From NCBI GenBank assembly GCA_049297675.1, contig JBAQUS010000010.1:6781-70780 (forward strand): a stretch of 64,000 bases of DNA, written 5' to 3'. Both the position numbers and the translations under genes were made by a program. Source of the DNA: Minisyncoccia bacterium. GTDB lineage: Bacteria > Patescibacteriota > Minisyncoccia > Phycocordibacterales > DATDWN01. The notes beneath the pieces were generated by a model. That model saw only the letters and a list, made by a program, of their open reading frames with translations. It did not search any database and was not told the origin of the DNA. Below, one piece after another: positions 1 through 64,000 of the stretch. Every line of letters begins with the position of its first letter. Position 1 is the first letter of the stretch.

Positions 1-846
1 GGGAAAATTATTTTTGAAATAGAGTCAGGCGAGTTAAAAAAATACGGATCGGAAGAGGTCAGAGTATCTGACCTCGAAGAATTTGTAGAAGAGCTCCACC
101 TTAAAAATATTTACGTAATAGGTCGCGTGGCTGTTTTTCAAGATGAATACTTTGTAAAATTCAGACCAGATTTAGCAATAAAAAATAGGTCAGGTGAAAA
201 TATTTGGAAGGACAGGAAGGGAATATCTTGGATAGATCCTGCATCAAAAGAATATTGGGACTATATAATATTAATATCAAAGGAAGCTAGAAAAATTGGT
301 TTTGATGAGATAAATTTTGATTATATTAGATTTCCATCGGATGGAAACATGGTAGACATTTCATATCCCTTGAGCTCGACTACTCCAAAGTCTGAAGTTA
401 TGGAAAGTTTTTTTCGATATTTAAAAGAAAATCTGTCAGGAACAGGATTGAAAACCTCTGCAGATCTTTTTGGTATGACGACGACCTCGTATGACGACAT
501 GGGCATCGGTCAAGTTTTGGAAAAGGCTTTGCCTTATTTTGATTATGTTTCTCCTATGGTTTATCCATCGCATTATCCTCCAGGCTTTCAAGGCTATAAG
601 GATCCAGAAGCTCATCCATATGAGATGATTAGTTTTACATTAAAATCAGCATTGGATAGGACTATAAAAGCTAGTTCCACACCCGAAAAAATCAGACCTT
701 GGCTTCAAGACTTCGGGCTGAGGGTCTTTTACAGTTCAAAGGATGTTAGGGCTCAGATTAAGGCAGTAAATGACCTAGGTCTCTCATCTTGGATGCTCTG
801 GTCTCCATCAAACAAATATTCAAAAGACTCCTTTAATAATATATAG
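1..846 (+). CDS. 5'-truncated putative glycoside hydrolase-like TIM-barrel protein (GHL10/DUF4015-like)
   Basis: Frame 1 is open from base 1 through the first Met at 127, so the gene runs off the window start. Motifs such as FDEINFDYIRFP and WIDPASKEYWDYI resemble the DUF4015 hypothetical glycosyl-hydrolase family. Assignment is from memory of the family only. Confidence 0.45.
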   Translation, partial: GKIIFEIESGELKKYGSEEVRVSDLEEFVEELHLKNIYVIGRVAVFQDEYFVKFRPDLAIKNRSGENIWKDRKGISWIDPASKEYWDYIILISKEARKIGFDEINFDYIRFPSDGNMVDISYPLSSTTPKSEVMESFFRYLKENLSGTGLKTSADLFGMTTTSYDDMGIGQVLEKALPYFDYVSPMVYPSHYPPGFQGYKDPEAHPYEMISFTLKSALDRTIKASSTPEKIRPWLQDFGLRVFYSSKDVRAQIKAVNDLGLSSWMLWSPSNKYSKDSFNNI

Positions 847-950
847 GGCTTTTGTCTTTTGTAAATTCGAGTTATACTTTGTTAGGTTTAGTAATATAAA
901 AAACATGACACGGGGTTCACCCCTGCACTAAGTTTGCTCTAGCATTTTTG

Positions 951-986
951 TTGACACATGACATTAACTCTATAAAGTTTTATAAT
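951..986 (+). promoter_or_regulatory. Candidate sigma70-like promoter upstream of the pilin gene (TTGACA ... TATAAT)
   Basis: A perfect TTGACA lies at 951-956 and a perfect TATAAT at 981-986. The 24-nt spacing is too long for a canonical promoter, but an alternative TATAAA lies at 971-976 with 14-nt spacing. Real usage is uncertain. Confidence 0.2.
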
Positions 987-1008
987 GTAACATTAAGTGA
1001 TTTTATTT

Positions 1009-1464
1009 ATGAAAATTAAAAAAATGCTGACAACAAGACCAAACTTAGTGCGGGGGTTTACTCTCATAGAGCTCTTGGTGGTTATTGCAATTATTGGAAT
1101 ACTAAGTTCAATTGTCTTGGTTTCTTTAAGTACCGCAAGAGACAAAGCCGCAAATGCTGGAGTTAAGTCAAATATAAGTGGGATACGAAATCAAGCAGAA
1201 ATTTCCTATGATGAAAATAATAATCTCTATACAAGTGTTTGTTCTGATTCAAAGGTCATGCAGGCACTCTCTGCCGCCAGTTTAGCTGGAACTGCTACAA
1301 CAACTAGTTATATTTGCAATGATGATGACAATTATTGGGTGGCTCAAACTCCACTTAAGATTGCGGATAATGATGGAAGTACGCTTTGGTGTATTGATAG
1401 CTCAGGGTCACCTAAGGGGGGGACGACTGCCATCATCCAAGATGTGGACACCTCCTGCCCATAA
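1009..1464 (+). CDS. Type IV pilin / pseudopilin with prepilin-type N-terminal cleavage-methylation motif
   Basis: The sequence MKIKKMLTTRPNLVRG|FTLIELLVVIAIIGILSSIVLVSL is a classic class III signal peptide, with G-1, F+1 and E+5 followed by a hydrophobic helix. The C-terminal region carries four Cys. The ORF track starts at GTG 997; the ATG at 1009 (or the one at 1024) is the more likely start. Confidence 0.85.
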   Translation: MKIKKMLTTRPNLVRGFTLIELLVVIAIIGILSSIVLVSLSTARDKAANAGVKSNISGIRNQAEISYDENNNLYTSVCSDSKVMQALSAASLAGTATTTSYICNDDDNYWVAQTPLKIADNDGSTLWCIDSSGSPKGGTTAIIQDVDTSCP

Positions 1465-1803
1465 TTAAACTTTCAAAACTGGCGCATTTCGTCGTTGGAA
1501 AGGCAAATGTGCTCGTCAACGTATATCCAATACGTCTCCTCGCCCATTCACCTTTCCGCCTAGAACTGCATCCAGTTTTGAAAGTTTAAGTGTTACGGAT
1601 GCAACGCTTCAGTATTTTGTACATCTGATGTCCAAGTGGCACTAACAAAATTTCGTTGACTAAATACTTTTCAGAGACTCCGCAACCCTCTAGCATGGTG
1701 TCGTCAATGACCCGAGCAAAGCGAGGGCTCTTGACGACTAGAGGGTGAGGACAAGGCTCAAAAAATTCACTGGAATTTTTTGAGCTCGCTCTGAAAAGTA
1801 TTT
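1465..1803. repeat. Two tandem large nested inverted-repeat (cruciform/hairpin) structures in a 370-bp non-coding spacer
   Basis: An 18-bp perfect IR pairs ttaaactttcaaaactgg (1465-1482) with ccagttttgaaagtttaa (1573-1590). A 15-bp perfect IR pairs aaatacttttcagag (1662-1676) with ctctgaaaagtattt (1789-1803). Inside the second are nested IRs: ccctctag/ctagaggg, gtcgtcaa/ttgacgac, and gctcaaaaaattc/gaattttttgagc. Confidence 0.6.
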
Positions 1804-1837
1804 AGGAGAAAGAAATTTTGTGTTATAATACGCCGAA

Positions 1838-3661
1838 ATGGATAACGATATAACATATTTTGCAGAAACTGATGCTAGAAATAAAAAAGTTAAATTTGGA
1901 ATAAAGGCCAAGGATAGATTAAAACATCTCTATGTTATTGGGAAAACAGGAATGGGAAAGTCTACCCTTCTTGAGAATATGGCCATTCAGGATATTCAAA
2001 GCGGAAACGGCTTGGCCGTTATTGATCCTCACGGAAGTATGGCCGAGAAGCTTTTGGATTATGTGCCAGAAAATAGAATAGACGATGTTTTGTATTTTGC
2101 TCCTTTTGATCTAGATTACCCAATTTCCTTTAACATTATGGAGGATGTTGGAGCTGACAAAAGGCACTTGGTAGTGGCGGGACTGATGGCCACATTTGAG
2201 AAGATTTGGGCCGATGCTTGGTCGGCAAGAATGGCATATATATTACAGAACACACTTTTAGCCCTCCTTGAATTTCCGGGAGCGACTCTTCTCGGTGTAA
2301 ACAGGATGTATACCGACAAGAATTTTCGAAATCAGGTAGTTGATAATATAAAGGATGTTGCTGTGCGCTCTTTTTGGGTTGATGAGTTTACAAAATATAC
2401 AGATAGATATACTCAGGAAGCGACGCCTGCAATACAGAACAAAATTGGTCAATTTGCTAGTAATCCTCTCATTAGAAACATTATCGGTCAGAGTAAATCA
2501 AGTTTTAATTTGAGAGACATAATGGATCAAAAAAAGATTCTTATAATGAATCTTTCAAAAGGTCTGGTCGGTGAGGGCAATGCCAAACTACTTGGCTCAA
2601 TGCTTATCACCAAAATTTACCTAGCTGCCATGAGTCGAGCTGACCTCAGTGCCAAAGAGATGATTTCAACTCCTAATTTTTATTTTTATGTTGATGAGTT
2701 TCAATCTTTCGCTAACAAATCATTTGCTGATATTTTATCTGAGGCCAGAAAATACAAACTCAATTTGACGATTGCTCACCAGTACATTGAGCAGATGGAA
2801 GAAGAGGTTCGGGATGCTGTTTTTGGAAACGTTGGAACAATGATTACTTTTAGAGTGGGAGCTTTTGATGCAGAAGTGTTAGAGAAAGAATTTTTCCCTA
2901 CATTTACTGCATCAGATTTGGTCAATCTTGGTTTTGCTCAAGTTTACTTGAAACTGATGATAGACGGAGTGTCATCTCAACCTTTTTCGGCTAGAACAAT
3001 TGCTCCAATACCTAAACCGGTAATTAGCTATAAAAATGCAGTAATAAAAAGTTCCAGAGATCAGTTCGGTCGTTCGAGAATAGATGTGGAGAAAGAAATA
3101 AATGAGTGGCATGGATCAAGTCCAGCAAGCACAAAAGAAGAGAAGCCTCAACAAAGAAGAGAATGGGATAGACCAAAGGAGTATCCAAAACCAAGTGATG
3201 GTGGAAGACCTAATCCACAGTTAGCTCAAGTTCTAACACAATTTACAAAACCTATTGAGCACAAAGAGAGCTTTCAAAAGCCAACAGAGGAGTTTAGAAA
3301 AAGAGAGACTTCTCCAAAACCAATTGCACCAGTGCATAACAATCCTAATCCAAACCAGACGGTTTCACTTTCAAATTTAAGTAGTATAAAAGACAATAAA
3401 AAACCGACAATGGAAGGCATATCCAGTTTAAAAGAAGCACTTTCTAAAGTAATAAATAAACCCAGAATTGAGCCCGAGACAAAACCAATAGTAAAACTTG
3501 AGGCAAAACCACTAGAGAGAAAAATTACCACAGAGAACAATAAAGATAATAGTAAAGATATGAAAGATCAGCAGAGAGAGAATGTTAAAAAAGAAACGCC
3601 TCCAAAAGAGGTCCCAGAAGAAGTTCTTAGGAAAATATTAAGCATGGATGGAAACAAATAG
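1838..3661 (+). CDS. FtsK/HerA-superfamily P-loop NTPase (TraD/VirD4 coupling-protein-like or DUF87/DUF853-like) with a ~200-aa Lys/Glu/Pro-rich low-complexity C-terminal tail
   Basis: Walker A (VIGKTGMGKST) is followed by VIDPHG, and a Walker B-like FYVDEFQSF is followed by IAHQ. There is no N-terminal TM segment. The C-terminus (about aa 400-607) is K/E/P-rich and predicted disordered. Confidence 0.5.
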   Translation: MDNDITYFAETDARNKKVKFGIKAKDRLKHLYVIGKTGMGKSTLLENMAIQDIQSGNGLAVIDPHGSMAEKLLDYVPENRIDDVLYFAPFDLDYPISFNIMEDVGADKRHLVVAGLMATFEKIWADAWSARMAYILQNTLLALLEFPGATLLGVNRMYTDKNFRNQVVDNIKDVAVRSFWVDEFTKYTDRYTQEATPAIQNKIGQFASNPLIRNIIGQSKSSFNLRDIMDQKKILIMNLSKGLVGEGNAKLLGSMLITKIYLAAMSRADLSAKEMISTPNFYFYVDEFQSFANKSFADILSEARKYKLNLTIAHQYIEQMEEEVRDAVFGNVGTMITFRVGAFDAEVLEKEFFPTFTASDLVNLGFAQVYLKLMIDGVSSQPFSARTIAPIPKPVISYKNAVIKSSRDQFGRSRIDVEKEINEWHGSSPASTKEEKPQQRREWDRPKEYPKPSDGGRPNPQLAQVLTQFTKPIEHKESFQKPTEEFRKRETSPKPIAPVHNNPNPNQTVSLSNLSSIKDNKKPTMEGISSLKEALSKVINKPRIEPETKPIVKLEAKPLERKITTENNKDNSKDMKDQQRENVKKETPPKEVPEEVLRKILSMDGNK

Positions 3662-4859
3662 AAATATGATGTACGAAGATCGAAGCACTAAAAGGAGAAT
3701 ATTAATTTTTTCGACAGCCTATTATCCTTTCATGGCAGGGGCCGAGATAGCAATAAAGGAAATAACAAATAGATTGTCGGAAGATTTTGAATTTGACTTG
3801 ATTACCGCAAAACTAGATAAAAATTTAAAAAGTTTTGAGAAAATTGGGGTAGTAAATGTCTATAGGTTGGGTTCTGGCAAGCCTATATTTGATAAATTTT
3901 TTTTACCTTTTCTTGGTGCAATTCGGGCATATAAACTTAGCAGGCAAAATAACTATTTTTGTCTTTGGGCGGTTATGATTACTTTTGCAAGTGGAGCTGG
4001 ATTTCTCTTAAATATTCTTAGATTCTTAACTGGAAAAAATAGAATCCCTATGGTTCTTTCACTTCAAGAAGGGGATTCAGAAAGCCACTTGAAATACAGA
4101 TGGGCAGGCTTAATCTCATTGTCGTGGCGCTTGGCTCTTAGTCAGACGGATATATTGACCGGATTAAGTAATTTTTTATTGAATAGAGCAAAAAAATATG
4201 GTTATAAAGGTGAGGCTGTTCTAGTTCCAAACGGCGTGGATTTATCAATTTTTTTAAATGAAGTTAGTCTGGATGATAAAAATTCACTTAAAGTAAAATT
4301 AGGTAAAAAAGATGAAGAAGTTTTTCTGGTCACAACAAGCAGACTTAACCACAAAAATGCAGTTGATGATATTATAAGAAGTTTAGTAAGTCTTCCGGAA
4401 AATATAACCTTGATTGTTATTGGAAAAGGTGAAGAAGGCCAAAGGCTTCAAAAACTGGCAGATGATTTGAAGGTAGCGCATAGGGTGAAATTTTTAGGTT
4501 TTTTGGATTATGAGGAATTACCAAAACATCTTTCAGTTTGTGATATTTTTATAAGACCCTCTCGTTCGGAAGGATTCGGAAATTCTTTCATAGAGGCGAT
4601 GGCAGTAGGGCTACCGGTTATAGGGACACCAGTTGGCGGTATACCTGATTTTCTTGACGATAAAGAAACTGGAGTTTTTTGCTCACCTGACAATCCGCAG
4701 AGCATTGCTATGGCAGTAAATTTAATTCTTTCGGACAGAGAGCTCCGAGAAAAAATAATTTATAACGCAAAAGACAGGGTTGTTGCCATGTATGGTTGGG
4801 ATCACATATCTCAAAAAATGAAAGGTCTTGCATTTGATAGATTGCTAAAATATGTATAG
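3648..4859 (+). CDS. Glycosyltransferase family 1 (GT4-type, GT-B fold)
   Basis: Carries the C-terminal GT1 signature EGFGNSFIEAMAVGLPVIGTPVGGIPDFL. The start overlaps the upstream gene by 14 nt, consistent with an operon. Confidence 0.8.
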   Translation: METNRNMMYEDRSTKRRILIFSTAYYPFMAGAEIAIKEITNRLSEDFEFDLITAKLDKNLKSFEKIGVVNVYRLGSGKPIFDKFFLPFLGAIRAYKLSRQNNYFCLWAVMITFASGAGFLLNILRFLTGKNRIPMVLSLQEGDSESHLKYRWAGLISLSWRLALSQTDILTGLSNFLLNRAKKYGYKGEAVLVPNGVDLSIFLNEVSLDDKNSLKVKLGKKDEEVFLVTTSRLNHKNAVDDIIRSLVSLPENITLIVIGKGEEGQRLQKLADDLKVAHRVKFLGFLDYEELPKHLSVCDIFIRPSRSEGFGNSFIEAMAVGLPVIGTPVGGIPDFLDDKETGVFCSPDNPQSIAMAVNLILSDRELREKIIYNAKDRVVAMYGWDHISQKMKGLAFDRLLKYV

Positions 4860-4876
4860 TATAGACGCCTTATGAG

Positions 4877-4991
4877 TCCCGTTAGAAACCGCGGTCACGA
4901 AGTAGTATGATTAGTTATAAAAAGTATATGTTAGTCGAATATAAATTAACAAAATTACAGATTGCGATGATCGCGACCTGTTTCTAACGGG
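4877..4991. repeat. MITE-like palindromic element, family 1 copy a (terminal IR CCCGTTAGAAAC / GTTTCTAACGGG)
   Basis: Reads tcccgttagaaaccgcggtcacgaagt ... ttaacaaaattacagattgcgatgatcgcgacctgtttctaacggga, with perfect 12-bp terminal inverted repeats. It is near-identical at both ends to the copy at 13555-13670. The right terminus abuts the ATG of the downstream GT gene (ctaacggg-ATG). Confidence 0.65.
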
Positions 4992-5999
4992 ATGAGAATT
5001 CTAATTACAACAGGTATATATCCACCAAAGGTAGGTGGTCCATCACAGTATGCCAAAAACTTATTTGAAGTCTGGCAAAAGGCGGGTCATGAAGTTTTAG
5101 TTCGAACTTACACTATTGAGAATAGTATACCTACTGGAATAAGACACATTTGGTTTTTTTTGAAAATTATTCCTGCAGTGTTAAAATCGGATTTTGTCCT
5201 AAGCCTTGATACTTATAGTGTTGGGTTTCCCTCTGTCTTTGCCTCAAAAATTTTTGGGAAAAAAGTAATGATTCGTACAGGAGGAGATTTTCTCTGGGAG
5301 AGCTATGTAGAAAGAACAAGAGAAAGAGTATTGTTTAGAAATTTCTACGAAGATAAAGCTGTCAAACTGAATCTTAAAGAAAAAGTTATTTTTTCTATCA
5401 CCAAGTGGACTTTGAAAAATGCTAATAAACTCATTTTTTCGACAAATTGGCAGAGGGACATTTTCGTTAAAGCTTACCAGTTGGATATAGAAAAAACATC
5501 TATTATAGAAAATTATTATGGCCAGAAAGAATCCAGTTTGGGTCCAAATTCTAAAGATTTTATAGCTTCGACTAGAAATTTGTATTGGAAAAATCTCGAT
5601 GTATTGAAAAAGATCTTCGTGAGAATTGTTCGCAAGAACTCGCAGGTAAAGCTTTACACTTTGAATACCGATTATGATTCATTTATGGAAAGGATGAGGG
5701 GTAGTTTTGCTGTTGTTCTTGTCTCACTTGGGGACATAAGTCCAAACATGATTCTCGATGCCATAAGACTAAATAAGCCTTTTATTTGCACAAAAGAAGT
5801 TGGGATTTTTGATAGAATAAAAGATGCCGGTATTTTTGTGGATCCACTGAATGAAAATGAAATTGAGGAGGCTGTTTTAAAACTACTCAATCCTGAGGAA
5901 TATTCAAAAGCTAAAGAGAAGGTCAAAAATTTTAATTTTACACATACATGGGAAGAGATTTGTAATGAATTCATAACAATTTATAATTCAATAGAATAA
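4992..5999 (+). CDS. Glycosyltransferase (GT-B, GT4-like N-terminal domain)
   Basis: The N-terminus MRILITTGIYPPKVGGPSQYAKNL is the typical GT4 N-terminal motif. The C-terminal half is only weakly GT1-like. Confidence 0.55.
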   Translation: MRILITTGIYPPKVGGPSQYAKNLFEVWQKAGHEVLVRTYTIENSIPTGIRHIWFFLKIIPAVLKSDFVLSLDTYSVGFPSVFASKIFGKKVMIRTGGDFLWESYVERTRERVLFRNFYEDKAVKLNLKEKVIFSITKWTLKNANKLIFSTNWQRDIFVKAYQLDIEKTSIIENYYGQKESSLGPNSKDFIASTRNLYWKNLDVLKKIFVRIVRKNSQVKLYTLNTDYDSFMERMRGSFAVVLVSLGDISPNMILDAIRLNKPFICTKEVGIFDRIKDAGIFVDPLNENEIEEAVLKLLNPEEYSKAKEKVKNFNFTHTWEEICNEFITIYNSIE

Positions 6000-6003
6000 A
6001 GGG

Positions 6004-7155
6004 ATGAAAGTCTTATCAATCGGAATGGATAGAAAGTTGTTTGAAGAGGGAAGTTCTGTTTTGGAGCGTTCAAAAGAATATGCCGAAAAAATGGAGGAGC
6101 TCCACATAGTTGTCTTTTCATTACAAAGACACAACCTTTTATACAAAAAATACCAAAATTTGCATATTTATCCGACAAATTCATATTCCAGGATCACTTT
6201 TTTGTTCGGGGCATACTTCCTCGGAAAGAAAATAATAGAGGAGAATAATTTTTTGACGAGTAGATCAATTATAACAGTCCAAGATCCTATGACCATAGTC
6301 GGATATTGCCTATCAAAGAAATTCAAACTTCCCATTCAGCTTCAGATTCACACTGATATATTCAACTCTAATTTTAAAAAATCTCTGATTGGATTTGGAA
6401 ATTTCTGGTATTCTGGGCTCGTTCAGGTTCCACTGACTACTTATTTTCTACCTAGAGTTTCTGGAATAAGAGTGGTTAGCCAATCGATCAAAGATTCTAT
6501 TTTGACTAAGTTTAGTTTTTTAGATAGAAAAATAGAAGTTTTACCAATATATGTCGATATAAATCATCTAATAAGTAGTTATCCAGGAAGGGATATAAAA
6601 AAGGATTTTCCTGGGTTCAACAGTATCATTCTTATGGCCTCTAGATTATCAAAAGAGAAAAGAATCGATATTGCTTTAAATTCCTTTAAGAAAGTATTGT
6701 CAAAGTTTCCACTGGCCGGATTGGTTATTTGTGGGGAGGGTCTTGAAAGAGAAAATCTCATAGTCAAAGCTAAGGAGTTAGATATTTCAAAAAGTGTCGT
6801 TTTTTTGCCTTGGCAGAGCGATCTCATGTCATACTATAAAACTTGCGATGTTTTTCTTCTTACTTCTGAGTATGAGGGGTACGGAATGACGCTTATAGAA
6901 GCTGGGGCATCGGGCTGTCCTGTAGTTACAACAAAGGTAGGTGTGGCTAACTCAAATCTTTTTGAGGATGGAAGAAATTCTTACGTTTGCGAAATCAACG
7001 ATACCGATTGTCTCTCTGAAAAAATTACCATATTATTAGATAACAATACCAAGAGAGACGATTTCAAGAGGAATTTGCAGAAAAACATAAAAAATTATTC
7101 AAAGACAAAAGAAGAGTATGTTGATCAATATGTTTCCTTACTTGAAAAACTTTAA
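6004..7155 (+). CDS. Glycosyltransferase family 1 (GT4-type)
   Basis: Carries the GT1 C-terminal signature SEYEGYGMTLIEAGASGCPVVTTKVG. Confidence 0.75.
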   Translation: MKVLSIGMDRKLFEEGSSVLERSKEYAEKMEELHIVVFSLQRHNLLYKKYQNLHIYPTNSYSRITFLFGAYFLGKKIIEENNFLTSRSIITVQDPMTIVGYCLSKKFKLPIQLQIHTDIFNSNFKKSLIGFGNFWYSGLVQVPLTTYFLPRVSGIRVVSQSIKDSILTKFSFLDRKIEVLPIYVDINHLISSYPGRDIKKDFPGFNSIILMASRLSKEKRIDIALNSFKKVLSKFPLAGLVICGEGLERENLIVKAKELDISKSVVFLPWQSDLMSYYKTCDVFLLTSEYEGYGMTLIEAGASGCPVVTTKVGVANSNLFEDGRNSYVCEINDTDCLSEKITILLDNNTKRDDFKRNLQKNIKNYSKTKEEYVDQYVSLLEKL

Positions 7156-7164
7156 AAAATTTCG

Positions 7165-7590
7165 ATGCATAAAAAAATATTTACTCTAGTTTTGGATGTT
7201 TTGGAGGAACACAAAATACTTAGATACATTATCTCTGGCGGTATGAGTGCTACGGTAAACATTTCTCTTTTCTCTCTATTTTTTTATATCTTTGATATTT
7301 ATTACATAATCTCAAACATTATGGCTTTTTCGGTAGCTTTTTTTGTCAGTTTGTTTTTACAAAAATTTTGGACATTTAGAGATCATTCAACAGAAAATAT
7401 GCACATTCAAGGGATGTATTATCTTCTCAACTCTCTTTTAGGTTTGGCAATAAACACCACAGTCCTTTATGTTTGTGTTGATTATTTGAAATTTATACCG
7501 ATTGTAGGAGTAATCATAGCTGGAATATGTACTGCTCTAGTAACATTTCAGATTTCTAGTAGATATGTGTTTAATAATAGCTTTAAATGA
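7165..7590 (+). CDS. GtrA-family small membrane protein (putative polyprenol-phosphate-sugar flippase)
   Basis: A 141-aa protein with four predicted TM segments. The N-terminal LRYIISGGMSATVNISLFSLF matches the GtrA-family pattern. Confidence 0.6.
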   Translation: MHKKIFTLVLDVLEEHKILRYIISGGMSATVNISLFSLFFYIFDIYYIISNIMAFSVAFFVSLFLQKFWTFRDHSTENMHIQGMYYLLNSLLGLAINTTVLYVCVDYLKFIPIVGVIIAGICTALVTFQISSRYVFNNSFK

Positions 7591-7622
7591 TTCCATAATT
7601 TTGACAGAAATGAGTGTGTATA

Positions 7623-7641
7623 ATGGTACCTGACACCATTT
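7623..7641 (+). repeat. REP-like palindromic sequence (AATGGTACCTGACACCAtt), copy 1
   Basis: One of four copies of the 17-18-bp motif AATGGTACCTGACACCA. It contains the TGGT...ACCA stem and a KpnI-type GGTACC core. It sits at the left edge of the RAYT-containing cassette. Confidence 0.6.
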
Positions 7642-7682
7642 CTCCCTTGGTGTTCCAGTTGATAAATTGCTAAAATAATAAT

Positions 7683-8699
7683 ATGAAAAATCTTGGACAG
7701 TTAACTCCTGCACATGAAAGTGTAGAGAAAAAAGAAAATGGTGTAGAAATTTCTGCTACGAAAGAATCGGCAGTCGTTTCATTTCGTAATCTTGAATTAA
7801 ATGAACAAAACCCCAGATCGCCAGAGATTAAAATTGTTGTTGAAAAACAACCTGTTGAATTAGTTGAGGGGAAAAGCTATGTCAATTCTGCGGTTTTAAT
7901 TGATAAAGAAACGGAAAGAATGCAGTCACTTGCAACTCAGGCGGAAGCACTTTTAGAAATACCAGAAAATGAGAGGCCAGCAAAAGTTTTAGAGATTTTG
8001 AGAAGCAAAATGCACTACGCATACAATGATGTTCTTGATAAACTTTCTGAAAGTGATCCTGATTTAGCAAAATGGGTTGCAGAAAATACTGGTCTTAGTT
8101 CTCCATTTTCCCATGATGTTCCTTTATCGGATCTTGTGGAGAAAGGCTATGGTGTATGTAGGCATTTGTCCGTTGCATATTTATGGTTGGCACAAAAGGC
8201 AGGATTGAAAGGCGTTTTGTTGAGTAGTGAGTATGGTTCAATAAAAAATATTGAAAGAACTGATACAAAACAAAAATTATTTAGATCGGCAGATATTGGT
8301 AAACCAGTTTCTGCTCATTCTTGGGTAGAAATAAAAACAAGTGACGGACAGTGGATTCCAGTTGATCCATCCACGAAACTTGTTGGTGATTCAGAAGAAG
8401 GGCTAGCCATGTTTAAAGAAGCAAATTATTTGGCTATTGGATATGGGATAGACATTGACGCGGAACCAGGAGATAAGTTGGGGGTTGATAGAACAGCAAT
8501 ATTTTTTGCTCCTGCAGAGCCAACATCTTCTGGAACGTTTTGTTTAGAACTTCGTAGTTCAAAACCCACTATCAGATTCGGAAAAGAAAATTTACCGCCT
8601 ACTAATGTCCCGTATTCAGGAGAAGGAAAATTGAAAATAGAAAAAGACGATAATTATGGAGGTTTTGCACTTGATATTTTGGAAGTTAAGGTAGAATAA
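7683..8699 (+). CDS. Transglutaminase-like cysteine-protease-superfamily protein
   Basis: Shows a Cys-His-Asp triad pattern: GYGVCRHLSVAYLW (Cys), SAHSWVEIKTSDGQWIPVDPS (His and Asp). Confidence 0.6.
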   Translation: MKNLGQLTPAHESVEKKENGVEISATKESAVVSFRNLELNEQNPRSPEIKIVVEKQPVELVEGKSYVNSAVLIDKETERMQSLATQAEALLEIPENERPAKVLEILRSKMHYAYNDVLDKLSESDPDLAKWVAENTGLSSPFSHDVPLSDLVEKGYGVCRHLSVAYLWLAQKAGLKGVLLSSEYGSIKNIERTDTKQKLFRSADIGKPVSAHSWVEIKTSDGQWIPVDPSTKLVGDSEEGLAMFKEANYLAIGYGIDIDAEPGDKLGVDRTAIFFAPAEPTSSGTFCLELRSSKPTIRFGKENLPPTNVPYSGEGKLKIEKDDNYGGFALDILEVKVE

Positions 8700-8740
8700 A
8701 AATTATTTTATCAATCCACAGTCTCCATGAAATTGGGAAA

Positions 8741-8758
8741 TTGGTGTCAGGTACCATT
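8741..8758 (-). repeat. REP-like palindromic sequence, copy 2 (inverted orientation)
   Basis: ttggtgtcaggtaccatt is the reverse complement of aatggtacctgacaccaa. It lies immediately upstream of the RAYT gene and is inverted relative to copy 3. Confidence 0.6.
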
Positions 8759-8786
8759 TTTTGTAATTACATGCTAGAGTCACTAA

Positions 8787-9449
8787 ATGTCACGAGTACC
8801 TAGAGTAGATATAGGAGATGAGATTTACCATGTTCTCAACAGAAGTAATGGTCGTGTAAAAATATTCAATAATGACAAAGACTACAAAAACTTTGTAGAT
8901 TTACTGATCGAGACAAAAGAGAAGTTTGATATGAGGATTCTTGCTTACTGTATAATGCCGAATCATTGGCATCTAGTTCTGTATCCAAAGAAAGACGGAG
9001 ATCTTTCAAAATTCATGCAATGGTTATCATTAACTCATACACAAAGATATCATGTTAAAACCGAGACTGTTGGATTTGGTCACCTGTACCAAGGAAGGTA
9101 TAAATCATTTTTAGTATCAAGAGACAACTATCTTCTCCAGGTTATTAGATATGTCGAACAAAATCCACTAAGGGCAAAAATTGTTAAAAGAGCTGAGGAT
9201 TGGAAGTGGGGAAGTGGGTTTAATAGATTTAATCCTTCAGAAAAAAACTTTGTTTCTGAATGTCCGATTGATCTACCAAACGATTATAGACAATGGTTAA
9301 ATGAGGTTCACGAAAAAGATGAATTAGAGAACATTAGACTGTCAGTAGAAAAGAGTAAACCATTTGGTACAATTAGTTGGGTAGATAAAATGGTCGAAAC
9401 TTTTAAATTGGGTTTAACCACAAGACTAAGAGGAAGACCCACGAAATAA
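8787..9449 (+). CDS. REP-associated tyrosine transposase (RAYT; IS200/IS605 TnpA-like HUH Y1 transposase)
   Basis: Has the HUH motif MPNHWHLVLYP and the C-terminal catalytic Tyr helix LLQVIRYVEQNPLRAKIV. It is about 220 aa, typical of the Y1_Tnp family. It is flanked by inverted REP copies at 8741-8758 and 9449-9467. Confidence 0.8.
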   Translation: MSRVPRVDIGDEIYHVLNRSNGRVKIFNNDKDYKNFVDLLIETKEKFDMRILAYCIMPNHWHLVLYPKKDGDLSKFMQWLSLTHTQRYHVKTETVGFGHLYQGRYKSFLVSRDNYLLQVIRYVEQNPLRAKIVKRAEDWKWGSGFNRFNPSEKNFVSECPIDLPNDYRQWLNEVHEKDELENIRLSVEKSKPFGTISWVDKMVETFKLGLTTRLRGRPTK

Positions 9450-9467
9450 TGGTACCTGACACCATTT
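9449..9467 (+). repeat. REP-like palindromic sequence, copy 3
   Basis: aatggtacctgacaccatt overlaps the RAYT stop codon. It is followed by the tandem tacattcatt tacattta. Confidence 0.6.
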
Positions 9468-9502
9468 ACATTCATTTACATTTATCTTGAGGTAAAAAAA
9501 AT

Positions 9503-10723
9503 ATGAAAAAAAATATTCCAAAATTGAACAAAATAATAGGACAATCAAATATAAGTGATCACATTACAACATTCGAGAAGAAATTAGAGGAATTTCTTAA
9601 GAAACACAATAAACCAATCCAATTATCTGTTAATGATATTAAAGATATGGTCTGGAATGATAGGGACAACAAAACTTTAATGAGGCTGGTTTTTTTAATT
9701 GCTGAAAGAAATAATATTAAAGATATAAATATGGTCATGTCCATTCTATCCGAAGCATGGAATAATTTTCCGAGGATAGATATGAACGGATTATCACCCC
9801 AAGAAATGACTCTACGATTAAAAATTGATCCAGATTTTGACTATAAAGATAGACCAGACTTTACACAAATTTTCATTGATGATTTTCCAGAAAAAGATTC
9901 TATAGAAAAAATTAACGAGCATGATTGGCAATGGAGTTTTTCCGGGACAACAAGATTAGATATGGACAAACTAGAATTTATTGATAGTCCAAATAATTTC
10001 AATGATGAAAGTGGTGAATTAGTTGACGAAATATTTAGTCCGCTAAAAATCGAAATGGCAAAGGAACTTTTGTCTGTTAACCCGTTACTTTTCAAGGCAT
10101 CTATCATACTTGCTAATCACGAATTTCAATCTGGATTTTCAAACAGGGCAAAACAAATTCTCCTTGAAACCATAACAAACGCAAAAAAAATGATTCCAAG
10201 CGAATTTGAAATTGGAAAGGATTTGATTCAATGGGGATTTTTGGATAACAGATCATATATCCTACTTTTGGGAGAGCATGCAACTTTAATTGAAGCTGTA
10301 GATGGTATGAAAGCAGCAATACCTCTATATGAAGAGATAGTCTCAATAAATCCAAATGACAATACCGGTATCAGGTCATTTTTAGCAACGGCATATATAG
10401 CAACAAACCAACTTGATAAGCTGTTTATTCTTGATAATAAATATCCGGATGATATGGTTACAGAATTATCAATGGGGACTGTACTTGCTTGGATAAAAGT
10501 TGGAAATTTTGATTTAGCAAAAAAGCGTATCCAAAAGAATAAGAAAATTTGGAAAAATTTATATAGTGAGATTTTAAGTCATGAACACATAAAACCAGAC
10601 TTACTTAGGGATAGGATTTTGATGGGCGGAGAAGATGAAGCATGGTTATACTGGATAAACCAAGGTAATTTTTGGATGACAACAAAGGGAGCAAGAGAAT
10701 TTCTTCAAGAATGCATAAAGTAA
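9503..10723 (+). CDS. Hypothetical protein (406 aa), no recognisable domain
   Basis: A long ORF with plausible codon usage and a GAGGT Shine-Dalgarno 10 nt upstream. No motif recognised. Confidence 0.5.
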   Translation: MKKNIPKLNKIIGQSNISDHITTFEKKLEEFLKKHNKPIQLSVNDIKDMVWNDRDNKTLMRLVFLIAERNNIKDINMVMSILSEAWNNFPRIDMNGLSPQEMTLRLKIDPDFDYKDRPDFTQIFIDDFPEKDSIEKINEHDWQWSFSGTTRLDMDKLEFIDSPNNFNDESGELVDEIFSPLKIEMAKELLSVNPLLFKASIILANHEFQSGFSNRAKQILLETITNAKKMIPSEFEIGKDLIQWGFLDNRSYILLLGEHATLIEAVDGMKAAIPLYEEIVSINPNDNTGIRSFLATAYIATNQLDKLFILDNKYPDDMVTELSMGTVLAWIKVGNFDLAKKRIQKNKKIWKNLYSEILSHEHIKPDLLRDRILMGGEDEAWLYWINQGNFWMTTKGAREFLQECIK

Positions 10724-10748
10724 GAATGATTACTTTTGTACAAAAAAT

Positions 10749-10766
10749 AATGGTACCTGACACCAA
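10749..10766 (+). repeat. REP-like palindromic sequence, copy 4
   Basis: aatggtacctgacaccaa, preceded by the same ataatggtacc context as copy 3. It marks the right boundary of the cassette. Confidence 0.6.
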
Positions 10767-10772
10767 ATAGTA

Positions 10773-11813
10773 ATGAAACTTCTAATCTTTACACAAAAAG
10801 TTGATACAGATGATGTGGTGCTAGGGTTTTTTCACGAGTGGATTTTGGAATTTTCAAAAAAATGTCAGTCAATCAAGGTAATTTGTTTGTATAAGAGTGA
10901 ATTTGACTTACCTGAAAACGTGGAAGTTTTTTCTTTGGGAAAGGAAGATGGTACTTCAAAGATTGGTCAGGGAATAAACTTGTTCAAATATTTATTTCGA
11001 TTGAACGGCTCTTACGACAAAGTTTTTGTTCACATGGATCCCATTTATCTGGTTTTGTGCGGTTGGTATCTATGGATAAAAGATGTACCTGTTTATATGT
11101 GGTATGTGCATAGAAGTGTAGACTTGAAACTAAGGATTGCAACTTTTTTTTCTAGAAAAATTTTCACATCCTCTCCAGAAAGTTTTGGTATAAAGACACC
11201 TAAAGTGGTTTACATGGGTCACGGTATTAACACAGACGAACTGATATATATTGAAAGAGATTTTTCAAAAAAACCCTTGTCTCTGGTTCATCTCGGAAGA
11301 GTTACTCCGATCAAAAATTTAGACACATTGATTTTGACAGGAGCTAATTTGAAAGAAAAAGGGGTAAACGTTTCCGTATCATTTCATGGAGATTGTGTAA
11401 CCGAGACTGACAAAGATTACAAAGCATCTCTTGAGTCTCTTGCTGACACAAAAGGGCTTAAAAACGAGATTATTTGGGCTGGCAAATATAGGCATGATAA
11501 TTTGGCGGAAGTGCTAAAAAATGCTCAAATAAGCCTAAATTTAGCCCCTACAGGGGGTATGGATAAGGCAGTTTTGGAGTCTATACTCATGGGGATTCCT
11601 GTCTTTGTCTCTAATAATGCATTCAACGATCTGTTCGGAGATAATAAGAATCTGTTTGTCTTTAATAACAAAGACCATCTCGATCTCTCTCAAAAAATAG
11701 TCAGATTTTTGGAGCTTGAAAACAAGAAAGAAATAATGAAAAATCTAGACAAAAAAGTCAGAGAAAATTTCAGTTTAACTCGTTTGATAGACAGAATGAT
11801 TGAGACAATGTAA
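10773..11813 (+). CDS. Glycosyltransferase family 1 (GT-B)
   Basis: The N-terminus MKLLIFTQKVDTDDVVLGFFHEW is typical of many GT4 proteins. The C-terminal GGMDKAVLESILMGIPVFVSN matches the GT1 E-x7-E region. Confidence 0.6.
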   Translation: MKLLIFTQKVDTDDVVLGFFHEWILEFSKKCQSIKVICLYKSEFDLPENVEVFSLGKEDGTSKIGQGINLFKYLFRLNGSYDKVFVHMDPIYLVLCGWYLWIKDVPVYMWYVHRSVDLKLRIATFFSRKIFTSSPESFGIKTPKVVYMGHGINTDELIYIERDFSKKPLSLVHLGRVTPIKNLDTLILTGANLKEKGVNVSVSFHGDCVTETDKDYKASLESLADTKGLKNEIIWAGKYRHDNLAEVLKNAQISLNLAPTGGMDKAVLESILMGIPVFVSNNAFNDLFGDNKNLFVFNNKDHLDLSQKIVRFLELENKKEIMKNLDKKVRENFSLTRLIDRMIETM

Positions 11814-11879
11814 TCTATCTAAATATTTTGACTCTTGACTTTTAAACTTATTTGTCTACAATGGAGCTATATCAATACG

Positions 11880-11926
11880 AAAAGGGGTCCGAAAAGTGCA
11901 GGTGCTTAAGGCACCCTTTTCTTTTG
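11880..11926. terminator. Bidirectional rho-independent terminator between convergent genes
   Basis: aaaaggggtcc...ggtgcttaaggcaccctttt cttttg forms a stem (aaaaggg/ccctttt outer, ggtgc/gcacc inner). It is followed by a T-run on the + strand and preceded by an A-run (a T-run on the - strand). Confidence 0.5.
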
Positions 11927-12385
11927 CAAAAATTCTATTTTAGATTTTATGTCTTCTCTTTCTAGAAAATCAAAATAAAAGTTACTCAAATATTTAAATA
12001 ATGATGATGAAAATTTTCGATTTGGGAAAAGTATTTTTTTGAATTTATTTTTCTTTATCAAATAGTCAACTATCTTTATGTAGTCACCATCTCCAGATAC
12101 AAGTATTATTTTATCAAAATTCTTATTATCGATAAGGTTCTTCATAATTTCAAAAACTATATCAGTGTCAACATTTCCTTTCTTTGTTCCCATTAATGTT
12201 GAATCATGTTTTTTGAATGAAATAATAAATCCAGCTTTTTGAATATTATTATATAAATCTTGCTCAGTTTCTGAAACATAACCCAAGAAGTAATACGCCT
12301 CAGTAACCGAATATTTATCTCTCAGGTATGTTCTAAACTTAAAAAGATCTACCCTCCATTCATTTTGGATAGTTCCAAGATGCAA
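11906..12385 (-). CDS. NYN-domain (LabA/YacP-like) putative ribonuclease
   Basis: ILVSGDGDYIKIVDYLIKKNKFKKILFP is the characteristic NYN/DUF88 core. The called start is TTG. The conserved N-terminal motif (N-I-A-F-I-D-G-Q-N) is encoded in-frame immediately upstream (12386-12415), before any canonical start codon. Confidence 0.6.
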   Translation of the reverse strand: MHLGTIQNEWRVDLFKFRTYLRDKYSVTEAYYFLGYVSETEQDLYNNIQKAGFIISFKKHDSTLMGTKKGNVDTDIVFEIMKNLIDNKNFDKIILVSGDGDYIKIVDYLIKKNKFKKILFPNRKFSSSLFKYLSNFYFDFLEREDIKSKIEFLQKKRVP

Positions 12386-12466
12386 GTTTTGACCATCAAT
12401 AAACGCTATGTTGGATTACCTATCTTTTTTCATGCCGAAACTATAGGATAATCTAAACTTCAAAGC

Positions 12467-12475
12467 GTGTATAAT
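12467..12475 (+). promoter_or_regulatory. Candidate extended -10 element (TGTATAAT) immediately upstream of the GT gene
   Basis: The sequence reads gtgtataat at 12467-12475, and the annotated ATG (12478) or the second ATG (12484) follows within 10 nt. This suggests a possible leaderless transcript. Confidence 0.25.
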
Positions 12476-12477
12476 AT

Positions 12478-13545
12478 ATGATTATGAGAGTTTGTTATTT
12501 TGGCACATACGATCCTGCTTATAGCAGAAATAAGATTTTAATAAGAGGACTCGAGGAGAACGAGGTCACTGTTTTGGAGTGTCGGACTGACAAGAGAGGT
12601 TTATCAAAGTATTTTGATCTTTTTAAGAAACATTGGGTTATTAGAAAAGATTATGATGTTATGGTGGTTGGTTTTCCTGGATTTCAGGCAGTCATTCTAG
12701 CAAGATTTCTAACATCGAAACCGATTATTTTTGATGCTTTTGTTTCTATGTATGATTCAATGGTTTTGGATAGGGGAGAAGCCAAGCCTTTTTCTCTAAG
12801 AGCAAAATATTATTGGTGGCTGGATAAAATTTCTATGACATTTCCTGAGGTTGTTCTTTTTGATACACAGAATCACATAGATTTTGTCAAAAATGAATTT
12901 GGCATACAAGACAATAAATTTGTCAGAATTTTTGTTGGTGCAGATATGGAAGTTTTTTTTCCAAAAAAAGAAAGTAAGTGGCAACCAAAGGGAGAGAAGT
13001 TTAAGGTAGTAAGTTATGGCCACTACGTTCCGCTTCAAGGAATGGAGTATGTAGTGAAGTCTGCTTATTTTTTGAAAGATTATGACGATATTGAATTTAA
13101 GATAATTGGCGATGGTAAAGGCAAAGATGACCTAATTAGTTTTTCAGAAGAAAATAACCTGAGAAATATTGAATTTATTTCCAATATTCCACTAGAAGAT
13201 CTGGCTCTACTTATGTCAGAGGCGGATGTATGCCTAGGTATTTTCGGCAACTCTCCGAAGACTAAAAGGGTTATACCGAATAAGGTTTATGAGGCGGTTG
13301 CTTTAAAAAAACCAGTTATAACATCTGATACTCCAGCAGTCAGAGAATTATTTTCTCCAGAGGATTTGTTTCTGATAGAAGTTTCTTCGGCAGAGTCTAT
13401 AGCTAAAAATATTCTTTTTGTGAAGGAAAATAAAGAGGAAGCAGAAAGAAGAGCCGAAAATGCTTACAGTAAACTTCTTGAGTTTGCTTCAACAAAAGAG
13501 TTGGGGTTACAGCTTAAGAAAATTGCCGAAATGTATGTAAAATAA
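12478..13545 (+). CDS. Glycosyltransferase family 1/4-like (GT-B)
   Basis: The N-terminus VCYFGTYDPAYSRNKILIRGLEENEV resembles the GT4/WbuB-like N-terminal pattern. The C-terminal half has an E..A...P GT1-like region (KVYEAVALKKPVITSD). Confidence 0.5.
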   Translation: MIMRVCYFGTYDPAYSRNKILIRGLEENEVTVLECRTDKRGLSKYFDLFKKHWVIRKDYDVMVVGFPGFQAVILARFLTSKPIIFDAFVSMYDSMVLDRGEAKPFSLRAKYYWWLDKISMTFPEVVLFDTQNHIDFVKNEFGIQDNKFVRIFVGADMEVFFPKKESKWQPKGEKFKVVSYGHYVPLQGMEYVVKSAYFLKDYDDIEFKIIGDGKGKDDLISFSEENNLRNIEFISNIPLEDLALLMSEADVCLGIFGNSPKTKRVIPNKVYEAVALKKPVITSDTPAVRELFSPEDLFLIEVSSAESIAKNILFVKENKEEAERRAENAYSKLLEFASTKELGLQLKKIAEMYVK

Positions 13546-13554
13546 AACTATTTA

Positions 13555-13670
13555 TCCCGTCAGAAACCGCGGTCACGAAGTGATATAATCAGTCAAGTAA
13601 GATTTATATTATATTAATTTACATTAACAAAATTACAGATCGTGATGATCGCGACCTGTTTCTAACGGGA
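13555..13670. repeat. MITE-like palindromic element, family 1 copy b
   Basis: Reads tcccgtcagaaaccgcggtcacgaagt ... ttaacaaaattacagatcgtgatgatcgcgacctgtttctaacggga. The left 28 nt and right about 45 nt are near-identical to the copy at 4877-4991. Again the right end abuts the ATG of the downstream gene. Confidence 0.65.
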
Positions 13671-14650
13671 TGAAATACAAAATAACAGTTATTACCCCAA
13701 AGAATAAAAACGATTATTTGACCGATACAGTTATTGACGGTCTTCTGGCTCTGAGAGAGGAGAATTACGATCTAGAGTTTTACATGCCGGATTCTTATCC
13801 AACAGACTTGGAAGTTTTGAGTTTTCGGAAAAGCGAGGGGGATTTTTTTAACTACGCTATTGAAGCGGACATAATTTTATTTGCTTGGGGAAAAGACAAT
13901 ACGAACTATGAACTTGCAGAAAAAATAAATAGATACGAGAGAACTATTTTTATAGATGGATCTGAAATAGGCAGAAATGGAAGATATGATGAGAAAATAC
14001 AAAAATCAATAATTGAAGGAACATATGAGGGTAGGAGCAAAATTGATTTAGAGATGGAGAAAAAATGTACCCAATACTTAAGAAGAGAAAAACCATACTT
14101 AAGAAACATCATTCCTTTTCCTTTTGGAATAGAAAGAAAATATACTAAGCATTACTCAGAAAATACGAAAAAAGATATAGATTTTTTCTGTGTATTTGGA
14201 CAGGACGAATATCCTATAATGCGTAGGGAAGTCAGAGGGACACTAATAGAGTTTTGCAAGAAAAATAATTTTAAATGTTTTACTGAAAAGACTGATAAGG
14301 ATAATTTTTATAGAATGCTCTCTCGATCACGGGTTGGGATTTCTGTCGGTGGGGGTGGTTTTGATACGGCACGCTTCTGGGAGATATTGGGGAACAATTG
14401 CATTCTTTTGACTGAAACGATTGATATCTACGAGCCAAATTCCAATAGACTTAAATATGAGAGAATCAGGCAGTTTAAGGATTTGTCAGAATTTAAGCTT
14501 AAACTTGAGAAGCTTGGGGAGTACTTAAAATCAGAATATGACCAAGATTCACTAAGCTCAGAATATCAAAAAATTATAGTAGATCACTCATCCAAATCAA
14601 GAGTTTTAGAGATAATAAAGAAAGCCAAAGAAAAGGGTATAATTGATTAA
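13670..14650 (+). CDS. CgeB-like glycosyltransferase (Glyco_trans_1_2 / DUF3880-type)
   Basis: The C-terminal RFWEILGNNCILLTE matches the CgeB/Glyco_trans_1_2 motif (R.FE.la.g.lllt). The N-terminal region is not otherwise recognisable. Confidence 0.4.
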   Translation: MKYKITVITPKNKNDYLTDTVIDGLLALREENYDLEFYMPDSYPTDLEVLSFRKSEGDFFNYAIEADIILFAWGKDNTNYELAEKINRYERTIFIDGSEIGRNGRYDEKIQKSIIEGTYEGRSKIDLEMEKKCTQYLRREKPYLRNIIPFPFGIERKYTKHYSENTKKDIDFFCVFGQDEYPIMRREVRGTLIEFCKKNNFKCFTEKTDKDNFYRMLSRSRVGISVGGGGFDTARFWEILGNNCILLTETIDIYEPNSNRLKYERIRQFKDLSEFKLKLEKLGEYLKSEYDQDSLSSEYQKIIVDHSSKSRVLEIIKKAKEKGIID

Positions 14651-14653
14651 GCT

Positions 14654-15556
14654 ATGGATAAAAAATGTTACATCTGCCAGAGTACAACATCTTTTTTTAT
14701 AAGTCAGCAAGGTTTTACTTTTAATAAATGCAAAAACTGCAGTTTGTTTTTTGTAGATCCAATGCCAACTGATCAGGAGTTATCACGAGTTTATTCTCCC
14801 ACAACAAACTACCAGTCCAATAAGATAAGAAAGGATTACAAAAAAGAGAAAAATCTAAAATTTATAAAGATTTTCGATAAGTTGAGAAAGTATGAACTGC
14901 CAAATCAGAAGGTTCTAGATGTCGGAGCTTCAGATGGGGAGTTTTTATATTATGCTAAAAATAATGGATTTGAACCCTTTGGAGTTGAACCAAACAAGAC
15001 CACAGCAGACTTGGCAAATAAAAATAACCTCAATGTTTTTAACGGCTTTTTATCAGATTGTAACTTTTCAAAAAACTCCTTTGGTTTATTAAGACTGGGA
15101 GACGTTTTAGAGCACTCAAATAATCCGCAAAAGCTTATTAATGAGTGTCAGTCCTTCCTGGTTTCAGGGGGGTTACTTGTTGTTTCAATACCAAACATGG
15201 ACTCAAATTGGGTTAGGAGTACTTATTTATTAAAAAAAATATTCAGCATACCCTGGTCAATTTTAGAGCCACCCCACCATTTGTTGTATTTTAGAGAAAA
15301 TAATTTGGATTTATTTATGGACAAGGAAGGTTTTAAGAAAATTACATCATGGTATGATAGACCACCAACCCTAAAATACGAGTTAGGCAACACTCACCTT
15401 TTCGGCAAATTTAATAAACAAAAAAATCTGACAAATTTTCTTCAGTTTTTTTTCGGTTTCTCACTATACACCATTCTCTATTCATTGGATTACATCATTA
15501 CACCTTTAAAGAAAAAAGATTATAGTATGGTTTGTATATACAAAAAAAATGCTTAA
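14654..15556 (+). CDS. Class I SAM-dependent methyltransferase with N-terminal Zn-ribbon (CxxC...CxxC)
   Basis: The Zn ribbon is CYICQ...CKNC. The SAM-binding motif I is VLDVGASDGEFLYYAKNNGFEPFGVE. Confidence 0.75.
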   Translation: MDKKCYICQSTTSFFISQQGFTFNKCKNCSLFFVDPMPTDQELSRVYSPTTNYQSNKIRKDYKKEKNLKFIKIFDKLRKYELPNQKVLDVGASDGEFLYYAKNNGFEPFGVEPNKTTADLANKNNLNVFNGFLSDCNFSKNSFGLLRLGDVLEHSNNPQKLINECQSFLVSGGLLVVSIPNMDSNWVRSTYLLKKIFSIPWSILEPPHHLLYFRENNLDLFMDKEGFKKITSWYDRPPTLKYELGNTHLFGKFNKQKNLTNFLQFFFGFSLYTILYSLDYIITPLKKKDYSMVCIYKKNA

Positions 15557-16592
15557 TATTTATATCCACAAAAAACTTGATAAATTGTCACACATCCCAC
15601 TACTGGACTATTATTTTGGTAGGAGCAATTTAGGAGTAGAAAGATATGGTGATCAAGCCATTGGTCTTTTAAATAAGCAGTTTTTTAATTTAGTAATGTC
15701 TCCAGAAGAAGCGGATTATTTTTTAATACCTCATAATTTCTTTTATATAAAAGACCAAAAGTATCTTGATGATTTTGTTGGTTTATCCAAAAAATACAAC
15801 AAAAAAATTATTATTTTTTCCTATGGCGATTCAGATAATGATATAAATATTCCAAACAGCATCATCTTTCGAAGTTCGCAATATGCTTATAAAGCCAGGA
15901 GAAACGAAATAATAATGCCAGCTATAGCTGATGATTTATCTATAGGATTAGATTTGAGACCTAGACAAAAATCTGAGAAACCAGTTGTTGGATTTTGTGG
16001 TTGGGCAGACTATCCGAATTTTTACAGAGCTATAATCGAAAATATTAAATCAACCGTAGTTAGTTTTAAAAGTGTGTTCATTGGGAACTATTATTACCAA
16101 AAAAGAGGGCTCATGTTTCGAATAGAGGCGATAAAACATCTAAGAAAATCAAATTTATTGCAAGCGAACTTTATTATTCGTGATACATTTTCAGGTAACG
16201 AAAAAACAAGAAAAATAGACCCAAAAGTGGCAAGAGAAGAATATATTAAAAATATCTTAGAATCTGACATGTCCTTGGCTGTTAAGGGAGATGGCAATTT
16301 CTCTATAAGATTTTATGAAATTTTGAGCTTAGGAAGAATCCCTATTCTGGTTGATACAAGTTGTCCTTTGCCACTAAAAGATATTGTTAAATATAGCGAT
16401 TTTTCTGTAAGAGTTGATTCAAAAAATCTCAGCAATCTATCTGAAACAATATTAAAATTTTATACAAATTTGTCTGAAGATCAGTTCATAATGATGCAAA
16501 AAAATGCTAAGATAACCTTTGACTCGTATTTGAGAATCGATCAATTTTTCTCATACACTTTCACAGCTGAATTTCTAAAAAAATTTGACTAG
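15549..16592 (+). CDS. Putative glycosyltransferase (exostosin-like / CgeB-like GT-B C-terminal domain)
   Basis: DYFLIPHNFFY and the C-terminal IRFYEILSLGRIPILVDTS resemble the exostosin/Glyco_trans_1_2 motif. Confidence 0.4.
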   Translation: MLNIYIHKKLDKLSHIPLLDYYFGRSNLGVERYGDQAIGLLNKQFFNLVMSPEEADYFLIPHNFFYIKDQKYLDDFVGLSKKYNKKIIIFSYGDSDNDINIPNSIIFRSSQYAYKARRNEIIMPAIADDLSIGLDLRPRQKSEKPVVGFCGWADYPNFYRAIIENIKSTVVSFKSVFIGNYYYQKRGLMFRIEAIKHLRKSNLLQANFIIRDTFSGNEKTRKIDPKVAREEYIKNILESDMSLAVKGDGNFSIRFYEILSLGRIPILVDTSCPLPLKDIVKYSDFSVRVDSKNLSNLSETILKFYTNLSEDQFIMMQKNAKITFDSYLRIDQFFSYTFTAEFLKKFD

Positions 16593-18015
16593 CTCTATGG
16601 TAAAACCGCTCAAAATTGCTCCAGTTGTTTTTCTCTTATTAGTCACTACTTTTTTCTCTATTTACAAACTTTCTGAAAGTCCAAGAACATGGATGGATGA
16701 GGGTATTATCACACAGGTTTCAAAAAATGTTGCTGAATATGGAAAGCATGCTTTGCAGGTGGCACCAGAGAGATTTGTTTCGGCAGGTATAGTCTCAACA
16801 GGTTTTCCTGTCACTTTTCCTATAGCGTTATCTTTCAAATTCTTTGGCACTGGTTTGCTTCAGGCTAGAATAGTTATGGTTATTTTTATACTGCTACTTA
16901 TTTCTACAGTATTTTTTTATTTAAAGAGACTTTATGGAATGAAAGTTGGATTTTGGGGAACTTTACTTGTGGCCACTTTTTCTCCACTTTATGGTAATGG
17001 TAAAAATGTATTAGGTGAAGTTCCAGGTCTCTTTTTCTTTTTTGCAATGCTTTTGTTTATTGACAAAGCTATTCATGACAAAGAGAAAATTAGTAATTAT
17101 ATTCTTGCTGGTTTGTTTACAGGCTTAGCATTTTCAACTAAATCAATTTTCATTCTACTATTACCAGCACTATTGGTAGCTAGTTTATGGCATTTTTATA
17201 GAGGAGGTATTAATTTTGACAAGTATTACTTGTATTCATTTATAAGTTTTATAGCTGTCTTTTTTCTGTGGATATACATTCAGTTCAGTAATGATTCAAT
17301 ATCTAAGATATTGCTTATTTATGCTAATCCTTATTACATATCTGTAATTGATTCAATAAAAAATAATTTACTGTTGTTTATAGGTAGACCTGAACCAATT
17401 TATTTTCTAGGGACATTACTAATTTGGATAGTTTCATATTTCTATCGTATCAAAAAGGCAGTACCAATTAATTTTTCAGAGTCCCTTGCTCTCATGTTCT
17501 CAATACTGATCTTTCTGGCATTTTTTAGAACTCCTGGTTATTTTAGATATTTCTTTCTAGCACAGTTTATAAGTCTTGTGTATTTACTACCCTCATTGAA
17601 CTCTTTATTTTCACATACCAAACTATCAAAATTTATTTTATGGGGTATAGGAATCCTTATTGTTTTTCATATTTATATGACATCATTCCATTCTTGGGTG
17701 GCAAGTCATTACAGAGGTACTAGATCCCATGATATATCGATTTTGGCGAATGAAATATCGGATGATGGCAAAATATTGTTTTACCAAGTTCCAGAATTTA
17801 TTATTTTTCTAAAAAACAACAATTATCATCAGTTTATAGATATTACAGCTCTCATAAAAGTTGGAGAAGAAAATAAAGCATTAGTTGAGAATGGTTATTT
17901 TGATAAAATAGTCATTAATGATTCAGTCTATGATAAAAATGACTCAATGTTTAAATATTATGGTAGAGTTGGGGGTCTTGACCACTATATAATTCTGAAA
18001 AAAAATAAATTATGA
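16585..18015 (+). CDS. GT-C fold membrane glycosyltransferase (ArnT/PMT-like)
   Basis: About 11 predicted TM helices. The first extracytoplasmic loop reads ESPRTWMDEGIITQVSKNV (acidic DE motif), as in the ArnT/PMT family. Confidence 0.5.
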   Translation: MTSSMVKPLKIAPVVFLLLVTTFFSIYKLSESPRTWMDEGIITQVSKNVAEYGKHALQVAPERFVSAGIVSTGFPVTFPIALSFKFFGTGLLQARIVMVIFILLLISTVFFYLKRLYGMKVGFWGTLLVATFSPLYGNGKNVLGEVPGLFFFFAMLLFIDKAIHDKEKISNYILAGLFTGLAFSTKSIFILLLPALLVASLWHFYRGGINFDKYYLYSFISFIAVFFLWIYIQFSNDSISKILLIYANPYYISVIDSIKNNLLLFIGRPEPIYFLGTLLIWIVSYFYRIKKAVPINFSESLALMFSILIFLAFFRTPGYFRYFFLAQFISLVYLLPSLNSLFSHTKLSKFILWGIGILIVFHIYMTSFHSWVASHYRGTRSHDISILANEISDDGKILFYQVPEFIIFLKNNNYHQFIDITALIKVGEENKALVENGYFDKIVINDSVYDKNDSMFKYYGRVGGLDHYIILKKNKL

Positions 18016-19118
18016 AAATAGTCTATATAGCTTCCGTGAGGTTACCCACTGAGAAAGCTCATGGTGTTCAGATAATGAAAACCTGCGAAGCATTAGCTAA
18101 ATCAGGAATAAAAACATCTTTGTTTGTTCCGAATTATTCTAGTACAAATGATATAAAAGAAGACGCCTTTCTTTACTATGGAGTCAGAAAATTGTTTACC
18201 ATTAAGAAACTCTTTGGAATAAGGCTTATTCGTTTAGGTGCCCTTGGATTTTTTTCTGAGAGTTTAATATTTTTTATCTCGGTCATTTTTTCTTCTGATT
18301 TTTGGAAAGCCGACTACATATACAGTCGAGATGAGATGATCGTGGTTCTTTCAAGTCTTCTAGGCAGAAAATCTATTTGGGAGACTCACACTGGGAGCTA
18401 TAACTATTTTGCAAAAATAGCCTTGAAAAAGGCTTACTTAATAGTTGCAATTTCACAAGGTTTAAAAGACTTTTATGTAGAAAAAGGAACTAATAGTAAT
18501 AAGGTGGTAGTGGCTCATGACAGTGTTGATTTGGACGAGTTCAAAGTCTCTAAAACTAAAAACGAATTAAGGGAAAAATTCGGGTTACCACAAGACAAAA
18601 AAATAATTCTATATGTTGGTAGACTGGATGGATGGAAAGGAATAAAAGTTTTTCTTGATGCAACTAAATATTTCAACGATTTGCAAGTAGCACTAATAAT
18701 AGGAGGAGACAATGATCAAATAAATAATCTATCAAAGGATTACAAAAATGTTATTTTTTGGGGTTATAGGCCATACAAGGATTTACCAATGTATCAAAAA
18801 TTAGCTGATGTATTAGTTGTACCAAATACAGGCAAGAGCGAAGTATCAAAATTTTTTACTTCACCTCTTAAAGTTTTTGCTTATATGGCTTCTGGAGTTT
18901 CTATTGTTGCATCAGATTTACCCTCTATACGAGAGATATTAAATGAAGATAATTCAATACTGGTAGAGCCTGATAATCCTAAAGCTTTCGCGGACGCCAT
19001 TAATATGATTCTAGGGGATGAAGGAAGAGCAAGAATGATAAGAGAGCAGGCACTCAGAGATGTTAGAATGTATACATGGGATGAAAGAGTGAAAAATATT
19101 CTTTCTTCATTAAAATAG
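18012..19118 (+). CDS. Glycosyltransferase family 1 (GT4-type)
   Basis: The N-terminal EKAHGVQIMKTCEALAKSGI is the GT4 N-domain motif. The C-terminal region carries an E..A.G.P-type GT1 motif. Confidence 0.7.
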   Translation: MKIVYIASVRLPTEKAHGVQIMKTCEALAKSGIKTSLFVPNYSSTNDIKEDAFLYYGVRKLFTIKKLFGIRLIRLGALGFFSESLIFFISVIFSSDFWKADYIYSRDEMIVVLSSLLGRKSIWETHTGSYNYFAKIALKKAYLIVAISQGLKDFYVEKGTNSNKVVVAHDSVDLDEFKVSKTKNELREKFGLPQDKKIILYVGRLDGWKGIKVFLDATKYFNDLQVALIIGGDNDQINNLSKDYKNVIFWGYRPYKDLPMYQKLADVLVVPNTGKSEVSKFFTSPLKVFAYMASGVSIVASDLPSIREILNEDNSILVEPDNPKAFADAINMILGDEGRARMIREQALRDVRMYTWDERVKNILSSLK

Positions 19119-19823
19119 ATGAAAAATGTAGTCATTATTCCAACATATAATGAGAAGGAAAATATTGAGGTTATTATTCCTCTAATTTATAAATTATATC
19201 CGGAAATATATGTTTGTGTTGTTGATGACAATTCTCCTGATGGGACTGCAGGTTCAGTTAATTTATTAAAGAAACAATATGTGAATTTAAGTTTGATTTT
19301 ACGAAAAGGGAAAGAAGGTCTAGCAAAAGCATACATACATGCTTTCAAGGAGGTACTTAAAGACAATGACGTTGAAACAATAATAATGATGGATGCCGAT
19401 CTTTCTCATGATCCAAAGCATATAGGTGAAATGATTGAGCTTAGAAAAAAATATGATGTGATAGTTGGTTCTAGGTATATAAAAGGCGGAAGAACTGAGG
19501 GCTGGGAATTTTATAGAAGATTATTGAGTCGTTTAGGTAATATTTATGCCAAACTAATCACACAGATGCCTGTCAACGAGTGCACTGGAGGGTTTAACGC
19601 AATTAATGCTAATATACTAAGAAAGATAAACCTAGATGAGATTAATATGTCAGGTTACGCTTTCATAATGTATTTTAAGTATGTACTGTATAAAAATGGA
19701 GCAAAGTTTTTTGAGATTCCAATATGTTTCAAGAACAGAGTAGAAGGTGTCTCAAAGCTATCAAATATGATTATTCGCGAAGGGATACTTGCTCCATGGG
19801 AAATGATTTTTTCAAAGAAATAA
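19119..19823 (+). CDS. Polyprenol-phosphate sugar synthase (DPM1-like GT2, soluble)
   Basis: Motifs VIIPTYNEKENIE, VVDDNSPDGT and DADLSHDP form a DxD-type GT2 catalytic core typical of dolichol/undecaprenol-phosphate mannose or glucose synthases. Confidence 0.75.
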   Translation: MKNVVIIPTYNEKENIEVIIPLIYKLYPEIYVCVVDDNSPDGTAGSVNLLKKQYVNLSLILRKGKEGLAKAYIHAFKEVLKDNDVETIIMMDADLSHDPKHIGEMIELRKKYDVIVGSRYIKGGRTEGWEFYRRLLSRLGNIYAKLITQMPVNECTGGFNAINANILRKINLDEINMSGYAFIMYFKYVLYKNGAKFFEIPICFKNRVEGVSKLSNMIIREGILAPWEMIFSKK

Positions 19824-19875
19824 ATTTTAGATGCATTGGATTCTTTGAGTAAAAAGGATTATAGTACTCAATAAT

Positions 19876-20823
19876 ATGAAAATTTCTGTTGTTACACCCA
19901 TATACAATGAAGCCAAAAATATACCCATTTTACTTAAAGAGTTGAAGGATGTTCTAGTTAATATTAGTGATGATTATGAGATTATTACTATTGATGATGG
20001 TTCAAGGGATAATTCATTTGATGTATTATCAAATATTGCACAAAGTGATATTCACATTAAGGTAATAAATTTCAGAGTAAATAATGGTCAAACTGCAGCA
20101 ATATCTGCTGGAATTGAGCACGCAACTGGTGATCTAATTATCCCAATAGATAGTGATTTGGAAAATGATCCAAAGGATATTCCAAAATTGTTGTTAAAAA
20201 TAAATGAAGGTTTTGATGTTGTTTCTGGTTGGCGAAAAAATAGATGGAAGGACAAACTTTTGACAAGAAAATTACCATCAATGTGTGCTAATTGGATTAT
20301 ATCAAAGATTACGAGATTGAAGCTTCATGATTATGGTTGTACTTTGAAAGTTTACAAGAGGGAAGTAATAGAATATACAAATCTCTATGGTGAGATGCAC
20401 AGATTTATCCCAGCCTATGCATACTGGAGAGGGGCAAAAGTTACTGAGGTTATCATCAATCATAGATCCAGAATTCATGGTGAAAGTAATTATGGATTCA
20501 ATAGACTTTTCAAAGTTTTGCTGGACTTGATTGTAATAAAATTTCTAGAAAAATATATGAACAAGCCGATACATTTTTTCGGAGGACTCGGTTTTATATT
20601 ATTTGGTTTCGGTATATTTTTTGGCCTAACTTCTATAATTCTAAAAATTATCCAACTGAGAGATTTTGTCTCGACACCACTCCCTGTATTTTCCGCCTTC
20701 CTTTTAGTTGTAGGTATTCAACTTATTGTCATGGGAATTATTGCTGAAATACTGATGAGGACATATTACGAATCTCAAGGTAAGAAGTCATATATTATTA
20801 AGGATAAGATAAATTTGAAATAA
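19876..20823 (+). CDS. GtrB-like GT2 polyprenol-phosphate sugar synthase with C-terminal TM helices
   Basis: GT2 motifs ISVVTPIYNE, IDDGSRD and DSDLENDP are present. Two C-terminal hydrophobic helices follow, as in GtrB/ArnC. Confidence 0.75.
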   Translation: MKISVVTPIYNEAKNIPILLKELKDVLVNISDDYEIITIDDGSRDNSFDVLSNIAQSDIHIKVINFRVNNGQTAAISAGIEHATGDLIIPIDSDLENDPKDIPKLLLKINEGFDVVSGWRKNRWKDKLLTRKLPSMCANWIISKITRLKLHDYGCTLKVYKREVIEYTNLYGEMHRFIPAYAYWRGAKVTEVIINHRSRIHGESNYGFNRLFKVLLDLIVIKFLEKYMNKPIHFFGGLGFILFGFGIFFGLTSIILKIIQLRDFVSTPLPVFSAFLLVVGIQLIVMGIIAEILMRTYYESQGKKSYIIKDKINLK

Positions 20824-20824
20824 A

Positions 20825-22684
20825 ATGTGTGGTATAGCAGGTTTCGTTGGTCAAGGTGATGTATCAGACCTAGAAAAGATGACAGCATCCCTATCTAACA
20901 GAGGTCCTGATGATAGCGGTTTGTTTTGTGAAGACGGGGTTGGTTTGGGACACACAAGGCTAAGTATTATAGATCTAAGTCCTACTGGGCATCAACCAAT
21001 GTTTTCCAGTGATAAAAAAGTTGGCATCGTTTTTAATGGTGAGATGTATAATTACTTAGAATTGAAGGAAGAATTACGAAGTCAGAATTACAATTTTAAA
21101 TCTACTTCGGATACTGAAGTCATAATTGCTTTGTACATAAAGTATGGTGAGAAGTGTTTCGAAAAGATGAATGGTATGTTTGCCTTAGCTATTTATGATT
21201 TTGAGAAAGGGAAATTGATTCTCGCTCGAGACAGGCTAGGCAAAAAGCCTCTCTATTGGGCAATATTTGATAACACTTTAATTTTCGGTTCGGAACTCAA
21301 GTCTCTTCTTAAACACCCTTCATTTGTTAAAGAGATGGATCCAGAATCCCTGGAGTTATATCTTCAGCTGGATTATGTTCCCACACCGAAAACAATTTAC
21401 AAAAATGTTTTTAAGCTCGAACCAGCAAGTTTTCTTAAATTTCAAAACGGACAATATGAAGTAAAAAAGTTTTGGGAGTTGGGGGCAAAAGAAGAAGAAA
21501 AAATCTCACTAAGTGATGCCATGAAAAAACTTCATAGAGAGTTACAAGTTGCTGTAAAATCAAGAATGATCTCTGATGTTCCACTCGGTGTCTTTCTAAG
21601 CGGTGGCCTGGATAGTTCTACTGTAGCTTATTATGCTAAGAATGCTTATAAAAACGATATTCACACATTCTCAATTGGATTTAAGGAAAAAAGTTTTGAT
21701 GAGTCAAAATACGCTATTAAAGTGGCAAAATATCTTGGTACTACTCACCATCACAAAATTGTCTCGGCCAGGGACTGTTTTGAGACACTGGACGAAATAG
21801 TTGAAATTTTTGATGAACCAGTAGCCGATGCCTCTGTCATCCCAACATATCTTTTATCAAAATTTGCCAAAGAAAGCGTAACTGTAGCTATAGGTGGAGA
21901 CGGTGGGGATGAGTTGTTTGCAGGTTATCCAACTTTTCAAGCAGATAAATACCACAAAACTTATTTAAATCTACCTTCTGTGGTTAAGAAGCTAATTTCC
22001 GTAGTAATAAGTTTAATTCCGGCAACAGACAATAATTTTGGGTTGAAATTTAAACTCCAAAAATTTATTGAGGGTATTGATAAAGATAGGTTTATGAGTC
22101 ATCAAAACTGGTTAGGGACATTTTCCAGGTCTGACTTAGAAAGTTTGCTTAGGTCAAAGACTGGGAAAAATTTGGTAAAAGATTACTTGGGAAATGTATT
22201 AAGTGAGACAAAAATAAAAGATGAGGATAATAAATTACTTTACTCATACATGAGAACTTACATGATGGATGAAGTTTTGGTAAAGGTTGATAGAGCTAGT
22301 ATGTTTGCATCTCTTGAAACCAGATCACCCTTTCTCGATTATAGATTGGTAGAATTTGTATTTAGTCTACCATACTCCTTTAAACTGTATGGTTTTAAGA
22401 CAAAATTTATTCTAAAAATGCTTATGTCAACAAAATTGCCAAGATCGATTGTTTGGAGAAAAAAGAAAGGATTTGGAATACCGCTTACAAAGTGGCTAAA
22501 AGGGGACCTAAAAGAGTTTTGTCTCAGTTTGCTTTCCAAAGAAAATATTTTAAAGCAAGGTATATTTGATTATGAATTTATAGAAAAAACCTTAAATGAA
22601 CACTTTTCAAACAAACAAGACAATCGTAAAAAAATATGGAATTTGATGGTTTTTCAGATGTGGTATAGGAGGTATATGAAATAG
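20825..22684 (+). CDS. asnB: Asparagine synthetase, glutamine-hydrolysing (class II amidotransferase)
   Basis: The N-terminal MCGIAGFVG places the catalytic Cys at position 2. The PP-loop SGGLDSS marks the synthetase domain. Confidence 0.9.
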   Translation: MCGIAGFVGQGDVSDLEKMTASLSNRGPDDSGLFCEDGVGLGHTRLSIIDLSPTGHQPMFSSDKKVGIVFNGEMYNYLELKEELRSQNYNFKSTSDTEVIIALYIKYGEKCFEKMNGMFALAIYDFEKGKLILARDRLGKKPLYWAIFDNTLIFGSELKSLLKHPSFVKEMDPESLELYLQLDYVPTPKTIYKNVFKLEPASFLKFQNGQYEVKKFWELGAKEEEKISLSDAMKKLHRELQVAVKSRMISDVPLGVFLSGGLDSSTVAYYAKNAYKNDIHTFSIGFKEKSFDESKYAIKVAKYLGTTHHHKIVSARDCFETLDEIVEIFDEPVADASVIPTYLLSKFAKESVTVAIGGDGGDELFAGYPTFQADKYHKTYLNLPSVVKKLISVVISLIPATDNNFGLKFKLQKFIEGIDKDRFMSHQNWLGTFSRSDLESLLRSKTGKNLVKDYLGNVLSETKIKDEDNKLLYSYMRTYMMDEVLVKVDRASMFASLETRSPFLDYRLVEFVFSLPYSFKLYGFKTKFILKMLMSTKLPRSIVWRKKKGFGIPLTKWLKGDLKEFCLSLLSKENILKQGIFDYEFIEKTLNEHFSNKQDNRKKIWNLMVFQMWYRRYMK

Positions 22685-22802
22685 TTTTATTGTTTATCCA
22701 CAACTAACCATAATAAATCAATTTACACAATTTTAGTGATAATATATAATTGAAAGTAGAAAATATCACCTTTCCGTTATATATTATAAATAATACAATT
22801 TT

Positions 22803-23390
22803 ATGTCTACCGACAACCTTATTGCTAAGTTATATGAATCCACGAAAACAATTCTAACCATAAAGGACATAGCTTTAATTTGGGGGGAAACTAACACCGT
22901 CAGTCTTATCTCAAAGATCAAATACTATGCTAAACAAGGGTCGCTCAACCGCCTGACTCGTGGTGTGTTTGCAAAAAATAATGGGTATGATGTTAAAGAA
23001 TTAGCGACTAGCATCTATACCCCATCATATATAAGTTTTGAAACAGTCCTAAGAGAAGCCGGGATTATTTTTCAGCATCAGACTGCTATCTTTGTAGCCG
23101 GTCCATATCCAACTACAAAAAAGATTGGTGATAAAACAATTACATTTAGAAAATTAAAAGACAGTATTCTCTACAGTGCAGTTGGTGTGAAAAATGAAAA
23201 AAATTACAGCATTGCTACACCGGAGCGAGCATTTCTAGATACAATTTATTTATCTCCTAAATTATATTTTGACAATCTCCAATCCATTAACTGGGAGACA
23301 TGTTTTGAAATCGTGAAAATTTACGATAATAAACAACTAATAAAACGCCTAAAAAAATATCAGACTAACTACCAAAAACATGCTCAATAA
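22803..23390 (+). CDS. AbiEi-family antitoxin (type IV TA system)
   Basis: RLTRGVFAKN and PSYISFETVLREAGII match the AbiEi_4 pattern (rGvY ... SYiSlesAL). It overlaps the downstream toxin gene by 11 nt. Confidence 0.65.
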   Translation: MSTDNLIAKLYESTKTILTIKDIALIWGETNTVSLISKIKYYAKQGSLNRLTRGVFAKNNGYDVKELATSIYTPSYISFETVLREAGIIFQHQTAIFVAGPYPTTKKIGDKTITFRKLKDSILYSAVGVKNEKNYSIATPERAFLDTIYLSPKLYFDNLQSINWETCFEIVKIYDNKQLIKRLKKYQTNYQKHAQ

Positions 23391-24093
23391 AGAAAAACAC
23401 CAGCTTATCATGGGACAGATTCTCCGAGACATTTACTCGGATACTTCCATTTCTTCCCTTATCGGATTCAAGGGCGGTACCTGTGCCTACTTTTTCTATG
23501 GACTGACTCGTTTCTCTGTTGATTTAGACTTTGATCTCTTCTCTACCGATGAAGCCACACAAAAATTGGTGTACGAAAGAATCCAGAGGCTATTAGGAAA
23601 ATACGGAGAGGTTAAAGATAACTATATAAAACGTAACACCATCTTCTTCCTGATATCCTATGGTGATGCGGACCACAATATCAAAGTTGAAGTGAATGTC
23701 AGAATCCTTGTGCCGGATATTAGAAAACATTATGAAGTGATGAAATATCTTGGAATTTCCATGTTGGTTGGAAAAAAAGATTATATCTTTGCCAGTAAGC
23801 TTACTGCTCTGACAAGTCGAAGCGAAACAGCCATGCGTGATATTTATGACATCTGGTTTTTTGGCATCAATCATTGGGACATCAATGCCGAGGTGATCAA
23901 AGCTCGAACTGGCAAGACTATTAAAGAATATATAGCTGATTGTATTCCTGTTGTTGAAGTGGTTAAAGATAATGAAATCTTGAGAGGTCTGGCAGAGTTA
24001 TTGACTGATGAAAAAGAAAAGATGTGGGTTAAAACACATCTGCGAAAGGAGGTTATCTTCCTGCTTAAGAACTATCAGTCAATATTAAAATAA
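23380..24093 (+). CDS. AbiEii/AbiGii-family nucleotidyltransferase toxin (DUF1814)
   Basis: FKGGTCAYFFYGLTRFSVDLDFDL carries the GG[ST]...D.D nucleotidyltransferase motif of AbiEii toxins. Confidence 0.7.
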   Translation: MLNKEKHQLIMGQILRDIYSDTSISSLIGFKGGTCAYFFYGLTRFSVDLDFDLFSTDEATQKLVYERIQRLLGKYGEVKDNYIKRNTIFFLISYGDADHNIKVEVNVRILVPDIRKHYEVMKYLGISMLVGKKDYIFASKLTALTSRSETAMRDIYDIWFFGINHWDINAEVIKARTGKTIKEYIADCIPVVEVVKDNEILRGLAELLTDEKEKMWVKTHLRKEVIFLLKNYQSILK

Positions 24094-24110
24094 AATTTAT
24101 GATTCACAAA

Positions 24111-24198
24111 ATGACCACTTTTCAAGCCGAGAAGATAATCGTAAAAAAATCTGGAATCTAGTGGTTTTTCAGATGTGGTATGATAGATATATGAAATA
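24111..24198 (+). pseudogene. Diverged duplicate of the asnB 3' end (remnant fragment)
   Basis: About 88 nt with roughly 85% identity to 22597-22684. It would encode ...NRKKIWNLVVFQMWYDRYMK*, against the asnB C-terminus ...NRKKIWNLMVFQMWYRRYMK*. Confidence 0.7.
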
Positions 24199-24230
24199 AC
24201 TTTTATTATTAATAATAAATTTAAACCTTA

Positions 24231-25712
24231 ATGAAAAAAATAACTAATGTATTTATGTCGATCATTTTGTCTGTTTTGGTGGCAATTCCATTCAATGTTT
24301 TTGCCTTTACTTCTGAGTGTACTGGTGGAACTATTACTAATGTCGGAGCAAATACAGTTCACACTTTTACATCGAGCGGAACTTTTGAATGTTCTAGTGC
24401 AGGAACAGGAAATGTAGATTATTTGGTTGTTGCAGGCGGTGGTGGAGGTGGTGGAGCAAACAGTGCTGGTGGTGGCGGTGCTGGTGGTGTGAGGATGGGT
24501 ACTTCACTCTCATTCTCGGGCAGTTCATCTGTAACAGTTGGTTCTGGAGGTACAGGTGGGGCTGACACTGGGGTAACTGGATCGAATGGTTCTGACTCGG
24601 TGTGGAATAGTATAATCTCAATTGGTGGCAGTGGAGGTGGTGGCAATACTGCCCCCTCAAACGCTGGGACTAATGGTGGTTCAGGCGGTGGAAATGCTGG
24701 ATTTGGTACTGGACTTGCTGGATCGGGAATAGTTGGTCAAGGTAATGATGGGGGTGTTGGTGCAGATAATCCTTTTCCTTCTGGTGGGGGTGGTGGAGCA
24801 GGTTCAACTGGACAAGCTGGGACGGGTTTTCAATCAGGGTCTGGAGGAGCTGGCATAGTTAGTTCAATTTCTGGTTCTGCTATTTACTATGGAGGCGGAG
24901 GTGGTGGAGGCTCTAGCTCACAAGGATCATTATATGGACTCGGTGGTATAGGTGGTGGTGGAAATGGAGGAGAATTGGGGAATCCAACGTTAGGTGTTGC
25001 CAATACTGGAGGGGGAGGTGGTGGTTCGGGTAGTGCTAACACTGTTGGAGCGTCAGGCGGTTCGGGTATTGTAATACTGAGTTATGTAACCCCGGTCTAT
25101 CTTCCACCAATAACTGGAACTGGAATAAATAATAGATTAGCAAAATTTTCATCAGCCACCACAATAACTAACTCCTTACTTTCCGATGATGGACTAAACA
25201 TATCTCTTACCTCTGGTAACTTATTTATCTCGAACGGTTCTTTATTTTCACAATTTATTAGTTTATTAGCTGACGGTTTGGGTTTAGATACTGATACTCC
25301 CAGACTTCTCTCTATTGGCTCTACAACCGCAACTTCAATAAATATTGGTAGGGCAAATGTTACAACTACAATATTTGGTACAACAAAAATATCAAATATT
25401 GGTACTGTCTCAAATTGTGTTTCAACAATCACTCCTGCTGTATGTGGTTCTGCTCCATCTGGAAGTGTAGCAATGTCAACTGGAGGTAGTACTTTAATAG
25501 TGAATACAACAGCAGTGACATCAGATAGTCAGATATTTGTAATAGAAGATGCATCACTTGGTGCAAGACTAGGTATTACTTGTAGTGGTGCAGGGGCAAA
25601 TAGAAGTTTTAGTATTAGTGCTAGAACGGCTAATACTAGTTACACTATTAAATCTAGTGGTAATATAACTGGTGCTAACAAAGCTTGTTTGAGTTATTTT
25701 ATAGTGAACTAA
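24231..25712 (+). CDS. Secreted glycine-rich domain protein (Gly_rich-like) with conserved C-terminal Ser/Thr-rich domain; paralog A
   Basis: A signal peptide (MKKITNVFMSIILSVLVAIPFNVFA) is followed by VDYLVVAGGGGGGG and long GGxGG tracts, then GSGIVILSY. The C-terminal roughly 190 aa are about 75-80% identical to the paralog at 52750-54213. Both end in CLSYFIVN. Confidence 0.75.
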   Translation: MKKITNVFMSIILSVLVAIPFNVFAFTSECTGGTITNVGANTVHTFTSSGTFECSSAGTGNVDYLVVAGGGGGGGANSAGGGGAGGVRMGTSLSFSGSSSVTVGSGGTGGADTGVTGSNGSDSVWNSIISIGGSGGGGNTAPSNAGTNGGSGGGNAGFGTGLAGSGIVGQGNDGGVGADNPFPSGGGGGAGSTGQAGTGFQSGSGGAGIVSSISGSAIYYGGGGGGGSSSQGSLYGLGGIGGGGNGGELGNPTLGVANTGGGGGGSGSANTVGASGGSGIVILSYVTPVYLPPITGTGINNRLAKFSSATTITNSLLSDDGLNISLTSGNLFISNGSLFSQFISLLADGLGLDTDTPRLLSIGSTTATSINIGRANVTTTIFGTTKISNIGTVSNCVSTITPAVCGSAPSGSVAMSTGGSTLIVNTTAVTSDSQIFVIEDASLGARLGITCSGAGANRSFSISARTANTSYTIKSSGNITGANKACLSYFIVN

Positions 25713-25757
25713 ACTTTGATTAAAAAACAGATTTTTTATAGCTAACAATTCAGTGCA

Positions 25758-26582
25758 TTGAAAGATATGTCTAATGATGATAAAACAGCACAAGCCTTTG
25801 CCACTTCATGGAATAATTTACCTAAAGGATCAATTTACACTGCGGACCAGTTCGTTGATTGGATGACTCCAATTACAAAAGGAGATGTAAAAAATAAAAG
25901 AGTGCTTGAGCTCGGTTGTGGTAATGCTAGTCTCATGGTTCATATATTGAATTGGGGACCATCCTATCTTGAGGGTGTTGATTTGGGTGATTCTGTTCTA
26001 TCGGCAGAAGAAAACTTATTAAGCAAGAAAAATTGGAAAATTGTTAAAGCTGATCTTACACAATATCGAAGTGAGGGTTTTGATGTGGTTTATTGCATTG
26101 GGGTAATACATCATTTAAAAAGTCCCAAGTCAGGATTTGATTCTGTGATTAAAAATACAGAAAAAGGAGGGAAATTTCATGTCTGGGTATATGCTAAAGA
26201 GGGAAACGGGATAATAATATATATTGTTGATCCAATTAGAAAAGTTGCTTCGGCACTACCGTGGTGGATTATAAAATATTTTATTGCCACTCCTCTCGTT
26301 ACACCATTCTTTTTTTATGCTAATATTGTTAGGATTTTTAAAAATGTTGGTTTTGTAAAGAGATTGCCTCTTTATGAATATAGTCAGTGGATTTCAAAAA
26401 GAGAATATAGTTTTTTTAGACATGTTGCTTTCGATCAGCTGGTTACACCACAGACTACATATATAACACGAAGCACAATTGAAAGTTGGCTTGTCTCTAA
26501 CGATAGAATTGATAAAAATACTACTTATGTAATATTAAGAAATGGTAACTCTTGGAAATTTGGTGGAAGTTTAAAGTTGTAG
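25758..26582 (+). CDS. Class I SAM-dependent methyltransferase
   Basis: Motif I is VLELGCGNASLMVHIL, followed by VDLGDSV. Confidence 0.7.
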   Translation: MKDMSNDDKTAQAFATSWNNLPKGSIYTADQFVDWMTPITKGDVKNKRVLELGCGNASLMVHILNWGPSYLEGVDLGDSVLSAEENLLSKKNWKIVKADLTQYRSEGFDVVYCIGVIHHLKSPKSGFDSVIKNTEKGGKFHVWVYAKEGNGIIIYIVDPIRKVASALPWWIIKYFIATPLVTPFFFYANIVRIFKNVGFVKRLPLYEYSQWISKREYSFFRHVAFDQLVTPQTTYITRSTIESWLVSNDRIDKNTTYVILRNGNSWKFGGSLKL

Positions 26583-26635
26583 TGTTTCGTTTGACATAAT
26601 ATATTTTTCTGTTAATACTTAGCTGTATAAATTAA

Positions 26636-27565
26636 ATGATTTCTATTGTTATCCCCGTGTATAATGAGGAAGAAAATGTTGTCTTGTTATATAACAAGAT
26701 AGTTTCAGTGATGGAAAAAATGAAAGATAATTATGAAATTATTTTTAGTGATAATGCTTCTACAGACTCTACATTAAAAAAACTTAAAACATTACCAAGA
26801 GTAAAAATTTTGTTGTTGTCTAGAAATTTCGGACAAACATCTAATCTTGATGCTGCAATTCATGAGGCTATTGGTGATATTATAGTGACAATGGACGGTG
26901 ATTTACAAAATGATCCTGAAGATATTCCAAAACTAGTTGAGAAAATTAACGAGGGTTATGATGTTGTTTCTGGATGGAGAATTGAAAGAAATGATTCATT
27001 TAGTAGAAGGTCATTATCTAGGTCTGCTAATTGGCTTGCCAGCATTGTTACTGGTTTAAAACTAAAAGACTCTGCATGTGCTATCAAGGCGTATAAAAGT
27101 GAAGTATTAAGTGATATTCATTTGTATGGAGAGATGCACGTGTTTTTGCCAGCATATTTGTATATGAGAGGAGCAAAAGTTTGTGAGATTCCAGTTAAAC
27201 ACCATTCAAGGAAGCATGGATTTTCAAAACATAATTTTATGAAAGCGGTAAAGGACATATCCGATTTACTAACCATTCGTTTCTTATCAAGTATGAATGG
27301 TAGACCACTCGTGTTTTTTGGTGGTGTTGGTGTTGTATCTATGTTTCTTGGATTTATCATTTTTGCTATTTCAGTATACTTAAAACTTGCTTCAATAAGA
27401 AATTTTGGACAAACACCCTTACCAATTCTCGCTATATTTTTTGTTTTATCATCAATTATTTTCATACTTTTAGGGTTTCTTGCTGAATTGATGTTGAGAA
27501 TATATTTTGAAACAAGTAACAAAAAACCATATTCAATAAGGGAAAGGATAATTATAGGTAAATAA
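26636..27565 (+). CDS. GtrB-like GT2 polyprenol-phosphate sugar synthase with C-terminal TM helices (paralog of 19876..20823)
   Basis: Motifs ISIVIPVYNEEENV and DGDLQNDPEDIPKLVEKINEGYDVVSGWR, plus two C-terminal TM helices. It is co-linear with the paralog at 19876..20823. Confidence 0.75.
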   Translation: MISIVIPVYNEEENVVLLYNKIVSVMEKMKDNYEIIFSDNASTDSTLKKLKTLPRVKILLLSRNFGQTSNLDAAIHEAIGDIIVTMDGDLQNDPEDIPKLVEKINEGYDVVSGWRIERNDSFSRRSLSRSANWLASIVTGLKLKDSACAIKAYKSEVLSDIHLYGEMHVFLPAYLYMRGAKVCEIPVKHHSRKHGFSKHNFMKAVKDISDLLTIRFLSSMNGRPLVFFGGVGVVSMFLGFIIFAISVYLKLASIRNFGQTPLPILAIFFVLSSIIFILLGFLAELMLRIYFETSNKKPYSIRERIIIGK

Positions 27566-27569
27566 AATT

Positions 27570-28259
27570 ATGAAAGTAGTAATATTGGCTGCAGGTGAAG
27601 GTGTTCGTATGAGACCACTTACTCTTACAACACCAAAACCACTTATTATAGTATCTGGTAAACCAATACTCGATCATATTTTTGTGGCACTGCCTTTGGA
27701 AATTAATGAAGTTATAATAGTAGTTGGACATCTCGGCAACAAAATAAAAGATTATTGTGGTGATAGTTTTTACAACAGAAGAATAAAGTATGTTGAGGGT
27801 TCAAAGGAGGGTAACGCTATGAGTTTTTTGTCAGCAAAACCATTTTTAGAAAATGAAGAACGTTTTTTGCTAGTACAAGGTGATGAATTGCCATATAAAA
27901 AAGACGTAGAAAGATGCTTGAGTCATAAATCAAGCAGTCTTTGTTGGGAGATAAATGACCCATGGAATCATGGAGTTATAACTTTAAAAGATGGAATGAT
28001 AAATGATATTATTGAGAAGCCAAAAAATCCACTATCAAATTTAATAAGTAATGGTGTAATGGTTATTACGAGTAAAATTTTTGATTGTATTCCAAAAAGA
28101 GAAAACAATGGTGAGTATTATTTTTCATCCATGTTTAATCAGTACATTAAAAAAGAAAATGTTGTAGCGGTTTCAACGATCTATGGTACAGTGGGTTTTT
28201 CAAGTCCAGAAGATATAAAAAGAAACGAGGAGGTTTTAAAATCTCGACCAAAAATCTAA
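27570..28259 (+). CDS. Sugar-1-phosphate nucleotidyltransferase (HddC-like heptose-1-P guanylyltransferase candidate)
   Basis: The NTP_transferase N-terminus is MKVVILAAGEGVRMRPLTLTTPKPLIIVSGKPILDHI. The HddC assignment is inferred from the pathway context (adjacent HddA-like kinase, GmhA, GmhB). Confidence 0.55.
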   Translation: MKVVILAAGEGVRMRPLTLTTPKPLIIVSGKPILDHIFVALPLEINEVIIVVGHLGNKIKDYCGDSFYNRRIKYVEGSKEGNAMSFLSAKPFLENEERFLLVQGDELPYKKDVERCLSHKSSSLCWEINDPWNHGVITLKDGMINDIIEKPKNPLSNLISNGVMVITSKIFDCIPKRENNGEYYFSSMFNQYIKKENVVAVSTIYGTVGFSSPEDIKRNEEVLKSRPKI

Positions 28260-28287
28260 GTTGAAAAAATGGCTGACATGACCTATA

Positions 28288-29307
28288 GTGAGTGGTATGA
28301 TAATTAGTCGTACCCCATTTCGAATACCATTAGGAGGAGGATCAACAGATTTACCAGCATATTACGAGAAGTATGGAGGTTTTATTTTTGCTGTAACTAT
28401 TAATTTGTATATGTATATAGGGGCAAATAGGCCACCGGTTGATGATTTAATAAGAGTAAAATATCATGAAAGTGAGACGGTTTCAGATGTGAATGATTTA
28501 AGGCACGGATTAGCGAAGTATGCCTTAAAAAGAACCAGGTTGAACAAAATGATTGAGATATCTTCAAAGGCTGATGTTCCCGATGGTACTGGACTAGGAA
28601 GTTCGGCAAGTTATCTTGTGGGACTTCTTAATGTTCTCCATACATTGAATGGTCGTAATATTTCGAGACGTCAAATTGCTGAAGAGGCATTTCAGATTGC
28701 CACAAAGGATTTAGATCTACCAGATGGTAAACAGGATTTTTATGTTACGTCCTTCGGAAATTTTACTGTTTTAGATATTGATAAAAATGGAAACGTAAAA
28801 GTGTCCAACGCAAAAGTTAGCAGTGATACACAGAAGAAATTTGAGGATCAAACCCTTTTATTTTATACCGGGGTAAGAAGATCCAGCACTGACATTTTGA
28901 AAGAGCAACAAAAAAAGATTAAATCAAATGATTTAAAATCTATAAAACTAAAACATGAGATAAAAAAAATTGGTCAGCAGATACATAAAGTATTTGAAGA
29001 GGGAGACCTTGATACTTTTGGTAAATTAATGCACAAACATTGGGAACTTAAGAAAAAGATGTCAGATAAAATGTCCAATGATATTTTTGATGAAATCTAT
29101 GAGAAAGTTAGGAAGCAAGGGGTAGTAGGAGGGAAAATATTGGGTGCAGGTGGCGGGGGATTTTTTCTTGTTTATTGTAGAAAGGGAACTCAAAATGCAA
29201 TTAAAAAGATATTTAGTAACTACAAAATGAGGCATATTCCTATTAGAGTTGACTCGGGAGGAACACAAATAATCGTTAATCACCCACGTAATTCAAATAC
29301 AATATAA
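28288..29307 (+). CDS. GHMP kinase, D-glycero-alpha-D-manno-heptose-7-phosphate kinase (HddA)-like
   Basis: The N-terminal IISRTPFRIPLGGGSTDLP resembles HddA. The GHMP ATP-binding motif is PDGTGLGSSASYLVGLL. Confidence 0.65.
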   Translation: MSGMIISRTPFRIPLGGGSTDLPAYYEKYGGFIFAVTINLYMYIGANRPPVDDLIRVKYHESETVSDVNDLRHGLAKYALKRTRLNKMIEISSKADVPDGTGLGSSASYLVGLLNVLHTLNGRNISRRQIAEEAFQIATKDLDLPDGKQDFYVTSFGNFTVLDIDKNGNVKVSNAKVSSDTQKKFEDQTLLFYTGVRRSSTDILKEQQKKIKSNDLKSIKLKHEIKKIGQQIHKVFEEGDLDTFGKLMHKHWELKKKMSDKMSNDIFDEIYEKVRKQGVVGGKILGAGGGGFFLVYCRKGTQNAIKKIFSNYKMRHIPIRVDSGGTQIIVNHPRNSNTI

Positions 29308-30134
29308 TGTCTAGGAAAAAAGTTATAGTAATAGTTGGTGCCACGGGTGTACTTGGCTCTTCTATTGCTGAAAAATTTACTGACTCTGATGCTGAATTAG
29401 TATTAACTTGTAGCACAAGGAACAAAATTAAATTGCTAAAAGGTTCAATGACCGAAGTTGTTGATGTTACATCGGACAAGTCGGTTAAAAATTTCTTCAA
29501 AAAAGTACAAATAAGATACAAAAAAATTGACGTTTTGATTACAGCCTTTGGGGTTTATGGAAGCATCGGTCTTTTAAGTGATATTGACCCAAGGAGATGG
29601 GAAAATGCAATCAATGTAAATTTATTTGGGAATGTTAAATGTTTTTATTATGCAATTCCACTTCTTAAAAAATCTAAAAATGGGAAAATAATAACTTTTG
29701 CTGGTGGTGGAGAGGGGGCGAAGCCAAACTTCACTTCTTATGTCAGTAGTAAAATGGCTGTAGTAAGATTGATCGAAACTTTGGGTGAAGAATTAAAGGA
29801 TAATAACATTGATGTGAACGCCATCTCTCCGGGTCCTATAAAATCTAGATTCACTGAAGATATAATAAAAGCCGGTGCTAAGCTTGCTGGTAAAAAATCA
29901 TTTGATGAGGCAAAGGAGCAAATGAGTGGTAGAAAAGAAACAGTAGATCCAAAATTAATTGCGAATCTTGTAGAATTTCTTTCATCATCTGATTCAGATG
30001 GCATAACTGGTAAAAACATTAGCGCAGTTCATGATCCATGGAGGGATTTTTCAAATCATAAAAAAGATATAATAAACTCCAAGGTTTATACATTTCATAG
30101 AATTAAGCCTAAGGAAGAAGGTTATGACTGGTAA
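29307..30134 (+). CDS. Short-chain dehydrogenase/reductase (SDR) family oxidoreductase
   Basis: The Rossmann motif is VIVIVGATGVLGSSIAEKF. The SDR catalytic region YVSSKMAV has the YxxxK signature. Confidence 0.75.
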   Translation: MSRKKVIVIVGATGVLGSSIAEKFTDSDAELVLTCSTRNKIKLLKGSMTEVVDVTSDKSVKNFFKKVQIRYKKIDVLITAFGVYGSIGLLSDIDPRRWENAINVNLFGNVKCFYYAIPLLKKSKNGKIITFAGGGEGAKPNFTSYVSSKMAVVRLIETLGEELKDNNIDVNAISPGPIKSRFTEDIIKAGAKLAGKKSFDEAKEQMSGRKETVDPKLIANLVEFLSSSDSDGITGKNISAVHDPWRDFSNHKKDIINSKVYTFHRIKPKEEGYDW

Positions 30135-31131
30135 AAATATTAAAATTGGAATCATTGGAGCTGGGAAAATGGGTTCGCGTTGGGCAGATATTGTAAGCAA
30201 AAATAAGGATACTAATCTAACAGTTATTATTGATACAAATAATGCTTCAGGATTAAATTTATCAAAAAAATATTCTGCTAAATACTACCAAGACCTCAAG
30301 TCAATTTTAGAATCTGATATTCCAGATGCTTTTTTAGTTATAACACCACACAGGTTTTTATCAGATTATGCAAGAGAAATTTTGACCATGAATAAGCACG
30401 TTTTTATCGAAAAACCAGGTGCATCATCAGCTAAGGACATGAAAAGCATTATCGGTTTAGCAAAAAGAAAGAAGAGGATTTTAATGGTAGGATTTAATTA
30501 CCGATTTTTTGATGCTATTAGTCGTGCTTATAATATTGTTAAAAAAGGCGAGATAGGTAAATTGTTATCTATACGTATCAAACACGGTCACGCTGGTCGT
30601 CCTGGTTATGAAAATGAATGGAGAATGAACAAAAAAATGGCTGGTGGTGGGGTCTTGATGGATCAAGGGGTCCATCTTATTGACCTGGCACTTTGGTTTT
30701 TTGGTAGTCAAAAAAAAGGCAAGATCAAATTTGTTTCAGGAGTAATGAGTAATTTATTTTTAAATACAAAGGTAGAAGATAATGCCATGGTGGTTCTGAA
30801 ACATTCCAACGGAAGCATTGCTTCGATTTCTGTTGGAGTTAGTGAGTGGCAACCTGTTTTCCAATTAGAGGCCATATGTACTTTAGGTTTGTGTAGGGTA
30901 GATGGTGTAGGTAGGAAATATGGAGGTAGGGAGTTGTTGACAGTGACGAAACATGACAGTAAAGCTGAACTCAGTTCCAAGGAATTTGAGTGTAATTCAG
31001 ACCCTGATAATTCTTTAAGATATGAATTAGCAGAATTTATCAATGCTATTAAGGGTCATAGAAAACCAGTTCCTGGCGGGGATGATGCCCTAAACACCCT
31101 TTTAGTTATTGGTAAAATTTACTCTAAATAA
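30124..31131 (+). CDS. Gfo/Idh/MocA-family NAD(P)-dependent oxidoreductase
   Basis: Contains IKIGIIGAGKMGSRWADIV and the EKP motif FIEKPGASS. Confidence 0.75.
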   Translation: MTGKNIKIGIIGAGKMGSRWADIVSKNKDTNLTVIIDTNNASGLNLSKKYSAKYYQDLKSILESDIPDAFLVITPHRFLSDYAREILTMNKHVFIEKPGASSAKDMKSIIGLAKRKKRILMVGFNYRFFDAISRAYNIVKKGEIGKLLSIRIKHGHAGRPGYENEWRMNKKMAGGGVLMDQGVHLIDLALWFFGSQKKGKIKFVSGVMSNLFLNTKVEDNAMVVLKHSNGSIASISVGVSEWQPVFQLEAICTLGLCRVDGVGRKYGGRELLTVTKHDSKAELSSKEFECNSDPDNSLRYELAEFINAIKGHRKPVPGGDDALNTLLVIGKIYSK

Positions 31132-31132
31132 A

Positions 31133-32260
31133 ATGAGAAAAAAATTTAAAAAAATACTTGTTACGGGGGGGGCTGGCTTCATAGGTTCACATGTAGTAGA
31201 TGAGCTAGTCAAATCTGGCTACAAGGTAAGAATATTAGATTCACTTTGTTATCCCTCTCATGATGGCAAATTGCCGTTTTGGATAAACAAAAAGGCTGAG
31301 TTTATACATGGAGATGTAACTAAAAAGAAAGACTGGGTTAGAGCTTTAGATGGAGTTGAAGCCATAATACATCTTGCCGCCTACATGGATTATCATAAAA
31401 ATTTTAGTGGATATGTTAGAACAAACATAGAAAGTATCGCTTTAATGTTTGAGGTTATACTTGAAAACAATATTAAAATAAAAAAAATTATTTCAGCATC
31501 CTCACAATCTGTATATGGTGAGGGTAAGTACAAATGTATCAAACACGGAGAGTTTTATGGGGTGAAAAGAAGTGAGGATCAACTCAGAAAACACATTTGG
31601 GAACAACTTTGTCCTCGATGTGATAGAGTTTCACTTCCTGTTATAGAAGAAGAAGAAGATGATAATTTAAATCCTCTTTCTCCTTACGGTATTTCCAAAT
31701 TATCAAGTGAATTAATGCTAAAAAATTTAGGGCATGAGTATAATGTACCCGTGGTTCTTTTGAGATTTAGTATAGTACTTGGTGCTAGACAATCATATCG
31801 TCACTTTTATTCCGGAGCCTTAAGATCATTTACAGTAAATGTATTGAGTAATGACCCTATCCAACTAAATGAGGATGGTAAACAAATAAGGGATTTTGTC
31901 CATGTTCGCGATGTTGCCTTGGTCCATATCTTTGTTCTCGAGGATAACAGAACTAATTTTGAAAGTTATAATGTTGGTAGAGGTAAATCTACATCAGTTC
32001 TTGAGTTGGCAAAAATGGTTGCCAAGGTTGGCATGGTTGATTTTAATCCATTATTAAATAATCGTTTTAGAGTAGGAAGCACACGTCATTCCATGATGAG
32101 CATTGCAAAATTAAGAAAATTAGGTTGGAAACCAAAGTACTCAATAGAAGATGCTGTCAAAGAATATTATAAATGGATAAGGCAATTTAAAGATCTTGAT
32201 AAGATATTGACTAGTAACGAATTACAAATGAAAAATAGTGGGATTATAAAAAATTACTAA
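31133..32260 (+). CDS. NAD-dependent epimerase/dehydratase (extended SDR) acting on a nucleotide sugar
   Basis: The motif ILVTGGAGFIGSHVVDELVKSGYKV is present and the YxxxK region reads YGISKLSSE. The start was moved to the ATG at 31133, just after the upstream stop. Confidence 0.75.
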   Translation: MRKKFKKILVTGGAGFIGSHVVDELVKSGYKVRILDSLCYPSHDGKLPFWINKKAEFIHGDVTKKKDWVRALDGVEAIIHLAAYMDYHKNFSGYVRTNIESIALMFEVILENNIKIKKIISASSQSVYGEGKYKCIKHGEFYGVKRSEDQLRKHIWEQLCPRCDRVSLPVIEEEEDDNLNPLSPYGISKLSSELMLKNLGHEYNVPVVLLRFSIVLGARQSYRHFYSGALRSFTVNVLSNDPIQLNEDGKQIRDFVHVRDVALVHIFVLEDNRTNFESYNVGRGKSTSVLELAKMVAKVGMVDFNPLLNNRFRVGSTRHSMMSIAKLRKLGWKPKYSIEDAVKEYYKWIRQFKDLDKILTSNELQMKNSGIIKNY

Positions 32261-32261
32261 T

Positions 32262-33539
32262 ATGAAAATTTCTGTAATAGGATTGTGGCATTTAGGAAAC
32301 GTAATATCAGCGTCAATGGCAGAATTAGGACATGATGTTGTAGGTATTGATTTCGATGACAAAAAAATAGATGAGTTAAGAAGAAATAAAATTCCTGTCA
32401 ATGAACAAGGTTTATCACAAATGCTTAATAAGCATCAAAGTAAGGGTAGACTGAAATTTGATTCAAATCCTGAAGCAGTAAAAAATTCTAATGTTTTAAT
32501 TATTGCATATGATACTCCTGTATCTAAAAATGATGAAGTTGATACTACAGTTATTTTTCAAGCAATGAAGAAGATTAGGCCATTTTTGAATAAAAATGTA
32601 CTTGTAGTTGTAATGAGCCAAGTTCCAGTTGGCACCACAGCTTTATTGTCAAAAGGTTTTAAAAAAATAATTTATTGTCCAGAAAATTTGCAACTCGGAA
32701 AAGCTATCGATTGTTTTTTAAATCCAGATAGAATCATTATTGGTTCAAATGATAAGGATTCTACCGAGATGTTCATTAAAGTAATAAAAGACATAAAAGG
32801 ACCAAGAATTTTTATGAGTATTGCCTCTGCTGAAATGAGTAAGCACGCCTTAAATGCATTTTTAGCCACATCCCTTTCCTTTACTTATAACATTTCAGAT
32901 TTATGTGAAAGGGTTAACGCGGATGTAATAGATGTTATGAAGGCGTTAAAAAGTGATAATCGTGTAGGAAATTTAGCCTATTTGGACACGAGTTTAGGTT
33001 TTTCCGGAGGAACTTTAATGAGAGATTTAAGGATTTTAGAATCTTTTGGCAAAAAATACAAAACACATATTCCAGTTGTCAGAGCAGTATTAAAAACAAA
33101 TGAACTAAGAAGAAAGTTAGTTGTAAAAAAGCTTGAGAAAGTATTATCACAACTTTCTACTAAAAAAATTACTATATATGGAGTTACTTATAAGCCTGGG
33201 ACCTCAACATTAAGACAATCAATTTCCATTGAACTAATTAGTGTATTAAAAAAATATAGAATAAGTGTTTCAGCATTTGATCCAAGTGCCGATAAAAATG
33301 AATTTTATAAGCAAACTGGTTTTCATTTATCAGACGATCCATATTTAGCTGCAGAAGGAAGTCATTGTCTACTTTTTATTACGCCATGCCCTGAATTCCT
33401 CAATCTAAACATCAATAATCTAAAGTCTAAAATGAAAAAACCTTACATATTTTTTGATACAAGAGGTATGTTTAAAAACATAGAATTAAATATTTCTAAA
33501 ACTGGATTAAATTATATGAGACTTGGCAAGGGTTTTTAA
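32262..33539 (+). CDS. Nucleotide-sugar dehydrogenase (UDP-glucose/GDP-mannose dehydrogenase family)
   Basis: The N-terminal MKISVIGLWHLGNVISASMAELGHDVVGIDFDDKKIDEL matches the family. The C-terminal YGVTYKPGTSTLRQSISIELI is the UDPG_MGDP_dh_C region. Confidence 0.75.
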   Translation: MKISVIGLWHLGNVISASMAELGHDVVGIDFDDKKIDELRRNKIPVNEQGLSQMLNKHQSKGRLKFDSNPEAVKNSNVLIIAYDTPVSKNDEVDTTVIFQAMKKIRPFLNKNVLVVVMSQVPVGTTALLSKGFKKIIYCPENLQLGKAIDCFLNPDRIIIGSNDKDSTEMFIKVIKDIKGPRIFMSIASAEMSKHALNAFLATSLSFTYNISDLCERVNADVIDVMKALKSDNRVGNLAYLDTSLGFSGGTLMRDLRILESFGKKYKTHIPVVRAVLKTNELRRKLVVKKLEKVLSQLSTKKITIYGVTYKPGTSTLRQSISIELISVLKKYRISVSAFDPSADKNEFYKQTGFHLSDDPYLAAEGSHCLLFITPCPEFLNLNINNLKSKMKKPYIFFDTRGMFKNIELNISKTGLNYMRLGKGF

Positions 33540-33561
33540 AGTGCTATGATGTCTAAAATAT

Positions 33562-34230
33562 ATGAATAATAATAAAAAAATTAAATCATTTTCAGATAAT
33601 TTTTTGAAGGATATTGAGGATGTTGTAATTCGTACATCCAGAGAGTATTCTTCCAAGTTAGATAATGCAATAGAGCTTCTTTTCAATGCGTGGAAAAATG
33701 ATAACTGGGTTTATATTATGGGGAATGGTGGTTCTGCATCTACTGCCACCCATATTGCTGCCGACTTGGCAAAAACTATTTGTTCTGGTCCTGAAGATCG
33801 AGGTATGAAGGCAATGGCTCTTGTAGATAATATTCCCTTGGTTAGTGCTTTAACTAACGATTGGGGTTGGGAGAATATATATGTTAACCAATTAACAACT
33901 TTTTATGAGAAGGATGGTGTAGGCGTCGGTATAAGTGTTCATGGTGGAAGTGGAAAAGATATCTCTGGTAAGTGGTCTCAAAATCTATTAAAAGGTCTGC
34001 AGTATATTAAAGATAGAGGGGGGAAAACAATTGGACTGTCTGGTTTTGATGGAGGTCCAATGAAAAAATTAGTTGATGTGAGTATAGTTGTTTCAGCAGA
34101 TTCAACTCCTATCGTTGAAGGCATGCACGTTGTACTGCATCATTTGATTGTTTTTGGTCTTAAAGAAAAAATTAATGAATACAAAAAAACTATTAATCCG
34201 GCAAAAAAGAAAAGCAGTATTTCTAGATAG
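33562..34230 (+). CDS. gmhA: Sedoheptulose-7-phosphate isomerase (SIS domain, GmhA-like)
   Basis: The SIS core GNGGSASTATHIAADLAKT and the downstream DxxxxSxSG-type region are present. Confidence 0.7.
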   Translation: MNNNKKIKSFSDNFLKDIEDVVIRTSREYSSKLDNAIELLFNAWKNDNWVYIMGNGGSASTATHIAADLAKTICSGPEDRGMKAMALVDNIPLVSALTNDWGWENIYVNQLTTFYEKDGVGVGISVHGGSGKDISGKWSQNLLKGLQYIKDRGGKTIGLSGFDGGPMKKLVDVSIVVSADSTPIVEGMHVVLHHLIVFGLKEKINEYKKTINPAKKKSSISR

Positions 34231-34750
34231 AGATGGAGTGATAAATGAACTAGTTTTTAGAGGGGAAGATTTTTTGGTTGCAAACGAAAAAGTGAGTCAC
34301 ACTGCTCCATTTTTTTTACATGAACTAAAAATCAAGAATGAAATAATTGACTCGATTATTAAAATAAAGGATATGGGTTTTTTGTGTATCTTAGTGACTA
34401 ACCAACCGGATGTGTATTATGGGGTAATGCAAGATGAAGAGTATCATAAAATTATGTCTGAAATTTCTAAATTGCCTCTGGACGATATTTTTGTTTGTAG
34501 ACATGGTAGAGACGAAAATTGTCAATGCAAAAAACCAAAAACAGGCATGTTCATAAAAGCTTCAAAGAAGTGGGATATTGATTTTGAAAAATCATTTATG
34601 GTTGGAGATAGTGATACAGACATTTTAGCAGGTAGGCATGTTGGATGTACTACCGTTTTAGTCAAAGATTGTGAACTAGAAAATGTCGATTATCATCATC
34701 GAATTAGCCATTTAAGTGAACTTTCGTCAATTCTTGTTAAGTACTCCTAG
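34175..34750 (+). CDS. gmhB: D,D-heptose-1,7-bisphosphate phosphatase (HAD family, GmhB-like)
   Basis: The HAD motif I is AVFLDRDGVINE. The GmhB Zn-binding signature CQCKKPKTGM matches CxCRKPxPGM. The ORF track starts at 34148; the ATG at 34175 gives the typical short N-terminus. Either start overlaps gmhA. Confidence 0.7.
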   Translation: MNTKKLLIRQKRKAVFLDRDGVINELVFRGEDFLVANEKVSHTAPFFLHELKIKNEIIDSIIKIKDMGFLCILVTNQPDVYYGVMQDEEYHKIMSEISKLPLDDIFVCRHGRDENCQCKKPKTGMFIKASKKWDIDFEKSFMVGDSDTDILAGRHVGCTTVLVKDCELENVDYHHRISHLSELSSILVKYS

Positions 34751-34768
34751 ATACAGTAAAATTAATTC

Positions 34769-35503
34769 ATGAAAATATTTATAGACAGTGCGAATCTTGC
34801 TGATATAGAAGAGTCATTGAGAAGGGGTTTTGCTCATGGCATTACTACTAACCCGTCTTTATTAGCTAAGGAACCAAAAGGGTCATTTAATAGTCATGTA
34901 CTAAAAATAATAAAGTTAATAAAAAAATATAAGCCTGGTACGCATTTAAGTATAGAGGTTTTTTCAAAGAATCCTGAGGAAATATATAAACAAGCATGTG
35001 ATTTTGTTAAGCGTTTCAACTATTCTCATTTAAGCATAAAGGTTCAGGTTGGATGGGATGAACTTGAGGTTATAAAAAAATTATCTGATAAAAGAATTTC
35101 AGTTAACTGTACTGCATGTATGAATACAACACAGGCTGTCATGGCTGCAAAAGCTGGAGCAAAATACGTTAGTCTTTTTTGGGGTAGGATAAAGGACGGT
35201 GGTATAGACACTGCATTTGAAAAAGTTAGAAGTGAGATGATTGAGAAAAGTGTGATAGACAAAAACGACTTCAATCCTGCGTTTGTAGTAAAGTCAGTTA
35301 GGCAAATCTTGGATGATCAAAATATTAAGTCAGAGATTATTGTCGGAAGTATTCGTGGTGTAACGGATATTCGCGATGCGGCCTTATCAGGTGCTCATAT
35401 TGTGACTATACCACCAAAATTTTTCCCTCAGATGATGAATCATTTCAAAACTGATCAGGTAGTTGAGCAGTTTTTAAGTGATTTTGATCACTGGTTGTCC
35501 TGA
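34769..35503 (+). CDS. Transaldolase / fructose-6-phosphate aldolase family (TalC/FSA-like)
   Basis: MKIFIDSANLADIEE...GITTNPSLL and IKVQVGWDELEVIKKLSDKRISVNCTACMNTTQAVMAAKAGAKYVSLFWGRIKD match the FSA/TalC core. The Schiff-base Lys lies in IKV. Confidence 0.75.
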   Translation: MKIFIDSANLADIEESLRRGFAHGITTNPSLLAKEPKGSFNSHVLKIIKLIKKYKPGTHLSIEVFSKNPEEIYKQACDFVKRFNYSHLSIKVQVGWDELEVIKKLSDKRISVNCTACMNTTQAVMAAKAGAKYVSLFWGRIKDGGIDTAFEKVRSEMIEKSVIDKNDFNPAFVVKSVRQILDDQNIKSEIIVGSIRGVTDIRDAALSGAHIVTIPPKFFPQMMNHFKTDQVVEQFLSDFDHWLS

Positions 35504-35522
35504 TTGGTTTAAGTAAAATTTT

Positions 35523-37475
35523 GTGTTAACCATATTACTAACACTTCTATTCTTCATAGTTACCTTTTTCTTTGGAATAACCTTCTCTATTGTTGTTATA
35601 GATGAAAAAAGATGTTTTGCATTGTTGGGACTGAGTATAATTATTGGTATTAATAGTTACGTCTTTTTTTTGAATTTTCTTTCTTACTTTCTACCATTTT
35701 TTTACAGTTCTTGGCTTTCCTTGATCTCATTGTTACTTATCTCTTTATTTATATATTTACTTTATATAAAAGGTAATAGAGTAGGTAATTTGTTTGAAAA
35801 CACACTAGATAAAGGTCAATCTAAATTACTCTATATCGTTATATCAATTATTGTTATTATCTGTGGGGTTGCCACTTTCAGAACCAATGTCTTTGATCCA
35901 CTCCACATAGCTTTTGCTCATACAATAAGTGAAGGTAATTTTCCTATGGTAGATCCTACATCACCAGATCATCCATTTGCATATCATTATGGTTCTGACT
36001 TACTTACAGCAGGTATGTATAAAATAGCTGGGGGACCTCTTCTATGGTTAGCTTTTAATCTCCAGATAGTATTTTTTCTTTTTGGTATATTATTGATTCT
36101 ATTCACTATCGCATATGATTTCTCTAAAAATTTTTACAAAGCATTAATTTGTTCAGTTTTTTTCGTTTTTGTATCTGGTCTTCAATTTCTCAACCTTTTC
36201 TTAGAGGGTTTTCCAGTTTTATATCAAAAATTTTTTCTGAATACAGAAGTTGTCGCTCAATGGAAATTTGTGGCTTCTGCAGTTTTTCCCCCCTTGAACA
36301 CGAGTTATGTGTTTGGCATGCATAATCACTCACTAGCAATGGGGATGCCACTATTACTACTTGTTTTGTATCTATATTTTAAATTTCACCATAGTTTAGA
36401 TTATTCAAATAAAGGTAATCTTGTAGTAGCAGTTTTTTCCGGTTTGTTTTTTGGTCTTAGCGCCTTAAGTGTCGAAACTTACTTTGGAGTTTTTGCAATT
36501 GCCTTCATTCTTCTTTTCTTAAAACAAGCTGTAATTGACAAGAGATTAAATTTTTATATTATAGTCATATTGTTCGTTGGTTTTTTTACTGCTTTTTTAC
36601 AAGGTGGTGTTTTAACTCATATTTTTGATTCAAGTGATGGTAGTACTAAGTTAGTGTTTGTAAAGAGTCTACATGACTTGATAAACTGGAATTTATCAAT
36701 AAATCAGCCAGGTATAATCGACCCCAATAGCATAACTAGAGTATTCAGTCTTAACTTCATTATTCAATTTGGTTTGTCAATTTTTCTAATTATCCCAGCA
36801 CTTATACATTACAGAAAAAATGAAAAGATTTTGTTTCTGGGTGTTATAGGTCTTGGTGCTTTTTTTGCACCAGTATTGTTTCATTATACAGAAAGACCTT
36901 GGGAAATGACCAGATTTTTTACGTTGGCATTACCTTTTTTTGCGTATGTAGTTGGTATGTATTTTGTTGATTTGTATGATAAGGGATTTCCTAGATGGAT
37001 AATTTATCTTAGTTCCGTGTTTATTATAATAACAGGATTATTCTCCCAAGTAATGTTTATGTTGACGCCGTTAGATAATTTTGGTGCAATTAGTGTTCCA
37101 TTTGTGGGAGGGCTAATGGAGCCAACTCAGGCAAAAAAAGATTTATATGAGTGGATAGACAAAAATACTACAATCAACGACAGATTTTTTCCTTACAATA
37201 CGGATATCATGACGTATACTGGTAGATTTACACCCGGTTACTCTCTCATATCTTTCTCATCTAGAAATAAAGATTTTGAAAATTATAATTCTATTCTCTC
37301 TTCCTGCAGTCAACAGACTTTGGGTATACTCAAAATAACTCATATCGTAGTTGTTTCTCCAGAAATAGAGAAGTTTTTCAGTGATAGGTGCGATACAAAA
37401 TTATTTACTAAGTTGTATAATGATTTGGAAAATCATTATTATGTATACAAAATTAATATCAACCTTAAGAAATAA
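35523..37475 (+). CDS. Large polytopic membrane protein (>12 TM), candidate GT-C-like glycosyltransferase/polymerase
   Basis: 650 aa, highly hydrophobic, with a GTG start. Extracytoplasmic loops contain acidic and aromatic clusters (VDPTSPDHPFAYHYG). No firm family recognised. Confidence 0.45.
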   Translation: MLTILLTLLFFIVTFFFGITFSIVVIDEKRCFALLGLSIIIGINSYVFFLNFLSYFLPFFYSSWLSLISLLLISLFIYLLYIKGNRVGNLFENTLDKGQSKLLYIVISIIVIICGVATFRTNVFDPLHIAFAHTISEGNFPMVDPTSPDHPFAYHYGSDLLTAGMYKIAGGPLLWLAFNLQIVFFLFGILLILFTIAYDFSKNFYKALICSVFFVFVSGLQFLNLFLEGFPVLYQKFFLNTEVVAQWKFVASAVFPPLNTSYVFGMHNHSLAMGMPLLLLVLYLYFKFHHSLDYSNKGNLVVAVFSGLFFGLSALSVETYFGVFAIAFILLFLKQAVIDKRLNFYIIVILFVGFFTAFLQGGVLTHIFDSSDGSTKLVFVKSLHDLINWNLSINQPGIIDPNSITRVFSLNFIIQFGLSIFLIIPALIHYRKNEKILFLGVIGLGAFFAPVLFHYTERPWEMTRFFTLALPFFAYVVGMYFVDLYDKGFPRWIIYLSSVFIIITGLFSQVMFMLTPLDNFGAISVPFVGGLMEPTQAKKDLYEWIDKNTTINDRFFPYNTDIMTYTGRFTPGYSLISFSSRNKDFENYNSILSSCSQQTLGILKITHIVVVSPEIEKFFSDRCDTKLFTKLYNDLENHYYVYKININLKK

Positions 37476-39219
37476 CTACATAGCTTTTCTGTTTTCACTG
37501 TTAGTTGGTATTGTATATATTTTCCCACATGTTTATTTTATTTTGGATCAGGGAGAAAATTACAAAGGTATATACATATCTAGATCGTACGACGAAGACA
37601 CATACTACTCATCCATAAGGCAAATTTATGATGGAAAATCTGCCACCATGAATCCCTATCTACCTGAATATGAAGAAAAGACCATTGTTTCAGCTTATAA
37701 GTTTATTGAGAGTATAATAGGATATTTGGGGGTATTTTTCAATTTGAGCATATCCAGTCTAGCAATTTTATCTAAATTTATCTTTCCGACATTAATATTT
37801 TTGTCAGTATACTTCTTTATTCTTGTGCTTTTCCACGATAAATTAACGGCTATTTTCACAGCGTTTTTTGTGCTTCTCGGACAGGAATTAGCACCACTCA
37901 ATATTACATCTGCCATAGAAACATTCATGTTCCAGAGCCCATTTCATAGTTTTCTCCTATTCAATCGTCCCATAAATCCACAAGTAAGTATAATTTTCTT
38001 TTTCTTAGTTTTGTGTTTACTAGCTAAGCTTTGGAACAATACTCATTCAAAAAAATATGCAATTTTGAGTGGTATTATTGTTGGTTTTTTGTCATATATA
38101 TATTTTTATTATTGGAATTTCACTTTAATATTTCTTGGGTTAATTTTTCTGTACTCTATTTTTTTGAAGGAAAAGGAGTTATTGAAAAACATTTCAATTT
38201 CTATTATTGTAAGTTTAGCTGTAGCAATGCCATTTATAGTAAATACATTACTAGCACTCAAGACAGGAGCCATGAGTGTTAGTAAAAATTATATTCTTAC
38301 CCACAGATATATAAACGAAAAAGTTATCCTTCTTCCACTTATAGTGTTCATTGTTATTTATCTTTGGAATACAATAATTTCAAAAAAATTTAACATTAGT
38401 GTGGTGTTATCATTTATCAATGAAAAAAAATTTTTGTTTATATTCCTTCTGGTTGTCACAGGATTTCTTGCTACGAATCAACAGGTGATTCATGGTTATG
38501 AGATACAACAACATCACTATCATTTCATGACTAATATTTCAGTATTTATCATTACTATGTCAGTAATTTTTAGTACTTTTTTAAAGAGTCATATCAATAA
38601 ATACAAATTATTTATAGTTTCCTTAGTAATGTTTGTTATTTTCATCCATGCAATAAGTGTTCAGGCTTCATCATATAAGTACTGGGTGGATAAATTCGGA
38701 CATTTTCAGGATTATTCCCCAGTATTTGATTGGTTAAATAATAATTCAAAAGCTGATGACGTAGTTTATTCAAGCACAGAAATTTCCGAGATCATTCCTG
38801 TCTACACACATAATAGTGTTTACGGCTCTCTTCATGCAAGTGTTTATCCTGTGCCAACAGAAAGACTTGCTCACAATTATTTCACCTTAATGTATTTAAG
38901 AGGAATTTCAGGAAAGGAAGTTAAAACTTATCTATATGATGAAAAGTATAGAAACGAATTCGGTCATATGGTTTTTGAGGGACAATATTGGAGAAGTGTA
39001 TGCGGGTCATTTGGCTGTTTTCCGGACTCTGTATTGGATAGTTACATAAAAAATTATGAACTACTTGTCAAGGACTCGTTTGAAACTAATTTAAAAAAAT
39101 ATAAAATTGACTACATTTTATGGGATAGTGAATTAAACCCTGAATGGGAGATTGATAAATTCAATTTTGTTAAAGAAGTGTTTAGACACGAAAGTATTCA
39201 CTTATTTTCTGTCATATGA
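37441..39219 (+). CDS. Large polytopic membrane protein, candidate GT-C-like glycosyltransferase
   Basis: About 590 aa with many TM helices and a large C-terminal soluble domain. The ORF track starts at 37381 inside the upstream gene; the ATG at 37441 is the more plausible start. Confidence 0.45.
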   Translation: MYTKLISTLRNNYIAFLFSLLVGIVYIFPHVYFILDQGENYKGIYISRSYDEDTYYSSIRQIYDGKSATMNPYLPEYEEKTIVSAYKFIESIIGYLGVFFNLSISSLAILSKFIFPTLIFLSVYFFILVLFHDKLTAIFTAFFVLLGQELAPLNITSAIETFMFQSPFHSFLLFNRPINPQVSIIFFFLVLCLLAKLWNNTHSKKYAILSGIIVGFLSYIYFYYWNFTLIFLGLIFLYSIFLKEKELLKNISISIIVSLAVAMPFIVNTLLALKTGAMSVSKNYILTHRYINEKVILLPLIVFIVIYLWNTIISKKFNISVVLSFINEKKFLFIFLLVVTGFLATNQQVIHGYEIQQHHYHFMTNISVFIITMSVIFSTFLKSHINKYKLFIVSLVMFVIFIHAISVQASSYKYWVDKFGHFQDYSPVFDWLNNNSKADDVVYSSTEISEIIPVYTHNSVYGSLHASVYPVPTERLAHNYFTLMYLRGISGKEVKTYLYDEKYRNEFGHMVFEGQYWRSVCGSFGCFPDSVLDSYIKNYELLVKDSFETNLKKYKIDYILWDSELNPEWEIDKFNFVKEVFRHESIHLFSVI

Positions 39220-39281
39220 TCCGATTCTATCAGCTTCGTTGTATACAGTGATTATTATTGATAGAAAAATTTCTTCCATTT

Positions 39282-40232
39282 TTATTCTTTATGCCAATTT
39301 GAGAGTGATTCAATCAAGGCTTCCTCAACAGTTCGGATTTTTACTCCTGTTTTAAGGAGTTTAGACACGTCAAGAATACAATTTGATCTTGGAGTTTTTG
39401 CTATTTTAGAGTAGAATTCTTTATCGTTTTTCCAAAAAATAAGTTTTTTCTTTGGTCTCAGTGTTTTTTCAACCATTTCCACTACTTTTTTGGTCGTAAT
39501 AAATCCAGGGTTAGCTATGTTATATATTCCATATGGAGCACCTATTTTCCACAAATCTAAAGAAGCTTTGACAAAATCTCCGAGATGGGAAAGTGTGTTG
39601 GTGTTGTTGTAAACCTTGCTATATCTTTGAATTTTAGAGAGATAGTTACGATTATTATCGAATTCATCAAACGGCACACGAAGTCTTAGTATATATACTT
39701 TTCCTGAATTTTTTAAAAGAATTTCTTCAGCCAGTGCTTTTGTACCACTATAAAAACTACATGGTCCATTTCTAAAAGAAAAATTTGGGGTGTCCTTTTC
39801 GTTAAATCCTCGGATTTTTTCTGGACTGTTTTCAATAATAGATCTTATTTCTGGTTTATTAAGATTTTTTTCAATAACAGTCTTTCCGTTCCTTGATATT
39901 TTTGTCCCGTTGTATATACAGCCAGACGATATGTGCGCCCATGGTATGTTTTCCGTCTGACAAACCTCCGCAATAGTAGTGGGAAGGACTACGTTTCCAA
40001 GAAGCGTATCTGCCCAGTTCAGTTCGCAAGCGTCGATATTTGGTTTTCCCGTATATCCAGCAGCATTAATGACAAAATCAGGTTTTCTTTTTTTGAGTAA
40101 TTTTAGAAGTTTACTGTAGTTTGTGTAGTCTAATGCTTTTCGTGTTGGGGCAAAAAAACGAATCTTTCTTGCCCTGAGTTCTTTTTTGAAAGCTTCTCCA
40201 ACATACCCTGATCCGCCTAATAATATAATCAT
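39282..40232 (-). CDS. RmlD-like NAD(P)-dependent sugar-nucleotide reductase (dTDP-4-dehydrorhamnose reductase family)
   Basis: MIILLGGSGYVGEAFKKEL...FVINAAGYTGKPNIDACE is the RmlD substrate-binding-domain pattern. Confidence 0.65.
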   Translation of the reverse strand: MIILLGGSGYVGEAFKKELRARKIRFFAPTRKALDYTNYSKLLKLLKKRKPDFVINAAGYTGKPNIDACELNWADTLLGNVVLPTTIAEVCQTENIPWAHISSGCIYNGTKISRNGKTVIEKNLNKPEIRSIIENSPEKIRGFNEKDTPNFSFRNGPCSFYSGTKALAEEILLKNSGKVYILRLRVPFDEFDNNRNYLSKIQRYSKVYNNTNTLSHLGDFVKASLDLWKIGAPYGIYNIANPGFITTKKVVEMVEKTLRPKKKLIFWKNDKEFYSKIAKTPRSNCILDVSKLLKTGVKIRTVEEALIESLSNWHKE

Positions 40233-41155
40233 TTTTTATATATTTTAAGGATTGTTTTCACAATAGATGTTGAATCAAGCCCAGCTTTATTCAGTAGAAA
40301 ATTACGACTTCCAACATCTTTTATAAAATGATCAGGTAATCCAAATATTTTGAAAAGTTTAGGTCTCATTGATGATTGCATTAAAAGCTCGGAGACTGCT
40401 CCACCAAATCCTCCTTGCATTCCATTTTCTTCTATCGTAAAAATTGCCTCAGCTTTTTTATTTTTATACAGTATGAGTTTTTTATCAAGCGGTTTTACCG
40501 ATGGCATACTAATAACAGAAATACTCTTTTTTAGTTTTTTCTCCAAAATATTTCCTGCTTCAACAACCACATCCAAAATGTTACCAGTTGATAAAAGTAT
40601 AACATCTTCACCTTTCTTTACCTCATATCCCTTGCCTATTTCAAATTTCCAACCTGGTTTCTCGAAATGTGTGCTGGGACTTTTGCCAAGACGCATATAT
40701 GTTGGTCCTTTGGTCTCAAAAGCTACTCTAGTTGCGCCTTCCGCTTCCCATGCATATGCAGGATTCATGACCTTCATATTTGGTAAGGAGCGCATTATGG
40801 CCAAATCCTCCACGGTATGGTGAGTTATGCCGTGAGTTGCATAGTTATATCCTCCACCAGCCCCAAACAGTTTAACGTCAAGGTTGTGATAGCAAATGTC
40901 TGTCCTAATTTGTTCAAAACAACGTAGAGTTAAAAATGAAGCTATGGAGTAGGCGATAACCGTCTTACCAGTCAAGGCTAGACCACAGGCAACGCCAATC
41001 ATATTTGATTCTGCAACGCCCACATTTATAAATCTATCTGGAAAAGCATCTCTTATTGGTTCAAGAGCATTAAACCCCAAGTCACCAGTTAGAAAGAATA
41101 TATTTTTATTCTTTTTCATTTCAACCAAAGCTTGTTTTACAAAACTATTTCGCAT
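40229..41155 (-). CDS. Transketolase, C-terminal (pyrimidine-binding) subunit
   Basis: FPDRFINVGVAESNMIGVACGLALTGK is the transketolase pyrimidine-binding domain. It overlaps the upstream N-terminal subunit by 11 nt. Confidence 0.85.
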   Translation of the reverse strand: MRNSFVKQALVEMKKNKNIFFLTGDLGFNALEPIRDAFPDRFINVGVAESNMIGVACGLALTGKTVIAYSIASFLTLRCFEQIRTDICYHNLDVKLFGAGGGYNYATHGITHHTVEDLAIMRSLPNMKVMNPAYAWEAEGATRVAFETKGPTYMRLGKSPSTHFEKPGWKFEIGKGYEVKKGEDVILLSTGNILDVVVEAGNILEKKLKKSISVISMPSVKPLDKKLILYKNKKAEAIFTIEENGMQGGFGGAVSELLMQSSMRPKLFKIFGLPDHFIKDVGSRNFLLNKAGLDSTSIVKTILKIYKK

Positions 41156-41981
41156 GTTTTTTCCGGGTCATTTTTTGACTCTCTATGTATGTTTCCTTGT
41201 CAGGAACAAAGTAGTGAGCAAGCAAAGTGTTTTCTATTTTTGGAACTCCCTTACCGCTCACAGTATCTGCTAGTACTATTGCCGGACGATCGGTGTATAT
41301 CGCTTCTGTAATAATTTGCTCTAGTTCTTTTATATCATGACCTGATGATCTAAAGACATCCCATCCAAAAGCCGACCACTTTTTCACTAAATCCATAGTG
41401 TGAACTTTTTTCGTCTCGCCAAATCCTTGGAATTTATTTTCGTCTATTATAGCCACTACATTATTTAGTTTATGAGTTGATGTAAACATAGCCGCTTCCC
41501 ATATTGATCCTTCGTTGCATTCTCCGTCTCCCATGAGTACAAATACTTTTCGATCAGGATGGGTTTCTCTTATAGATAGAGCAACACCAGCTCCAATCGA
41601 TAAACCGTGTCCAAGTGAACCGGTTGAGACCTCAATTCCCTTGGCAGCAAATGAGCAAGGATGAAGATGAAAAATGCCATTATCAACTCTATATTTTTTT
41701 AGATCAGATTTTGGGAAAAAACCGCGTAAAGCTAAGGCCGAGTATAGTGCCGCTCCACCATGACCTTTGCTCAAAATAAACCTATCTCGATTTGGGTGAT
41801 CTGGTTTTTTGGGGTCTATGTGAAGAATACGAAAATAAAGTACTGCTAATATGTCACTAATACAAAGTGCTGAGCCACTTTCTCCAGATTGGCTATTATA
41901 CGACATCTCAATAATCAGTCGTTTCATTTCTGCACTTATCGCTGTAACATCTTTATGTGTATAGAGCTTATTATGAGCCAT
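41145..41981 (-). CDS. Transketolase, N-terminal (thiamine-diphosphate-binding) subunit
   Basis: Carries the TPP-binding region GHGGAALYSALALRGFF, GSLGHGLSIGAGVALS, MGDGECNEGSIWEAAMF. Confidence 0.85.
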   Translation of the reverse strand: MAHNKLYTHKDVTAISAEMKRLIIEMSYNSQSGESGSALCISDILAVLYFRILHIDPKKPDHPNRDRFILSKGHGGAALYSALALRGFFPKSDLKKYRVDNGIFHLHPCSFAAKGIEVSTGSLGHGLSIGAGVALSIRETHPDRKVFVLMGDGECNEGSIWEAAMFTSTHKLNNVVAIIDENKFQGFGETKKVHTMDLVKKWSAFGWDVFRSSGHDIKELEQIITEAIYTDRPAIVLADTVSGKGVPKIENTLLAHYFVPDKETYIESQKMTRKKHAK

Positions 41982-42089
41982 ATGTAGTCACAAAGTATTG
42001 TCTATTTTAGGACTGATGTCAATTCTATTCTTCTGGTCAAAAGAAAAGTTTTGAGATAGTATAGGTCATAATAAATTGCTAAGCCTAAA

Positions 42090-43052
42090 ATGACTAGTCA
42101 CTCCCCAGAATCAATAAAGAATAAGAAAATTTCCGCTATTATCGCCTGTTACAGGGATGGTCAAGCTATTCCTTTTATGCATGAACGTTTAACCAAAACT
42201 TTTAAAGAGATTGGATGTAAATACGAAATTATCTTTGTTAATGATGGAAGTCCAGATAATTCTGAAGCCGTTTTGGATAAAATCGCAGAAGCTGACCACA
42301 ATGTGGTTGCTATCACACATTCGAGGAATTTCAGTTCTCAAAATGCCTTCTTTAGCGGTTTAACAGTCTCAACAGGGGATTCAGCTGTATTTTTAGATGG
42401 TGATTTACAAGATCCTCCAGAGGTTATAAAGGAGTTCGCTCAAAAGTGGATGGAAGGGTTCGATGTGGTTTATGGTGTGAGGGTTAAAAGAGATGCTTCA
42501 CTTTCTCTACGTGTCGGATTTAAGGCTTTCTATTGGATATTCAGTAAACTCTCATACATTAAAATTCCTCGAGATGCAGGGGACTTTGGTCTAATCGATC
42601 GAAAGGTTATTGATGTTATTTTGTCCATGCCAGAGAAAGATCTTTTTATCCGTGGTATGAGAGCCTGGGCAGGCTACAAGCAAGTTGGAGTTCCGTATTT
42701 TAGACCAGAGAGAATGTTTGGAGTTACAACTAATAGTTTTTGGAAAAACGTACGCTGGGCTAAAAAGGGGGTCTTCTCATTCTCCTATGAGCCACTAGAG
42801 TTTATTTTTTATCTATCACTAGTTACATTCTGTATTGCACTAATAGGTATTATCACATACATAAGTTTTTACTTTGTATACCCAGATCAACCGCGAGGAA
42901 TTACCACTATAATAGTACTCATACTTTTTTTCAGTAGTGTACAGCTACTGAGTATAAGTATTATTGGGGAATATCTCGGGCGTATTTTTGAAGAAGTTAA
43001 AGATAGACCACGGTTTGTGGTTAAGAAAATATTAAATAAACCCAAAAAATAG
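42090..43052 (+). CDS. GtrB-like GT2 polyprenol-phosphate sugar synthase with C-terminal TM helices (third paralog)
   Basis: Motifs ISAIIACYRDGQAIP, VNDGSPDNS and LDGDLQDPPE, plus C-terminal TM helices. Confidence 0.75.
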   Translation: MTSHSPESIKNKKISAIIACYRDGQAIPFMHERLTKTFKEIGCKYEIIFVNDGSPDNSEAVLDKIAEADHNVVAITHSRNFSSQNAFFSGLTVSTGDSAVFLDGDLQDPPEVIKEFAQKWMEGFDVVYGVRVKRDASLSLRVGFKAFYWIFSKLSYIKIPRDAGDFGLIDRKVIDVILSMPEKDLFIRGMRAWAGYKQVGVPYFRPERMFGVTTNSFWKNVRWAKKGVFSFSYEPLEFIFYLSLVTFCIALIGIITYISFYFVYPDQPRGITTIIVLILFFSSVQLLSISIIGEYLGRIFEEVKDRPRFVVKKILNKPKK

Positions 43053-43063
43053 AAGATTGCAAA

Positions 43064-43199
43064 ATTCAAAACTCGACGAAAACACACGTTTTCTGGCGTA
43101 TCTCGGAGAGCGTGAAGCTCGAGAGCTAAGGAAAATTTTTAGCATAAAATTATTCCGGCGCCAGAAAATATGTGTTGAGTAAGAGTTTTGTATTTAGCG
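43064..43199. repeat. MITE-like palindromic element, family 2 copy A
   Basis: Reads aaaactcgacgaaaacacacgttttctggcgtatctcggagagcgtgaagctcgagagctaaggaaaattt...attattccggcgccagaaaatatgtgttgagtaagagttttgta. The internal IR is acacgttttctggcg / cgccagaaaatatgtgt. It is near-identical to 57611-57780 apart from a 34-bp insertion in that copy. Confidence 0.65.
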
Positions 43200-43207
43200 A
43201 CTATCGA

Positions 43208-44152
43208 TTATTTTTGATAGTAGGATTTGTGATCTTTCATCCAAGTAATCATTTTCTCTAAACCATTCTCAAAAGACATTTCAGTTTTAAAACCAAGAAG
43301 TTTTTCTGCCTTCGAGCTATCGGCTACCCAAATAGAGGTATCAAAAGGTCTTTTTGGATAGCTATTCCAAAGAAGTTTTGATGTGCTTTTTGTTACCCTC
43401 ATACAGGTGTCCACGGCAGTTTTTATTGTTTCTTGTTTTCCGCTACCTATATTGAAGACTTCTCCTGAAAGATCTGGTCTTTCTCCCGCGAGTATAAATG
43501 CTCTGACAACATCATCTATATAAATAAAGTCTCTTGCCGTATCTGGCGAGGCTAGTGGTGCATCTTTATTCTCTAGGGTATTAAGTATAAGTGTCGGGAC
43601 AAATCTTCCTGGTTCTTCAAAAGCCCCGTATACAGAAAAAAGACGTAGGGTTATTGTAGGCAAGCCTTTCTCTTTGGAGAAGTGAGAGCAAAGTAGAGTT
43701 TGTGCCACTTTCCCCACAGCATAAAAACTGTTTGGCACAACTATTTCGTCTTCACGCATGGGATGATCTTTTGTGCCGTATTCAGAGGAGCTTCCAGTGT
43801 TTACAAACATTTTTACATCGTTTTCCTTTGCTGATTCAAGAAGATAGAGTGTTGCCATAACCGATGACTCTAGTGTCAGTTCAGGATCTTTTTGAGTAGG
43901 GTAGGCACCATAGACAGCTAGATGATATATTACATCTGGTTTTACTTCTGAAATAACTTTTTTAATAAATTCTTTATCTATAATACTACCAGTATGTATT
44001 TTTATTTTTGATTTTATTTCTTCTAGCCTCCATGCATTCTTGGATTCATCTCTGACAATACCATGGACTTCGTGCCCGTTTTCTACTACTCCTCTTGCCA
44101 GGTTTGCACCGACAAATCCAGAGATTCCTGTTATTAGTATTTTTTGTGACAT
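43208..44152 (-). CDS. NAD-dependent sugar-nucleotide epimerase/dehydratase (GMD/Rmd-like extended SDR)
   Basis: Contains KILITGISGFVGANLARGVVENGHEVHGI. The Y-x3-K region reads YAVGKVAQTLL. Confidence 0.75.
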   Translation of the reverse strand: MSQKILITGISGFVGANLARGVVENGHEVHGIVRDESKNAWRLEEIKSKIKIHTGSIIDKEFIKKVISEVKPDVIYHLAVYGAYPTQKDPELTLESSVMATLYLLESAKENDVKMFVNTGSSSEYGTKDHPMREDEIVVPNSFYAVGKVAQTLLCSHFSKEKGLPTITLRLFSVYGAFEEPGRFVPTLILNTLENKDAPLASPDTARDFIYIDDVVRAFILAGERPDLSGEVFNIGSGKQETIKTAVDTCMRVTKSTSKLLWNSYPKRPFDTSIWVADSSKAEKLLGFKTEMSFENGLEKMITWMKDHKSYYQK

Positions 44153-44245
44153 ATTGTTTCCAATAATTTTACCTTAATTATTTCTGAATATAAAGAGTTG
44201 ACAAAGAAATATTAACATGATCCTATTTATGGTAGGAGGATAAAG

Positions 44246-44527
44246 GTGAGTCCAGAAACAATGGGAGTGCTGGCGACGGCTGTCACACTGCTCTACACTC
44301 TTCTCGGTCTGCCGTCGCAGATTTGGAAGAATTACCAGAACAAGTCTATTGAGGGCATTTCGCTCTCGATGACCATTCTGCTCTGCCTGACCTTTACCAC
44401 ATGGGTCGTGTACGGATGGGTGATGAAGGACATCTACATCATCATCTCGAACACGACCGGAGGTATTGGAGGGTACGCGATCCTCTTTCAGTTCTTTCAC
44501 TTTCGAAGCGGGAGGCGACATGTCTGA
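44246..44527 (+). CDS. SemiSWEET / PQ-loop family 3-TM sugar transporter, encoded in a G+C-rich islet
   Basis: 93 aa with three TM helices. GLPSQIWKNYQNKSIEGISL matches the PQ-loop motif (l[PS]Qi.k.y.tks..gis). A strong GGAGGA Shine-Dalgarno lies 6 nt upstream of the GTG start. The local G+C is visibly far above the genome background. Confidence 0.6.
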   Translation: MSPETMGVLATAVTLLYTLLGLPSQIWKNYQNKSIEGISLSMTILLCLTFTTWVVYGWVMKDIYIIISNTTGGIGGYAILFQFFHFRSGRRHV

Positions 44528-45101
44528 GTCAGACGTCTTGCTCACCGAGGACGAGCAGGTAGAGCTCGCTCGTCTCATGGAGAAGCGGGCACTCCACCCT
44601 CGTCAGAGGGTTACGCTAGATCTGTTCTTAGCGGGGATTAAGGTCCACACGTCGAACTCGTCGGAGGTGGCAATCCTTCGCCACGGTTCGAATGGTCTCG
44701 AGATCTACCTCTTGCAGAGACCGGAGAACGACCCGTTCTACGCTGGCGAGTGGCACATGCCCGGGGTGATGCTCTTCTACGATGAACTCATCCACGACGG
44801 CGCAGTCCGCGCCATGAAGGAGGCGCTCAAAGAGGAGGTGGATCCGAGTACGATCCCGCCTCATCACCAGGTCTTCGAGTGGCTCATGGGCAACAAGTCC
44901 GGTCACTGCCCTCGCGGTCACACTGTCTGTTTCCTCCACACGATCATCGTGTCGGAGGAACATGCATGGAAACTCACGAAGGGACAGTTCTTTCCACTCA
45001 AGTCTACACCGACGCCGATGATCGAGGTACACGGAAGGTATCTTACATGGCTTCGGGCCAATCTCCAGTCTGTTCTGAACCGACACAGACAACTGGTCTA
45101 G
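44520..45101 (+). CDS. NUDIX-family hydrolase-like protein, encoded in the G+C-rich islet
   Basis: GEWHMPGVMLFYDELIHDGAVRAMKEALKEEVD partly matches the NUDIX box (G.5E.7REuxEExGu). The ATG at 44520 overlaps the SemiSWEET stop. The ORF track lists a TTG start at 44466. Confidence 0.45.
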   Translation: MSESDVLLTEDEQVELARLMEKRALHPRQRVTLDLFLAGIKVHTSNSSEVAILRHGSNGLEIYLLQRPENDPFYAGEWHMPGVMLFYDELIHDGAVRAMKEALKEEVDPSTIPPHHQVFEWLMGNKSGHCPRGHTVCFLHTIIVSEEHAWKLTKGQFFPLKSTPTPMIEVHGRYLTWLRANLQSVLNRHRQLV

Positions 45102-45125
45102 GTCGAACGACAACAAGTACAAAAG

Positions 45126-45164
45126 ACGGTCCCACGCATACGCGGGGACCGTTCTTCTTTTTAT
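45126..45164 (+). terminator. Rho-independent terminator closing the G+C-rich islet
   Basis: The stem acggtccc / gggaccgt (with an extra cgc/gcg) is followed by tcttctttttat. Confidence 0.55.
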
Positions 45165-45214
45165 AAATTTATAGAGAATGGACAATTTGTTGTTTTTTAG
45201 GATAATGTTATGTA

Positions 45215-46156
45215 ATGAATGAAGGCAATTCTCCCATAGTTCTAAGTATAGTTACTAAATGTGCGATTTGTGGAACTTTTGGTAATTCTAGGGAAATTTA
45301 TAAAGCTAGACTCCATGGAGAAAATTTAGATGAAAAGGCCTTTTCAGCTCGTCGTTTTTACAATGAAAAAATTCATTTTAGAATGGTAAAGTGTCTTACA
45401 TGCGGGCTACTGCGTTCTGATCCGATCATTGACCCAAAAATATATGATGAATTGTATCTTAGAAGTGAGTTTACATATATCGGGCTGGTAGAAAATCTCA
45501 AAAAAACTTACGGATATTATTTGAAAAAGGCTGAAAAATATGTACCATCCAAAAATTCTTTGCTTGAAATTGGATGTGGAAACGGATTCTTTCTTGAAGA
45601 GGCACTGGAGCAAGGGTATAAAAACGTCTCTGGGGTTGAACCAGGACGAGAGGCAATAGAGAAGGCAAGAGGGGATATAAAAAAACATATAAAGATGGAA
45701 ATGTTTACAAAAGATTCTTTACCTCCCAATTCCTTTGATTGTATATGCATTTTTCAGACGCTAGATCACTTACTTGATCCAGTAAAAATGCTGGAGGATG
45801 CTCTGGCTATTCTAAAACCCGGAGGAGTGTTGATTGCTATAAATCATAATCTCAATTCTTTAAGTAGCAAGATTCTTGGAGAAAAATCACCCATAATAGA
45901 TATAGAGCATACATATCTATATAATAAAAATACAATTAGAAAGTTATTTGAAAAAAGCGGATTTGAAGTTATAAAAATTTTCTTCCCTTACAGCAGGCAT
46001 TCTGTTGGTTATTTGTTTTCTCTTTTGCCTATACAACCTGTTGGATTAAAAAAAATGATTCACAGAATCTTAGATTTTCTCCGAGTTTCAGATGTTCCAC
46101 TTTTTGTACCGATAGGTAATCTTGGGATTGTTGCTAAAAAGAAAGTTAATTTTTAA
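45215..46156 (+). CDS. Class I SAM-dependent methyltransferase with N-terminal Zn-ribbon
   Basis: The Zn ribbon is CAICG...CLTCG. Motif I is LLEIGCGNGFFLEEALEQGYKNVSGVEPG. Confidence 0.75.
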   Translation: MNEGNSPIVLSIVTKCAICGTFGNSREIYKARLHGENLDEKAFSARRFYNEKIHFRMVKCLTCGLLRSDPIIDPKIYDELYLRSEFTYIGLVENLKKTYGYYLKKAEKYVPSKNSLLEIGCGNGFFLEEALEQGYKNVSGVEPGREAIEKARGDIKKHIKMEMFTKDSLPPNSFDCICIFQTLDHLLDPVKMLEDALAILKPGGVLIAINHNLNSLSSKILGEKSPIIDIEHTYLYNKNTIRKLFEKSGFEVIKIFFPYSRHSVGYLFSLLPIQPVGLKKMIHRILDFLRVSDVPLFVPIGNLGIVAKKKVNF

Positions 46157-46158
46157 AA

Positions 46159-48459
46159 ATGAGCAAGTTTTTCTTCTATATATTTATACCAGTACTAGTC
46201 ATCATAACCCCAATATTTTTTTTTGGGAAAGTTTTTTTATCAGGAGACACACTACATTATGTTTATCCTGCCGTTGAGTTTTTCCAGAATAACTATCTTT
46301 CTGGACTTAATCCAAATCTTTATTTAGGTTTTCCAGTAGCCTCTTCATTTCATTATGCTTTTTTTAATCCTGTATATTTATTAATTTTTGGCTTGTTTGA
46401 TTTTTTGACTGGCTTCAATTTAGTTTTAGCATTTGATATTTTTCTAGGAGCGCTGTTTTTCTATTTTTTTGCAAGAAATCTCTCATTTGATAAGGAGGAG
46501 TCTACATTGGCGAGCATCACATATATTTTCAGCCAGTTCAGCACATTCTGGTTTGCTTCACTTACTATTTCTAATGGGCTTTTTATTTTACCAGCTATTT
46601 GTTTTGTTGTTTGCAAAATTACGACTGGAAAAAGGTGGTATTTCTTACTTTTGTCGGTCATATTGGGATACGCTTTTTTAAGCTCACACACTCAGTTTAT
46701 TGTTATGGCATTTGTAGGAGGGGCGGTTTTTCTCCTCTATCGCATCTGGGAAATGTATGACAGCAACATATCAATTTTTAAAAATTTTACACCAATATTT
46801 TTATATTTTCTTGGATTAGTCGGTGGGGTGATTTTGGGTGCACCGCAAATTTTAAATATTCTTAGGTTTTTCAAATACATTACTCGTTCAGACTTTATTA
46901 CGTTCGATTATATTAAGATTCTGGATCCCTTAAAGTACTTATTGCCTAGCTTTAATGTATACAAGCTTACTAGTCAGGAGTTTCTGCCTTACGTAGGACT
47001 GATCCCTTTGTTTTTGATTCTATATGCCGTAATATACAAAGTTCGTACTGACAAGAAAATATTTTTCTATTCAGCGTCGTTCGTTCTTTTTTTCAGTCTA
47101 ATGATCAAATATTCACCAACTGCTTATGTCTTAAAACATCTACCGGTTTTTCAGTATTTTTCTCAACCAGTTAGGTGGCTATATGTCGGTAATTTGTTTC
47201 TAGCACTTCTTTCCGGGGTAGGTTTGAGATTATTGAGAGAAAACAAAGAATCTGAATTTTTCAAAACTGCTTTAAAGTATTATAAGAAGACATTAATTCT
47301 AGTAGTTTTTCTATTTATCTTGTTGAACGCTTTAGGGTACTTCTTTGGGACCTATTTTGTCAGTAAAGTTCAGAATTATTTTGATCTGCACTTGTATGCC
47401 AAAACCTCACAGCTTTCAACAGACTATTATCATAATATTATTAAAGTTCTTGTTGACGGTATTATATATAATTTTAGCTTTACTAACCCTAATGTGCTTC
47501 TGTTTTTCTCAGTAGTTGTTTCGTTTTATATATTACTTAAGTATTTTCGAAATAGTCGATTTTTTGTAAATAACATCTTAATTCTGGTAATTTTTAATCT
47601 ATTAGGGTCGTTTTTTATAAATACTAAATTTACTGATAAAAATCAAGTATTAAATAAACCAGACTTTGTGAAATTTATACAAGATAAAGAAAAAGACACA
47701 AATTCTTTTAGAGTTTTCAGTTATGCTATTCCTGATGCTCAATATAAAAAAATTGCGGCCATATATCCAAATGAATCACTTGAGATTGAGAAGTTTGCTA
47801 TCGAGGGTATTATTGGAAACACAAACGACTTAGCATTAGTTGGGGGACTGGAGCCAAATGGAGATAAAAAAGTCCAACAAATTATATATTTTTATTTAAA
47901 TCAAAAGGAGGATAATTTTGATAAAAAAATTCCTATACTTTCAGCCATTAACACAAAATATATTGTTACTCCCTATATATTAAATTCCAAAGGTCTATCT
48001 TTAGCCACAAGTACTTCGGTAACCAAATTTAATGTTCCACTTTACTTGTATGAAAATAAGAATGCTTTACCAAGAGTCTATTTATCAAAAAAAGTTACTT
48101 ATCTTAATGAGGGTGAAGATAAAAAAAACCTAAGTCTTGTTTTAGACGATAAAAATGATTTTTCTAAAATTACTTTTATTGAATGTGACACTTGCAGTGA
48201 CTATGTCTTAAGTCAGGTTAGTACAGACTCAGCCTCTGTTTTAGAATATAATAATGAGTATATTAGAATTAGTGTTAAAAGCAGATTAGGTGGCTGGGTT
48301 GTTATTGGAAATGCAAATGTGCTTGGCTGGACAGCCAGTGTTGATGGCGTTGATACTAAGATATATCCTGCGAACTACATATTACAAGGAGTTTATCTAA
48401 GCGGAGGAGAACGTCTTTTGGAGTTATCTCATAAAACTATTTGGTATCCATCCATATGA
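46159..48459 (+). CDS. YfhO-like GT-C family membrane glycosyltransferase
   Basis: 766 aa and polytopic. The N-terminal region FFGKVFLSGDTLHYVYPAVEFFQNNYLSGLNPNLYLGFPVASSF matches the YfhO pattern (f.g.d...Q..P......l..G..P.W...G.P). Confidence 0.55.
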   Translation: MSKFFFYIFIPVLVIITPIFFFGKVFLSGDTLHYVYPAVEFFQNNYLSGLNPNLYLGFPVASSFHYAFFNPVYLLIFGLFDFLTGFNLVLAFDIFLGALFFYFFARNLSFDKEESTLASITYIFSQFSTFWFASLTISNGLFILPAICFVVCKITTGKRWYFLLLSVILGYAFLSSHTQFIVMAFVGGAVFLLYRIWEMYDSNISIFKNFTPIFLYFLGLVGGVILGAPQILNILRFFKYITRSDFITFDYIKILDPLKYLLPSFNVYKLTSQEFLPYVGLIPLFLILYAVIYKVRTDKKIFFYSASFVLFFSLMIKYSPTAYVLKHLPVFQYFSQPVRWLYVGNLFLALLSGVGLRLLRENKESEFFKTALKYYKKTLILVVFLFILLNALGYFFGTYFVSKVQNYFDLHLYAKTSQLSTDYYHNIIKVLVDGIIYNFSFTNPNVLLFFSVVVSFYILLKYFRNSRFFVNNILILVIFNLLGSFFINTKFTDKNQVLNKPDFVKFIQDKEKDTNSFRVFSYAIPDAQYKKIAAIYPNESLEIEKFAIEGIIGNTNDLALVGGLEPNGDKKVQQIIYFYLNQKEDNFDKKIPILSAINTKYIVTPYILNSKGLSLATSTSVTKFNVPLYLYENKNALPRVYLSKKVTYLNEGEDKKNLSLVLDDKNDFSKITFIECDTCSDYVLSQVSTDSASVLEYNNEYIRISVKSRLGGWVVIGNANVLGWTASVDGVDTKIYPANYILQGVYLSGGERLLELSHKTIWYPSI

Positions 48460-49529
48460 AAGTATTAGTAATTACTAAAACAGTAAAAAAAGATTCTGGT
48501 TGGGGACGGTATTCTAGCTCAGTTGTAGAGGAGTACAAGAATTTTGGTATTGATTATAGAGTTATAACAGAAGGGGAAGAGTTATTGCCCTTAAATTCCT
48601 TTTTTTTATTTATAAAAAATTGCCTAGGAGTTAGAAGGATTTCCAAAGAGTTTGATATTGTTCATGCCTTTGATGGTTGGCCGTATGGTGTTTATGCGTG
48701 GTTTTCAACAATAGGTACAAATAAGAAATTATTTATAAACGCCATCGGTACTTACTCTGTGGCACCACTGAATGATCTTTTCAAAGGTCTATTATTGAAG
48801 ATTGCATATAAAAATTCTAACGCGGTGTTCGCTATAAGTAATTTTTTGAAAGAAAAGATTTTGTCACTGGTTAGTCTTAAAAATATACATACAGTTTATT
48901 TGGCTTCATCGGATTTTCCTCATCTATCACAACTGGAAATAGATGGATATAAATCTCGTTTTGGTATTTCAGGAGTGAGCCCGATTATATTAACGGTCGG
49001 TGAGATAAAGGATAGAAAGGGTCAGTACGAAGTGGTGGAGGCAATTGAGATTTTAAAAAATAAATATCCCAATATACTGTATATTATGGTTGGTTCGATC
49101 GAGAGAAATAAAGGTTATACAGGAGAGATAAATAATTTTATTCTAAAAAAATCGCTTCAGAAAAACATAAAGATAGTTTCTGATGCAAAAAACGATTCAG
49201 ATCTGGTATTTTTCTACAATATAGCGGATGTGTTTGTGCTCAATGCCAAGAAAAATGATAGACACTTTGAGGGATTTGGTATTGTCATGCTTGAAGCCGC
49301 AAGTTTTGGAAAGGCAGTAATTGGTGTATCTGGTACTGCACTTGAAGAAACCATGAAAGATGGATTAAACGGCTTACTAATAAGAGACCAGAGCAAAGAG
49401 GGTATAAGTGAAACAATGAAAAAAGTTCTAGTGAATAAAGACAAATATGCTTCCAACTCTATTAATTTTAGAAATAACTTTTCTTGGAAGAAAACAGCTT
49501 CTGAGTATGTTAAGTATTATGAAAAATAA
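48456..49529 (+). CDS. Glycosyltransferase family 1 (GT4-type)
   Basis: Carries the signature EGFGIVMLEAASFGKAVIGVSGTALEETMKDGLNGLL. The start was moved to the ATG at 48456, which overlaps the upstream stop (ATGA). Confidence 0.8.
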   Translation: MKVLVITKTVKKDSGWGRYSSSVVEEYKNFGIDYRVITEGEELLPLNSFFLFIKNCLGVRRISKEFDIVHAFDGWPYGVYAWFSTIGTNKKLFINAIGTYSVAPLNDLFKGLLLKIAYKNSNAVFAISNFLKEKILSLVSLKNIHTVYLASSDFPHLSQLEIDGYKSRFGISGVSPIILTVGEIKDRKGQYEVVEAIEILKNKYPNILYIMVGSIERNKGYTGEINNFILKKSLQKNIKIVSDAKNDSDLVFFYNIADVFVLNAKKNDRHFEGFGIVMLEAASFGKAVIGVSGTALEETMKDGLNGLLIRDQSKEGISETMKKVLVNKDKYASNSINFRNNFSWKKTASEYVKYYEK

Positions 49530-50994
49530 TTTATACAAACACATAGATCATCTATCTTTTTTTATGGATAACAGAGAGAGAAAGTTATACATTTTTACTA
49601 TAGCAATTAGGGTAGTGTTTTTGATATTTGTGCTTTTTAGTTTTGGAGACAGGGGTTTAGTTATGATGGGGGATTCACCAGACTATCTTGTTCTTGCTCA
49701 AAAAATTGTTACAACTAATTCTATGATATCTGGAGGAGAAGGTTACGAGGATATATATGAAACAACAAGACTCCCAGGATTTCCTCTATTTTTGAGTGTT
49801 TTAGTTTTTTTCCAAATTCCTTTTTTTATTGGATCGTTAGTCCAGATACTTATTACTTCCTCCATTCCAATAATCATAATGCGTTTGGGTAAATATTGCG
49901 GACTCGACGGAAAAATAACTTTTCTAACAGGAATATTGTGTGCTTTTGAGCCTTCTGGAATAGTTTATGGCACTATGCTTTTACCAGATGCTTTCAATGC
50001 TTGGATGTTTATAGTTGCATTTTCTTATTTAGTCTATTTTATTAAGGAGACTAATTCTAAGTATCTTTATGCTTCAGCAGTTTTGTTTTCTATAATGAAT
50101 TATATACGTCCCTCAGGTTTGTTTTTAGGCATTATTCTTCCAGTTTGTCTGGTGTTGTATTCTCTTTTCCTTGAACGAGAGAAATTTAAGTCATACTTAA
50201 AAAATGCAATTGTTTTCGGGTTTATATTTTTTGCTATTCTTCTACCATGGATGACTCGTAACTATATACATTATAGGGTGTTCAGTTTTGCCTCTGGGAT
50301 AGAAAGACAAATTTATGAAATTACTGCCGTGGGAGTAAGAGCCTCATTTGAAAAGGTGTCTCAGGCGGAAATGCTTCAGAAAATGAGAGGAGAAATACTT
50401 CCTAAGCTTATTGAAAAAAGAGATCTTGCCAATTTCAGAAATAATGGAATATTACTTTCTCCAGCTTTAGATATAATTATTTCACACCCAGTCCAATACT
50501 TAAAACTCTACGTAATGTCTCTAGTTACTTTTTTTGCTTCTGGGAATTATCACTATATTGGTTCAGTTTTTCACCTGTTTGACAATTCAGAGATTTCAAC
50601 ATCTTACACAATGATTTATGCAACACAGGGAATTATACCAATGATAAAAGCTTTGTTTATGAGTGTTATGCGTCCCTACGGTGCCACAATCATATTTGGT
50701 AGGATATTGTGGGTGTTACTAGCGGTATTTACTATTATCGGGATGTTTATAGAAAGAAAAAATAAAGAAATTAGACCAATCACTATCTTTTTTTTATGTA
50801 TATGTATTTATATGGTCATCGTCATTTCTCATATAACTGTCGGTATTGAAGCGCGTCATCGTCTGTTTATTAATCCTTTTTATTATTTATTTACCGCTAT
50901 TTCCGTTCATGCTATGATTGCTCTATTAAAAAAATCTAAATATGTCAAAGCTATTTCCCAACAAAAAGATAGTAGTGGTACTTCCGGCGTATAA
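49519..50994 (+). CDS. GT-C fold membrane glycosyltransferase (PMT/ArnT GT39/GT83-like)
   Basis: Polytopic. The first loop ETTRLPGFPLFLS resembles the RLPsal motif of the PMT/ArnT family. The start is uncertain (ATG 49507 or 49519; the track gives 49447). Confidence 0.5.
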   Translation: MKNNLYKHIDHLSFFMDNRERKLYIFTIAIRVVFLIFVLFSFGDRGLVMMGDSPDYLVLAQKIVTTNSMISGGEGYEDIYETTRLPGFPLFLSVLVFFQIPFFIGSLVQILITSSIPIIIMRLGKYCGLDGKITFLTGILCAFEPSGIVYGTMLLPDAFNAWMFIVAFSYLVYFIKETNSKYLYASAVLFSIMNYIRPSGLFLGIILPVCLVLYSLFLEREKFKSYLKNAIVFGFIFFAILLPWMTRNYIHYRVFSFASGIERQIYEITAVGVRASFEKVSQAEMLQKMRGEILPKLIEKRDLANFRNNGILLSPALDIIISHPVQYLKLYVMSLVTFFASGNYHYIGSVFHLFDNSEISTSYTMIYATQGIIPMIKALFMSVMRPYGATIIFGRILWVLLAVFTIIGMFIERKNKEIRPITIFFLCICIYMVIVISHITVGIEARHRLFINPFYYLFTAISVHAMIALLKKSKYVKAISQQKDSSGTSGV

Positions 50995-52567
50995 TGCAGA
51001 AAAGACTCTCAAAAAGACTTTTGACACAATACCTAAGGATTATATTGACGACATAATATTGGTTGACGATTGTTCTAAAGATAATACAGTTTCGTATTCT
51101 CGATCACTTGGGATCAAGACTTTTAGACATGATATAAATCTTGGTTATGGAGGCAATCAGAAAACATGTTACAGAGAAGCAATAAAGCTTGGAGCAGATA
51201 TAGTCGTTATGGTTCATCCAGATTTTCAGTATAATCCGGTTTATATTCCAGATATGATTAAACCGATTGCAGAAGGTAAAGCCGAAGCTGTTTTCGGTTC
51301 AAGAATGATTATAAAAGGTGGGGCAAGAAAAGGAGGTATGCCACTATGGAAGTATATAGCTAATATAACTCTTACAAAGATTGCAAATTTATTTTTGTGG
51401 CTAAACTTGAGTGAATATCATTCTGGTTTTAGGGCTTATAGTAAAAAAGCTCTAGAGACGATGCCTATTCAAACAAACTCAAACAATTTTGTTTTTGATG
51501 CTCAAATTATCGCCCAATTAAAGCAATTCAATTTAAATATCGCAGAAGTTCCTATTACCACGAAATATTTCCCAGGTGCCTCAATGATAGGTTTTTGGAA
51601 GAGTGTTGAGTACGGAATATCTATTCTTCTGGTACTTTCATTATATATTCTTCACAATATAGGATTAAGAAAATATAGAATTCTGTTGCCACCCGTTAAA
51701 TCTAAGTGTAGAATTTGTGATTCTGAGACAGCCCAGCTGATTTATAAAGAAAGCGAAGATTGGAACAATTCAAATAACAAGTTCAAATCCTATCGCATAA
51801 CTGACAGTATTCGATCGCATGGAAAGATTTTGAAATGTGTAAAGTGTGATTTAATTTATGTATCAGTTGATTCATCTCCTGATGTAGCAAAAATATATTC
51901 TGAGCAAGTAATTGATGATGAATATATAAAGGAAGAATTTGGCAGAAGAAAGCAATATAAAAAAATTGTTTCATTTTTAAAAAGCATTGGTTCATTTGGT
52001 GAGTTGGTCGATATAGGTTCTGGTCCAGGTTTCTTTTTAGATGAAGCTAAAAAAGCTGGGTTTAAGGTCTCCGGAATTGAGTCCGGGAAAGTTTGGGTAA
52101 ATTATGCTAAGGAAAAATTAAGACTAACCCAAGTCAGTCTAGGTAGTTTCGAAGATTTAACAAAATACCCAGATAATTATTTTTCTGTTATTACGGCGTG
52201 GGATGTTATTGAACATGTTGATTCGCCCAAGTTTTTTATGGAATTAATACACAAGAAATTAAAAGTTGGAGGAATTTTTGCACTATCAACCCCGATTATT
52301 GATAGTTTAGCATCACGTGTTTTAGGAGAGAGGTGGCATGCTGTTATTCCTTCTCACTTGACTTACTTTACCAGGAGCACATTACTCAATAATCTAAAGG
52401 ATGTCGGATTTGTTGTAAAGAGAACAAAGTTTTACACTAGATTTTTTTCTTTGCAATATTTATTCAACCGATTATTTAAAAAGACCAAGGACAGTTTTAT
52501 GAGAAAAATTGTGGTTCCAGTATCCCTGTTTGATGAAATAGAATTATATGTTATAAAAAAACATTAA
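50942..52567 (+). CDS. Bifunctional GT2 glycosyltransferase fused to C-terminal Zn-ribbon class I SAM methyltransferase
   Basis: The N-terminal half reads VVLPAYNAEKTL...VDDCSKDNT...VHPD (GT2). A C-terminal TM segment follows. Then come CRICDSE...CVKCDL (Zn ribbon) and LVDIGSGPGFFLDEAKKAGFKVSGIESG (SAM motif I). Confidence 0.7.
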   Translation: MSKLFPNKKIVVVLPAYNAEKTLKKTFDTIPKDYIDDIILVDDCSKDNTVSYSRSLGIKTFRHDINLGYGGNQKTCYREAIKLGADIVVMVHPDFQYNPVYIPDMIKPIAEGKAEAVFGSRMIIKGGARKGGMPLWKYIANITLTKIANLFLWLNLSEYHSGFRAYSKKALETMPIQTNSNNFVFDAQIIAQLKQFNLNIAEVPITTKYFPGASMIGFWKSVEYGISILLVLSLYILHNIGLRKYRILLPPVKSKCRICDSETAQLIYKESEDWNNSNNKFKSYRITDSIRSHGKILKCVKCDLIYVSVDSSPDVAKIYSEQVIDDEYIKEEFGRRKQYKKIVSFLKSIGSFGELVDIGSGPGFFLDEAKKAGFKVSGIESGKVWVNYAKEKLRLTQVSLGSFEDLTKYPDNYFSVITAWDVIEHVDSPKFFMELIHKKLKVGGIFALSTPIIDSLASRVLGERWHAVIPSHLTYFTRSTLLNNLKDVGFVVKRTKFYTRFFSLQYLFNRLFKKTKDSFMRKIVVPVSLFDEIELYVIKKH

Positions 52568-52749
52568 AACTTAAGTTTAATTTGCAAACTAGATGTGTTA
52601 GAGTTAGAAGTTCTAGTTTCATATTTCGACTGGATTCAATCTAGTGTTTTTGTCAGTATTAATTCTACCACTGGAGATGTGGACAGGAGGTATATATAGT
52701 GTATACTCGTGAAATTAATATAGATTAATATTAAATATCCACTAAAATT

Positions 52750-54213
52750 ATGAAAAAAATAACCAGCTTATTAACATCATTATTTTTATCAATCTTACTT
52801 CTTTTCCCAATAAATAGTGCAAATGCATTTATCTCTGATTGTAGCGGGGGTAGCGTAACTCATGCTGGAGGAAAAACTATACATACTTTTAATTCAAGCG
52901 ATATATTAGATTGTACTGGAACAAGTGGTGGGGCAGTTGATTATCTAATTGTTGGAGGGGGTGGGGGAGGATCTTATCAAGATAGTGGTGCCGGCGGAGG
53001 TGCCGGCGGAGTATTGGTGGGTAATGATTACGTATTAAATGCACAATCTTATTCAGTTGTTGTGGGTGGTGGGGGTGCTATATTTTCAAAAGGAAACGAC
53101 TCTGTCTTTGATGGAATGACTGCTTACGGAGGGGGTACTCCAGTTACAGGTGGTACTGGCGACGCTATTGGTGGTTCTGGAGCTGGTGGGGGTGGCGGTG
53201 ATATTCCTGGTGCAGGAATATCTGGTCAGGGACATTCAGGTGGTTATGGACACACTGGTAGTGGCGGTGCGTGTTCTGGTGATCCCTATTCTACTGGTGG
53301 AGGTGGTGGGGCAAGTTCGATTGGGGTTGCAGGGACATCTTCTGGTTCAGGTAATGGTGGCGATGGTATAATGAGTTCAATATCTGGATCAAATTCATAT
53401 TATGGCGGAGGAGGTGGCGGAGGAGCTGAAATTTTTAGGCAATGTAGCGGGGGAAATGGGACAGGTGGTTTGGGTGGTGGCGGTAATGGTGGAACTGCTC
53501 CAAATGGTGACACAGGTTCGACTGCAGGAAGCGTAAATACAGGTGGAGGTGGTGGGAATTTTCGTTCAGGAGGTTCAGGTGTAGTAATAATAAGTTATCC
53601 TTCACTTCCAACAATAATAGGCTTGGGTGTAACAAATAGATTAGCAAAGTTCTCAACGACTAATACTATAGCTAGTTCTCTCTTCTCTGATGATGGATTA
53701 AACATCACTCTAACTTCTGGAAATTTATTTATCTCAGGAGGATCATTATTTACACAATTTATTAATATACTAGCAGATGGTCTAGGTTTAGATACAAGTA
53801 CAGCAGGACTTCTTTCCATCGGCTCTACTACTGCGACTTCAATTAATATAGGCAGATCAGGTGTAACCACAACGATACTTGGGAAGACAAAATTATCAAA
53901 TATTGGCACAATCTCAAATTGTAACTCCGTAGCTTCTCCAGCGGTATGTGGATCTGCACCGTCAGGTAGTGTTACAATGTCTAAAGGTGGCAGTACTTTA
54001 ATAGTGAATACAACATCTGTAACTCCTGATAGCCAGATATTTATCATTGAAGACTCATCACTTGGTGTAAGATTGGGAATTACCTGTAACACCGCTACAA
54101 ATCGTACTTATACAATAAGTGCAAGAGTACCTAGTACAAGCTTTACAATAAAATCAAGTAACAATGTGAATGGTGCAAACAATGCATGTCTAAGTTACTT
54201 TATTGTGAATTAA
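52750..54213 (+). CDS. Secreted glycine-rich domain protein (Gly_rich-like) with conserved C-terminal Ser/Thr-rich domain; paralog B
   Basis: A signal peptide (MKKITSLLTSLFLSILLLFPINSANA) is followed by VDYLIVGGGGGGS, GGxGG tracts and GSGVVIISY. The C-terminal domain is shared with the paralog at 24231..25712 and ends CLSYFIVN. Confidence 0.75.
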   Translation: MKKITSLLTSLFLSILLLFPINSANAFISDCSGGSVTHAGGKTIHTFNSSDILDCTGTSGGAVDYLIVGGGGGGSYQDSGAGGGAGGVLVGNDYVLNAQSYSVVVGGGGAIFSKGNDSVFDGMTAYGGGTPVTGGTGDAIGGSGAGGGGGDIPGAGISGQGHSGGYGHTGSGGACSGDPYSTGGGGGASSIGVAGTSSGSGNGGDGIMSSISGSNSYYGGGGGGGAEIFRQCSGGNGTGGLGGGGNGGTAPNGDTGSTAGSVNTGGGGGNFRSGGSGVVIISYPSLPTIIGLGVTNRLAKFSTTNTIASSLFSDDGLNITLTSGNLFISGGSLFTQFINILADGLGLDTSTAGLLSIGSTTATSINIGRSGVTTTILGKTKLSNIGTISNCNSVASPAVCGSAPSGSVTMSKGGSTLIVNTTSVTPDSQIFIIEDSSLGVRLGITCNTATNRTYTISARVPSTSFTIKSSNNVNGANNACLSYFIVN

Positions 54214-54222
54214 TAGTTATTA

Positions 54223-55458
54223 ATGAAAATTGTTATTTTATCAGATGGTTTTCCTCCACTTGCCTTGGGTGGCGCGGAAGTCATTGCTAGAAATTTAGCA
54301 AAGGCTTTAGCGGAAAGAGGTCATGAGGTTTCGGTTATAACTTCTACAAAAGATATAAATGATGCAGGAAAGTTTACGGACGGAAAAATAAATATATACA
54401 AAATATATAGTGATTATTCTGATAGGTGGAGAGCTTACAGGAGTTTGTACAATTCAGGGGTTGTTCATAAGGTAGAGTCGATTTTGTCAAAAATAAAACC
54501 TGATATTGTTCATATTCATAATATTCATAAGCATCTGTCATATGCTTGCATTAATGTGGCAAAAAAATACTCGAGAGGGATTGTATTGACTGCACATGAT
54601 CTTATGCTTGTACATTACGGGAAATTAGGTGCACATGTAGGCAAAAACAATGAGGTTGAAGTGGACAAAATAAGTTTTTTGAGTCAAATAATGCAATACA
54701 AATTTAGATATAATCCATTTAGGAATTTTGTAATACGGTACTATCTTCGCAAAGTAGATAAGATTTTTGCTGTTAGTAGTGCATTGAAGAATATCTTAGA
54801 AAGAGAGGGTATCTCCGGAATAGAAGTTTTACATAACGGTATTAAGGTTTCGGATTGGATTATTGATAAAAGTAAATTAATTGATTTTAAAAATAAATAC
54901 GAACTCTCTGACAAAAAAGTTCTTTTTTTTGGTGGTCGTTTAACTGGGATAAAAGGGGGTATCGTTGCACTTCAAGTATTGGAAAAAGTGTTATCAAAAA
55001 TCGATAATGCAGTTTTGATTGTTGTAGGTCACAAGGATGATTGGGGGAAAGAGATGTTGGAGAAAACAAAAGATATGAGAATAGATAGAAAAGTCATCTT
55101 TACAGGGTGGATTCCCCATGAAGATATCCGTTATGCTTACGCTTCTTCGGATGTGGTGCTAGTTTTATCTAGGTATCTAGATCCATTTCCTACAATAAAT
55201 CTTGAGGCTATGGCTACAAGCAAAGCTGTAGTTGGTACAATTTTAGGTGGTACTCCAGAGGCAGTATTAGATAACAAGACAGGGTATATAGTTGATCCAA
55301 ATAATATTGAGTTGGTAAGTGAAAAAGTGTTAGATTTGCTGAGTGACATTGATAAATTAAAATCATTTGGACTTTCAGGTTTCAAGAGAGTTTCAAATAT
55401 TAATAACGAAGAGATTTGGGTAGATAAAACTATTTTATGCTATACTTCAGTACTTTAG
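54223..55458 (+). CDS. Glycosyltransferase family 1 (GT4-type)
   Basis: The N-terminus is MKIVILSDGFPPLALGGAEVIARNLAKALAERGHEV. The C-terminal region carries the GT1 E..A...PVV-type motif. Confidence 0.75.
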   Translation: MKIVILSDGFPPLALGGAEVIARNLAKALAERGHEVSVITSTKDINDAGKFTDGKINIYKIYSDYSDRWRAYRSLYNSGVVHKVESILSKIKPDIVHIHNIHKHLSYACINVAKKYSRGIVLTAHDLMLVHYGKLGAHVGKNNEVEVDKISFLSQIMQYKFRYNPFRNFVIRYYLRKVDKIFAVSSALKNILEREGISGIEVLHNGIKVSDWIIDKSKLIDFKNKYELSDKKVLFFGGRLTGIKGGIVALQVLEKVLSKIDNAVLIVVGHKDDWGKEMLEKTKDMRIDRKVIFTGWIPHEDIRYAYASSDVVLVLSRYLDPFPTINLEAMATSKAVVGTILGGTPEAVLDNKTGYIVDPNNIELVSEKVLDLLSDIDKLKSFGLSGFKRVSNINNEEIWVDKTILCYTSVL

Positions 55459-55468
55459 AGTAAATCTC

Positions 55469-56185
55469 ATGGCAAATGAAAGTACTATAGATTACTACGA
55501 TAATCAAAGCGGTCAATACTCCCAGAAACGTTACGAAGGGAAGACAGAGACTTATTTTCAATTTCTCTTTAAGAGAAGAAGGCAGATTTTTTTGGGTTTT
55601 ATAGCTAGTCTTGGTGATTTTAAGGATTTTAGACTATTTGAAATTGGTTGTGCTGATGGTGTTTTAATAAAAAAAATATTACAGAAAATGCCAAACAGTT
55701 TTAGTAAAATAGTTGGCATAGACATTTCTCCAAAAATGTTGGAGAAGGCGAGAGCTACTACGGCAGACTCGAGGGTCAGTTACTTTTTGAGAGGTGAAGA
55801 AGATTTTTCAATAAAATATAACCTTGTTCTTGAGGTGGGTGTACACGTCTCAGATCTTTTAACTGAGGTAAAATTTGTAAGTAACAAACTTTCTGTTGGT
55901 GGCTATTTTATATATTCTACTGCAGGCAAGAATTCCCTCCATGCAAGAATAAAACTAAGAGATAAGGATTATGCCAAAGAATATATAACTTATTTTAAAT
56001 GTGAAGAAATCTTAAACAGATATTTTGAGATAATCTCATCCCAAGGCTATGGTCTTTTCATTCCCAAACTTTGGGCGGTTCCGGCTTTGGCAAGAGTGGT
56101 CCAGCCGATTGCCGAAGCTTTATTTCGAAAAATACTTCCAAATCTATTTCATGAAAAAATTTATCTTCTAAGAAAGAAAAACTAG
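55469..56185 (+). CDS. Class I SAM-dependent methyltransferase
   Basis: Motif I is LFEIGCADGVLIKKIL, followed by IVGIDISPKMLEKA. Confidence 0.7.
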   Translation: MANESTIDYYDNQSGQYSQKRYEGKTETYFQFLFKRRRQIFLGFIASLGDFKDFRLFEIGCADGVLIKKILQKMPNSFSKIVGIDISPKMLEKARATTADSRVSYFLRGEEDFSIKYNLVLEVGVHVSDLLTEVKFVSNKLSVGGYFIYSTAGKNSLHARIKLRDKDYAKEYITYFKCEEILNRYFEIISSQGYGLFIPKLWAVPALARVVQPIAEALFRKILPNLFHEKIYLLRKKN

Positions 56186-56190
56186 GAAAG

Positions 56191-56309
56191 TCCCGTTAGA
56201 AATCACTCGGTTATATTTAGAGAAAAAATGTATATTTAAAAAATCAGTGACTTTATATATATTATTCACCTAAACTACGGAAACAATAGGTTTCCTATCT
56301 CTAACGGGA
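56191..56309. repeat. MITE-like palindromic element, family 1 copy c (diverged interior)
   Basis: Has the terminal IRs tcccgttagaaatc and gatctctaacggga, matching the termini of the copies at 4877 and 13555. The interior is unrelated. The right terminus encodes the last codons and the stop (…LSR*) of the minus-strand Wzx gene. Confidence 0.55.
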
Positions 56310-57569
56310 TAGATCCTCCTTGTGTGTCGCGAAGAAGTAGTAGTTTACTAAAAGCATGATGAGCCAAGAGATGCCGTTTTCTATGACTGCACCTTTTAGT
56401 CCGAAATTGTAAATAAGCACAAAAGTTAGGGCAATAGTTATCAGGTTGCTAATTGTAGTTAGTTTGTACATTGTCTTTGCGTCTTTCTTTATCTGGAAAT
56501 AGATGCCAAAGAGTGATATGCCAGGAATAGCTATGAGTCCGAGCATGTAGATCTGTGAGTAAATAACTGCCTCGGTGTATTTGGGAAAGAAAAGCTCAAA
56601 GACAAATGGAGCTAAGACAATGTACACGGCAACAATGACAATTGTTATTAATGTAAGTTGCCATGTTTTCTTCATGATGCTACTTCGGAGGTTCGCTTCA
56701 TCCAACACAGCATATTTTGGAAGAGCAATGTTAAAGAGATTTTTATAGCTACCTTTTATTTGTTCAGGTATTGCTTGTGAAAAGGCATATATTGCCAAGT
56801 TAGCCGCACCAAGATAATGAAAGACTAAAATTTTGTCTAGCTGGTTTGCTAAACTGTTAAAGAAATTCATAAAGCTGACATGTTTGCCGTAAGAAAGGAA
56901 AGAATCATCTGTTTCCGTGTTGGGACGATATTTTGAGATTACATGAAAATAAGACCATGTGGCTGATCCCGCACTCAAAACAAAATATACTGCAACTAGA
57001 GATAAGACACTCTCAGAGAAAAGGGCTATAGCGATTATCCCCATGTTTAGAAGAAGTTGAGAAAAAATCCAGTAAACTGTGCTCAGCTTAAAATTTTTCT
57101 TTCCTGAAAAATATGTGCCGTATAATCCATATGAGTTTATAATCGGTAAGCAAACTGAAGCTATGGCAAAAGAAAATCCAAGAACTTTGTTTCCATTTAG
57201 AAGATAGTAGATAGACATACTTAAACCTACTAAAACCATAATAAAGCTCCATTTAAATGATAGAGAAACGGTTTTTCTAAGCATTCCTTCTTTTCCCTTA
57301 GCAATTGCTTGAGTTAATACGTTCGGCATTCCCGTTAAGGAAAGTGTTCCGAGGATGCCAATTGCTGAGAGTATAAATTTATACTGACCGTAAAAATCTT
57401 TTGAAACAAAGTTTGCAAAAAAGACAGACAGTCCGAATGCCATTACCACGGCTGAAATTTGCCCTACAGTCATCCAGAAACCACTTTTCGCAACATAAGC
57501 CATGTCGGTTTCGAAATAGTTTCCTAGCCAGTTTATGGCGTAGAGCCTCTTATCTTTGAGCTTTTGCAT
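56301..57569 (-). CDS. Wzx-like oligosaccharide/polysaccharide flippase (MOP superfamily, Polysacc_synt)
   Basis: 422 aa with about 12 TM helices. The N-terminal KSGFWMTVGQISAVVMAFGLSVFFANFVSKDFYGQYKFILSAIGILG is typical of Wzx. Confidence 0.65.
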   Translation of the reverse strand: MQKLKDKRLYAINWLGNYFETDMAYVAKSGFWMTVGQISAVVMAFGLSVFFANFVSKDFYGQYKFILSAIGILGTLSLTGMPNVLTQAIAKGKEGMLRKTVSLSFKWSFIMVLVGLSMSIYYLLNGNKVLGFSFAIASVCLPIINSYGLYGTYFSGKKNFKLSTVYWIFSQLLLNMGIIAIALFSESVLSLVAVYFVLSAGSATWSYFHVISKYRPNTETDDSFLSYGKHVSFMNFFNSLANQLDKILVFHYLGAANLAIYAFSQAIPEQIKGSYKNLFNIALPKYAVLDEANLRSSIMKKTWQLTLITIVIVAVYIVLAPFVFELFFPKYTEAVIYSQIYMLGLIAIPGISLFGIYFQIKKDAKTMYKLTTISNLITIALTFVLIYNFGLKGAVIENGISWLIMLLVNYYFFATHKEDLSR

Positions 57570-57610
57570 GGCGTCATATTACTTTATTTTTCATCTATTT
57601 GCCAACGCGA

Positions 57611-57780
57611 ATTATAAAACTCGACGAAAATACATGTTTTCTGGCGTATCTCGGAGAGCGTGAAGCTCAAGAGTTAAGGAAAATTTTCAGCCCGCCCGTA
57701 CCCGAACGGTACGTTCGGGCGGGCAGAAAATTATTCCGGCGCCAGAAAATATGTGTTGAGTAAGAGTTTTGTAGTTCGCG
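57611..57780. repeat. MITE-like palindromic element, family 2 copy B, carrying a 34-bp G+C-rich perfect-palindrome insertion
   Basis: The copy is co-linear with 43064-43199. An extra gcccgcccgtacccgaacggtacgttcgggcgggc lies at about 57690-57724. Its nested perfect stems are gcccgcccg/cgggcgggc and cccgaacg/cgttcggg with loop gta. The G+C content there is strikingly above the local level. Confidence 0.65.
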
Positions 57781-57806
57781 ATTTACTAGCTTGTGGGAAT
57801 ACCATT

Positions 57807-57815
57807 TGCTATACT
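57807..57815 (+). promoter_or_regulatory. Candidate extended -10 promoter element (TGCTATACT) giving a leaderless transcript for the ligase-like gene
   Basis: tgctatact at 57807-57815 has a TGn-TATACT architecture. The ATG at 57822 lies 7 nt downstream, and there is no Shine-Dalgarno. Confidence 0.3.
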
Positions 57816-57821
57816 CGACCC

Positions 57822-59999
57822 ATGAAAAATACAAAAAAAATACTTGAATATTTAATTATAAGCGGTTTGTTTTTATTGCCATTTATTCCTTTTATTGTTC
57901 CATCAAATTTCTTTTTCCCTTTTATTACAGGCAAAGGTTTTGCTTTCAGAATTTTGGTAGAAATTTTGTTCGGGCTTTTTGTCATACTTTGCTTTGTAGA
58001 TAAAGAATATAGACCAAATTTTTCGTGGATTACTAAATCCGTTTTACTTTTCACTTTCGTTACTTTTGTCGCAGATATTTTTGGTGAGAATCCTTACAAA
58101 AGCATGTGGAGTAACTTCGAAAGAATGGAAGGATTTGTCCTCATAGCTCACCTCTGTCTTTTTTATCTGGTTATATCTTCATTTATTAAACAGAAGAAAA
58201 AATGGCATCAATATATTAACCTAACCATAGGAGCAAGTGTCCTCATGTCCGTCTATTCACTTTTTCAGCTAGCAGGTAAGTTAAACATAAATCAAGGAGG
58301 AGTTCGTGTTGATGCTACGTTTGGAAACGCCACATACATGGCTATTTACGTTGTTTTTCATATATTCTTGTCTCTTTATATGCTTACAGAGAAAGAGAGC
58401 AAGAAATGGCAAAAATGGACGTATGGTGGCATTATCCTTCTCGAAACCACCATACTCTATTTCACAGCAACTAGAGGGGCAATCTTGGGGTTAATAGGAG
58501 GTGTTCTCCTTACAGGACTTATTCTTCTTTTCAAAGATAGAGGTAACGCACATTTGAGAAAAATTTCTTATTCTATCTTGGGATTGGTAGTGGCTATTGT
58601 GCTCATTTTTATTTCTGTAAAAGATACAGGTTATGTAAAAACAAGTCCAGTTCTCTCGAGATTTTCCTCACTTAGTTTTTCTGAAATAAAAACTCAGGGC
58701 AGATATTTTGTTTGGCCAATGGCAGTAAAGGGGGTTATCGAGCGACCGATTTTGGGTTGGGGACAGGAGAATTTTAACTTTGTCTTTAATAAAAATTACG
58801 ATCCAAGAATGTGGAATCAAGAACAGTGGTTTGATAGGACTCACAATGTTTTTCTCGATTGGCTTATCGCTGGAGGTCTCTTAGGTTTTCTGTCTTATGC
58901 CAGTATGTATTTGGCGCTCTTCTACTATATCTGGAGAAAGAAAACCGATCTGACAGTTCTTGAGAGGAGTGTTCTGACAGGGATGATATCGGCATATATT
59001 TTCCACAATATATTCGTATTCGACAATCTCATAAGTTACATAATGTTCTTTACTGTCTTGGGTTATATTCATGCCATTTCTACCCATGACGAACCTCGGT
59101 ATCATAAATTCCATTCTCTAAATTTCTCACACGATACAGTAAACTATGTTGTCTTTCCCACTGTTCTGGTGGCTACGATCGGGATGATTTACTTTGTAAA
59201 TATTCCTGCTATTTCTGCAAATATTAATCTAATCAAAGCTTTAACCCCGAGTGGTAATTATGAAAAGAATCTTGAGCTATTTAAAAAAGCATACAGTTAT
59301 AACTCCTTAGCTGATTCAGAAATAACAGAGCAGATTGTGACATCGGCGATTCAAGCAATAGGTACCCAGGGTGTCGATAATAAAATTAAAAATGATTTTT
59401 ACAATCTCGCTAAAACCCAAATTGAGAAGAAAATAAATAAAGTCCCAAATGATGCAAGGTATCTCGTTTTCGCTGGGAGTTTTTTCAACAGAGTAGGGCA
59501 GTTTGATGAGGCAATAAAGTATCTGGATATGGCAGTTAAAGAATCACCTAGAAAGCAATCAATTTTATTTGAGCTCGGTTCTTCATACATAGGCAAAGGA
59601 GATTTACCAAAAATGTTTGAAATGTTTAAGAAAGCATACGAACTTGAACCAAGCTCAAACGAGGCTTTAGCTTTGTATGCAGTTGGGGCAATATATACTA
59701 AAAATATTGCCGTACTTAAAGAACTACAATCAAAAATAAGTACTGAAGACCTCATTAAAGACGATAGATTTTTGAGGGCATATAGTGAGATAGGGGATTA
59801 TCAAACAGTCCTGACAATACTAAATGCCAGACTAGAAAAGGATCCAAAGAATCCTCAAAATAATTTACTTCTTGCTTCCACTTATGCTTCGCTTGGTCAA
59901 AAACAAAAAGCAATAGAAATTATTCAAAAAATAATAAATGAAAATCCTAGCTTCAAAGCACAAGGGGAAGGGTATATAAAAGAGATCGAATCAAGATAG
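57822..59999 (+). CDS. O-antigen ligase-like (Wzy_C domain) polytopic membrane protein fused to C-terminal TPR repeats
   Basis: TRGAILGLIGGVLLTGL and FVWPMAVKGVIERPILGWGQENFNFVF match the Wzy_C/O-antigen ligase signature. The C-terminal roughly 250 aa form TPR-like repeats (YLDMAVKESPRKQSILFELGSSYIGKGDLPKMFEMFKKAYELEPSS...). The track starts at 57753 within the repeat element; the ATG at 57822 is preferred. Confidence 0.65.
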   Translation: MKNTKKILEYLIISGLFLLPFIPFIVPSNFFFPFITGKGFAFRILVEILFGLFVILCFVDKEYRPNFSWITKSVLLFTFVTFVADIFGENPYKSMWSNFERMEGFVLIAHLCLFYLVISSFIKQKKKWHQYINLTIGASVLMSVYSLFQLAGKLNINQGGVRVDATFGNATYMAIYVVFHIFLSLYMLTEKESKKWQKWTYGGIILLETTILYFTATRGAILGLIGGVLLTGLILLFKDRGNAHLRKISYSILGLVVAIVLIFISVKDTGYVKTSPVLSRFSSLSFSEIKTQGRYFVWPMAVKGVIERPILGWGQENFNFVFNKNYDPRMWNQEQWFDRTHNVFLDWLIAGGLLGFLSYASMYLALFYYIWRKKTDLTVLERSVLTGMISAYIFHNIFVFDNLISYIMFFTVLGYIHAISTHDEPRYHKFHSLNFSHDTVNYVVFPTVLVATIGMIYFVNIPAISANINLIKALTPSGNYEKNLELFKKAYSYNSLADSEITEQIVTSAIQAIGTQGVDNKIKNDFYNLAKTQIEKKINKVPNDARYLVFAGSFFNRVGQFDEAIKYLDMAVKESPRKQSILFELGSSYIGKGDLPKMFEMFKKAYELEPSSNEALALYAVGAIYTKNIAVLKELQSKISTEDLIKDDRFLRAYSEIGDYQTVLTILNARLEKDPKNPQNNLLLASTYASLGQKQKAIEIIQKIINENPSFKAQGEGYIKEIESR

Positions 60000-61296
60000 T
60001 TTAGGGAAATAGTTTTCAACCAAAAGACGCAGATGGGCGTCTTTTGATTTGCTCAAATTGTTTGCACGACTGACCATTTAGGTCTATTGAAATTAATTAC
60101 TTATGTGTTGTAACTTTTTCTGTTCTCAGACAATAATATTAAAATTTATACAGAAGCATAAAATAAATCTGGGCAAATATTCAGAAAATGAAAACAACTT
60201 TTATCTACCATCTGCAGATATTTAATGGACAGATAAAAATTACAAATAAATATATGATCTACAGCTCAAGAATAAACATTAATAGATAATTAAAAATATG
60301 GCTAATAATAGTAAGTAAATTATATCTTATATTGATGTACAGAAATCCTACAATGGACAAATTAAAGTCAACAATGCTGAATACTCTCATCAATTTAAAT
60401 GTACAGAGTGATAATTAGGTAAGTCACATTGCATAGTACACAATTATAGAGCCAAAAAATTGAAAATTCAGTCGAAACCACAAAGCAAAATTCAGGTTCG
60501 AAATATTGAAACATATATTAACTCGCAGTCACTGCATTTGGTAGCAGAAGTAACATTCAGACTCAGAGAAATTGCTAAAACATTGAACTCGTCTAAACGA
60601 TATTTACCTTAATATATGAATATTACTGCAAATTAGTAATTTCATGACATATGTCAAAACTAGGAATATAAATGCATTATGTATTAATAAAGTACTAACC
60701 TGGTCTGATCTCTTAATTGATTCATTACAAGTTAATGGAAGATATTGTTTGTCATAAGCAATGAACTTAGAAGAAAGAATGTATGCGGGTAGGATGCCCG
60801 ATAATAAGTAGTTAGTGTCATAATAGGCTAGTAACTAGTAGTGTGTAGTTTCATCATCCCTCCTGAGGAGAACAGACTAATACATACAATAAACTGCATG
60901 GTTATAAATTAGTGAACGAAACTATACGAACAGGCGTGAGCTCCTTTGAACGAAGATGCTCATAACAACATATTACTCACTTAGGCAAAACAAACATATA
61001 TAAACATTGATAAAGATATATAAGTCTGCATGAAAATTTATATATGATTAATAATATTTAGTATGGAAAACTAGAATTACAGTTTTAATATTAGAGTTTT
61101 GTGATACATATTATTTTCTGACTATAGGTAACTCTATAGTTTTGGACTCTTCTCTAATTTAATTTTCTCTTTATTCTTTTGAAATAATTTTTTTATGAGG
61201 GCATTTTTAATCAATCTCGGATTAACAATAAATCCTTATTTATCCACACTTTTCTTCGATATTTTGGTGACTCGTTGTCAATTAAATCGTATAATA

Positions 61297-64000
61297 TTTT
61301 CAATGTCGCCAGATCTATTTTTTGAAAATAAAAAGTTCATAACTTCAAAGCAGGCGAGTAAGTTGACAGGCTACTCAAAAGATTACATCGGTCAGCTTTC
61401 TAGAAGTCAGAAAATTGAGTCACGAAGAATCGGACATACTTGGTATGTTTGTGAGGAGTCACTTTTGAACTATAAAAATTCTCCAACGGATTATGACTTC
61501 TCAAAAAATTTTTTGGGTAAGGAATTACTTAGTAGTGAGAAAGCTGAAGTTTTAAGTTTACCTGAAAATGCTACAAAGGAGGAGGTCAGTCAAGTAATCA
61601 ATGATGACATAAGTAGTTTTGTTAAATCTGTATCGTTAGGAAAATCTCACACTTCCATTTTTGAAAAGCATAATAATCATACATCTCTTTCTGAAGTTCA
61701 GAAGGTTAGAAAAACTGTTGATAATAAATCCCCTTACTTTGGAGAAATCTCAAAATATATTTTCCATCGTGGTGTTCCAGTTTTTGTTTCATTAGTTTTA
61801 TTTTTAGCTTTTGTTTTATCTGGAGCAAATTTTTCAAACATCAGAAGTTCTATGTTGGCTTCTGTTGCCACAACAACAGGCGATCTAAATTTGGTTGATG
61901 AGTCTGGAGTAGTTGTTTATCATGAAGTTAACGATTGGTTTTATTTTAATATTTACGAACCAGTTGCGGAACTTCTAAATAGAAGAATAATCGAGGTCAA
62001 TAATGTTTACATCGCAAAAAATCTGCCAGCAGTTTCGACAACTACAAATCGAATAATTCTTGCACAAGGGAATCCTGCACCTGTTGCTCCTAGAGTTGTA
62101 AACACAACAAACGTTGTTGAAAGAATATATGAGAGAGAAGTTCCATCTGATTTTTCAAAAGATTATTTGGAGTTGAGATTACAGGAATTAAATAACAAAA
62201 TTCAATCACAGCTTTCACAACTTTCAACCGGCAGTGGTGGAAATGTTACAAACATTTATCGTGAAATTGCTCAGAGTCAGAGGATCGATCAGCTCTCTGG
62301 AACTCAAATCAACAACCCAATAATTACAGGCGGATCAATAACTAACACTTCGATTAATGCTAGTAGTCTAAATGCCACAAGTCTTTCGGTTTCTGGCAGT
62401 GTTACTTTAGGTACGACAACAGTTACAAATCTCATAGTTACAAACACCTCGACCTCGACATTCTCTGGTGGAATTTCAGTAACTGGTGGATGTGTCTCTG
62501 TAAATGGAACCTGCCTTGGTACCGGATCTAGTGGAGGTGTATCTACTGGTGGAACATTCTCAACCACAACCTCTACAGTAGCCGGAATACTTGTGAACTA
62601 CTCAAATAACTCTACAGATATACTTGCAATTGGAGGAAATTCCACATCTTCATCAAAATTCTTTTATGATCCAAACTCACTAACCGGTTATCTTGCTGGT
62701 TCCTTAGGCATAGGCACTACCTCTCCTTATACTTCTCTAGGTGTAGCTGGCACAGTAGTAGCTAACAACTTTCTAGCTACCTCTACAACAGCTACCTCAA
62801 CCTTTTCAGGCGGTGTCTCAATCAATTCTCTTGCTGTAACTGGCACGATCTCTTCCTCAACTTTTGCAAATGGTATCAACCTAACAACTGGTTGTTTTGC
62901 AGTAAATGGAGTCTGTCTTGGAAATTCATCACCACTAACTTTTACATATCCTCTAACAAATTCTTCAAACGTAATCTCTTTAGCTTTCGGAACAACAACA
63001 GCAAACAGTTGGTCAGCCCTTCAAACATTTGCATACTCATCATCAACTGCTTACTCATCCTTCACAACTGCTTCAACAACAAATCTTTTTGCAGGAACAC
63101 TATCACTTCCAAACATCACACAAGGTTTTGCTTACTTTGGAACAAATGGAATCGTAAACTCTGTCGCTAGTTCATCCATCCGTCTCTCATGGTTTAACAA
63201 CGATAGCAACTTCCTATCATCATACGATGCATTCACACATCCACTTGCAGGTCAATCTGCAACAACATCTCTAGTATTATTTTACGGTCAAGCATCCTCC
63301 ACACAACTATCCGCTAACGTAGCTTACTTTGGAGGTACAGCCACAACCACAATCTCTCAGAACGGTAACCTAACAACTCAACAAGCTACAACAACAAATC
63401 TAGCTATCACAAACATTCTCTCCACTCTCCTCAAAACAAATGCACAAGGTTCAGTTATCCCAGCCATAGCTGGAACAGATTATCTTGCATCAACCTTCGC
63501 TTTCCCATTCACCACGAATGCTAACTACAACTCCACCTCAACAGTCATCGGATTCTCTGGCGGTCTCTTCTCCACAGCTTCATCAACATTTAACTCATCT
63601 CTCTTCTTATCAAATCTAACACAAGGTTACTCCTTCATCGGTTCAAACGGTCTAGTACAAACAGTATCTACATCAACACTAGCAGGACAAGTATTTCCTT
63701 TCACTAACAATGTTGGTTACAACTCTACATCAACTACACTAGGTCTACTCAATGGATTCTTCTCAACAGCCTCATCAACAATATCTGGAACATTTAACCT
63801 ACCAACACTCACTACAGGAGGCTTAGCAGTAAACCCTGCAGGACAAGTCTACAGCTATTCAACATCAACGTGGACTTTTGCATCATCTACCCTCCTATCC
63901 GACACTAACTTCTGGAGTGGAGTAAATAGATTCGCTTTCTCATCAACCACATACGGATCATTCACAACAGCTTCTACAACAAATCTTTTTGCAGGAACAC
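61297..64000 (+). CDS. 3'-truncated giant surface protein: N-terminal HTH (excisionase/MerR-like) domain + single TM helix + >650-aa Ser/Thr-rich repetitive extracellular region
   Basis: Frame 1 is open from the ATG at 61297 to the window end. It is not in the ORF track because no stop lies within the window. The HTH is KKFITSKQASKLTGYSKDYIGQLSRSQKIESRRIGHTWYV. The TM helix is VPVFVSLVLFLAFVLSGA. The remainder is S/T-rich, with repeated FxTASxT...NLTQG[FY]x[FY]xG[ST]NG[IL]V units. A 40-nt near-identical DNA repeat at 63061 and 63961 shows an approximately 300-aa period. Confidence 0.7.

Follow-up and report, generated by a model that had tools for sequence, protein, structure and literature searches.

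Why would a transaldolase and a split transketolase lie within a surface-glycan island of a member of the Patescibacteria, a group with reduced metabolism? The window, the whole 64-kb stretch of DNA analyzed here, comes from a metagenome-assembled genome of the Minisyncoccia. A sequence-only reading proposed that it encodes a GDP-heptose pathway with its own supply of sedoheptulose-7-P (S7P). Of that proposal, the types of the activation enzymes and the link to the transaldolase have held, whereas the GDP, the HddC assignment, the role of the transketolase and the idea of an S7P supply are not supported. All of the genes that it named are recovered in place by Pfam, and the motifs that it quoted are real; the HAD phosphatase has both DRDG and the Zn loop. 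Three independent assemblies agree in gene order (NCBI GCA_049298995.1 and those from two Logan runs), so the adjacency is no assembly artefact.

The reading favored here, with a probability of roughly one half, is that the region consists of two neighboring yet separable sugar modules within the glycan island, module A encoding a pathway that starts with a transaldolase and leads to a nucleotide-activated higher-carbon sugar, and module B being separate. Module A (26636-35503) is a single, tightly packed, co-directional operon:

26636-27565, plus strand: GT2 glycosyltransferase of the ArnC/PgfS/GtrB type (Pfam Glycos_transf_2)
27570-28259, plus strand: sugar-1-phosphate nucleotidyltransferase (Pfam NTP_transferase, E 5e-21)
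28297-29307, plus strand: GHMP anomeric sugar-phosphate kinase, HddA/WcbL-like (Pfam N and C domains)
29307-30134, plus strand: classical SDR, FabG-like ketoreductase, tailoring (Pfam adh_short, adh_short_C2)
30124-31131, plus strand: Gfo/Idh/MocA oxidoreductase, tailoring (Pfam GFO_IDH_MocA and C-terminal domains)
31133-32260, plus strand: NAD-dependent epimerase-type extended SDR, tailoring (Pfam Epimerase, E 1e-47, two stretches)
32262-33539, plus strand: nucleotide-sugar dehydrogenase, tailoring (TIGR03026, 303.6 bits, passing the cutoff of 189.8)
33562-34230, plus strand: GmhA-like SIS ketose-phosphate/aldose-phosphate isomerase of a distinct subfamily
34175-34750, plus strand: GmhB/HisB-N-type HAD-IIIA phosphatase with Zn loop
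34769-35503, plus strand: dedicated short-type transaldolase of a cassette-specific clade (Pfam TAL_FSA, E 5e-39)

Activation Enzymes of Module A

The nucleotidyltransferase, kinase, isomerase and phosphatase had been taken for the four enzymes of the GDP-heptose route. As to type this is correct, but strict membership in the GmhA and HddA families is not borne out. The kinase has the NCBIfam HddA model as its top model, at 153 bits and under the cutoff of 600. Its N-terminus can be aligned with HddA/WcbL structures, and as predicted it groups with the heptose kinases (PDB 3k85, 4n3o and 4usk, E 1e-37 to 1e-39) and not with galactokinase (1e-11) or mevalonate kinase (1e-9); fucokinase matches at 1e-16. 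The phosphatase passes TIGR01656 and TIGR01662, scores 103 bits against the GmhB model PRK08942 (cutoff 178), and contains the motifs DRDG, TNQP, KKP and GDSDTD. The Zn-binding signature claimed for it is present on alignment (C-R-H-x5-C-Q-C-KKPKTGM, that is C-x-H-x5-C-x-C), and its predicted role is removal of the terminal phosphate.

The top PDB match of the SIS protein is GmhA (1tk9, 5e-19), and it reaches 97 bits against the TIGR00441 (GmhA) cutoff of 209. The substitutions E65D, R69T/I/L, T120V and Q172E, together with a phosphate loop that is 6-9 residues longer, are common to all of the approximately 65 cassette SIS sequences, a small family of 40 clusters at E<=1e-30. E65 and Q172 are catalytic or metal positions, which further argues against a strict GmhA. 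The short loop is kept in the canonical GmhA of locus L163 and in SIS copies without an adjoining transaldolase. At the level of sequence, this signature is an indication that the substrate may be other than S7P.

The assignment of the nucleotidyltransferase to HddC, and with it that of the base to GDP, is not supported: the HddC model gives 52 bits where the cutoff is 300, and the best models (Arch_glmU N-domain, AglF and rmlA_long) all score higher. The PDB matches, MurU, RmlA, ST0452, GMPP and HddC, all fall between 1e-13 and 1e-16 and do not discriminate. None of the activation enzymes reaches a heptose equivalog cutoff (GmhA, HddA and HddC models) in any cassette variant.

The Transaldolase Belongs to the Cassette

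The transaldolase carries a 22-residue insertion specific to CPR, and its catalytic residues (D6, N28, E63, K91, N113, T115, F137 and R140) follow the transaldolase pattern and not that of FSA. As all of the canonical residues are kept, nothing in the enzyme speaks against the ordinary reaction of F6P with E4P.

Linkage was assessed from two anchors. In the transaldolase-anchored scan (one genome per species, context by phmmer, clade members with at least 5 kb upstream counted), SIS is adjacent to the clade transaldolases in 26/26 loci, HAD in 24/26 and the GHMP kinase in 23/26; the same context analysis found SIS, HAD or kinase neighbors at 0/40 ordinary transaldolases, a few near-duplicate contigs being included in the locus counts. 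The adjacency is far above chance expectation, and the functional tie between transaldolase and cassette is thus stronger than had been claimed. In the kinase-anchored metagenome scan (loci with at least 6 kb on each side), a transaldolase-family ORF is present in 18/19 loci, the lone exception, L096, being without both transaldolase and SIS. In a neighbor-joining tree, one clade takes in every cassette-linked transaldolase and spans CPR, Deltaproteobacteria, Nitrospirota, Phycisphaerae, Acidobacteria and Dehalococcoidia. Distant cassettes contain a second transaldolase subfamily of the TIGR02134 type (311 bits, cutoff 282). The complete cassette is found in the cultured Lawsonia intracellularis (plasmid 3, transaldolase LI_RS06865) and Rhizobium jaguaris (chromid), and cassettes with transaldolase also occur in Acidobacteria, Deltaproteobacteria and Nitrospirota.

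That the enzyme is a housekeeping pentose-phosphate transaldolase that came to lie in the glycan island by chance would agree with its generic annotation ("transaldolase family protein"), with the presence in Patescibacteria of over 100 homologues at 60-73% identity, and with clade member L004, which has no cassette within 10 kb. Given the contrast of 26/26 with 0/40, the single cross-phylum clade and the 18/19 kinase-anchored loci, this is scarcely credible, and the synteny statistics effectively refute it already.

A Heptose or a Longer Sugar

A more serious alternative is that module A leads to NDP-D-glycero-D-manno-heptose or a derivative, with the transaldolase making S7P from F6P and E4P and the transketolase having no part. 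Glycan flux would thereby be made independent of the reduced pentose-phosphate pathway. Among characterized enzymes, those acting on heptoses are most closely related to the kinase, isomerase and phosphatase, the transaldolase active site is fully canonical, and the carriers in the scans are mostly Patescibacteria with minimal metabolism; the SIS substitutions could also represent lineage drift around the metal site (H, D, E, H). Nevertheless, S7P can be obtained from transketolase alone and E4P itself requires transketolase, so that a transaldolase contributes little to precursor supply. It is retained, moreover, in the cassettes of Rhizobium, Acidobacteria, Deltaproteobacteria and Nitrospirota; the first three of these produce S7P in any case, which also argues against the supply role first proposed. 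The same slot is filled by two different transaldolase subfamilies, no equivalog cutoff is reached, and the longer isomerase loop is found precisely in the copies with a transaldolase. Finally, one paper that covers 23 C. jejuni serotypes describes for their GDP-heptose clusters four enzymes acting from S7P, and nowhere mentions a transaldolase. A heptose product is, on this balance, rather unlikely.

The kinase-SIS interval holds four tailoring genes (SDR, Gfo/Idh/MocA oxidoreductase, NAD epimerase and nucleotide-sugar dehydrogenase), which the sequence-only reading left unnamed. The SDR has its YxxxK at residue 145, and most cassettes, those of Lawsonia and Rhizobium included, keep it alongside the Gfo/Idh/MocA gene. 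The epimerase scores 150 bits against the GalE model, under cutoff, and has SSQ/YGISK motifs and a Cys-rich insertion (C..H..CPRC).

To our knowledge, the lincomycin octose route is the only 8-carbon sugar pathway known. Its transaldolase, LmbR, makes octulose-8-P from F6P or S7P and R5P (PMC5854111), and as the sole characterized pathway with this enzyme set it likewise speaks against the idea that the module A enzyme serves to supply S7P. At the level of family, length and architecture, the module A set resembles the lincosamide GDP-octose set LmbR/N/P/K/O plus L/M/Z. The published Ccb table lists a transaldolase of 222 residues, an isomerase of 202, a kinase of 323, a phosphatase of 185, a guanylyltransferase of 232, a nucleotide-sugar dehydrogenase of 436 (CcbL, nearest homologue "nucleotide sugar dehydrogenase"), an epimerase of 325 and the C8 oxidoreductase CcbZ of approximately 330 (PMC4351081 S1), and the window matches it one-to-one in family and size. 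The family-level counterparts among the tailoring genes are 30124-31131 (Gfo/Idh/MocA) for LmbZ/CcbZ, 31133-32260 (epimerase) for LmbM/CcbM and 32262-33539 (dehydrogenase) for LmbL/CcbL; module A has no counterpart of the lincosamide aminotransferase.

The missed equivalog cutoffs, the SIS signature and this family-level match together lead us to favor a module A pathway whose first, committed step is the transaldolase reaction, probably toward octulose-8-P. The families of the enzymes and their linkage are shown, and all substrates and steps of the proposed pathway are predicted. In it, the transaldolase would take a dihydroxyacetone unit off fructose-6-P or sedoheptulose-7-P and transfer it to an aldose phosphate, most likely ribose-5-P, yielding octulose-8-P as LmbR does. 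The GmhA-like isomerase would convert the ketose phosphate into an aldose phosphate, the HddA-like kinase would phosphorylate C1, the GmhB-like phosphatase would take off the terminal phosphate, and the nucleotidyltransferase would form an NDP-sugar, the base being left general. Tailoring by the epimerase, nucleotide-sugar dehydrogenase, Gfo/Idh/MocA oxidoreductase and SDR could give a deoxy-octose, by analogy with LmbM/L/Z and with a ketoreductase replacing the aminotransferase. The head GT2, which is kept at this place in CPR loci, scores 185.7 bits (ArnC) and 140.7 bits (PgfS) in NCBIfam, each under cutoff, and has two C-terminal TM helices (hydrophobic segments); this ArnC-like enzyme would attach the completed sugar to polyprenyl phosphate, and a GT-C enzyme would transfer it outside the membrane. 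The export step is drawn purely by analogy with other loci, since the GT-C proteins of the window group by synteny with module B.

With the transaldolase still as the committed step, the product might differ in chain length or type, such as a nonose via hexose-6-P or a deoxy-octose via deoxypentose-P. Transaldolases accept varied aldose phosphates (PMC5854111). All that can be read from the remodeled SIS loop is a substrate other than S7P. Nucleoside salvage in CPR bacteria would make pentose and deoxypentose phosphates available. We know of no precedent, however, for a nonose or deoxypentose-derived route, the kinase/phosphatase logic being known for C7 and C8 only, and such a product appears improbable.

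Module B and the Split Transketolase-Like Enzyme

Module B (35523-44152) comprises the following genes:

35523-37475, plus strand: polytopic membrane protein, at least 11 TM segments, C-terminal soluble domain (module B by synteny; hydropathy)
37441-39219, plus strand: GT-C-fold glycosyltransferase, U612 (module B by synteny; AF2 and Foldseek)
39282-40232, minus strand: RmlD-like NDP-4-keto-sugar reductase (Pfam RmlD_sub_bind, E 5e-25)
40229-41155, minus strand: split transketolase-like ThDP enzyme with altered acceptor site, C-terminal (Pyr + C domain) subunit (PDB 6yaj, 1e-52)
41145-41981, minus strand: split transketolase-like enzyme, N-terminal (PP domain) subunit (Transketolase_N; PDB 6yak, 3e-59)
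42090-43052, plus strand: second polyprenyl-phosphate-type GT2, PgfS-like (Pfam GT2)
43208-44152, minus strand: extended SDR, dehydratase/decarboxylase type, SSE...YAVGK (Pfam Epimerase, GDP_Man_Dehyd)

The 6yaj structure is the split transketolase of C. hydrogenoformans. Relative to canonical transketolases, the N-terminal subunit reads SGESG instead of SGHPG (H26E), with Glu at this position in 108/120 of its closest homologues, and equivalents of H66, H100, D155, N185 and H261 are retained in 120/120. The C-terminal subunit reads GGGYNYATHGITHH instead of THAG..GEDGASHQ (H461G and D469H), a change also found in L088, L089, L090 and L171.

The proposal that this enzyme and the transaldolase were recruited into the glycan cluster as a joint, dedicated precursor supply draws on their lying less than 7 kb apart in the window, in all three assemblies. 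It is very improbable: the other transaldolase- or kinase-anchored loci have no transketolase homologue close to the cassette, the adjacency not being kept beyond the window's own lineage, and the three altered substrate-binding residues contrast with the SGHPG and GEDGPTHQ kept in transketolases adjoining housekeeping transaldolases. The transketolase-like operon is, furthermore, convergent to module A, and in 5/5 other CPR genomes the enzyme is found in NDP-sugar operons. At these five loci, SDR or dehydratase genes are co-operonic and a GT2 is nearby, an NTP-transferase is present in two and GT-C transferases adjoin in two, and there is no SIS, HAD or transaldolase. Module B is independent of module A and does not supply S7P, and the split transketolase stands outside the cassette.

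The RmlD-like gene (TIGR01214, 66 bits, under cutoff) comes last in the transketolase-like operon, overlapping the preceding gene at its stop codon. The extended SDR (LegB-like 137 bits, dTDP-glucose dehydratase 130 bits, each under cutoff) has a homologue immediately before the transketolase-like genes in L088 and L090, and may generate the keto-sugar. The PgfS-like GT2 (231.5 bits, under cutoff; two C-terminal TM segments) is divergent from the operon. In L088 and L089, its homologues (561 and 368 bits) adjoin the transketolase-like genes, as do those of the GT-C-fold protein (645 and 483 bits) and of the polytopic membrane protein (387 and 391 bits). The latter has no match in Pfam or NCBIfam and is probably a GT-C-type transferase. 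For 37441-39219, the AF2 model (pLDDT 86.4, pTM 0.87) has only GT-C proteins as its top Foldseek PDB matches (STT3/PglB at 3e-7 to 8e-6, DPY19, AftA, ArnT and Pmt4), and a GT2 domain is fused in some homologues. A review has proposed that split-gene transketolases branch keto-sugars (PMC12247030), and the likeliest role of module B is to attach a two-carbon branch to an NDP-keto-sugar.

Gene content and layout

All of the genes from which the sequence-only reading had built a GDP-D,D-heptose pathway with its own supply of sedoheptulose-7-phosphate (S7P), namely an NTP-transferase, a kinase, a SIS isomerase, a HAD phosphatase, a transaldolase and a split transketolase, are present where that reading placed them. 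They are divided here between two neighboring gene groups, module A (26636-35503) and module B (35523-44152).

Genes of modules A and B
26636-27565: ArnC-like GT2, head of the operon
27570-28259: NTP-transferase
28297-29307: GHMP kinase
Between kinase and isomerase: four tailoring genes (SDR, Gfo/Idh/MocA oxidoreductase, NAD epimerase, nucleotide-sugar dehydrogenase)
33562-34230: SIS isomerase
34175-34750: HAD-IIIA phosphatase
34769-35503: transaldolase
35523-37475: membrane protein U650
37441-39219: GT-C-fold protein U612
39282-40232: RmlD-like gene, end of the transketolase operon, its start overlapping the preceding stop codon
40229-41155 and 41145-41981, minus strand: two-subunit split transketolase
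42090-43052: second GT2 (GT2b)

All genes from 26636 to 39219 point the same way and either overlap or lie no more than 37 nt apart; the transketolase operon runs toward them from the opposite strand. The window belongs to a metagenome-assembled Minisyncoccia (Patescibacteria/CPR) genome, GCA_049298995.1, and its gene order is repeated in two independent Logan assemblies. A Pfam scan of 49 ORFs of at least 110 aa describes the 64 kb as mostly one glycan-biosynthesis island, with many GT4 and GT2 glycosyltransferases, a PMT_2 protein, a Wzx-like flippase, a Wzy_C/TPR protein, methyltransferases and two glycine-rich-domain proteins; no gene for ribose-5-phosphate isomerase or ribulose-phosphate epimerase was seen among the window ORFs scanned.

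A bolder reading, to which we give a probability of about 0.4, is that module A encodes a widespread, previously unrecognized straight-chain NDP-octose pathway (possibly leading to an 8-deoxy-octose) for surface glycosylation, evolutionarily related to the lincosamide GDP-octose route and spread over Patescibacteria, phyla of soil and groundwater, and the cultured Rhizobium jaguaris and Lawsonia intracellularis, a pathogen of pigs. On this reading, a new split transketolase-like subfamily beside it would add two-carbon branches to NDP-keto-sugars.

Activation enzymes of the heptose type

Of the label GDP-D,D-heptose, the four enzyme types stand, while the equivalog scores and the nucleotide do not, which makes the label over-specific. 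The best family for the kinase is HddA (NF049969), at 153 bits and below the cutoff of 600, and among solved structures it comes closest to three heptose kinases, 3k85, 4n3o and 4usk/WcbL (E 1e-37 to 1e-39). Its matches to fucokinase (1e-16), galactokinase (1e-11) and mevalonate kinase (1e-9) are far poorer, and it therefore does not group with the galacto- or mevalonate kinases, an outcome that would have spoken against a heptose-type enzyme. Inspection of the phosphatase likewise reveals the HAD-IIIA core motifs (DRDG, TNQP, KKP, GDSDTD) and the Zn loop C-x-H-x5-C-x-C, as found in GmhB/HisB-N; it clears the cutoffs of two domain models, TIGR01656 and TIGR01662, and misses those of the GmhB-specific models (103 versus 178).

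The NTP-transferase scores 52 bits on the HddC model (NF049965) against a cutoff of 300, and archaeal GlmU-N, AglF and long-RmlA models score higher. Its PDB matches, MurU, RmlA, ST0452, GMPP and HddC, all lie within 1e-13 to 1e-16. The claimed GDP specificity, and with it the HddC label, is therefore unsupported, and as neither the NCBIfam nor the PDB comparisons discriminate, we assign no nucleotide to this enzyme.

The isomerase is GmhA-like (PDB 1tk9 at 5e-19), yet scores 97.3 bits on TIGR00441 against a cutoff of 209.45, and variant cassette SIS enzymes score 51-58 bits on the same model. Strict membership of GmhA and HddA is thus not borne out by the profile searches. Aligned to an E. 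coli GmhA reference whose numbering agrees with published residue numbers, all of the roughly 65 SIS sequences adjoining the transaldolases described below, which are of two sequence types and span all phyla, carry E65D and Q172E, have lost R69, and have a phosphate loop 6-9 aa longer than that of GmhA. H61 and H180 are retained. In GmhA, we take E65, Q172 and H180 to be catalytic or metal residues and the short loop, S-T-S-G-x-S, to bind phosphate. The canonical E. coli pattern is kept by a separate, non-cassette GmhA within locus L163, and the phosphate loop is short in two SIS copies without an adjacent transaldolase, one in L169 and one in the second set of L028. Searched against 1.84 billion representatives, the window-type SIS yields 40 clusters at E<=1e-30, which marks a small family.

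Locus L028, from a Saccharibacteria MAG, carries two kinase/SIS/HAD sets side by side, and its transaldolase adjoins only the set with the long-loop SIS; the short-loop set may be a true heptose pathway.

An obligatory transaldolase

The window transaldolase has the catalytic set of its family (Schiff-base Lys, Asp, Glu and Phe) and scores 140 bits on TIGR00875 against a cutoff of 246. No variation is seen at D6, N28, E63, K91, N113, T115, F137 or R140 across the 80 loci of a transaldolase-anchored scan, for which one genome was taken per species and six-frame ORFs were searched with the window proteins. An FSA-type aldolase, with free dihydroxyacetone as donor, was ruled out by Glu63 and Phe137, which are typical of transaldolases, whereas such an aldolase has Gln and Tyr. 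A 22-aa insertion in the window protein was considered as a functional marker and rejected, since it is specific to the CPR and absent from cassette transaldolases outside it.

A neighbor-joining tree sets a cassette-linked clade of transaldolases cleanly apart from the rest. Its members scoring at least 230 bits (48-73% identity) come from Peregrinibacteria, Magasanikbacteria, Giovannonibacteria, Saccharibacteria, Paceibacteria, Deltaproteobacteria, Nitrospirota and Phycisphaerae, and three weaker members from one Acidobacteriales and two Dehalococcoidia MAGs. Clade transaldolases lie directly downstream of SIS, mostly of HAD too, with the kinase nearby; the only exceptions are L004 and L029, the latter at a contig edge. 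Where clade loci extend at least 5 kb upstream, 26/26 have SIS, 24/26 HAD and 23/26 the kinase, compared with 0/40 for all three at ordinary transaldolase loci, counts that take in a few near-duplicate contigs. Several of the ordinary loci adjoin a canonical transketolase. An independent, kinase-anchored metagenome scan gave the same picture from the other side: a transaldolase-family ORF is found in 18/19 loci that are flanked by at least 6 kb on either side, and the single exception, L096, is missing both transaldolase and SIS. In distant cassettes, with kinases 43-50% identical, the transaldolase belongs to the TIGR02134 "staphylococcal" subfamily (311 bits, cutoff 282), and thus one slot is filled by two transaldolase lineages.

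The coupling of transaldolase to the sugar genes, which the sequence-only reading had proposed, is therefore real, conserved and clade-specific. SIS, HAD, kinase, NTP-transferase and transaldolase are encoded together within 27570-35503, the linkage is conserved across phyla, and the transaldolase is an integral, obligatory member of the cassette. Literature searches turned up no transaldolase-linked heptose or octose cassette, either from Patescibacteria or from polysaccharide loci. The SIS signature and the two cassette transaldolase subfamilies separate this cassette from true heptose clusters, with which genome annotation at present merges it.

Downstream of the transaldolase, the CPR loci L006, L008, L009, L019, L020 and others carry a U612-like protein and a second NTP-transferase, GT2 and Gfo/Idh/MocA gene, and in some of them this second set also holds an FAD oxidase and a dehydrogenase. 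The set looks like a further sugar module.

Octose or heptose?

To our knowledge, the only characterized pathway that embeds a transaldolase among heptose-type activation enzymes is the lincosamide route. There, the transaldolase LmbR transfers a C3 unit from fructose-6-phosphate or S7P to ribose-5-phosphate, yielding octulose-8-phosphate (PMC5854111). LmbN then isomerizes, LmbP phosphorylates, LmbK dephosphorylates, LmbO forms GDP-octose, and LmbM, LmbL and LmbZ/CcbZ tailor the product (PMC4351081). Eight enzyme families of this pathway (Lmb/Ccb, from Streptomyces lincolnensis and S. caelestis) are shared with the window cassette, likewise in one cluster, the likeness being one of family, size and architecture only: a short transaldolase, SIS, GHMP kinase, HAD-IIIA phosphatase, a nucleotidyltransferase of about 230 aa, dehydrogenase, epimerase and NAD(P) oxidoreductase. 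The protein sizes are very similar, one for one.

Protein sizes, Ccb (celesticetin table, PMC4351081) and window
Transaldolase: Ccb 222 aa; window 244 aa, including the 22-aa insertion
Isomerase: Ccb 202 aa; window 222 aa
Kinase: Ccb 323 aa; window 336 aa
Phosphatase: Ccb 185 aa; window 191 aa
NTP-transferase: Ccb 232 aa; window 229 aa
Nucleotide-sugar dehydrogenase: Ccb 436 aa; window 425 aa
Epimerase: Ccb 325 aa; window 375 aa
Oxidoreductase: Ccb about 330 aa; window 335 aa

At the family level, the tailoring enzymes LmbL, LmbM and LmbZ have counterparts in the TIGR03026 dehydrogenase, the epimerase and the Gfo/Idh/MocA gene. LmbZ is presumably itself of the Gfo/Idh/MocA family. Its source label is "oxidoreductase/putative dehydrogenase" (PMC4351081). 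The cassette differs from the lincosamide set in having an extra SDR ketoreductase and no counterpart of the C6 aminotransferase LmbS/CcbS, as no DegT/aminotransferase domain was found by Pfam in the 49 window ORFs scanned. Reportedly, in work of Wang et al. from 2020, LmbL and CcbZ carry out a 6,8-dehydration, which leaves a ketone for LmbS to aminate; with a reductase (the SDR) in the LmbS position, a deoxy-octose would be expected instead. The setting also differs, as the cassette lies in a surface-glycan island with polyprenyl-phosphate GT2 and GT-C transferases rather than in an antibiotic cluster. It is carried by a Patescibacterium, and its relatives occur in Rhizobium, Lawsonia and soil phyla. 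The closest non-lincosamide homologs of the Ccb proteins come from Acidobacteria and Sorangium (PMC4351081), that is, from phyla that also carry the cassette, which is suggestive only.

The alternative is that module A makes a heptose after all, with the transaldolase serving to supply S7P. It has in its favor that the GDP-heptose pathway shares with the window both the order of chemistry and the four protein families, the kinase being near HddA/WcbL and the phosphatase having the GmhB Zn loop. However, the window enzymes all score below the curated equivalogs, the isomerase is altered cassette-wide, and characterized GDP-heptose clusters start from S7P and need only GmhA, HddA, GmhB and HddC, with no obligatory transaldolase among them; a paper covering the GDP-heptose clusters of 23 C. 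jejuni serotypes never mentions one. The supply logic is also weak. Transketolase alone yields S7P, and the erythrose-4-phosphate needed for a transaldolase route is itself derived from transketolase. Moreover, the transaldolase is kept in cassettes of Rhizobium and of soil phyla with complete central metabolism. We therefore regard the heptose reading as the less likely one.

Because the supply logic is weak, the SIS signature is distinct and the lincosamide set matches, we favor, by analogy, a transaldolase that would catalyze the committed first step to an octulose phosphate. Module A is then best seen as a heptose/octose-type activation pathway in a variant form that serves surface glycans and in which the transaldolase is obligatory, and the route is probably that to an octose. 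We know of no linear aldo-octose in bacterial surface glycans. If the committed step is as proposed, eight-carbon aldoses would not be confined to the lincosamide antibiotics, but would be envelope building blocks in many uncultured and at least two cultured bacteria, and the evolutionary source of the lincosamine pathway would be indicated.

The split transketolase-like pair

The sequence-only reading had the split transketolase, together with the transaldolase, supply the precursor of the pathway. Its N-half is closest, among solved structures, to 6yak (3e-59) and its C-half to 6yaj (1e-52), both from the split transketolase of Carboxydothermus hydrogenoformans. The ThDP/metal positions H66, H100, D155, N185 and H261 are kept in 120/120 of the closest N-half homologs, and the window C-half has GVAESN (the E411 equivalent). 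The positions of His26, His461 and Asp469, which we take to be the substrate-binding residues of transketolase, are altered. In the N-half, SGHPG has become SGESG, changing E. coli His26 to Glu, and Glu is found here in 108/120 of the closest homologs. The C-half reads GGGYNYATHGITHH in the region of the His461/Asp469 motif, with THAG replaced by GGG (His461 to Gly) and GEDGASHQ by THGITHH (Asp469 to His). These C-half changes are shared by all four other CPR loci with DNA (L088, L089, L090 and L171), the Asp469 position being H or Q in 5/5 CPR loci. In contrast, the C. hydrogenoformans enzyme has both SGHPG and THAG..GEDGASHQ, and the transketolases adjoining housekeeping transaldolases retain the canonical motifs.

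No transketolase is found near the cassette in any other transaldolase- or kinase-anchored locus. In 5/5 other CPR genomes, the pair shares its operon with an SDR, either classical or of the dehydratase type, and a polyprenyl-phosphate-type GT2 is adjacent or nearby in all five of those loci; an NTP-transferase is present in 2/5, a YfhO or PMT_2 protein in 4/5 and a TylF methyltransferase in 1/5, and SIS, HAD and transaldolase in none. Neighbors of the pair in L088 and L089 match GT2b (561 and 368 bits), U612 (645 and 483) and U650 (387 and 391), and 35523-44152 of the window is therefore one module. With the pair absent near other cassettes, its substrate residues altered and its setting an NDP-sugar operon, the proposed role in precursor supply is not supported, and the split transketolase-like genes belong to a module separate from the cassette.

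For miharamycin and amipurimycin biosynthesis, split-gene transketolases have been proposed to pass a hydroxyacetyl group to keto-sugars, a reaction yet to be demonstrated in vitro, and ThDP enzymes such as YerE branch NDP-4-keto-sugars (PMC12247030). The 13 Streptomyces sequences concerned, likened here by description, resemble the CPR pair in their two-subunit form and in their sugar-tailoring operons with keto-forming oxidoreductases; they differ in lying in antibiotic clusters, whereas the CPR genes lie in surface-glycan loci with GT2/GT-C proteins and carry the H26E/H461G/D469H signature. The H26E/H461G/D469H-or-Q subfamily (window, L088, L089, L090 and L171) is in every case embedded in an NDP-sugar operon, alongside a dehydratase-type SDR, a reductase, a GT2 and GT-C proteins. 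By the above analogy, it may serve CPR surface glycans by C2-branching of keto-sugars: in the window, the split enzyme would add a two-carbon branch to a keto-sugar and the RmlD-like reductase would then act. Metabolic reconstructions of Patescibacteria may overstate the pentose-phosphate pathway where they assign to it this transaldolase and the altered split "transketolase".

Probable export and glycosyl transfer

Both window GT2 proteins have two C-terminal TM helices. The U612 protein has no Pfam match, but its AlphaFold model (pLDDT 86.4, pTM 0.87) has a GT-C membrane fold: all 18 significant Foldseek matches (E<=0.001) are GT-C enzymes, including STT3/PglB, DPY19 and AftA, and ArnT and Pmt4 match at weaker E-values with probability 1.0. 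In some CPR homologs of 805-836 aa (P0243, P0244, P0246 and P0248), a GT2 domain precedes the GT-C fold in the same chain, so that one polypeptide holds both lipid-sugar synthase and user. Many other CPR loci have a more distant U612-like gene directly after the transaldolase. Given the GT2 helices, the predicted fold, the fusions and the position of these genes, the likely fate of both module sugars is a polyprenyl-phosphate route, in which each NDP-sugar would be converted to a polyprenyl-phosphate-sugar and transferred by an extracytoplasmic GT-C enzyme. The same pairing of a GT2 bearing C-terminal TM helices with a GT-C transferase is known from the three-component systems ArnC/ArnT, GtrB/GtrV, PgfS with its GT-C partners, and CsbB/YfhO; in contrast to these, the window GT-C proteins match no Pfam family and no dedicated flippase was found adjoining them.

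Cultured carriers

A tblastn search of PLSDB located the full cassette in two cultured organisms. In Lawsonia intracellularis (L173) it lies on plasmid 3 (NC_008014.1, ~14.5-22.9 kb), in the annotated order SIS, HAD-IIIA, transaldolase, nucleotide sugar dehydrogenase, SDR, Gfo/Idh/MocA, "galactokinase" and nucleotidyltransferase. In Rhizobium jaguaris CCGE525 (L172) it lies at ~967.5-986.5 kb of the 2.58-Mb plasmid (chromid) pRCCGE525c and comprises GT2, epimerase, dehydrogenase, SDR, Gfo/Idh/MocA, kinase, NTP-transferase, SIS, HAD and transaldolase. The question of what the cassette makes is directly testable in these two organisms. The Lawsonia annotation describes the cassette kinase as a "galactokinase" and places the transaldolase in the pentose-phosphate shunt.

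Two further sets of plasmid homologs were discarded. A transaldolase homolog of Streptomyces sp. 3211 was rejected as an actinomycete cassette, its neighbors being unrelated, and the kinase homologs of Rhizobium leguminosarum plasmids belong to a related set without transaldolase and so not to the same cassette. One of these loci, L174 on pRle248b, has a related kinase, a 650-aa HAD-IIIA fusion, SIS, GT2 and an FAD oxidoreductase, with no transaldolase, and is a different variant of the activation logic.

Other features of the island

Scans of the window for tRNAs and Rfam families gave no matches, and a promoter/terminator scan gave counts no better than those of shuffled sequence. The module-A epimerase (31133-32260) contains an insertion of ~45 aa with a C..H..C-P-R-C pattern, which divides the Pfam Epimerase match into two stretches and, judging from the pattern, is possibly a small Zn-binding element. 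Two paralogous Gly_rich_2 (PF21722) proteins flank the sugar modules, at 24231-25712 and 52750-54213, and are candidate targets of the glycosylation machinery, either secreted or at the cell surface. Genes of the mobile or defense type lie within the island at 1838-3661, 8787-9449 and 23380-24093 (a TrwB/VirD4-like coupling protein, an IS200-like Y1 transposase and an AbiEii toxin), and the local GC content is 0.40-0.43 at 24-26 kb and 44-46 kb, against ~0.33 elsewhere in the window.

What the first reader, a model, noticed from the sequence alone, without database searches (positions are those of the whole stretch)
44198..45175. Compositionally foreign G+C-rich islet (about 0.95 kb) encoding a SemiSWEET/PQ-loop transporter and a NUDIX-like hydrolase
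Between about 44240 and 45170 the sequence is roughly half G+C by eye, against about one-third on both flanks. It encodes a 93-aa 3-TM PQ-loop protein (SemiSWEET-like) with a strong GGAGGA Shine-Dalgarno. Next comes an overlapping roughly 190-aa protein with a partial NUDIX box. The islet ends in its own G+C-rich rho-independent terminator. Several long antisense ORFs in this stretch are the usual artefact of high G+C. The sharp compositional boundary argues for recent horizontal acquisition from a high-G+C donor, for example a host if this organism is an episymbiont. A sugar uniporter plus a nucleotide-sugar-type hydrolase fits the locus theme.
Basis: seen in the sequence. Interest (0 to 1): 0.7.

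Follow-up and report, generated by a model that had tools for sequence, protein, structure and literature searches.

The report
Foreign GC-rich sugar-gene cassette in CPR
A 0.93-kb GC-rich stretch in an AT-rich ultra-small (CPR) bacterium is a real, imported two-gene cassette encoding a small sugar channel and a GDP-sugar-hydrolase-like protein at the head of a cell-surface sugar operon; it is mostly ordinary horizontal gene transfer, with no sign that it came from a host.

Summary
Positions 44240-45170 are 54% GC against 34% for the window, and GC3 is 0.68-0.72 against 0.25-0.30 in the neighbouring genes. The same junctions occur in four independent assemblies. ORF1 (93 aa) is a bona fide SemiSWEET by Pfam, sequence matches to solved structures and a predicted fold. 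ORF2 (193 aa) is a NUDIX-fold protein. Its family carries the modified box of GDP-mannose mannosyl hydrolase and usually leads sugar-nucleotide/glycan operons, mostly in CPR genomes.

Import is supported: codon usage and amino-acid composition are both foreign, the two genes share one third-position signature, and a relative (L014) has an empty site. No donor was found; the nearest relatives are 45-62% identical. All named NUDIX-like relatives are CPR, so a host origin is unsupported.

One twist: a second AT-rich relative (L005) carries a 47%-identical, equally GC-rich copy at the same operon position. Synonymous sites between the two genomes are saturated, and family copies misfit their hosts in both directions. 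I read this as repeated import into a conserved slot, not ancient residence.

The finding is a new member of a known kind, of moderate interest.

The parts
44153..44245 (.). AT-rich divergent intergenic region (host-like composition). It carries a -35-like TTGACA (44199-44204) and the Shine-Dalgarno AGGAGGA (44234-44240) for ORF1. Promoter-like sites for the divergent epimerase gene lie on the minus strand.
   Evidence: Sequence. GC is 0.20-0.40 up to 44240. The consensus scan finds minus-strand promoter-like sites at 44204-44177 and others, but no good plus-strand -10.
44246..44527 (+). SemiSWEET / PQ-loop gene: 93 aa, GTG start, three TM helices. GC 0.51, GC3 0.68.
   Evidence: Pfam PF03083 1.3e-11 (44.8 bits against a cut-off of 23.7) and PF04193 7e-9. 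phmmer to solved SemiSWEETs 4rng 2.1e-7, 4x5m and 4qnc. AF2 pLDDT 94.3 with helices 3-32, 40-59 and 63-89. Foldseek top hits are all SemiSWEETs, with TM 0.70-0.85 and rmsd about 2 A. Composition.
44520..45101 (+). NUDIX-fold, GDP-mannose-mannosyl-hydrolase-like gene: 193 aa, ATG start after GGGAGG, overlapping the ORF1 stop by 8 nt (ATGTCTGA). GC 0.57, GC3 0.72.
   Evidence: Pfam NUDIX 4.8e-4 (20.6 bits against a cut-off of 21.1). 26 of 36 family members hit NUDIX. The family profile against the PDB gives 2fml 5.7e-9, NrtR 1.9e-6 and GDPMH 2.8e-5. AF2 pLDDT 94.9. Foldseek returns NrtR/AraR NUDIX domains and GDPMH 2gt2 at TMt 0.70.
45123..45162 (+). GC-rich hairpin plus U-tract: an intrinsic terminator that closes the islet and marks its right compositional boundary.
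   Evidence: RNA fold of 45095-45175: MFE -25 kcal/mol, z = -3.57, 0 of 200 shuffles as stable. GC drops from 0.57 to 0.17 within 40 nt.
43208..44152 (-). Context: divergent NAD-dependent NDP-sugar 4,6-dehydratase/epimerase with host-like composition (GC3 0.27). It is the conserved neighbour of the NUDIX-like family.
   Evidence: Pfam Epimerase 1e-53 and GDP_Man_Dehyd 2e-52. NCBIfam dehydratase-type hits, all below their cut-offs. The same arrangement occurs in the P0005 contig, L008-L010, L016 and L018.
45215..48459 (+). Context: downstream operon genes with host-like composition. These are a SAM methyltransferase (45215-46156) and a YfhO-like large membrane protein (46159-48459). Both are syntenic with L005.
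   Evidence: Pfam Methyltransf_23 4e-23. Orthologues in L005 are 68% and 39% identical. The L005 orthologue of the 766-aa protein passes the Pfam YfhO threshold.
40229..43052 (.). Context: split transketolase C and N genes (40229-41981, minus strand) and a GtrB/ArnC-type polyprenyl-phosphate glycosyltransferase (42090-43052, plus strand). This is the sugar-modification module that recurs next to both islet gene families elsewhere.
   Evidence: Pfam. The GT2 against PDB 5ekp GtrB gives 2.6e-62, and ArnC 1e-38. TK-N/TK-C lie next to NUDIX-like genes in L008-L010, L019 and the P0005 contig, and next to the best SemiSWEET relative in L020/L021.

Best explanation
**What it is.** The islet is a compact, translationally coupled two-gene cassette with its own terminator. 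It encodes a SemiSWEET and a GDP-sugar-hydrolase-like NUDIX protein. It occupies the leader position of a surface-glycan modification operon in an AT-rich Minisyncoccia (CPR/Patescibacteria) genome. That position is the first gene after the intergenic region shared with a divergent NDP-sugar dehydratase gene.

**Origin.** The cassette was imported as one unit, recently enough not to have ameliorated, from a bacterium of roughly 50-60% GC that has the same kind of glycan locus. Another CPR lineage is the most likely type of donor. The donor itself is unsampled.

**The family.** The NUDIX-like gene belongs to a largely CPR-borne family that is a conserved accessory of such loci. This family appears to be exchanged repeatedly, so copies are often out of compositional equilibrium with their hosts.

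**Inferred function.** The NUDIX-like protein binds an NDP-sugar, probably a GDP-sugar, made by the neighbouring dehydratase/epimerase enzymes. Like E. coli Gmm/WcaH, it probably splits it into NDP and free sugar, trimming the precursor pool of the operon it leads. The co-translated SemiSWEET dimer lets a free sugar cross the membrane. This could be export of the released sugar or uptake of a precursor.

**Shown:** composition, folds, motifs, gene order, distribution.
**Inferred:** donor type, substrates, direction of transport, and functional coupling of the two proteins.
For: **Foreign composition at every level.**
- GC is 0.54 against 0.34. GC3 is 0.68-0.72 against 0.25-0.31, and the NUDIX-like ORF is the only substantial GC3 outlier among 51 ORFs.
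- Codon usage is anticorrelated with the window's own (r = -0.38 and -0.51).
- The NUDIX-like protein's GARP/FYMINK ratio of 1.10 exceeds all 34 background proteins (mean 0.53, max 0.92). The family itself spans 0.34-2.0, so the fold does not require GC-type residues.

**One unit.** The two genes overlap by 8 nt and have near-identical third-position usage: A 0.12/0.11, C 0.32/0.35, G 0.37/0.37, T 0.19/0.17.

**Real junctions.** Four assemblies carry the same junctions.

**Patchy distribution.**
- L014 has a methyltransferase 70% identical to the window's, but no NUDIX-like gene, no SemiSWEET and no GC peak.
- L005 has the NUDIX-like gene only.
- No other family locus has a SemiSWEET.

**Not ancient residence.**
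- Fourfold sites are saturated between the window and L005 in the methyltransferase (0.329 observed, 0.338 expected).
- Yet fourfold GC is 0.63/0.60 in the NUDIX-like genes and 0.21/0.19 in the methyltransferases.
- Across 11 family copies, gene GC (mean 0.50) does not track host GC (r = -0.21; GC3 rho = -0.65). Misfits run in both directions.

**Donor type.**
- Named NUDIX-like relatives are Saccharibacteria, Uhrbacteria and Taylorbacteria.
- SemiSWEET relatives include Niyogibacteria and Yanofskybacteria.
- In groundwater MAGs, 83% of detected transfers into Patescibacteria came from other Patescibacteria (PMC12455944).

**Function.**
- The NUDIX fold and the GDPMH-type box E-x7-R-L-x3-E-l-g are present. 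The alignment to GDPMH starts at its N-terminal helix. E49, R67 and R97 align with GDPMH positions 22, 37 and 65.
- GDP-sugar glycosyl hydrolases are known to have lost Nudix-box residues (PMC5389931). WcaH sits in the colanic-acid operon and is thought to limit GDP-mannose flux (PMC10037897).
- The conserved context is a dehydratase/epimerase, GT11, split transketolase, methyltransferases and GT2.
- The SemiSWEET is supported by fold and Pfam, and W53 and N69 align with a Trp and an Asn of 4rng.
Against: - No donor was identified. The best relatives among 1.84 billion representatives are 48% (full length), 62% (a fragment) and 45% identical, so 'recent' rests on composition alone.
- L005 carries an equally GC-rich homologue at the same operon position. 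Its divergence (47%) lies within the range of the flanking orthologues (39-68%), as vertical descent would predict. The independent-import reading needs two events in the same slot.
- Fourfold-site identity in the NUDIX-like pair is slightly above the saturation expectation (0.37 against 0.26, p = 0.07).
- There are no mobility genes, target-site duplications or tRNA at the borders, so the insertion mechanism is unknown.
- The SemiSWEET's amino-acid composition is not clearly foreign (ratio 0.57).
- The window's NUDIX-like protein has Ala at the family's nearly invariant Glu, the position that aligns with GDPMH residue 70 (its metal ligand, by my recollection). A Glu sits one residue earlier, so catalysis is uncertain.
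- The best structural matches also include non-catalytic NrtR/AraR sensor domains.
Confidence: 0.55

Rival explanations
1. Ancient resident gene. The NUDIX-like gene was already at this position in the common ancestor of the window and L005 lineages. Its high GC is actively maintained, for example by selection on the mRNA or DNA of the operon-leader gene or on rare-codon usage. L014 lost the gene.
For: - L005 is syntenic (NUDIX-like, then methyltransferase, then YfhO-like) and shows the same anomaly: gene 0.557 against 0.32 for the rest, GC3 0.62 against 0.22.
- The 47% identity lies between the flanking orthologues at 68% and 39%.
- Family copies tend to be GC-richer than their hosts in 9 of 11 loci.
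- The window mRNA folds somewhat better than shuffles (z = -2.8).
Against: - Family members in other hosts are AT-type in both DNA and protein: L017 is 0.35 in a 0.42 host, and GARP/FYMINK goes down to 0.34. So no intrinsic GC requirement exists.
- Both the window and L005 proteins have GC-type amino-acid composition beyond any host protein.
- The L005 mRNA shows no excess structure (z = -0.5).
- Antisense ORFs are not conserved in frame.
- This reading does not explain why the unrelated SemiSWEET shares the same third-position signature.
Confidence: 0.15
2. Host-derived islet. The cassette was taken from the GC-rich host of this presumed episymbiont, so its composition fingerprints the host.
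For: - Composition implies a donor of about 55-60% GC.
- The best SemiSWEET relative is non-CPR. It is an Oligoflexia MAG of 53% GC, where the gene is compositionally native (0.55, GC3 0.70) and sits in a split-transketolase sugar operon.
Against: - That relative is only 45% identical.
- All named NUDIX-like relatives are CPR.
- The closest NUDIX-like sequences come from contigs of 32-45% GC.
- No near-identical protein exists in the 15-billion-protein collection.
- Published transfers into Patescibacteria are mostly intra-phylum.
- By my reading of the bin-name convention, names suggest CPR lineages themselves reach about 58% GC, so a CPR donor is compositionally possible.
Confidence: 0.12
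3. Assembly chimera or contamination: the GC-rich segment belongs to another organism and was joined in silico.
For: Sharp compositional edges, and the sequence comes from a MAG.
Against: - Identical junctions occur in three independently assembled runs and the NCBI MAG.
- The edges coincide with a start codon and a terminator, with a host-type Shine-Dalgarno and promoter region upstream.
- An analogous architecture occurs in an unrelated MAG, L005.
- No repeat at the junctions could mislead an assembler.
Confidence: 0.02

Closest known systems
[quoted passage not shown]
   Same: - NUDIX fold (Foldseek TMt 0.70; profile E = 2.8e-5).
- The alignment starts at the N-terminal helix.
- The family consensus box E-x7-R-L-x3-E-l-g equals GDPMH's ETLEAAFERLTMAELG.
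- E49, R67 and R97 align with GDPMH positions 22 (Asp), 37 (Arg) and 65 (Arg).
- It lies inside a sugar-nucleotide/glycan cluster next to GDP-mannose-dehydratase-type genes and, in L016 and L018, a GT11 fucosyltransferase-family gene.
   Different: - Sequence identity is only about 18-21%.
- It has an extra helix of about 25-40 residues at the N-terminus, and a C-terminal helix with a conserved His that is not alignable to GDPMH His124.
- The window protein has Ala at the position aligning with GDPMH residue 70, with a Glu one residue earlier.
- The position aligning with Arg52 is not conserved.
- Activity is untested.
NrtR/AraR-type NUDIX sensor domains (PDB 2fml, 3gz5/3gz8, 5bs6)
   Same: - These are the best sequence-profile and Foldseek matches (5.7e-9; 1e-7).
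- They have a degenerate catalytic box.
- They bind a sugar or nucleotide-sugar ligand.
- The leader-of-operon position would suit a regulator.
   Different: There is no C-terminal winged-helix DNA-binding domain. The protein is a single NUDIX domain with short helical extensions.
Bacterial SemiSWEETs (PDB 4rng, 4x5m, 4qnc, 4qnd)
   Same: - Length of 93 aa and a three-helix bundle.
- Pfam MtN3_slv and PQ-loop hits.
- Conserved Gln in TM1, Trp in TM2 and Asn in TM3.
- TM 0.70-0.85 and rmsd about 2 A.
   Different: - The TM1 motif is L-P-x-Q rather than P-Q, a feature shared with its CPR and Oligoflexia relatives.
- It scores below the NCBIfam SemiSWEET_1/2/3 subfamily cut-offs.
- It is translationally coupled to a NUDIX gene, a pairing not seen in any other locus examined.
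Atypical-GC, mosaic surface-polysaccharide loci (for example O-antigen/rfb clusters acquired by lateral transfer; from general knowledge)
   Same: A glycan-biosynthesis locus with gene-scale compositional mosaicism and presence/absence variation among relatives.
   Different: - The misfit is GC-rich in an AT-rich genome and confined to one leader cassette.
- Its borders fall exactly at a start codon and a terminator.
- The same slot is filled by another misfit allele in a second genome (L005).

Membership tests
SemiSWEET / PQ-loop (Pfam PF03083, PF04193) | Profile match above the curated threshold | tested here: met
   MtN3_slv scores 44.8 bits against a cut-off of 23.7. PQ-loop scores 35.8 against 22.
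SemiSWEET / PQ-loop (Pfam PF03083, PF04193) | About 90-100 aa forming a single triple-helix bundle | tested here: met
   The AF2 model (pLDDT 94.3) has helices 3-32, 40-59 and 63-89. Foldseek top hits are 4rng, 4x5m and 4qnc, with TM 0.70-0.85.
SemiSWEET / PQ-loop (Pfam PF03083, PF04193) | PQ motif in TM1 | tested here: inconclusive
   Gln25 is invariant in 30 relatives. The Pro is displaced by one residue: L-P-S-Q against I-P-Q in 4rng. The variant is shared by P0007 and P0010-P0012.
SemiSWEET / PQ-loop (Pfam PF03083, PF04193) | Pocket Trp (TM2) and Asn (TM3). Their role in sugar binding is from my knowledge of the published SemiSWEET structures. | tested here: met
   W53 is invariant in the subfamily alignment. 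W53 and N69 align with a Trp and an Asn of 4rng.
SemiSWEET / PQ-loop (Pfam PF03083, PF04193) | NCBIfam curated SemiSWEET_1/2/3 subfamily cut-offs | tested here: not met
   The best is SemiSWEET_2, at 43.1 bits against a cut-off of 80. The protein is in the broad family but in none of those curated subfamilies.
SemiSWEET / PQ-loop (Pfam PF03083, PF04193) | Homodimeric sugar uniport activity | not testable with these tools
   Needs a transport assay.
NUDIX superfamily (PF00293) | NUDIX alpha/beta/alpha fold | tested here: met
   AF2 pLDDT is 94.9. There are 287 PDB matches at E <= 1e-3, and those listed are all NUDIX domains.
NUDIX superfamily (PF00293) | Pfam gathering threshold | tested here: inconclusive
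   The window protein scores 20.6 bits against a cut-off of 21.1. 26 of 36 family members match, the best at 7.6e-11. The family profile against PDB NUDIX gives 5.7e-9.
NUDIX superfamily (PF00293) | Canonical box G-x5-E-x7-R-E-U-x-E-E-x-G-U | tested here: not met
   The family has G-x6-E-x7-R-L-x3-E. The window protein reads G82...E89...R97-A-M-K-E101-A102 (sequence).
GDP-sugar glycosyl hydrolase (GDPMH/Gmm/WcaH) | Modified box R-L-x3-E-L-G with a single retained Glu. Its identification as the metal ligand Glu70 is from my memory of the GDPMH literature. | tested here: inconclusive
   The family consensus matches. The Glu is at least 90% conserved and aligns with GDPMH residue 70. The window protein has Ala102 at that column and Glu101 next to it. 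Loss of Nudix-box residues in this class is documented (PMC5389931).
GDP-sugar glycosyl hydrolase (GDPMH/Gmm/WcaH) | Substrate and leaving-group residues Asp22, Arg37, Arg52 and Arg65 (their roles are from my memory of the GDPMH literature) | tested here: inconclusive
   E49, R67 (invariant) and R97 align with GDPMH positions 22, 37 and 65. The position aligning with Arg52 is not conserved.
GDP-sugar glycosyl hydrolase (GDPMH/Gmm/WcaH) | Catalytic base His124 and Tyr103 (from my memory of the GDPMH literature) | tested here: inconclusive
   The profile alignment ends at GDPMH residue 96. The family has a conserved His171 in a C-terminal helix, but equivalence was not established.
GDP-sugar glycosyl hydrolase (GDPMH/Gmm/WcaH) | Location in a GDP-sugar/glycan gene cluster | tested here: met
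   The gene is adjacent to GDP_Man_Dehyd-type dehydratases/epimerases in the window, the P0005 contig, L008-L010, L016 and L018. A GT11 gene lies downstream in L016 and L018. WcaH's operon context is described in PMC10037897.
GDP-sugar glycosyl hydrolase (GDPMH/Gmm/WcaH) | Hydrolysis of a GDP-sugar to GDP plus sugar | not testable with these tools
   Needs an enzyme assay.
NrtR-type NUDIX transcription regulators | C-terminal winged-helix DNA-binding domain | tested here: not met
   The 193-aa model is one NUDIX domain plus N-terminal helices 10-25 and 33-42 and C-terminal helices 169-192. Matches to 2fml, 3gz5 and 5bs6 cover only their NUDIX domains.
Horizontally acquired genomic islet | Compositional deviation from the host genome (GC, codon usage) | tested here: met
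Horizontally acquired genomic islet | Patchy presence among related genomes | tested here: met
   L014 has an empty site. L005 has the NUDIX-like gene only. The SemiSWEET is unique to the window.
Horizontally acquired genomic islet | Mobility signatures (integrase/transposase, flanking repeats, tRNA target) | tested here: not met
   No flanking direct or inverted repeats beyond chance. No tRNA in the window. No phage, plasmid, viral or defence matches.
Horizontally acquired genomic islet | Identifiable donor lineage with a close homologue | tested here: not met
   The word-index search returns only self-hits. The best exhaustive hits are 48%, 62% (a fragment) and 45%.
Three-component extracytoplasmic glycosylation system (GtrB/CsbB + GtrA/GtcA + GT-C/YfhO) | Polyprenyl-phosphate GT2, a small flippase and a GT-C transferase encoded together | tested here: inconclusive
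   The GtrB/ArnC homologue at 42090-43052 scores 2.6e-62. The 766-aa protein is called YfhO-like only through its L005 orthologue. A GtrA-family gene exists, but 37 kb away at 7165-7590. The system is described in PMC7389260 and PMC8035078.

The most novel reading that the evidence does not exclude
The small PQ-loop protein may not be a free-sugar uniporter. It could instead be the membrane-translocation or hand-over component for the polyprenyl-phosphate-sugar made by the adjacent GtrB-like GT2 and consumed by the YfhO-like GT-C enzyme. That would make it a bacterial counterpart of the eukaryotic PQ-loop protein MPDU1, which by my recollection is needed for use of dolichol-P-sugars. It would have been acquired as a module with a GDP-sugar-trimming NUDIX protein.

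In support: it sits between the two enzymes. Its best relative also lies inside a sugar-modification operon. MPDU1 and the SWEETs belong to one family (PMC3281891).

Against: a canonical GtrA gene exists elsewhere in the window. The Trp and Asn that align with those of solved SemiSWEETs are retained. L005 manages without the protein.
Probability: 0.07. Interest if true: 0.7.

Novelty: new member of a known kind. Interest (0 to 1): 0.38.

Why it matters
The finding documents, with an empty-site control, a clean single-cassette gene import into the surface-glycan locus of an ultra-small CPR bacterium. Cell-surface sugars in these organisms presumably mediate attachment to hosts.

It also defines an uncharacterised, largely CPR-borne family of GDPMH-like NUDIX proteins. 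These habitually lead sugar-nucleotide operons and are unusually often out of compositional equilibrium with their genomes, which suggests high turnover of this one module.

If the hydrolase and SemiSWEET work together, they would form a simple relief valve for nucleotide-sugar pools in organisms with minimal metabolism.

None of this overturns current understanding. The main practical lesson is that a GC-rich islet in a CPR genome is not by itself evidence of host-derived DNA.

Tried and rejected
- **Word-indexed homology searches** with each protein returned only the query itself. The profile version returned 6 proteins.
- **The search for related loci** with 36- and 8-sequence alignments failed for lack of a conserved stretch. 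The 3-sequence version found only one species-representative genome, a Saccharibacteria MAG. The source MAG and L005's MAG were not returned by this scan.
- **Vector or mobile-element origin:** no plasmid DNA match, no phage tblastn match, no IMG/VR loci for either protein, no PADLOC hit, and only marginal PHROG hits of unknown function. There are no flanking repeats and no tRNA. I considered an integron-cassette reading because the cassette is promoterless with a 3' hairpin. I dropped it because the hairpin looks like an ordinary terminator without an attC core. That was by inspection only.
- **RNA-gene explanation for high GC:** there are no Rfam or tRNA hits in the window. mRNA folding z-scores are inconsistent, -2.8 in the window and -0.5 in L005.
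- **Antisense-gene explanation:** the long antisense ORFs fall in different frames in different family members.
- **Other foreign islets:** I checked whether the other GC peaks in the window were foreign. They are glycine-codon driven.
- **Holin reading of the 3-TM protein:** rejected. Pfam Phage_holin_2 scores 0.032, far below threshold and far weaker than the SemiSWEET matches.
- **Donor identification:** most relatives are anonymous metagenome proteins, so cluster look-ups gave few names.


Full report
**1. The observation**

The compositional islet is real.
- In 200-bp windows, GC rises from 0.34-0.36 to 0.47-0.60 between 44200 and 45100 and falls back to 0.32-0.36.
- Positions 44240-45170 are 54.1% GC against 34.5% for the window. 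This is the most GC-rich 900-bp stretch of the 64 kb: 0.552, against a mean of 0.344 and sd of 0.038.
- The edges are sharp. GC rises at the GTG start codon (44246) and collapses from 0.57 to 0.17 just after a hairpin at about 45155.
- The excess is largest at third codon positions. GC3 is 0.68 and 0.72 in the two genes and 0.25-0.31 in the neighbours.
- Among 51 non-overlapping ORFs in the window (mean GC3 0.28, sd 0.06), the NUDIX-like ORF is the only substantial outlier.
- The two lesser GC peaks (24.3-25.1 kb and 52.8-53.6 kb) are the GGN-rich halves of two paralogous glycine-rich proteins. They have strong G skew and low GC3, so they are a different phenomenon.
- The window has no rRNA, tRNA or Rfam match.

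The junctions are not an assembly artefact. The islet and its flanks are 100% identical in three independently assembled sequencing runs and 99.98% identical in the NCBI MAG GCA_049298995.1, which is annotated 'Minisyncoccia bacterium'. Minisyncoccia belongs to phylum Minisyncoccota, which to my knowledge corresponds to the CPR/Patescibacteria radiation.

**2. Anatomy**

- ORF1 is 44246-44527 (+), 93 aa. Its GTG start lies 5 nt after AGGAGGA.
- ORF2 is best read from the ATG at 44520 to 45101, 193 aa. It is preceded by GGGAGG inside ORF1 and overlaps ORF1's stop by 8 nt (ATGTCTGA), so the two are translationally coupled.
- A hairpin at 45123-45156 (about -25 kcal/mol, z = -3.6) followed by UUCUUCUUUUU closes the unit.
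- The 93-nt region upstream is AT-rich and shared with a divergent NDP-sugar dehydratase/epimerase gene. It contains TTGACA, but the consensus scan finds no good plus-strand -10.
- No direct or inverted repeats bracket the islet beyond chance.

**3. ORF1 is a SemiSWEET**

- Pfam MtN3_slv scores 1.3e-11 and PQ-loop 7e-9, both well above their gathering scores.
- The sequence alone hits the solved SemiSWEETs 4rng (2.1e-7), 4x5m and 4qnc.
- An AF2 model built on 30 relatives (pLDDT 94.3) has three long helices. Its best PDB matches are all SemiSWEETs, with TM 0.70-0.85 and rmsd about 2 A.
- Gln25 and Trp53 are invariant in the subfamily, and Asn69 aligns with the TM3 Asn of 4rng.
- The TM1 motif is L-P-x-Q rather than P-Q, as in its nearest relatives.
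- It scores below NCBIfam's curated SemiSWEET subfamily cut-offs.

**4. ORF2 is a NUDIX-fold protein of a GDPMH-like family**

- The single sequence is just under Pfam's threshold (20.6 against 21.1 bits).
- The exhaustive HMMER search recovered a family. I aligned 36 members. 26 of them hit Pfam NUDIX, and the family profile matches solved NUDIX proteins (2fml at 5.7e-9).
- The AF2 model (pLDDT 94.9) is a NUDIX fold. [quoted passage not shown]
- The canonical box is absent. The family consensus is G-x6-E-x7-R-L-x3-E-l-g, the same modification as GDPMH's ETLEAAFERLTMAELG.
- The profile alignment to GDPMH begins at its N-terminal helix. It aligns the conserved E49, R67 and R97 with GDPMH positions 22, 37 and 65. 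The catalytic roles of those positions are from my memory of the GDPMH literature.
- The literature confirms that GDP-sugar glycosyl hydrolases have lost key Nudix-box residues (PMC5389931). It also confirms that WcaH lies in the colanic-acid operon and is thought to limit GDP-mannose flux (PMC10037897).
- The window protein has Ala102 at the family's nearly invariant Glu, with Glu101 beside it, so its own catalytic competence is uncertain.
- It has no winged-helix domain, so it is not an NrtR-type regulator.

**5. Both genes belong to this kind of locus**

The NUDIX-like gene repeatedly sits as the first gene after a gap of about 115 nt from a divergent GDP-mannose-dehydratase-like gene. This is seen in the P0005 contig, L016 (Taylorbacteria) and L018; in L008-L010 the gap is about 216 nt.
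- What follows it is GT11 in L016 and L018, split transketolase genes in L019, and a methyltransferase in the window and L005.
- In L008-L010 the genes immediately downstream lie on the opposite strand.
- In L017 (Uhrbacteria) it is divergent from an FdtA-like gene.

The window has the same set of genes: transaldolase, split transketolase, two dehydratase/epimerases, GT1, GT2 and methyltransferases. It also has a GT2 that is a close homologue of GtrB/ArnC polyprenyl-phosphate glycosyltransferases (5ekp, 2.6e-62). The 766-aa membrane protein has an L005 orthologue that passes Pfam YfhO.

The best SemiSWEET relative (45% identical, from an Oligoflexia MAG) lies 18 nt downstream of split transketolase genes in a sugar-modification operon.

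Named relatives of the NUDIX-like protein are all CPR: Saccharibacteria, Uhrbacteria and Taylorbacteria. Named SemiSWEET relatives include Niyogibacteria and Yanofskybacteria.

**6. Origin of the GC-rich composition**

*Evidence for import*
- Codon usage is anticorrelated with the host's.
- The NUDIX-like protein has a GARP/FYMINK ratio of 1.10. That is higher than all 34 background proteins of the window (mean 0.53, max 0.92). The family spans 0.34-2.0, so the fold tolerates AT-type composition.
- The two islet genes have almost identical third-position usage, which indicates a shared compositional history and co-transfer.
- A relative whose methyltransferase is 70% identical (L014, on a 243-kb contig) has the transketolase gene directly upstream of the methyltransferase, with no NUDIX-like gene, SemiSWEET or GC peak.

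*The complication*
- The closest full-length relative (P0003, 47-48% identical) lies in another AT-rich MAG contig, L005 (32% GC outside the gene). It sits at the same position, directly upstream of the orthologous methyltransferase (68% identical) and YfhO-like gene (39%).
- It is just as anomalous: GC 0.557, GC3 0.62 against 0.22.
- L005 has no SemiSWEET.

*Why I still favour import*
- Fourfold-degenerate sites are saturated between the two genomes in the methyltransferase (0.329 observed, 0.338 expected) and nearly so in the NUDIX-like pair (0.372 against 0.26, p = 0.07).
- Yet those sites are 60-63% GC in the NUDIX-like genes and 19-21% GC in the methyltransferases. A single ancestral acquisition that simply has not ameliorated is therefore excluded. 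Either composition is actively maintained, or each lineage imported its own copy.
- Across 11 family copies, gene GC (mean 0.50, sd 0.06) does not track host GC (r = -0.21; GC3 against neighbours rho = -0.65). Copies are GC-poorer than their hosts in L017 and L011 and GC-richer in the window, L005, L019, L006 and L016.
- Both AT-hosted copies are GC-type at the amino-acid level.
- mRNA structure excess is not shared: z = -2.8 against -0.5.
- Antisense ORFs are not conserved in frame.
- The closest relative of all (L007; 65% identical in the N-terminal half, 45% in the C-terminal half) is a frameshifted copy in a non-glycan context in a contig of about 43% GC.

Together these favour a frequently exchanged leader-gene module over a maintained-GC resident. 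The case is not closed.

**7. Donor**

The donor is unknown.
- Nothing closer than 45-62% identity exists among 1.84 billion cluster representatives.
- There are no plasmid, phage or viral-contig matches.
- The CPR-only list of named NUDIX-like relatives makes another CPR bacterium the likeliest type of donor. So does the published finding that 83% of detected transfers into Patescibacteria are intra-phylum (PMC12455944).
- By my reading of the bin-name convention, names suggest that Uhrbacteria alone span about 36-58% GC.
- The SemiSWEET's best relative being a compositionally native gene in a 53% GC Oligoflexia genome keeps a non-CPR source possible.
- A host origin is neither supported nor excluded.

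**8. Mechanism (inferred)**

By analogy with Gmm/WcaH, the NUDIX-like protein would bind the NDP-sugar produced by the adjacent dehydratase/epimerase enzymes and probably cleave it, tuning precursor supply to the operon it leads. The co-translated SemiSWEET dimer would let a free sugar cross the membrane. This could be the sugar released by hydrolysis (a relief valve) or an imported precursor.

A more speculative alternative is that the PQ-loop protein handles the polyprenyl-phosphate-sugar between the GtrB-like and YfhO-like enzymes. The three-component system is described in PMC7389260 and PMC8035078, and MPDU1's membership of the PQ-loop family in PMC3281891. A canonical GtrA-family gene elsewhere in the window (7165-7590) makes this less necessary.

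**9. Verdict**

- Horizontal import is supported, but the 'host donor' idea is not.
- The finding is best described as a recently imported SemiSWEET and GDPMH-like cassette occupying a conserved, apparently high-turnover leader slot of a CPR glycan locus.
- The genes and the phenomenon are of known kinds. The gene pairing and the recurrent compositional misfit of this family are modestly new.
- Interest is moderate to low.

Noticed in passing
window 43068-43183 and 57616-57763: A strongly structured intergenic repeat of about 115 nt occurs in two copies. A 33-nt core is identical in both, with 0 chance matches expected. A long terminal stem pairs ACACACGUUUUCUGGCG with CGCCAGAAAAUAUGUGU (MFE -43.6 kcal/mol, z = -6.05). 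The second copy carries a 33-nt GC-rich palindromic insert. There is no Rfam match. It could be a MITE-like element, a bidirectional terminator or an ncRNA.
   Followed up: partly
window 24231-25712 and 52750-54213: Two paralogous secreted glycine-rich proteins of 493 and 487 aa (Pfam Gly_rich_2 was recorded for the second) have similar N-terminal signal-like regions and highly similar C-terminal parts. Their GGN-rich cores cause the window's other two GC peaks, with G skew of +0.4 to +0.56 and GC3 of only 0.20.
   Followed up: partly
window 8787-9449: An IS200-like Y1 transposase gene (Pfam Y1_Tnp, 5e-18) is the only mobility gene seen in the window. It lies 35 kb from the islet.
   Followed up: no
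window 7165-7590: A GtrA/DPMS-family small membrane protein (PF04138, 1.8e-20) is a candidate lipid-linked-sugar flippase. It is encoded far from the GtrB-like GT2 (42090-43052) and the YfhO-like gene (46159-48459).
   Followed up: partly
L016 6001-6540 and 10902-11405 (Ca. Taylorbacteria MAG GCA_001820875.1): Two NUDIX genes lie in one glycan locus. One is a confirmed family member (P0064). The second has only a weak Pfam NUDIX hit and did not match the window protein by tblastn. Both are GC-richer than their surroundings: 0.52 and 0.54 against 0.45.
   Followed up: partly
L007 332-888 (JGI 3300069939, 1.8-kb contig): The closest relative of the window's NUDIX-like protein (65% identical in the N-terminal half) is split by a frameshift into 121- and 64-aa ORFs. 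It sits in a non-glycan context, next to a CrtC-like lipocalin and a UMPH-1 nucleotidase. It could be a decaying copy or a sequencing error.
   Followed up: partly
window 44520-45101, residues 97-102: The window protein is one of the few family members (10% or fewer) lacking the nearly invariant box Glu. It has Ala102, with Glu101 adjacent. It may be catalytically altered relative to the rest of its family.
   Followed up: partly
window 62892-63170: A 92-aa ORF has odd codon-position composition (GC1 0.18, GC3 0.58), inside a slightly GC-richer end of the window (62-64 kb, GC 0.39-0.42). It is probably a wrong-frame or antisense artefact of a gene running off the window.
   Followed up: no

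Follow-up and report, generated by a model that had tools for sequence, protein, structure and literature searches.

A 64,000-nt stretch of DNA from a Minisyncoccia bacterium, called the window in this study, carries a gene for a membrane enzyme with a Wzy_C domain and a C-terminal TPR domain. To which acceptor would such an enzyme pass a glycan in a cell without LPS, and how is its gene expressed? Patescibacteria live attached to other cells, and within the Candidate Phyla Radiation, Paceibacteria form the largest class. To our knowledge, Patescibacteria have no LPS and Paceibacteria no outer membrane or lipid A core, and we know of almost nothing about the surface chemistry of Patescibacteria. 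In the paper library searched, nothing was found on glycosylation or O-antigen-ligase-like genes in Patescibacteria/Parcubacteria. In this study, we examined the architecture, fold, residue conservation, predicted topology, synteny and promoter geometry of the gene, all of which were computed here.

The ligase-TPR gene and its product

The ORF is on the + strand, with GTG 57753 or ATG 57822 as its start and a stop at 59999. The product from ATG 57822 has 725 aa and is 100% identical over 725 aa to the NCBI entry 'O-antigen ligase family protein [Minisyncoccia bacterium]'. The source of that identical protein is a Minisyncoccia MAG. Because the NCBI match was exact, the 120 best homologues (57-70% identical) were all 700-749 aa long, and orthologue N-termini aligned within 3 codons of ATG 57822, this start codon is supported by comparison, and the CDS was placed at 57822..59999. 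The GTG 57753 start was rejected; it lies inside a repeat element and is not conserved in orthologues.

The first-pass annotation had described the product as a Wzy_C domain fused to a C-terminal TPR array, and the domain searches confirmed this. Pfam Wzy_C (PF04932) matched aa 206-359 (E 9.3e-21; 74.6 bits vs a cutoff of 31.7), and many Pfam TPR models (TPR_14/8/19 and others) matched approximately aa 520-715 (best E 1e-12). Wzy_C also matched 12/12 members of the ligase-TPR family that were tested. The best non-TPR NCBIfam match was to the IctB family (TIGR00947; aa 45-372), which likewise consists of Wzy_C-type membrane proteins. The score of 55.6 bits was far under the family cutoff of 366.4, and IctB membership was ruled out. 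The protein is a new member of a known family, ordinary but unstudied.

The AlphaFold (AF2) model of the 725-aa protein (pLDDT 87, pTM 0.83) contains 13 TM helices followed by the TPR domain. The membrane domain covers aa 1-474 (57822..59243, + strand). Helices 1-12 form a WaaL-like core in the model, and helix 13 (aa 437-474; nt 59130-59243) returns the chain to the outside. The TPR domain covers aa 475-725 (59244..59996, + strand) with approximately 7 helical hairpins. PDB matches of this region were consensus TPR proteins, and AF2 placed 14-15 helices over aa 480-724, which bears out the earlier estimate of a domain of approximately 250 aa. Its median identity among orthologues was 41%, with 9 near-invariant positions. 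Counting K+R in the short loops gave 11 inside vs 4 outside. The N-terminus is predicted to lie inside, and the TPR domain outside the cell, beside the most conserved (catalytic) loop; this placement is taken from the AlphaFold model and charge counting only.

The membrane domain alone was compared with PDB structures using Foldseek. WaaL (7tpg_B) was the sole fold match at E <= 1e-3 (E 1.8e-6, TMq 0.55, TMt 0.63), and FtsW followed at E 0.02. When the membrane domain was searched against PDB chains by sequence and by profile, nothing matched, so that WaaL was reached by fold comparison only. WaaL (E. coli K-12; Cupriavidus metallidurans, PDB 7TPG) shares with the modelled protein the Wzy_C domain, the 12-helix core and a large loop that joins helices 9 and 10 on the outer side. 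In contrast to WaaL, the protein studied here has the extra helix 13 and the 250-aa external TPR domain.

This outward loop (aa 267-342; 58620..58847, + strand) is the presumed catalytic site of the protein. It was the most conserved region of the protein, with a median identity of 68% vs 41-49% elsewhere, and R280, R294, P309, G312, G314, Q315, E316, D338 and H341 were invariant in it. The stretch H341-N-x9-G352-xx-G355 fits H[NSQ]x9Gxx[GTY], which we take to be the WaaL motif. When the protein was aligned with E. coli WaaL using hhalign, R218, R294 and H341 fell on R215, R288 and H338 of WaaL, in an alignment that was itself weak (E 0.044, probability 1.2%). All three residues were invariant or >=97% conserved in the family. 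Their WaaL counterparts R215, R288 and H338 are essential in the E. coli enzyme and conserved in PglL (Schulz 2013). P309, G312 and G314 lie 15, 18 and 20 residues after R294, and PglL P313, G316 and G318 have the same spacing from R298, as compared by residue numbers only. G316 and G318 have been described as PglL-specific (Schulz 2013). We place the product in the O-antigen-ligase (WaaL/PglL) superfamily of membrane enzymes.

Family distribution and gene neighbourhood

More than 5,294 homologues of the 725-aa protein were found, and clustering of the family at 90% identity gave over 5,000 clusters. At 50% identity there were 3,375 clusters with E <= 1e-30, nearly all of 700-850 aa. At least 589 confirmed stretches with a ligase-TPR gene were present among species-representative genomes. 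As judged from these homologues, the ligase-TPR architecture is fixed and conserved across hundreds of ultra-small Paceibacteria (Patescibacteria) species. The gene would usually be a single-copy, conserved item of the Paceibacteria envelope tool-kit.

The claim that the ligase gene is divergent to wzx was also correct. A Wzx-type flippase gene (Polysacc_synt, PF01943, E 1.4e-22) lies upstream at 56301..57569 on the - strand. In 32 of 80 related loci, wzx was found within 10 kb of the ligase gene, and in 28 it was directly upstream and divergent. Wzm-like genes were upstream in 13 related loci and Wzt-like genes in 6, besides Wzx. Judged by gene order, wzx is the most conserved functional neighbour of the ligase gene. 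The conserved neighbours in related loci were secA, murB (immediately downstream in 20 loci), wzx, an epimerase gene and DsbB/thioredoxin-like genes; as a set, they are uninformative on the acceptor.

The pairing with wzx is also what a Wzy-type polymerase would have. Such an enzyme would lengthen the Und-PP-linked repeat unit that the neighbouring Wzx supplies, and the TPR domain would be a built-in scaffold for chain length or export. Wzy_C does occur in some polymerases, and neither a Wzy_C paralogue nor a separate recognisable polymerase was found in the window. However, polymerases diverge strongly and change together with the repeat unit, whereas the ligase-TPR family showed 43-70% identity across hundreds of species. 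Few of the window's glycosyltransferases recurred in related loci, while the enzyme itself was conserved. Such a pattern is that of a ligase whose acceptor is conserved, and not that of a polymerase specific to a repeat unit. Family members invariably carry the R/R/H residues of ligases and the H-N-x9-G-xx-G motif, no fold matched better than that of WaaL, and no Wzz/PCP partner was present among the window ORFs scanned. We therefore consider a polymerase very unlikely.

Candidate acceptors of the glycan

We propose that the gene encodes an inverting en-bloc glycan transferase (ligase/oligosaccharyltransferase) of the WaaL/PglL/WsfB superfamily, which acts most likely on a conserved surface protein and is translated from a leaderless mRNA. 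Taken as a whole, we regard this proposal as having about an even chance of being correct. What we infer in it is the donor and acceptor of the glycan, the activity of the enzyme and the site at which transcription actually starts. The glycan would be assembled on undecaprenyl pyrophosphate in the cytoplasm and then flipped outward by the divergent Wzx-type flippase; WaaL also works downstream of a Wzx flippase. In some relatives, the neighbouring Wzm/Wzt ABC transporter may replace Wzx in this step. On the outer face of the WaaL-like 12-helix core, the invariant R218, R280 and R294 together with H341 would bind the pyrophosphate. An acceptor bound to the TPR solenoid would then receive the glycan, and helix 13 would set this solenoid outside the cell near the active-site loop.

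The acceptor of WaaL is the lipid A-core, which is lacking in the host clade, as is established. Among the window ORFs scanned, there were no LPS core genes. Because Paceibacteria lack an outer membrane and a lipid A core, the acceptor would most likely be a surface protein, such as an S-layer, a pilus or another Ser/Thr/Tyr-rich protein, as proposed for WsfB. Conservation in the ligase-TPR family also far exceeds what is usual among WaaL proteins.

WsfB of Paenibacillus alvei is a predicted S-layer O-OTase with Wzy_C and a C-terminal TPR motif, according to a review, and wsfB is transcribed monocistronically. For WsaB of Geobacillus stearothermophilus, another predicted S-layer O-OTase, the TPR protein WsaA is encoded next to WsaB. 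As likened by its described architecture, WsfB thus shares Wzy_C and the C-terminal TPR with the protein studied here, and its host has no outer membrane. The P. alvei locus contains an asparagine-synthase homologue, as does the island at 20825-22684 in the window. In contrast, the S-layer clusters described use ABC-transporter export, whereas the conserved partner here is Wzx and no S-layer gene was identified.

PglL, PilO (TfpO) and PglS share Wzy_C and the R/R/H catalytic set with the ligase-TPR protein, and en-bloc transfer from an Und-PP-glycan has been proposed for them. P-x2-G-x-G follows the loop arginine at the same spacing as in PglL. PglL can be told apart from WaaL by the PglL_A model, PF15864 (Schulz 2013), and in the 12 family members searched this model gave no match even at E <= 10. 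Among PglL homologues, 21/31 adjoin a pilin or acceptor gene. For the ligase-TPR gene, in contrast, no adjacent pilin gene was present in the window or in 79 related loci. The window encodes a single pilin, at 997-1464 and thus 56 kb from the ligase gene. Besides this pilin, candidate acceptors are the Gly_rich_2 proteins at 24231-25712 and 52750-54213 and a Ser/Thr-rich protein that starts near 61303. In the 79 orthologous loci, naive ORF calling found no prepilin-motif ORF within 10 kb, and no pilin-like, Ser/Thr-rich or Gly-rich protein was a conserved neighbour.

TPR domains of similar placement are present in other glycosyltransferases. Eukaryotic TMTC1-4 are GT-C enzymes with lumenal TPR domains that glycosylate proteins. 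The pilin glycosyltransferase TfpW of P. aeruginosa has a periplasmic TPR. The design is alike in that a polytopic transferase of lipid-linked sugar carries a non-cytoplasmic C-terminal TPR thought to bind the protein acceptor. These enzymes differ in catalytic fold class, and their donor is a polyprenyl-P-monosaccharide, not an Und-PP-oligosaccharide. The likeness is an analogy, not homology.

The earlier suggestion that the TPR domain recognises protein acceptors is plausible but unproven. It is favoured by the predicted extracytoplasmic position of the TPR beside the catalytic loop, by the lack of LPS in the clade and by the WsfB precedent. The missing PglL_A match and the missing prepilin-like neighbours in 79 loci are neutral or against it, as is the binding of glycans and polysaccharides by other TPR domains.

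Alternatively, the enzyme may be a ligase for a non-protein acceptor. In that case, the Wzx-flipped Und-PP-glycan would be joined to an ABC-exported cell-wall polysaccharide backbone, a lipoglycan anchor or peptidoglycan, and the TPR domain would bind either the glycan or a synthase as its partner. For the 'dual-chain' cell-wall polysaccharides of Gram-positive cocci, too, WaaL-like ligases have been proposed. The closest structure, WaaL, is a glycan-to-glycolipid ligase, and the lack of PglL_A and of a conserved adjoining acceptor protein agrees with such an activity. So do the Wzm/Wzt-like genes and murB in the related loci described above, and a work cited in the WsfB review names TPRs as hallmarks of polysaccharide export scaffolds. 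On the other hand, the lipid A-core is missing from the clade, and no LCP, Wzz or lipoglycan genes were found among the window ORFs scanned. The described monoderm precedent for Wzy_C with TPR is a predicted protein O-OTase, and the GxG spacing is like that of PglL rather than WaaL. We consider a non-protein acceptor possible but rather unlikely.

The protein-acceptor reading can be extended to the whole family. We tentatively suggest, with well under even confidence, that the ligase-TPR family is the general surface-protein O-oligosaccharyltransferase of Paceibacteria, near-universal, housekeeping-like and syntenic with secA, murB and wzx. Its external TPR would pick the protein acceptors for each strain's variable Und-PP-glycan.

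Expression of the gene and meaning for the clade

The spacer between wzx and the ligase gene is 252 nt long in the window. It contains a 176-nt MITE-like repeat with imperfect 41-nt terminal inverted repeats at 57606..57781, of which a second copy lies at 43059-43200. With the repeat removed, the spacer is approximately 76 nt; in orthologous loci it was 61-85 nt in 19/28, with 72 as the commonest value. From these comparisons, the repeat is a MITE-like insertion into an ancestral spacer of approximately 72 nt, between two divergent promoters. It had been noted earlier that both promoters overlap this 'family-2' repeat. This was not so, and both promoters flank it. The repeat was absent from all 80 related loci. 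A 33-mer from it gave 0 matches elsewhere, and a metagenome scan gave chance 20-mer matches only. Because of its absence from related loci and these chance matches, the repeat looks lineage-specific. A 35-nt GC-rich palindrome, GCCCGCCCG-N17-CGGGCGGGC, lies within it at 57690..57724 and occurs once in the window, where chance would give 0. It was present only in the copy at 57606-57781, where the extra segment aligned against the other copy is 33 nt. Rfam gave no match over the whole window.

On the ligase side of the repeat, the extended -10 element TGCTATACT is located at 57807..57815 on the + strand. Its hexamer ends 6 nt (CGACCC) before ATG 57822. The first-pass annotation had placed an extended -10 just before the ATG with no Shine-Dalgarno (SD); the element and the lack of an SD-like motif were both found, and the spacing is 6 nt rather than 7. 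Transcription is predicted from the sequence to start at or next to the A of ATG 57822. We then compared the upstream regions of orthologues. A -10 box at 6-9 nt from the ATG was present in 53/74 distinct orthologue upstream regions vs 44/287 control genes (Fisher p 3e-20; the orthologues are related, not independent). The TG extension was present in 59/74 of these regions, and an SD-like 4-mer in just 1/74. A leaderless mRNA calls for a -10 box that precedes the start codon by approximately 5-9 nt and for the lack of an SD, and this arrangement was found. These results strongly support the proposed leaderless expression, and the ligase mRNA is probably leaderless. The -10 box could alternatively serve a transcript with a 1-3 nt leader.

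The promoter might also be a more distant upstream one, within the repeat or on its far side for instance, or translation might begin at GTG 57753, with TGCTATACT being incidental. A simple -35/-10 scan found no canonical + strand promoter and did not call TGCTATACT, because it has no -35, and the GTG is in frame. However, the -10 box and its TG extension recur in most orthologues, which begin at the ATG, as does the NCBI model. The spacer is only approximately 72 nt in most relatives with divergent wzx and leaves no room for a leader, and GTG 57753 falls within the strain-specific repeat insertion, which is absent from relatives. We consider expression that is not leaderless unlikely.

The wzx gene showed identical geometry, with a -10 box followed by 6 nt and the ATG. 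The promoter scan called a promoter-like site, TTGGCA-18-TAATAT, at 57576..57605 on the - strand, with the -10 box ending 6 nt before the wzx ATG at 57569. Orthologues of wzx mostly had TAATAT-like boxes approximately 5-10 nt from the ATG. The lack of an SD is general among the window's genes, and it was rejected as a peculiarity of the ligase gene. The general lack of SD and the geometry of wzx suggest that leaderless expression is the clade's normal mode. A literature search for leaderless expression in Patescibacteria/Parcubacteria found nothing.

A further motif, TTTACTAGC, is located at 57782..57790 on the + strand, and closer orthologues have it conserved at approximately 30-40 nt before the ATG. 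Read from the opposite strand it is GCTAGTAAA, and in orthologues it is 17 nt from the wzx -10 box. By its position, TTTACTAGC/GCTAGTAAA probably serves both back-to-back promoters as a -35 or regulatory region. At the other end of the gene, a 10-bp hairpin, CAAAAGACGC/GCGUCUUUUG (60021..60046, + strand; RNA fold -17 kcal/mol, z -2.6), begins 22 nt past the stop codon. A terminator scan did not call it because just 4 T follow the stem. The hairpin is a likely terminator and would make the ligase gene monocistronic. The gene would then be transcribed alone from the TG-extended -10 promoter, with the ATG as start site, and its transcript would end at this hairpin.

A conserved WaaL-like enzyme with an outward TPR domain and a flippase partner offers a handle on the surface chemistry of Patescibacteria, and its gene is a possible marker of surface glycoconjugates across hundreds of species. 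If the enzyme is an ordinary cell-wall polysaccharide ligase, the value of the finding is mainly a better annotation. The conserved promoter geometry offers a clean case of probable leaderless translation in a clade whose ribosomes are reduced, and leaderless initiation without an SD may be the default there. If the family is indeed a general O-oligosaccharyltransferase, protein glycosylation would be a core trait of the surfaces by which these episymbionts contact their hosts.

Architecture and predicted fold of the putative ligase

The plus-strand ORF ends with the stop codon at 59999 and can begin at either GTG 57753 or ATG 57822; domain searches confirmed the Wzy_C domain with C-terminal TPR array proposed for it in the first-pass annotation. 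In the 725-aa product of ATG 57822, Pfam Wzy_C matched aa 206-359 (E 9.3e-21; score 74.6 bits, cutoff 31.7), and a dozen TPR models matched over approximately aa 520-715. This product was 100% identical to the NCBI entry 'O-antigen ligase family protein [Minisyncoccia bacterium]'. Two more MAG assemblies carry this gene as well, together with its 252-nt upstream spacer.

The AlphaFold model (pLDDT 87, pTM 0.83; 58 sequences in the alignment) contained 13 membrane helices, a 76-residue loop joining helices 9 and 10, and a TPR solenoid of 14-15 helices at aa 480-724. The short loops carried 11 Lys and Arg residues on the proposed inner side versus 4 on the outer side. This distribution fits an N-terminus inside the cell, as in WaaL; the 13th helix (aa 437-474) would therefore carry the TPR domain to the outer face of the membrane, where the conserved loop also sits. 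When the full model was compared with the PDB using Foldseek, WaaL 7tpg_B was the sole membrane-protein match (E 1.8e-5). For the membrane-domain model, it was the sole match with E <= 1e-3 (E 1.8e-6, TM 0.55/0.63), and the runner-up was FtsW (E 0.02). Sequence and profile searches of PDB chains with the membrane domain found no match.

A word-indexed search returned more than 5,294 homologues, the best 120 of which showed 57-70% identity over 96-100% of the query and were 700-749 aa long. With a single exception, the named matches among the homologues listed came from Patescibacteria, Parcubacteria or Paceibacterota MAGs, and several already bear the label 'O-antigen ligase/TPR repeat protein'. 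Among one-genome-per-species contigs, at least 589 stretches with a homologue were confirmed. When only the membrane domain was used as query, an exhaustive HMM search gave 3,375 clusters (50% identity level) at E <= 1e-30. Of the best 150, nearly all were 700-850 aa long and therefore include the C-terminal domain. Since the homologues are many, near full-length and carry this domain, the Wzy_C-TPR fusion, judged by sequence comparison, is old and stable and no local accident. Conservation across 79 orthologues was highest in the outward loop (aa 267-342), with a median identity of 68%; the medians were 45-49% for the helices and 41% for the TPR domain.

Predicted transcription signals and the upstream repeat

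As annotated, the ligase gene is divergent to wzx, a Polysacc_synt/Wzx-type flippase gene lying upstream at 56301-57569 on the minus strand. An extended -10 had been placed seven nt before the ATG, which, with no Shine-Dalgarno (SD), was taken to suggest a leaderless mRNA. The element TGCTATACT is present at 57807-57815, and its gap to the ATG is six nt. The absence of an SD is not special to this gene because it is general in the window, where all 54 gene starts are virtually without one and none is convincing. Comparison with orthologues nevertheless supported the leaderless reading. Of 74 distinct regions upstream of orthologues, 53 had a strong -10 hexamer (TATACT, TATAGT or TATAAT) ending 6-9 nt 5' of the ATG, and in 43 of those 53 the distance was 6-7 nt; a TG extension occurred in 59 regions and any SD-like 4-mer in only one. 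Control genes, all with upstream spacers of 60 nt or more, showed the same geometry in 44 of 287 cases (Fisher p 3e-20 versus orthologues). The arrangement at wzx matches (TAATAT, 6 nt, ATG). In 19 of the 28 loci with a divergent wzx the spacer measured 61-85 nt, and 72 nt was the commonest length; this leaves space for two back-to-back promoters alone. A 10-bp hairpin lies 3' of the ligase stop codon and was not called by the terminator scan. The conserved -10 geometry, the short spacers and this hairpin together make a leaderless, monocistronic mRNA a well-supported prediction. A -10-like box lies 6-8 nt from the ATG of several operon-first genes (1838, 8787, 45215, 56301 and 57822), which, with the scarcity of SD motifs, suggests that SD-independent, often leaderless initiation is the norm in the source organism.

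In this window the wzx/ligase spacer is 252 nt and contains a 176-nt MITE-like element (57606-57781) bounded by imperfect terminal inverted repeats of 41 nt; the alternative start GTG 57753 sits within it. The promoters, previously described as overlapping this repeat, instead flank it, because both the promoter-like site of wzx (57576-57605) and the -10 box of the ligase gene (57807-57815) fall just outside. Without the element, the spacer would be about 76 nt, the ancestral length. A second copy (43059-43200, 142 nt) lies between convergent genes; the two share 89-95% identity across two aligned blocks, and a GC-rich palindrome at 57690-57724 is extra in the 57606-57781 copy. The element was absent from 80 related loci, and a metagenome scan for it gave chance matches alone.

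Two other repeats were observed. A 119-nt repeat (4877-4995 and 13555-13673, 82% identity) lies immediately 5' of two paralogous genes with weak GT similarity (4992-5999 and 13670-14650); it has a conserved palindromic segment, GATGATCGCGAC, with bases identical as far as the ATG, and may be a shared regulatory leader. Direct repeats of 95 nt (22594-22688 and 24109-24203, 83% identity) lie either side of a two-gene cassette (22803-24093) containing an AbiEii toxin homologue, which looks like an inserted toxin-antitoxin module.

Genomic neighbourhood

A single long glycan island fills the window, with many GT4 and GT2 glycosyltransferases, methyltransferases, sugar-nucleotide enzymes, an asparagine-synthase homologue, GtrA (7165), three GT2 proteins with two C-terminal membrane helices (19876, 26636, 42090), two PMT_2-like GT-C enzymes (one a weak match), several polytopic proteins without assignment and two secreted Gly_rich_2 proteins. 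The latter (24231-25712 and 52750-54213) are paralogues whose C-terminal regions share 74-80% DNA identity along some 450 nt (repeat families D1 and D2), and a weak K1-lyase_C-like tail is present in one of the two proteins. Three large proteins with 10-14 membrane helices (35523-37475, 37381-39219, 46159-48459; 49447-50994 and 16585-18015 are also listed) had no Pfam match. Together with the PMT_2-like GT-C, GT2 and GtrA proteins, they probably form several polyprenyl-phosphate-sugar decoration systems acting outside the membrane. NTP-transferase, GHMP kinase, SIS (GmhA-like) and HAD (GmhB-like) genes with transaldolase and split transketolase (27570-29307, 33562-35503, 40229-41981) look like a nucleotide-activated heptose pathway from sedoheptulose-7-P. 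Such heptoses are present in Aneurinibacillus S-layer glycans. Scattered over the left part of the island are genes for a type IV prepilin (997-1464, RGFTLIELL motif; the only pilin gene in the window), a VirD4/TraG-like coupling ATPase (1838-3661), an IS200-type Y1 transposase (8787-9449) and an NYN-domain protein (11906-12385).

Few of the window's glycan genes reappear beside orthologues of the ligase gene. Downstream of the orthologue were secA (48 of 79 loci), murB (20 loci), and DsbB-like and small CxxC thioredoxin-like genes (14-16 loci). Upstream were an epimerase (20 loci), Wzm-like and Wzt-like ABC transporter genes (13 and 6 loci), and a Wzx flippase, directly upstream and divergent in 28 loci and within 10 kb in 32. 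The downstream genes place the ligase gene in a conserved envelope/secretion neighbourhood, not in the variable glycan island. Among the conserved neighbours in 79 orthologous loci there was no prepilin-like, Ser/Thr-rich or Gly-rich protein.

Directly downstream in the window, after about 1.25 kb of AT-rich non-coding DNA (60047-61300, 28-33% GC), a very large repetitive Ser/Thr-rich surface protein is encoded from 61303 to beyond 63999. It has at least 1,187 aa in contig L087, one membrane helix and an N-terminal HTH_17-like segment (weak match, E 7e-4, under the Pfam cutoff); all three contigs with the ligase gene end inside its gene. It is a possible glycosylation substrate.

Putative catalytic residues and acceptor

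The ligase segment H341-N-x9-G352-xx-G355 agrees with the WaaL motif H[NSQ]x9Gxx[GTY]. In a profile alignment that was weak overall (E 0.044), the invariant R218, R294 and H341 aligned exactly with R215, R288 and H338 of E. coli K-12 WaaL, which are important there and conserved in PglL as R224, R298 and H349 (Schulz et al. 2013). Invariant P309, G312 and G314 follow R294 by 15, 18 and 20 residues, and, comparing residue numbers alone, PglL P313, G316 and G318 have the same offsets from R298; the two PglL glycines are listed as PglL-specific (Schulz et al. 2013). The PglL_A Pfam model, made to tell PglL from WaaL, matched none of 12 family members, even at E <= 10.

Most safely, the protein can be described as a ligase-type, en-bloc transferase of Und-PP-glycans that belongs to the WaaL/PglL superfamily and has a TPR module on the acceptor side. 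To our knowledge the Patescibacteria clade has no LPS, so the acceptor cannot be lipid A-core. A repeat-unit polymerase is a very improbable reading, since the enzyme is kept constant while neighbouring glycosyltransferases vary, as expected of a ligase or oligosaccharyltransferase whose acceptor is conserved and whose glycan specificity is relaxed. A protein acceptor has nearly even chances, and a glycan, lipid or cell-wall acceptor is rather unlikely. The architecture finds its best precedent in WsfB of Paenibacillus alvei, a predicted S-layer protein O-oligosaccharyltransferase described in a review as combining Wzy_C with a C-terminal TPR motif; its gene is transcribed alone. For the related Geobacillus WsaB, a separate TPR protein is encoded adjacent, and the pilin glycosyltransferase TfpW has a periplasmic TPR.

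The ligase gene is already annotated by domain, and its architecture has a described precedent; in the literature searched, we found no paper on the Wzy_C-TPR ligase family in Patescibacteria. A near-universal ligase family in an LPS-free clade is a reasonable experimental target, though not a surprising one.
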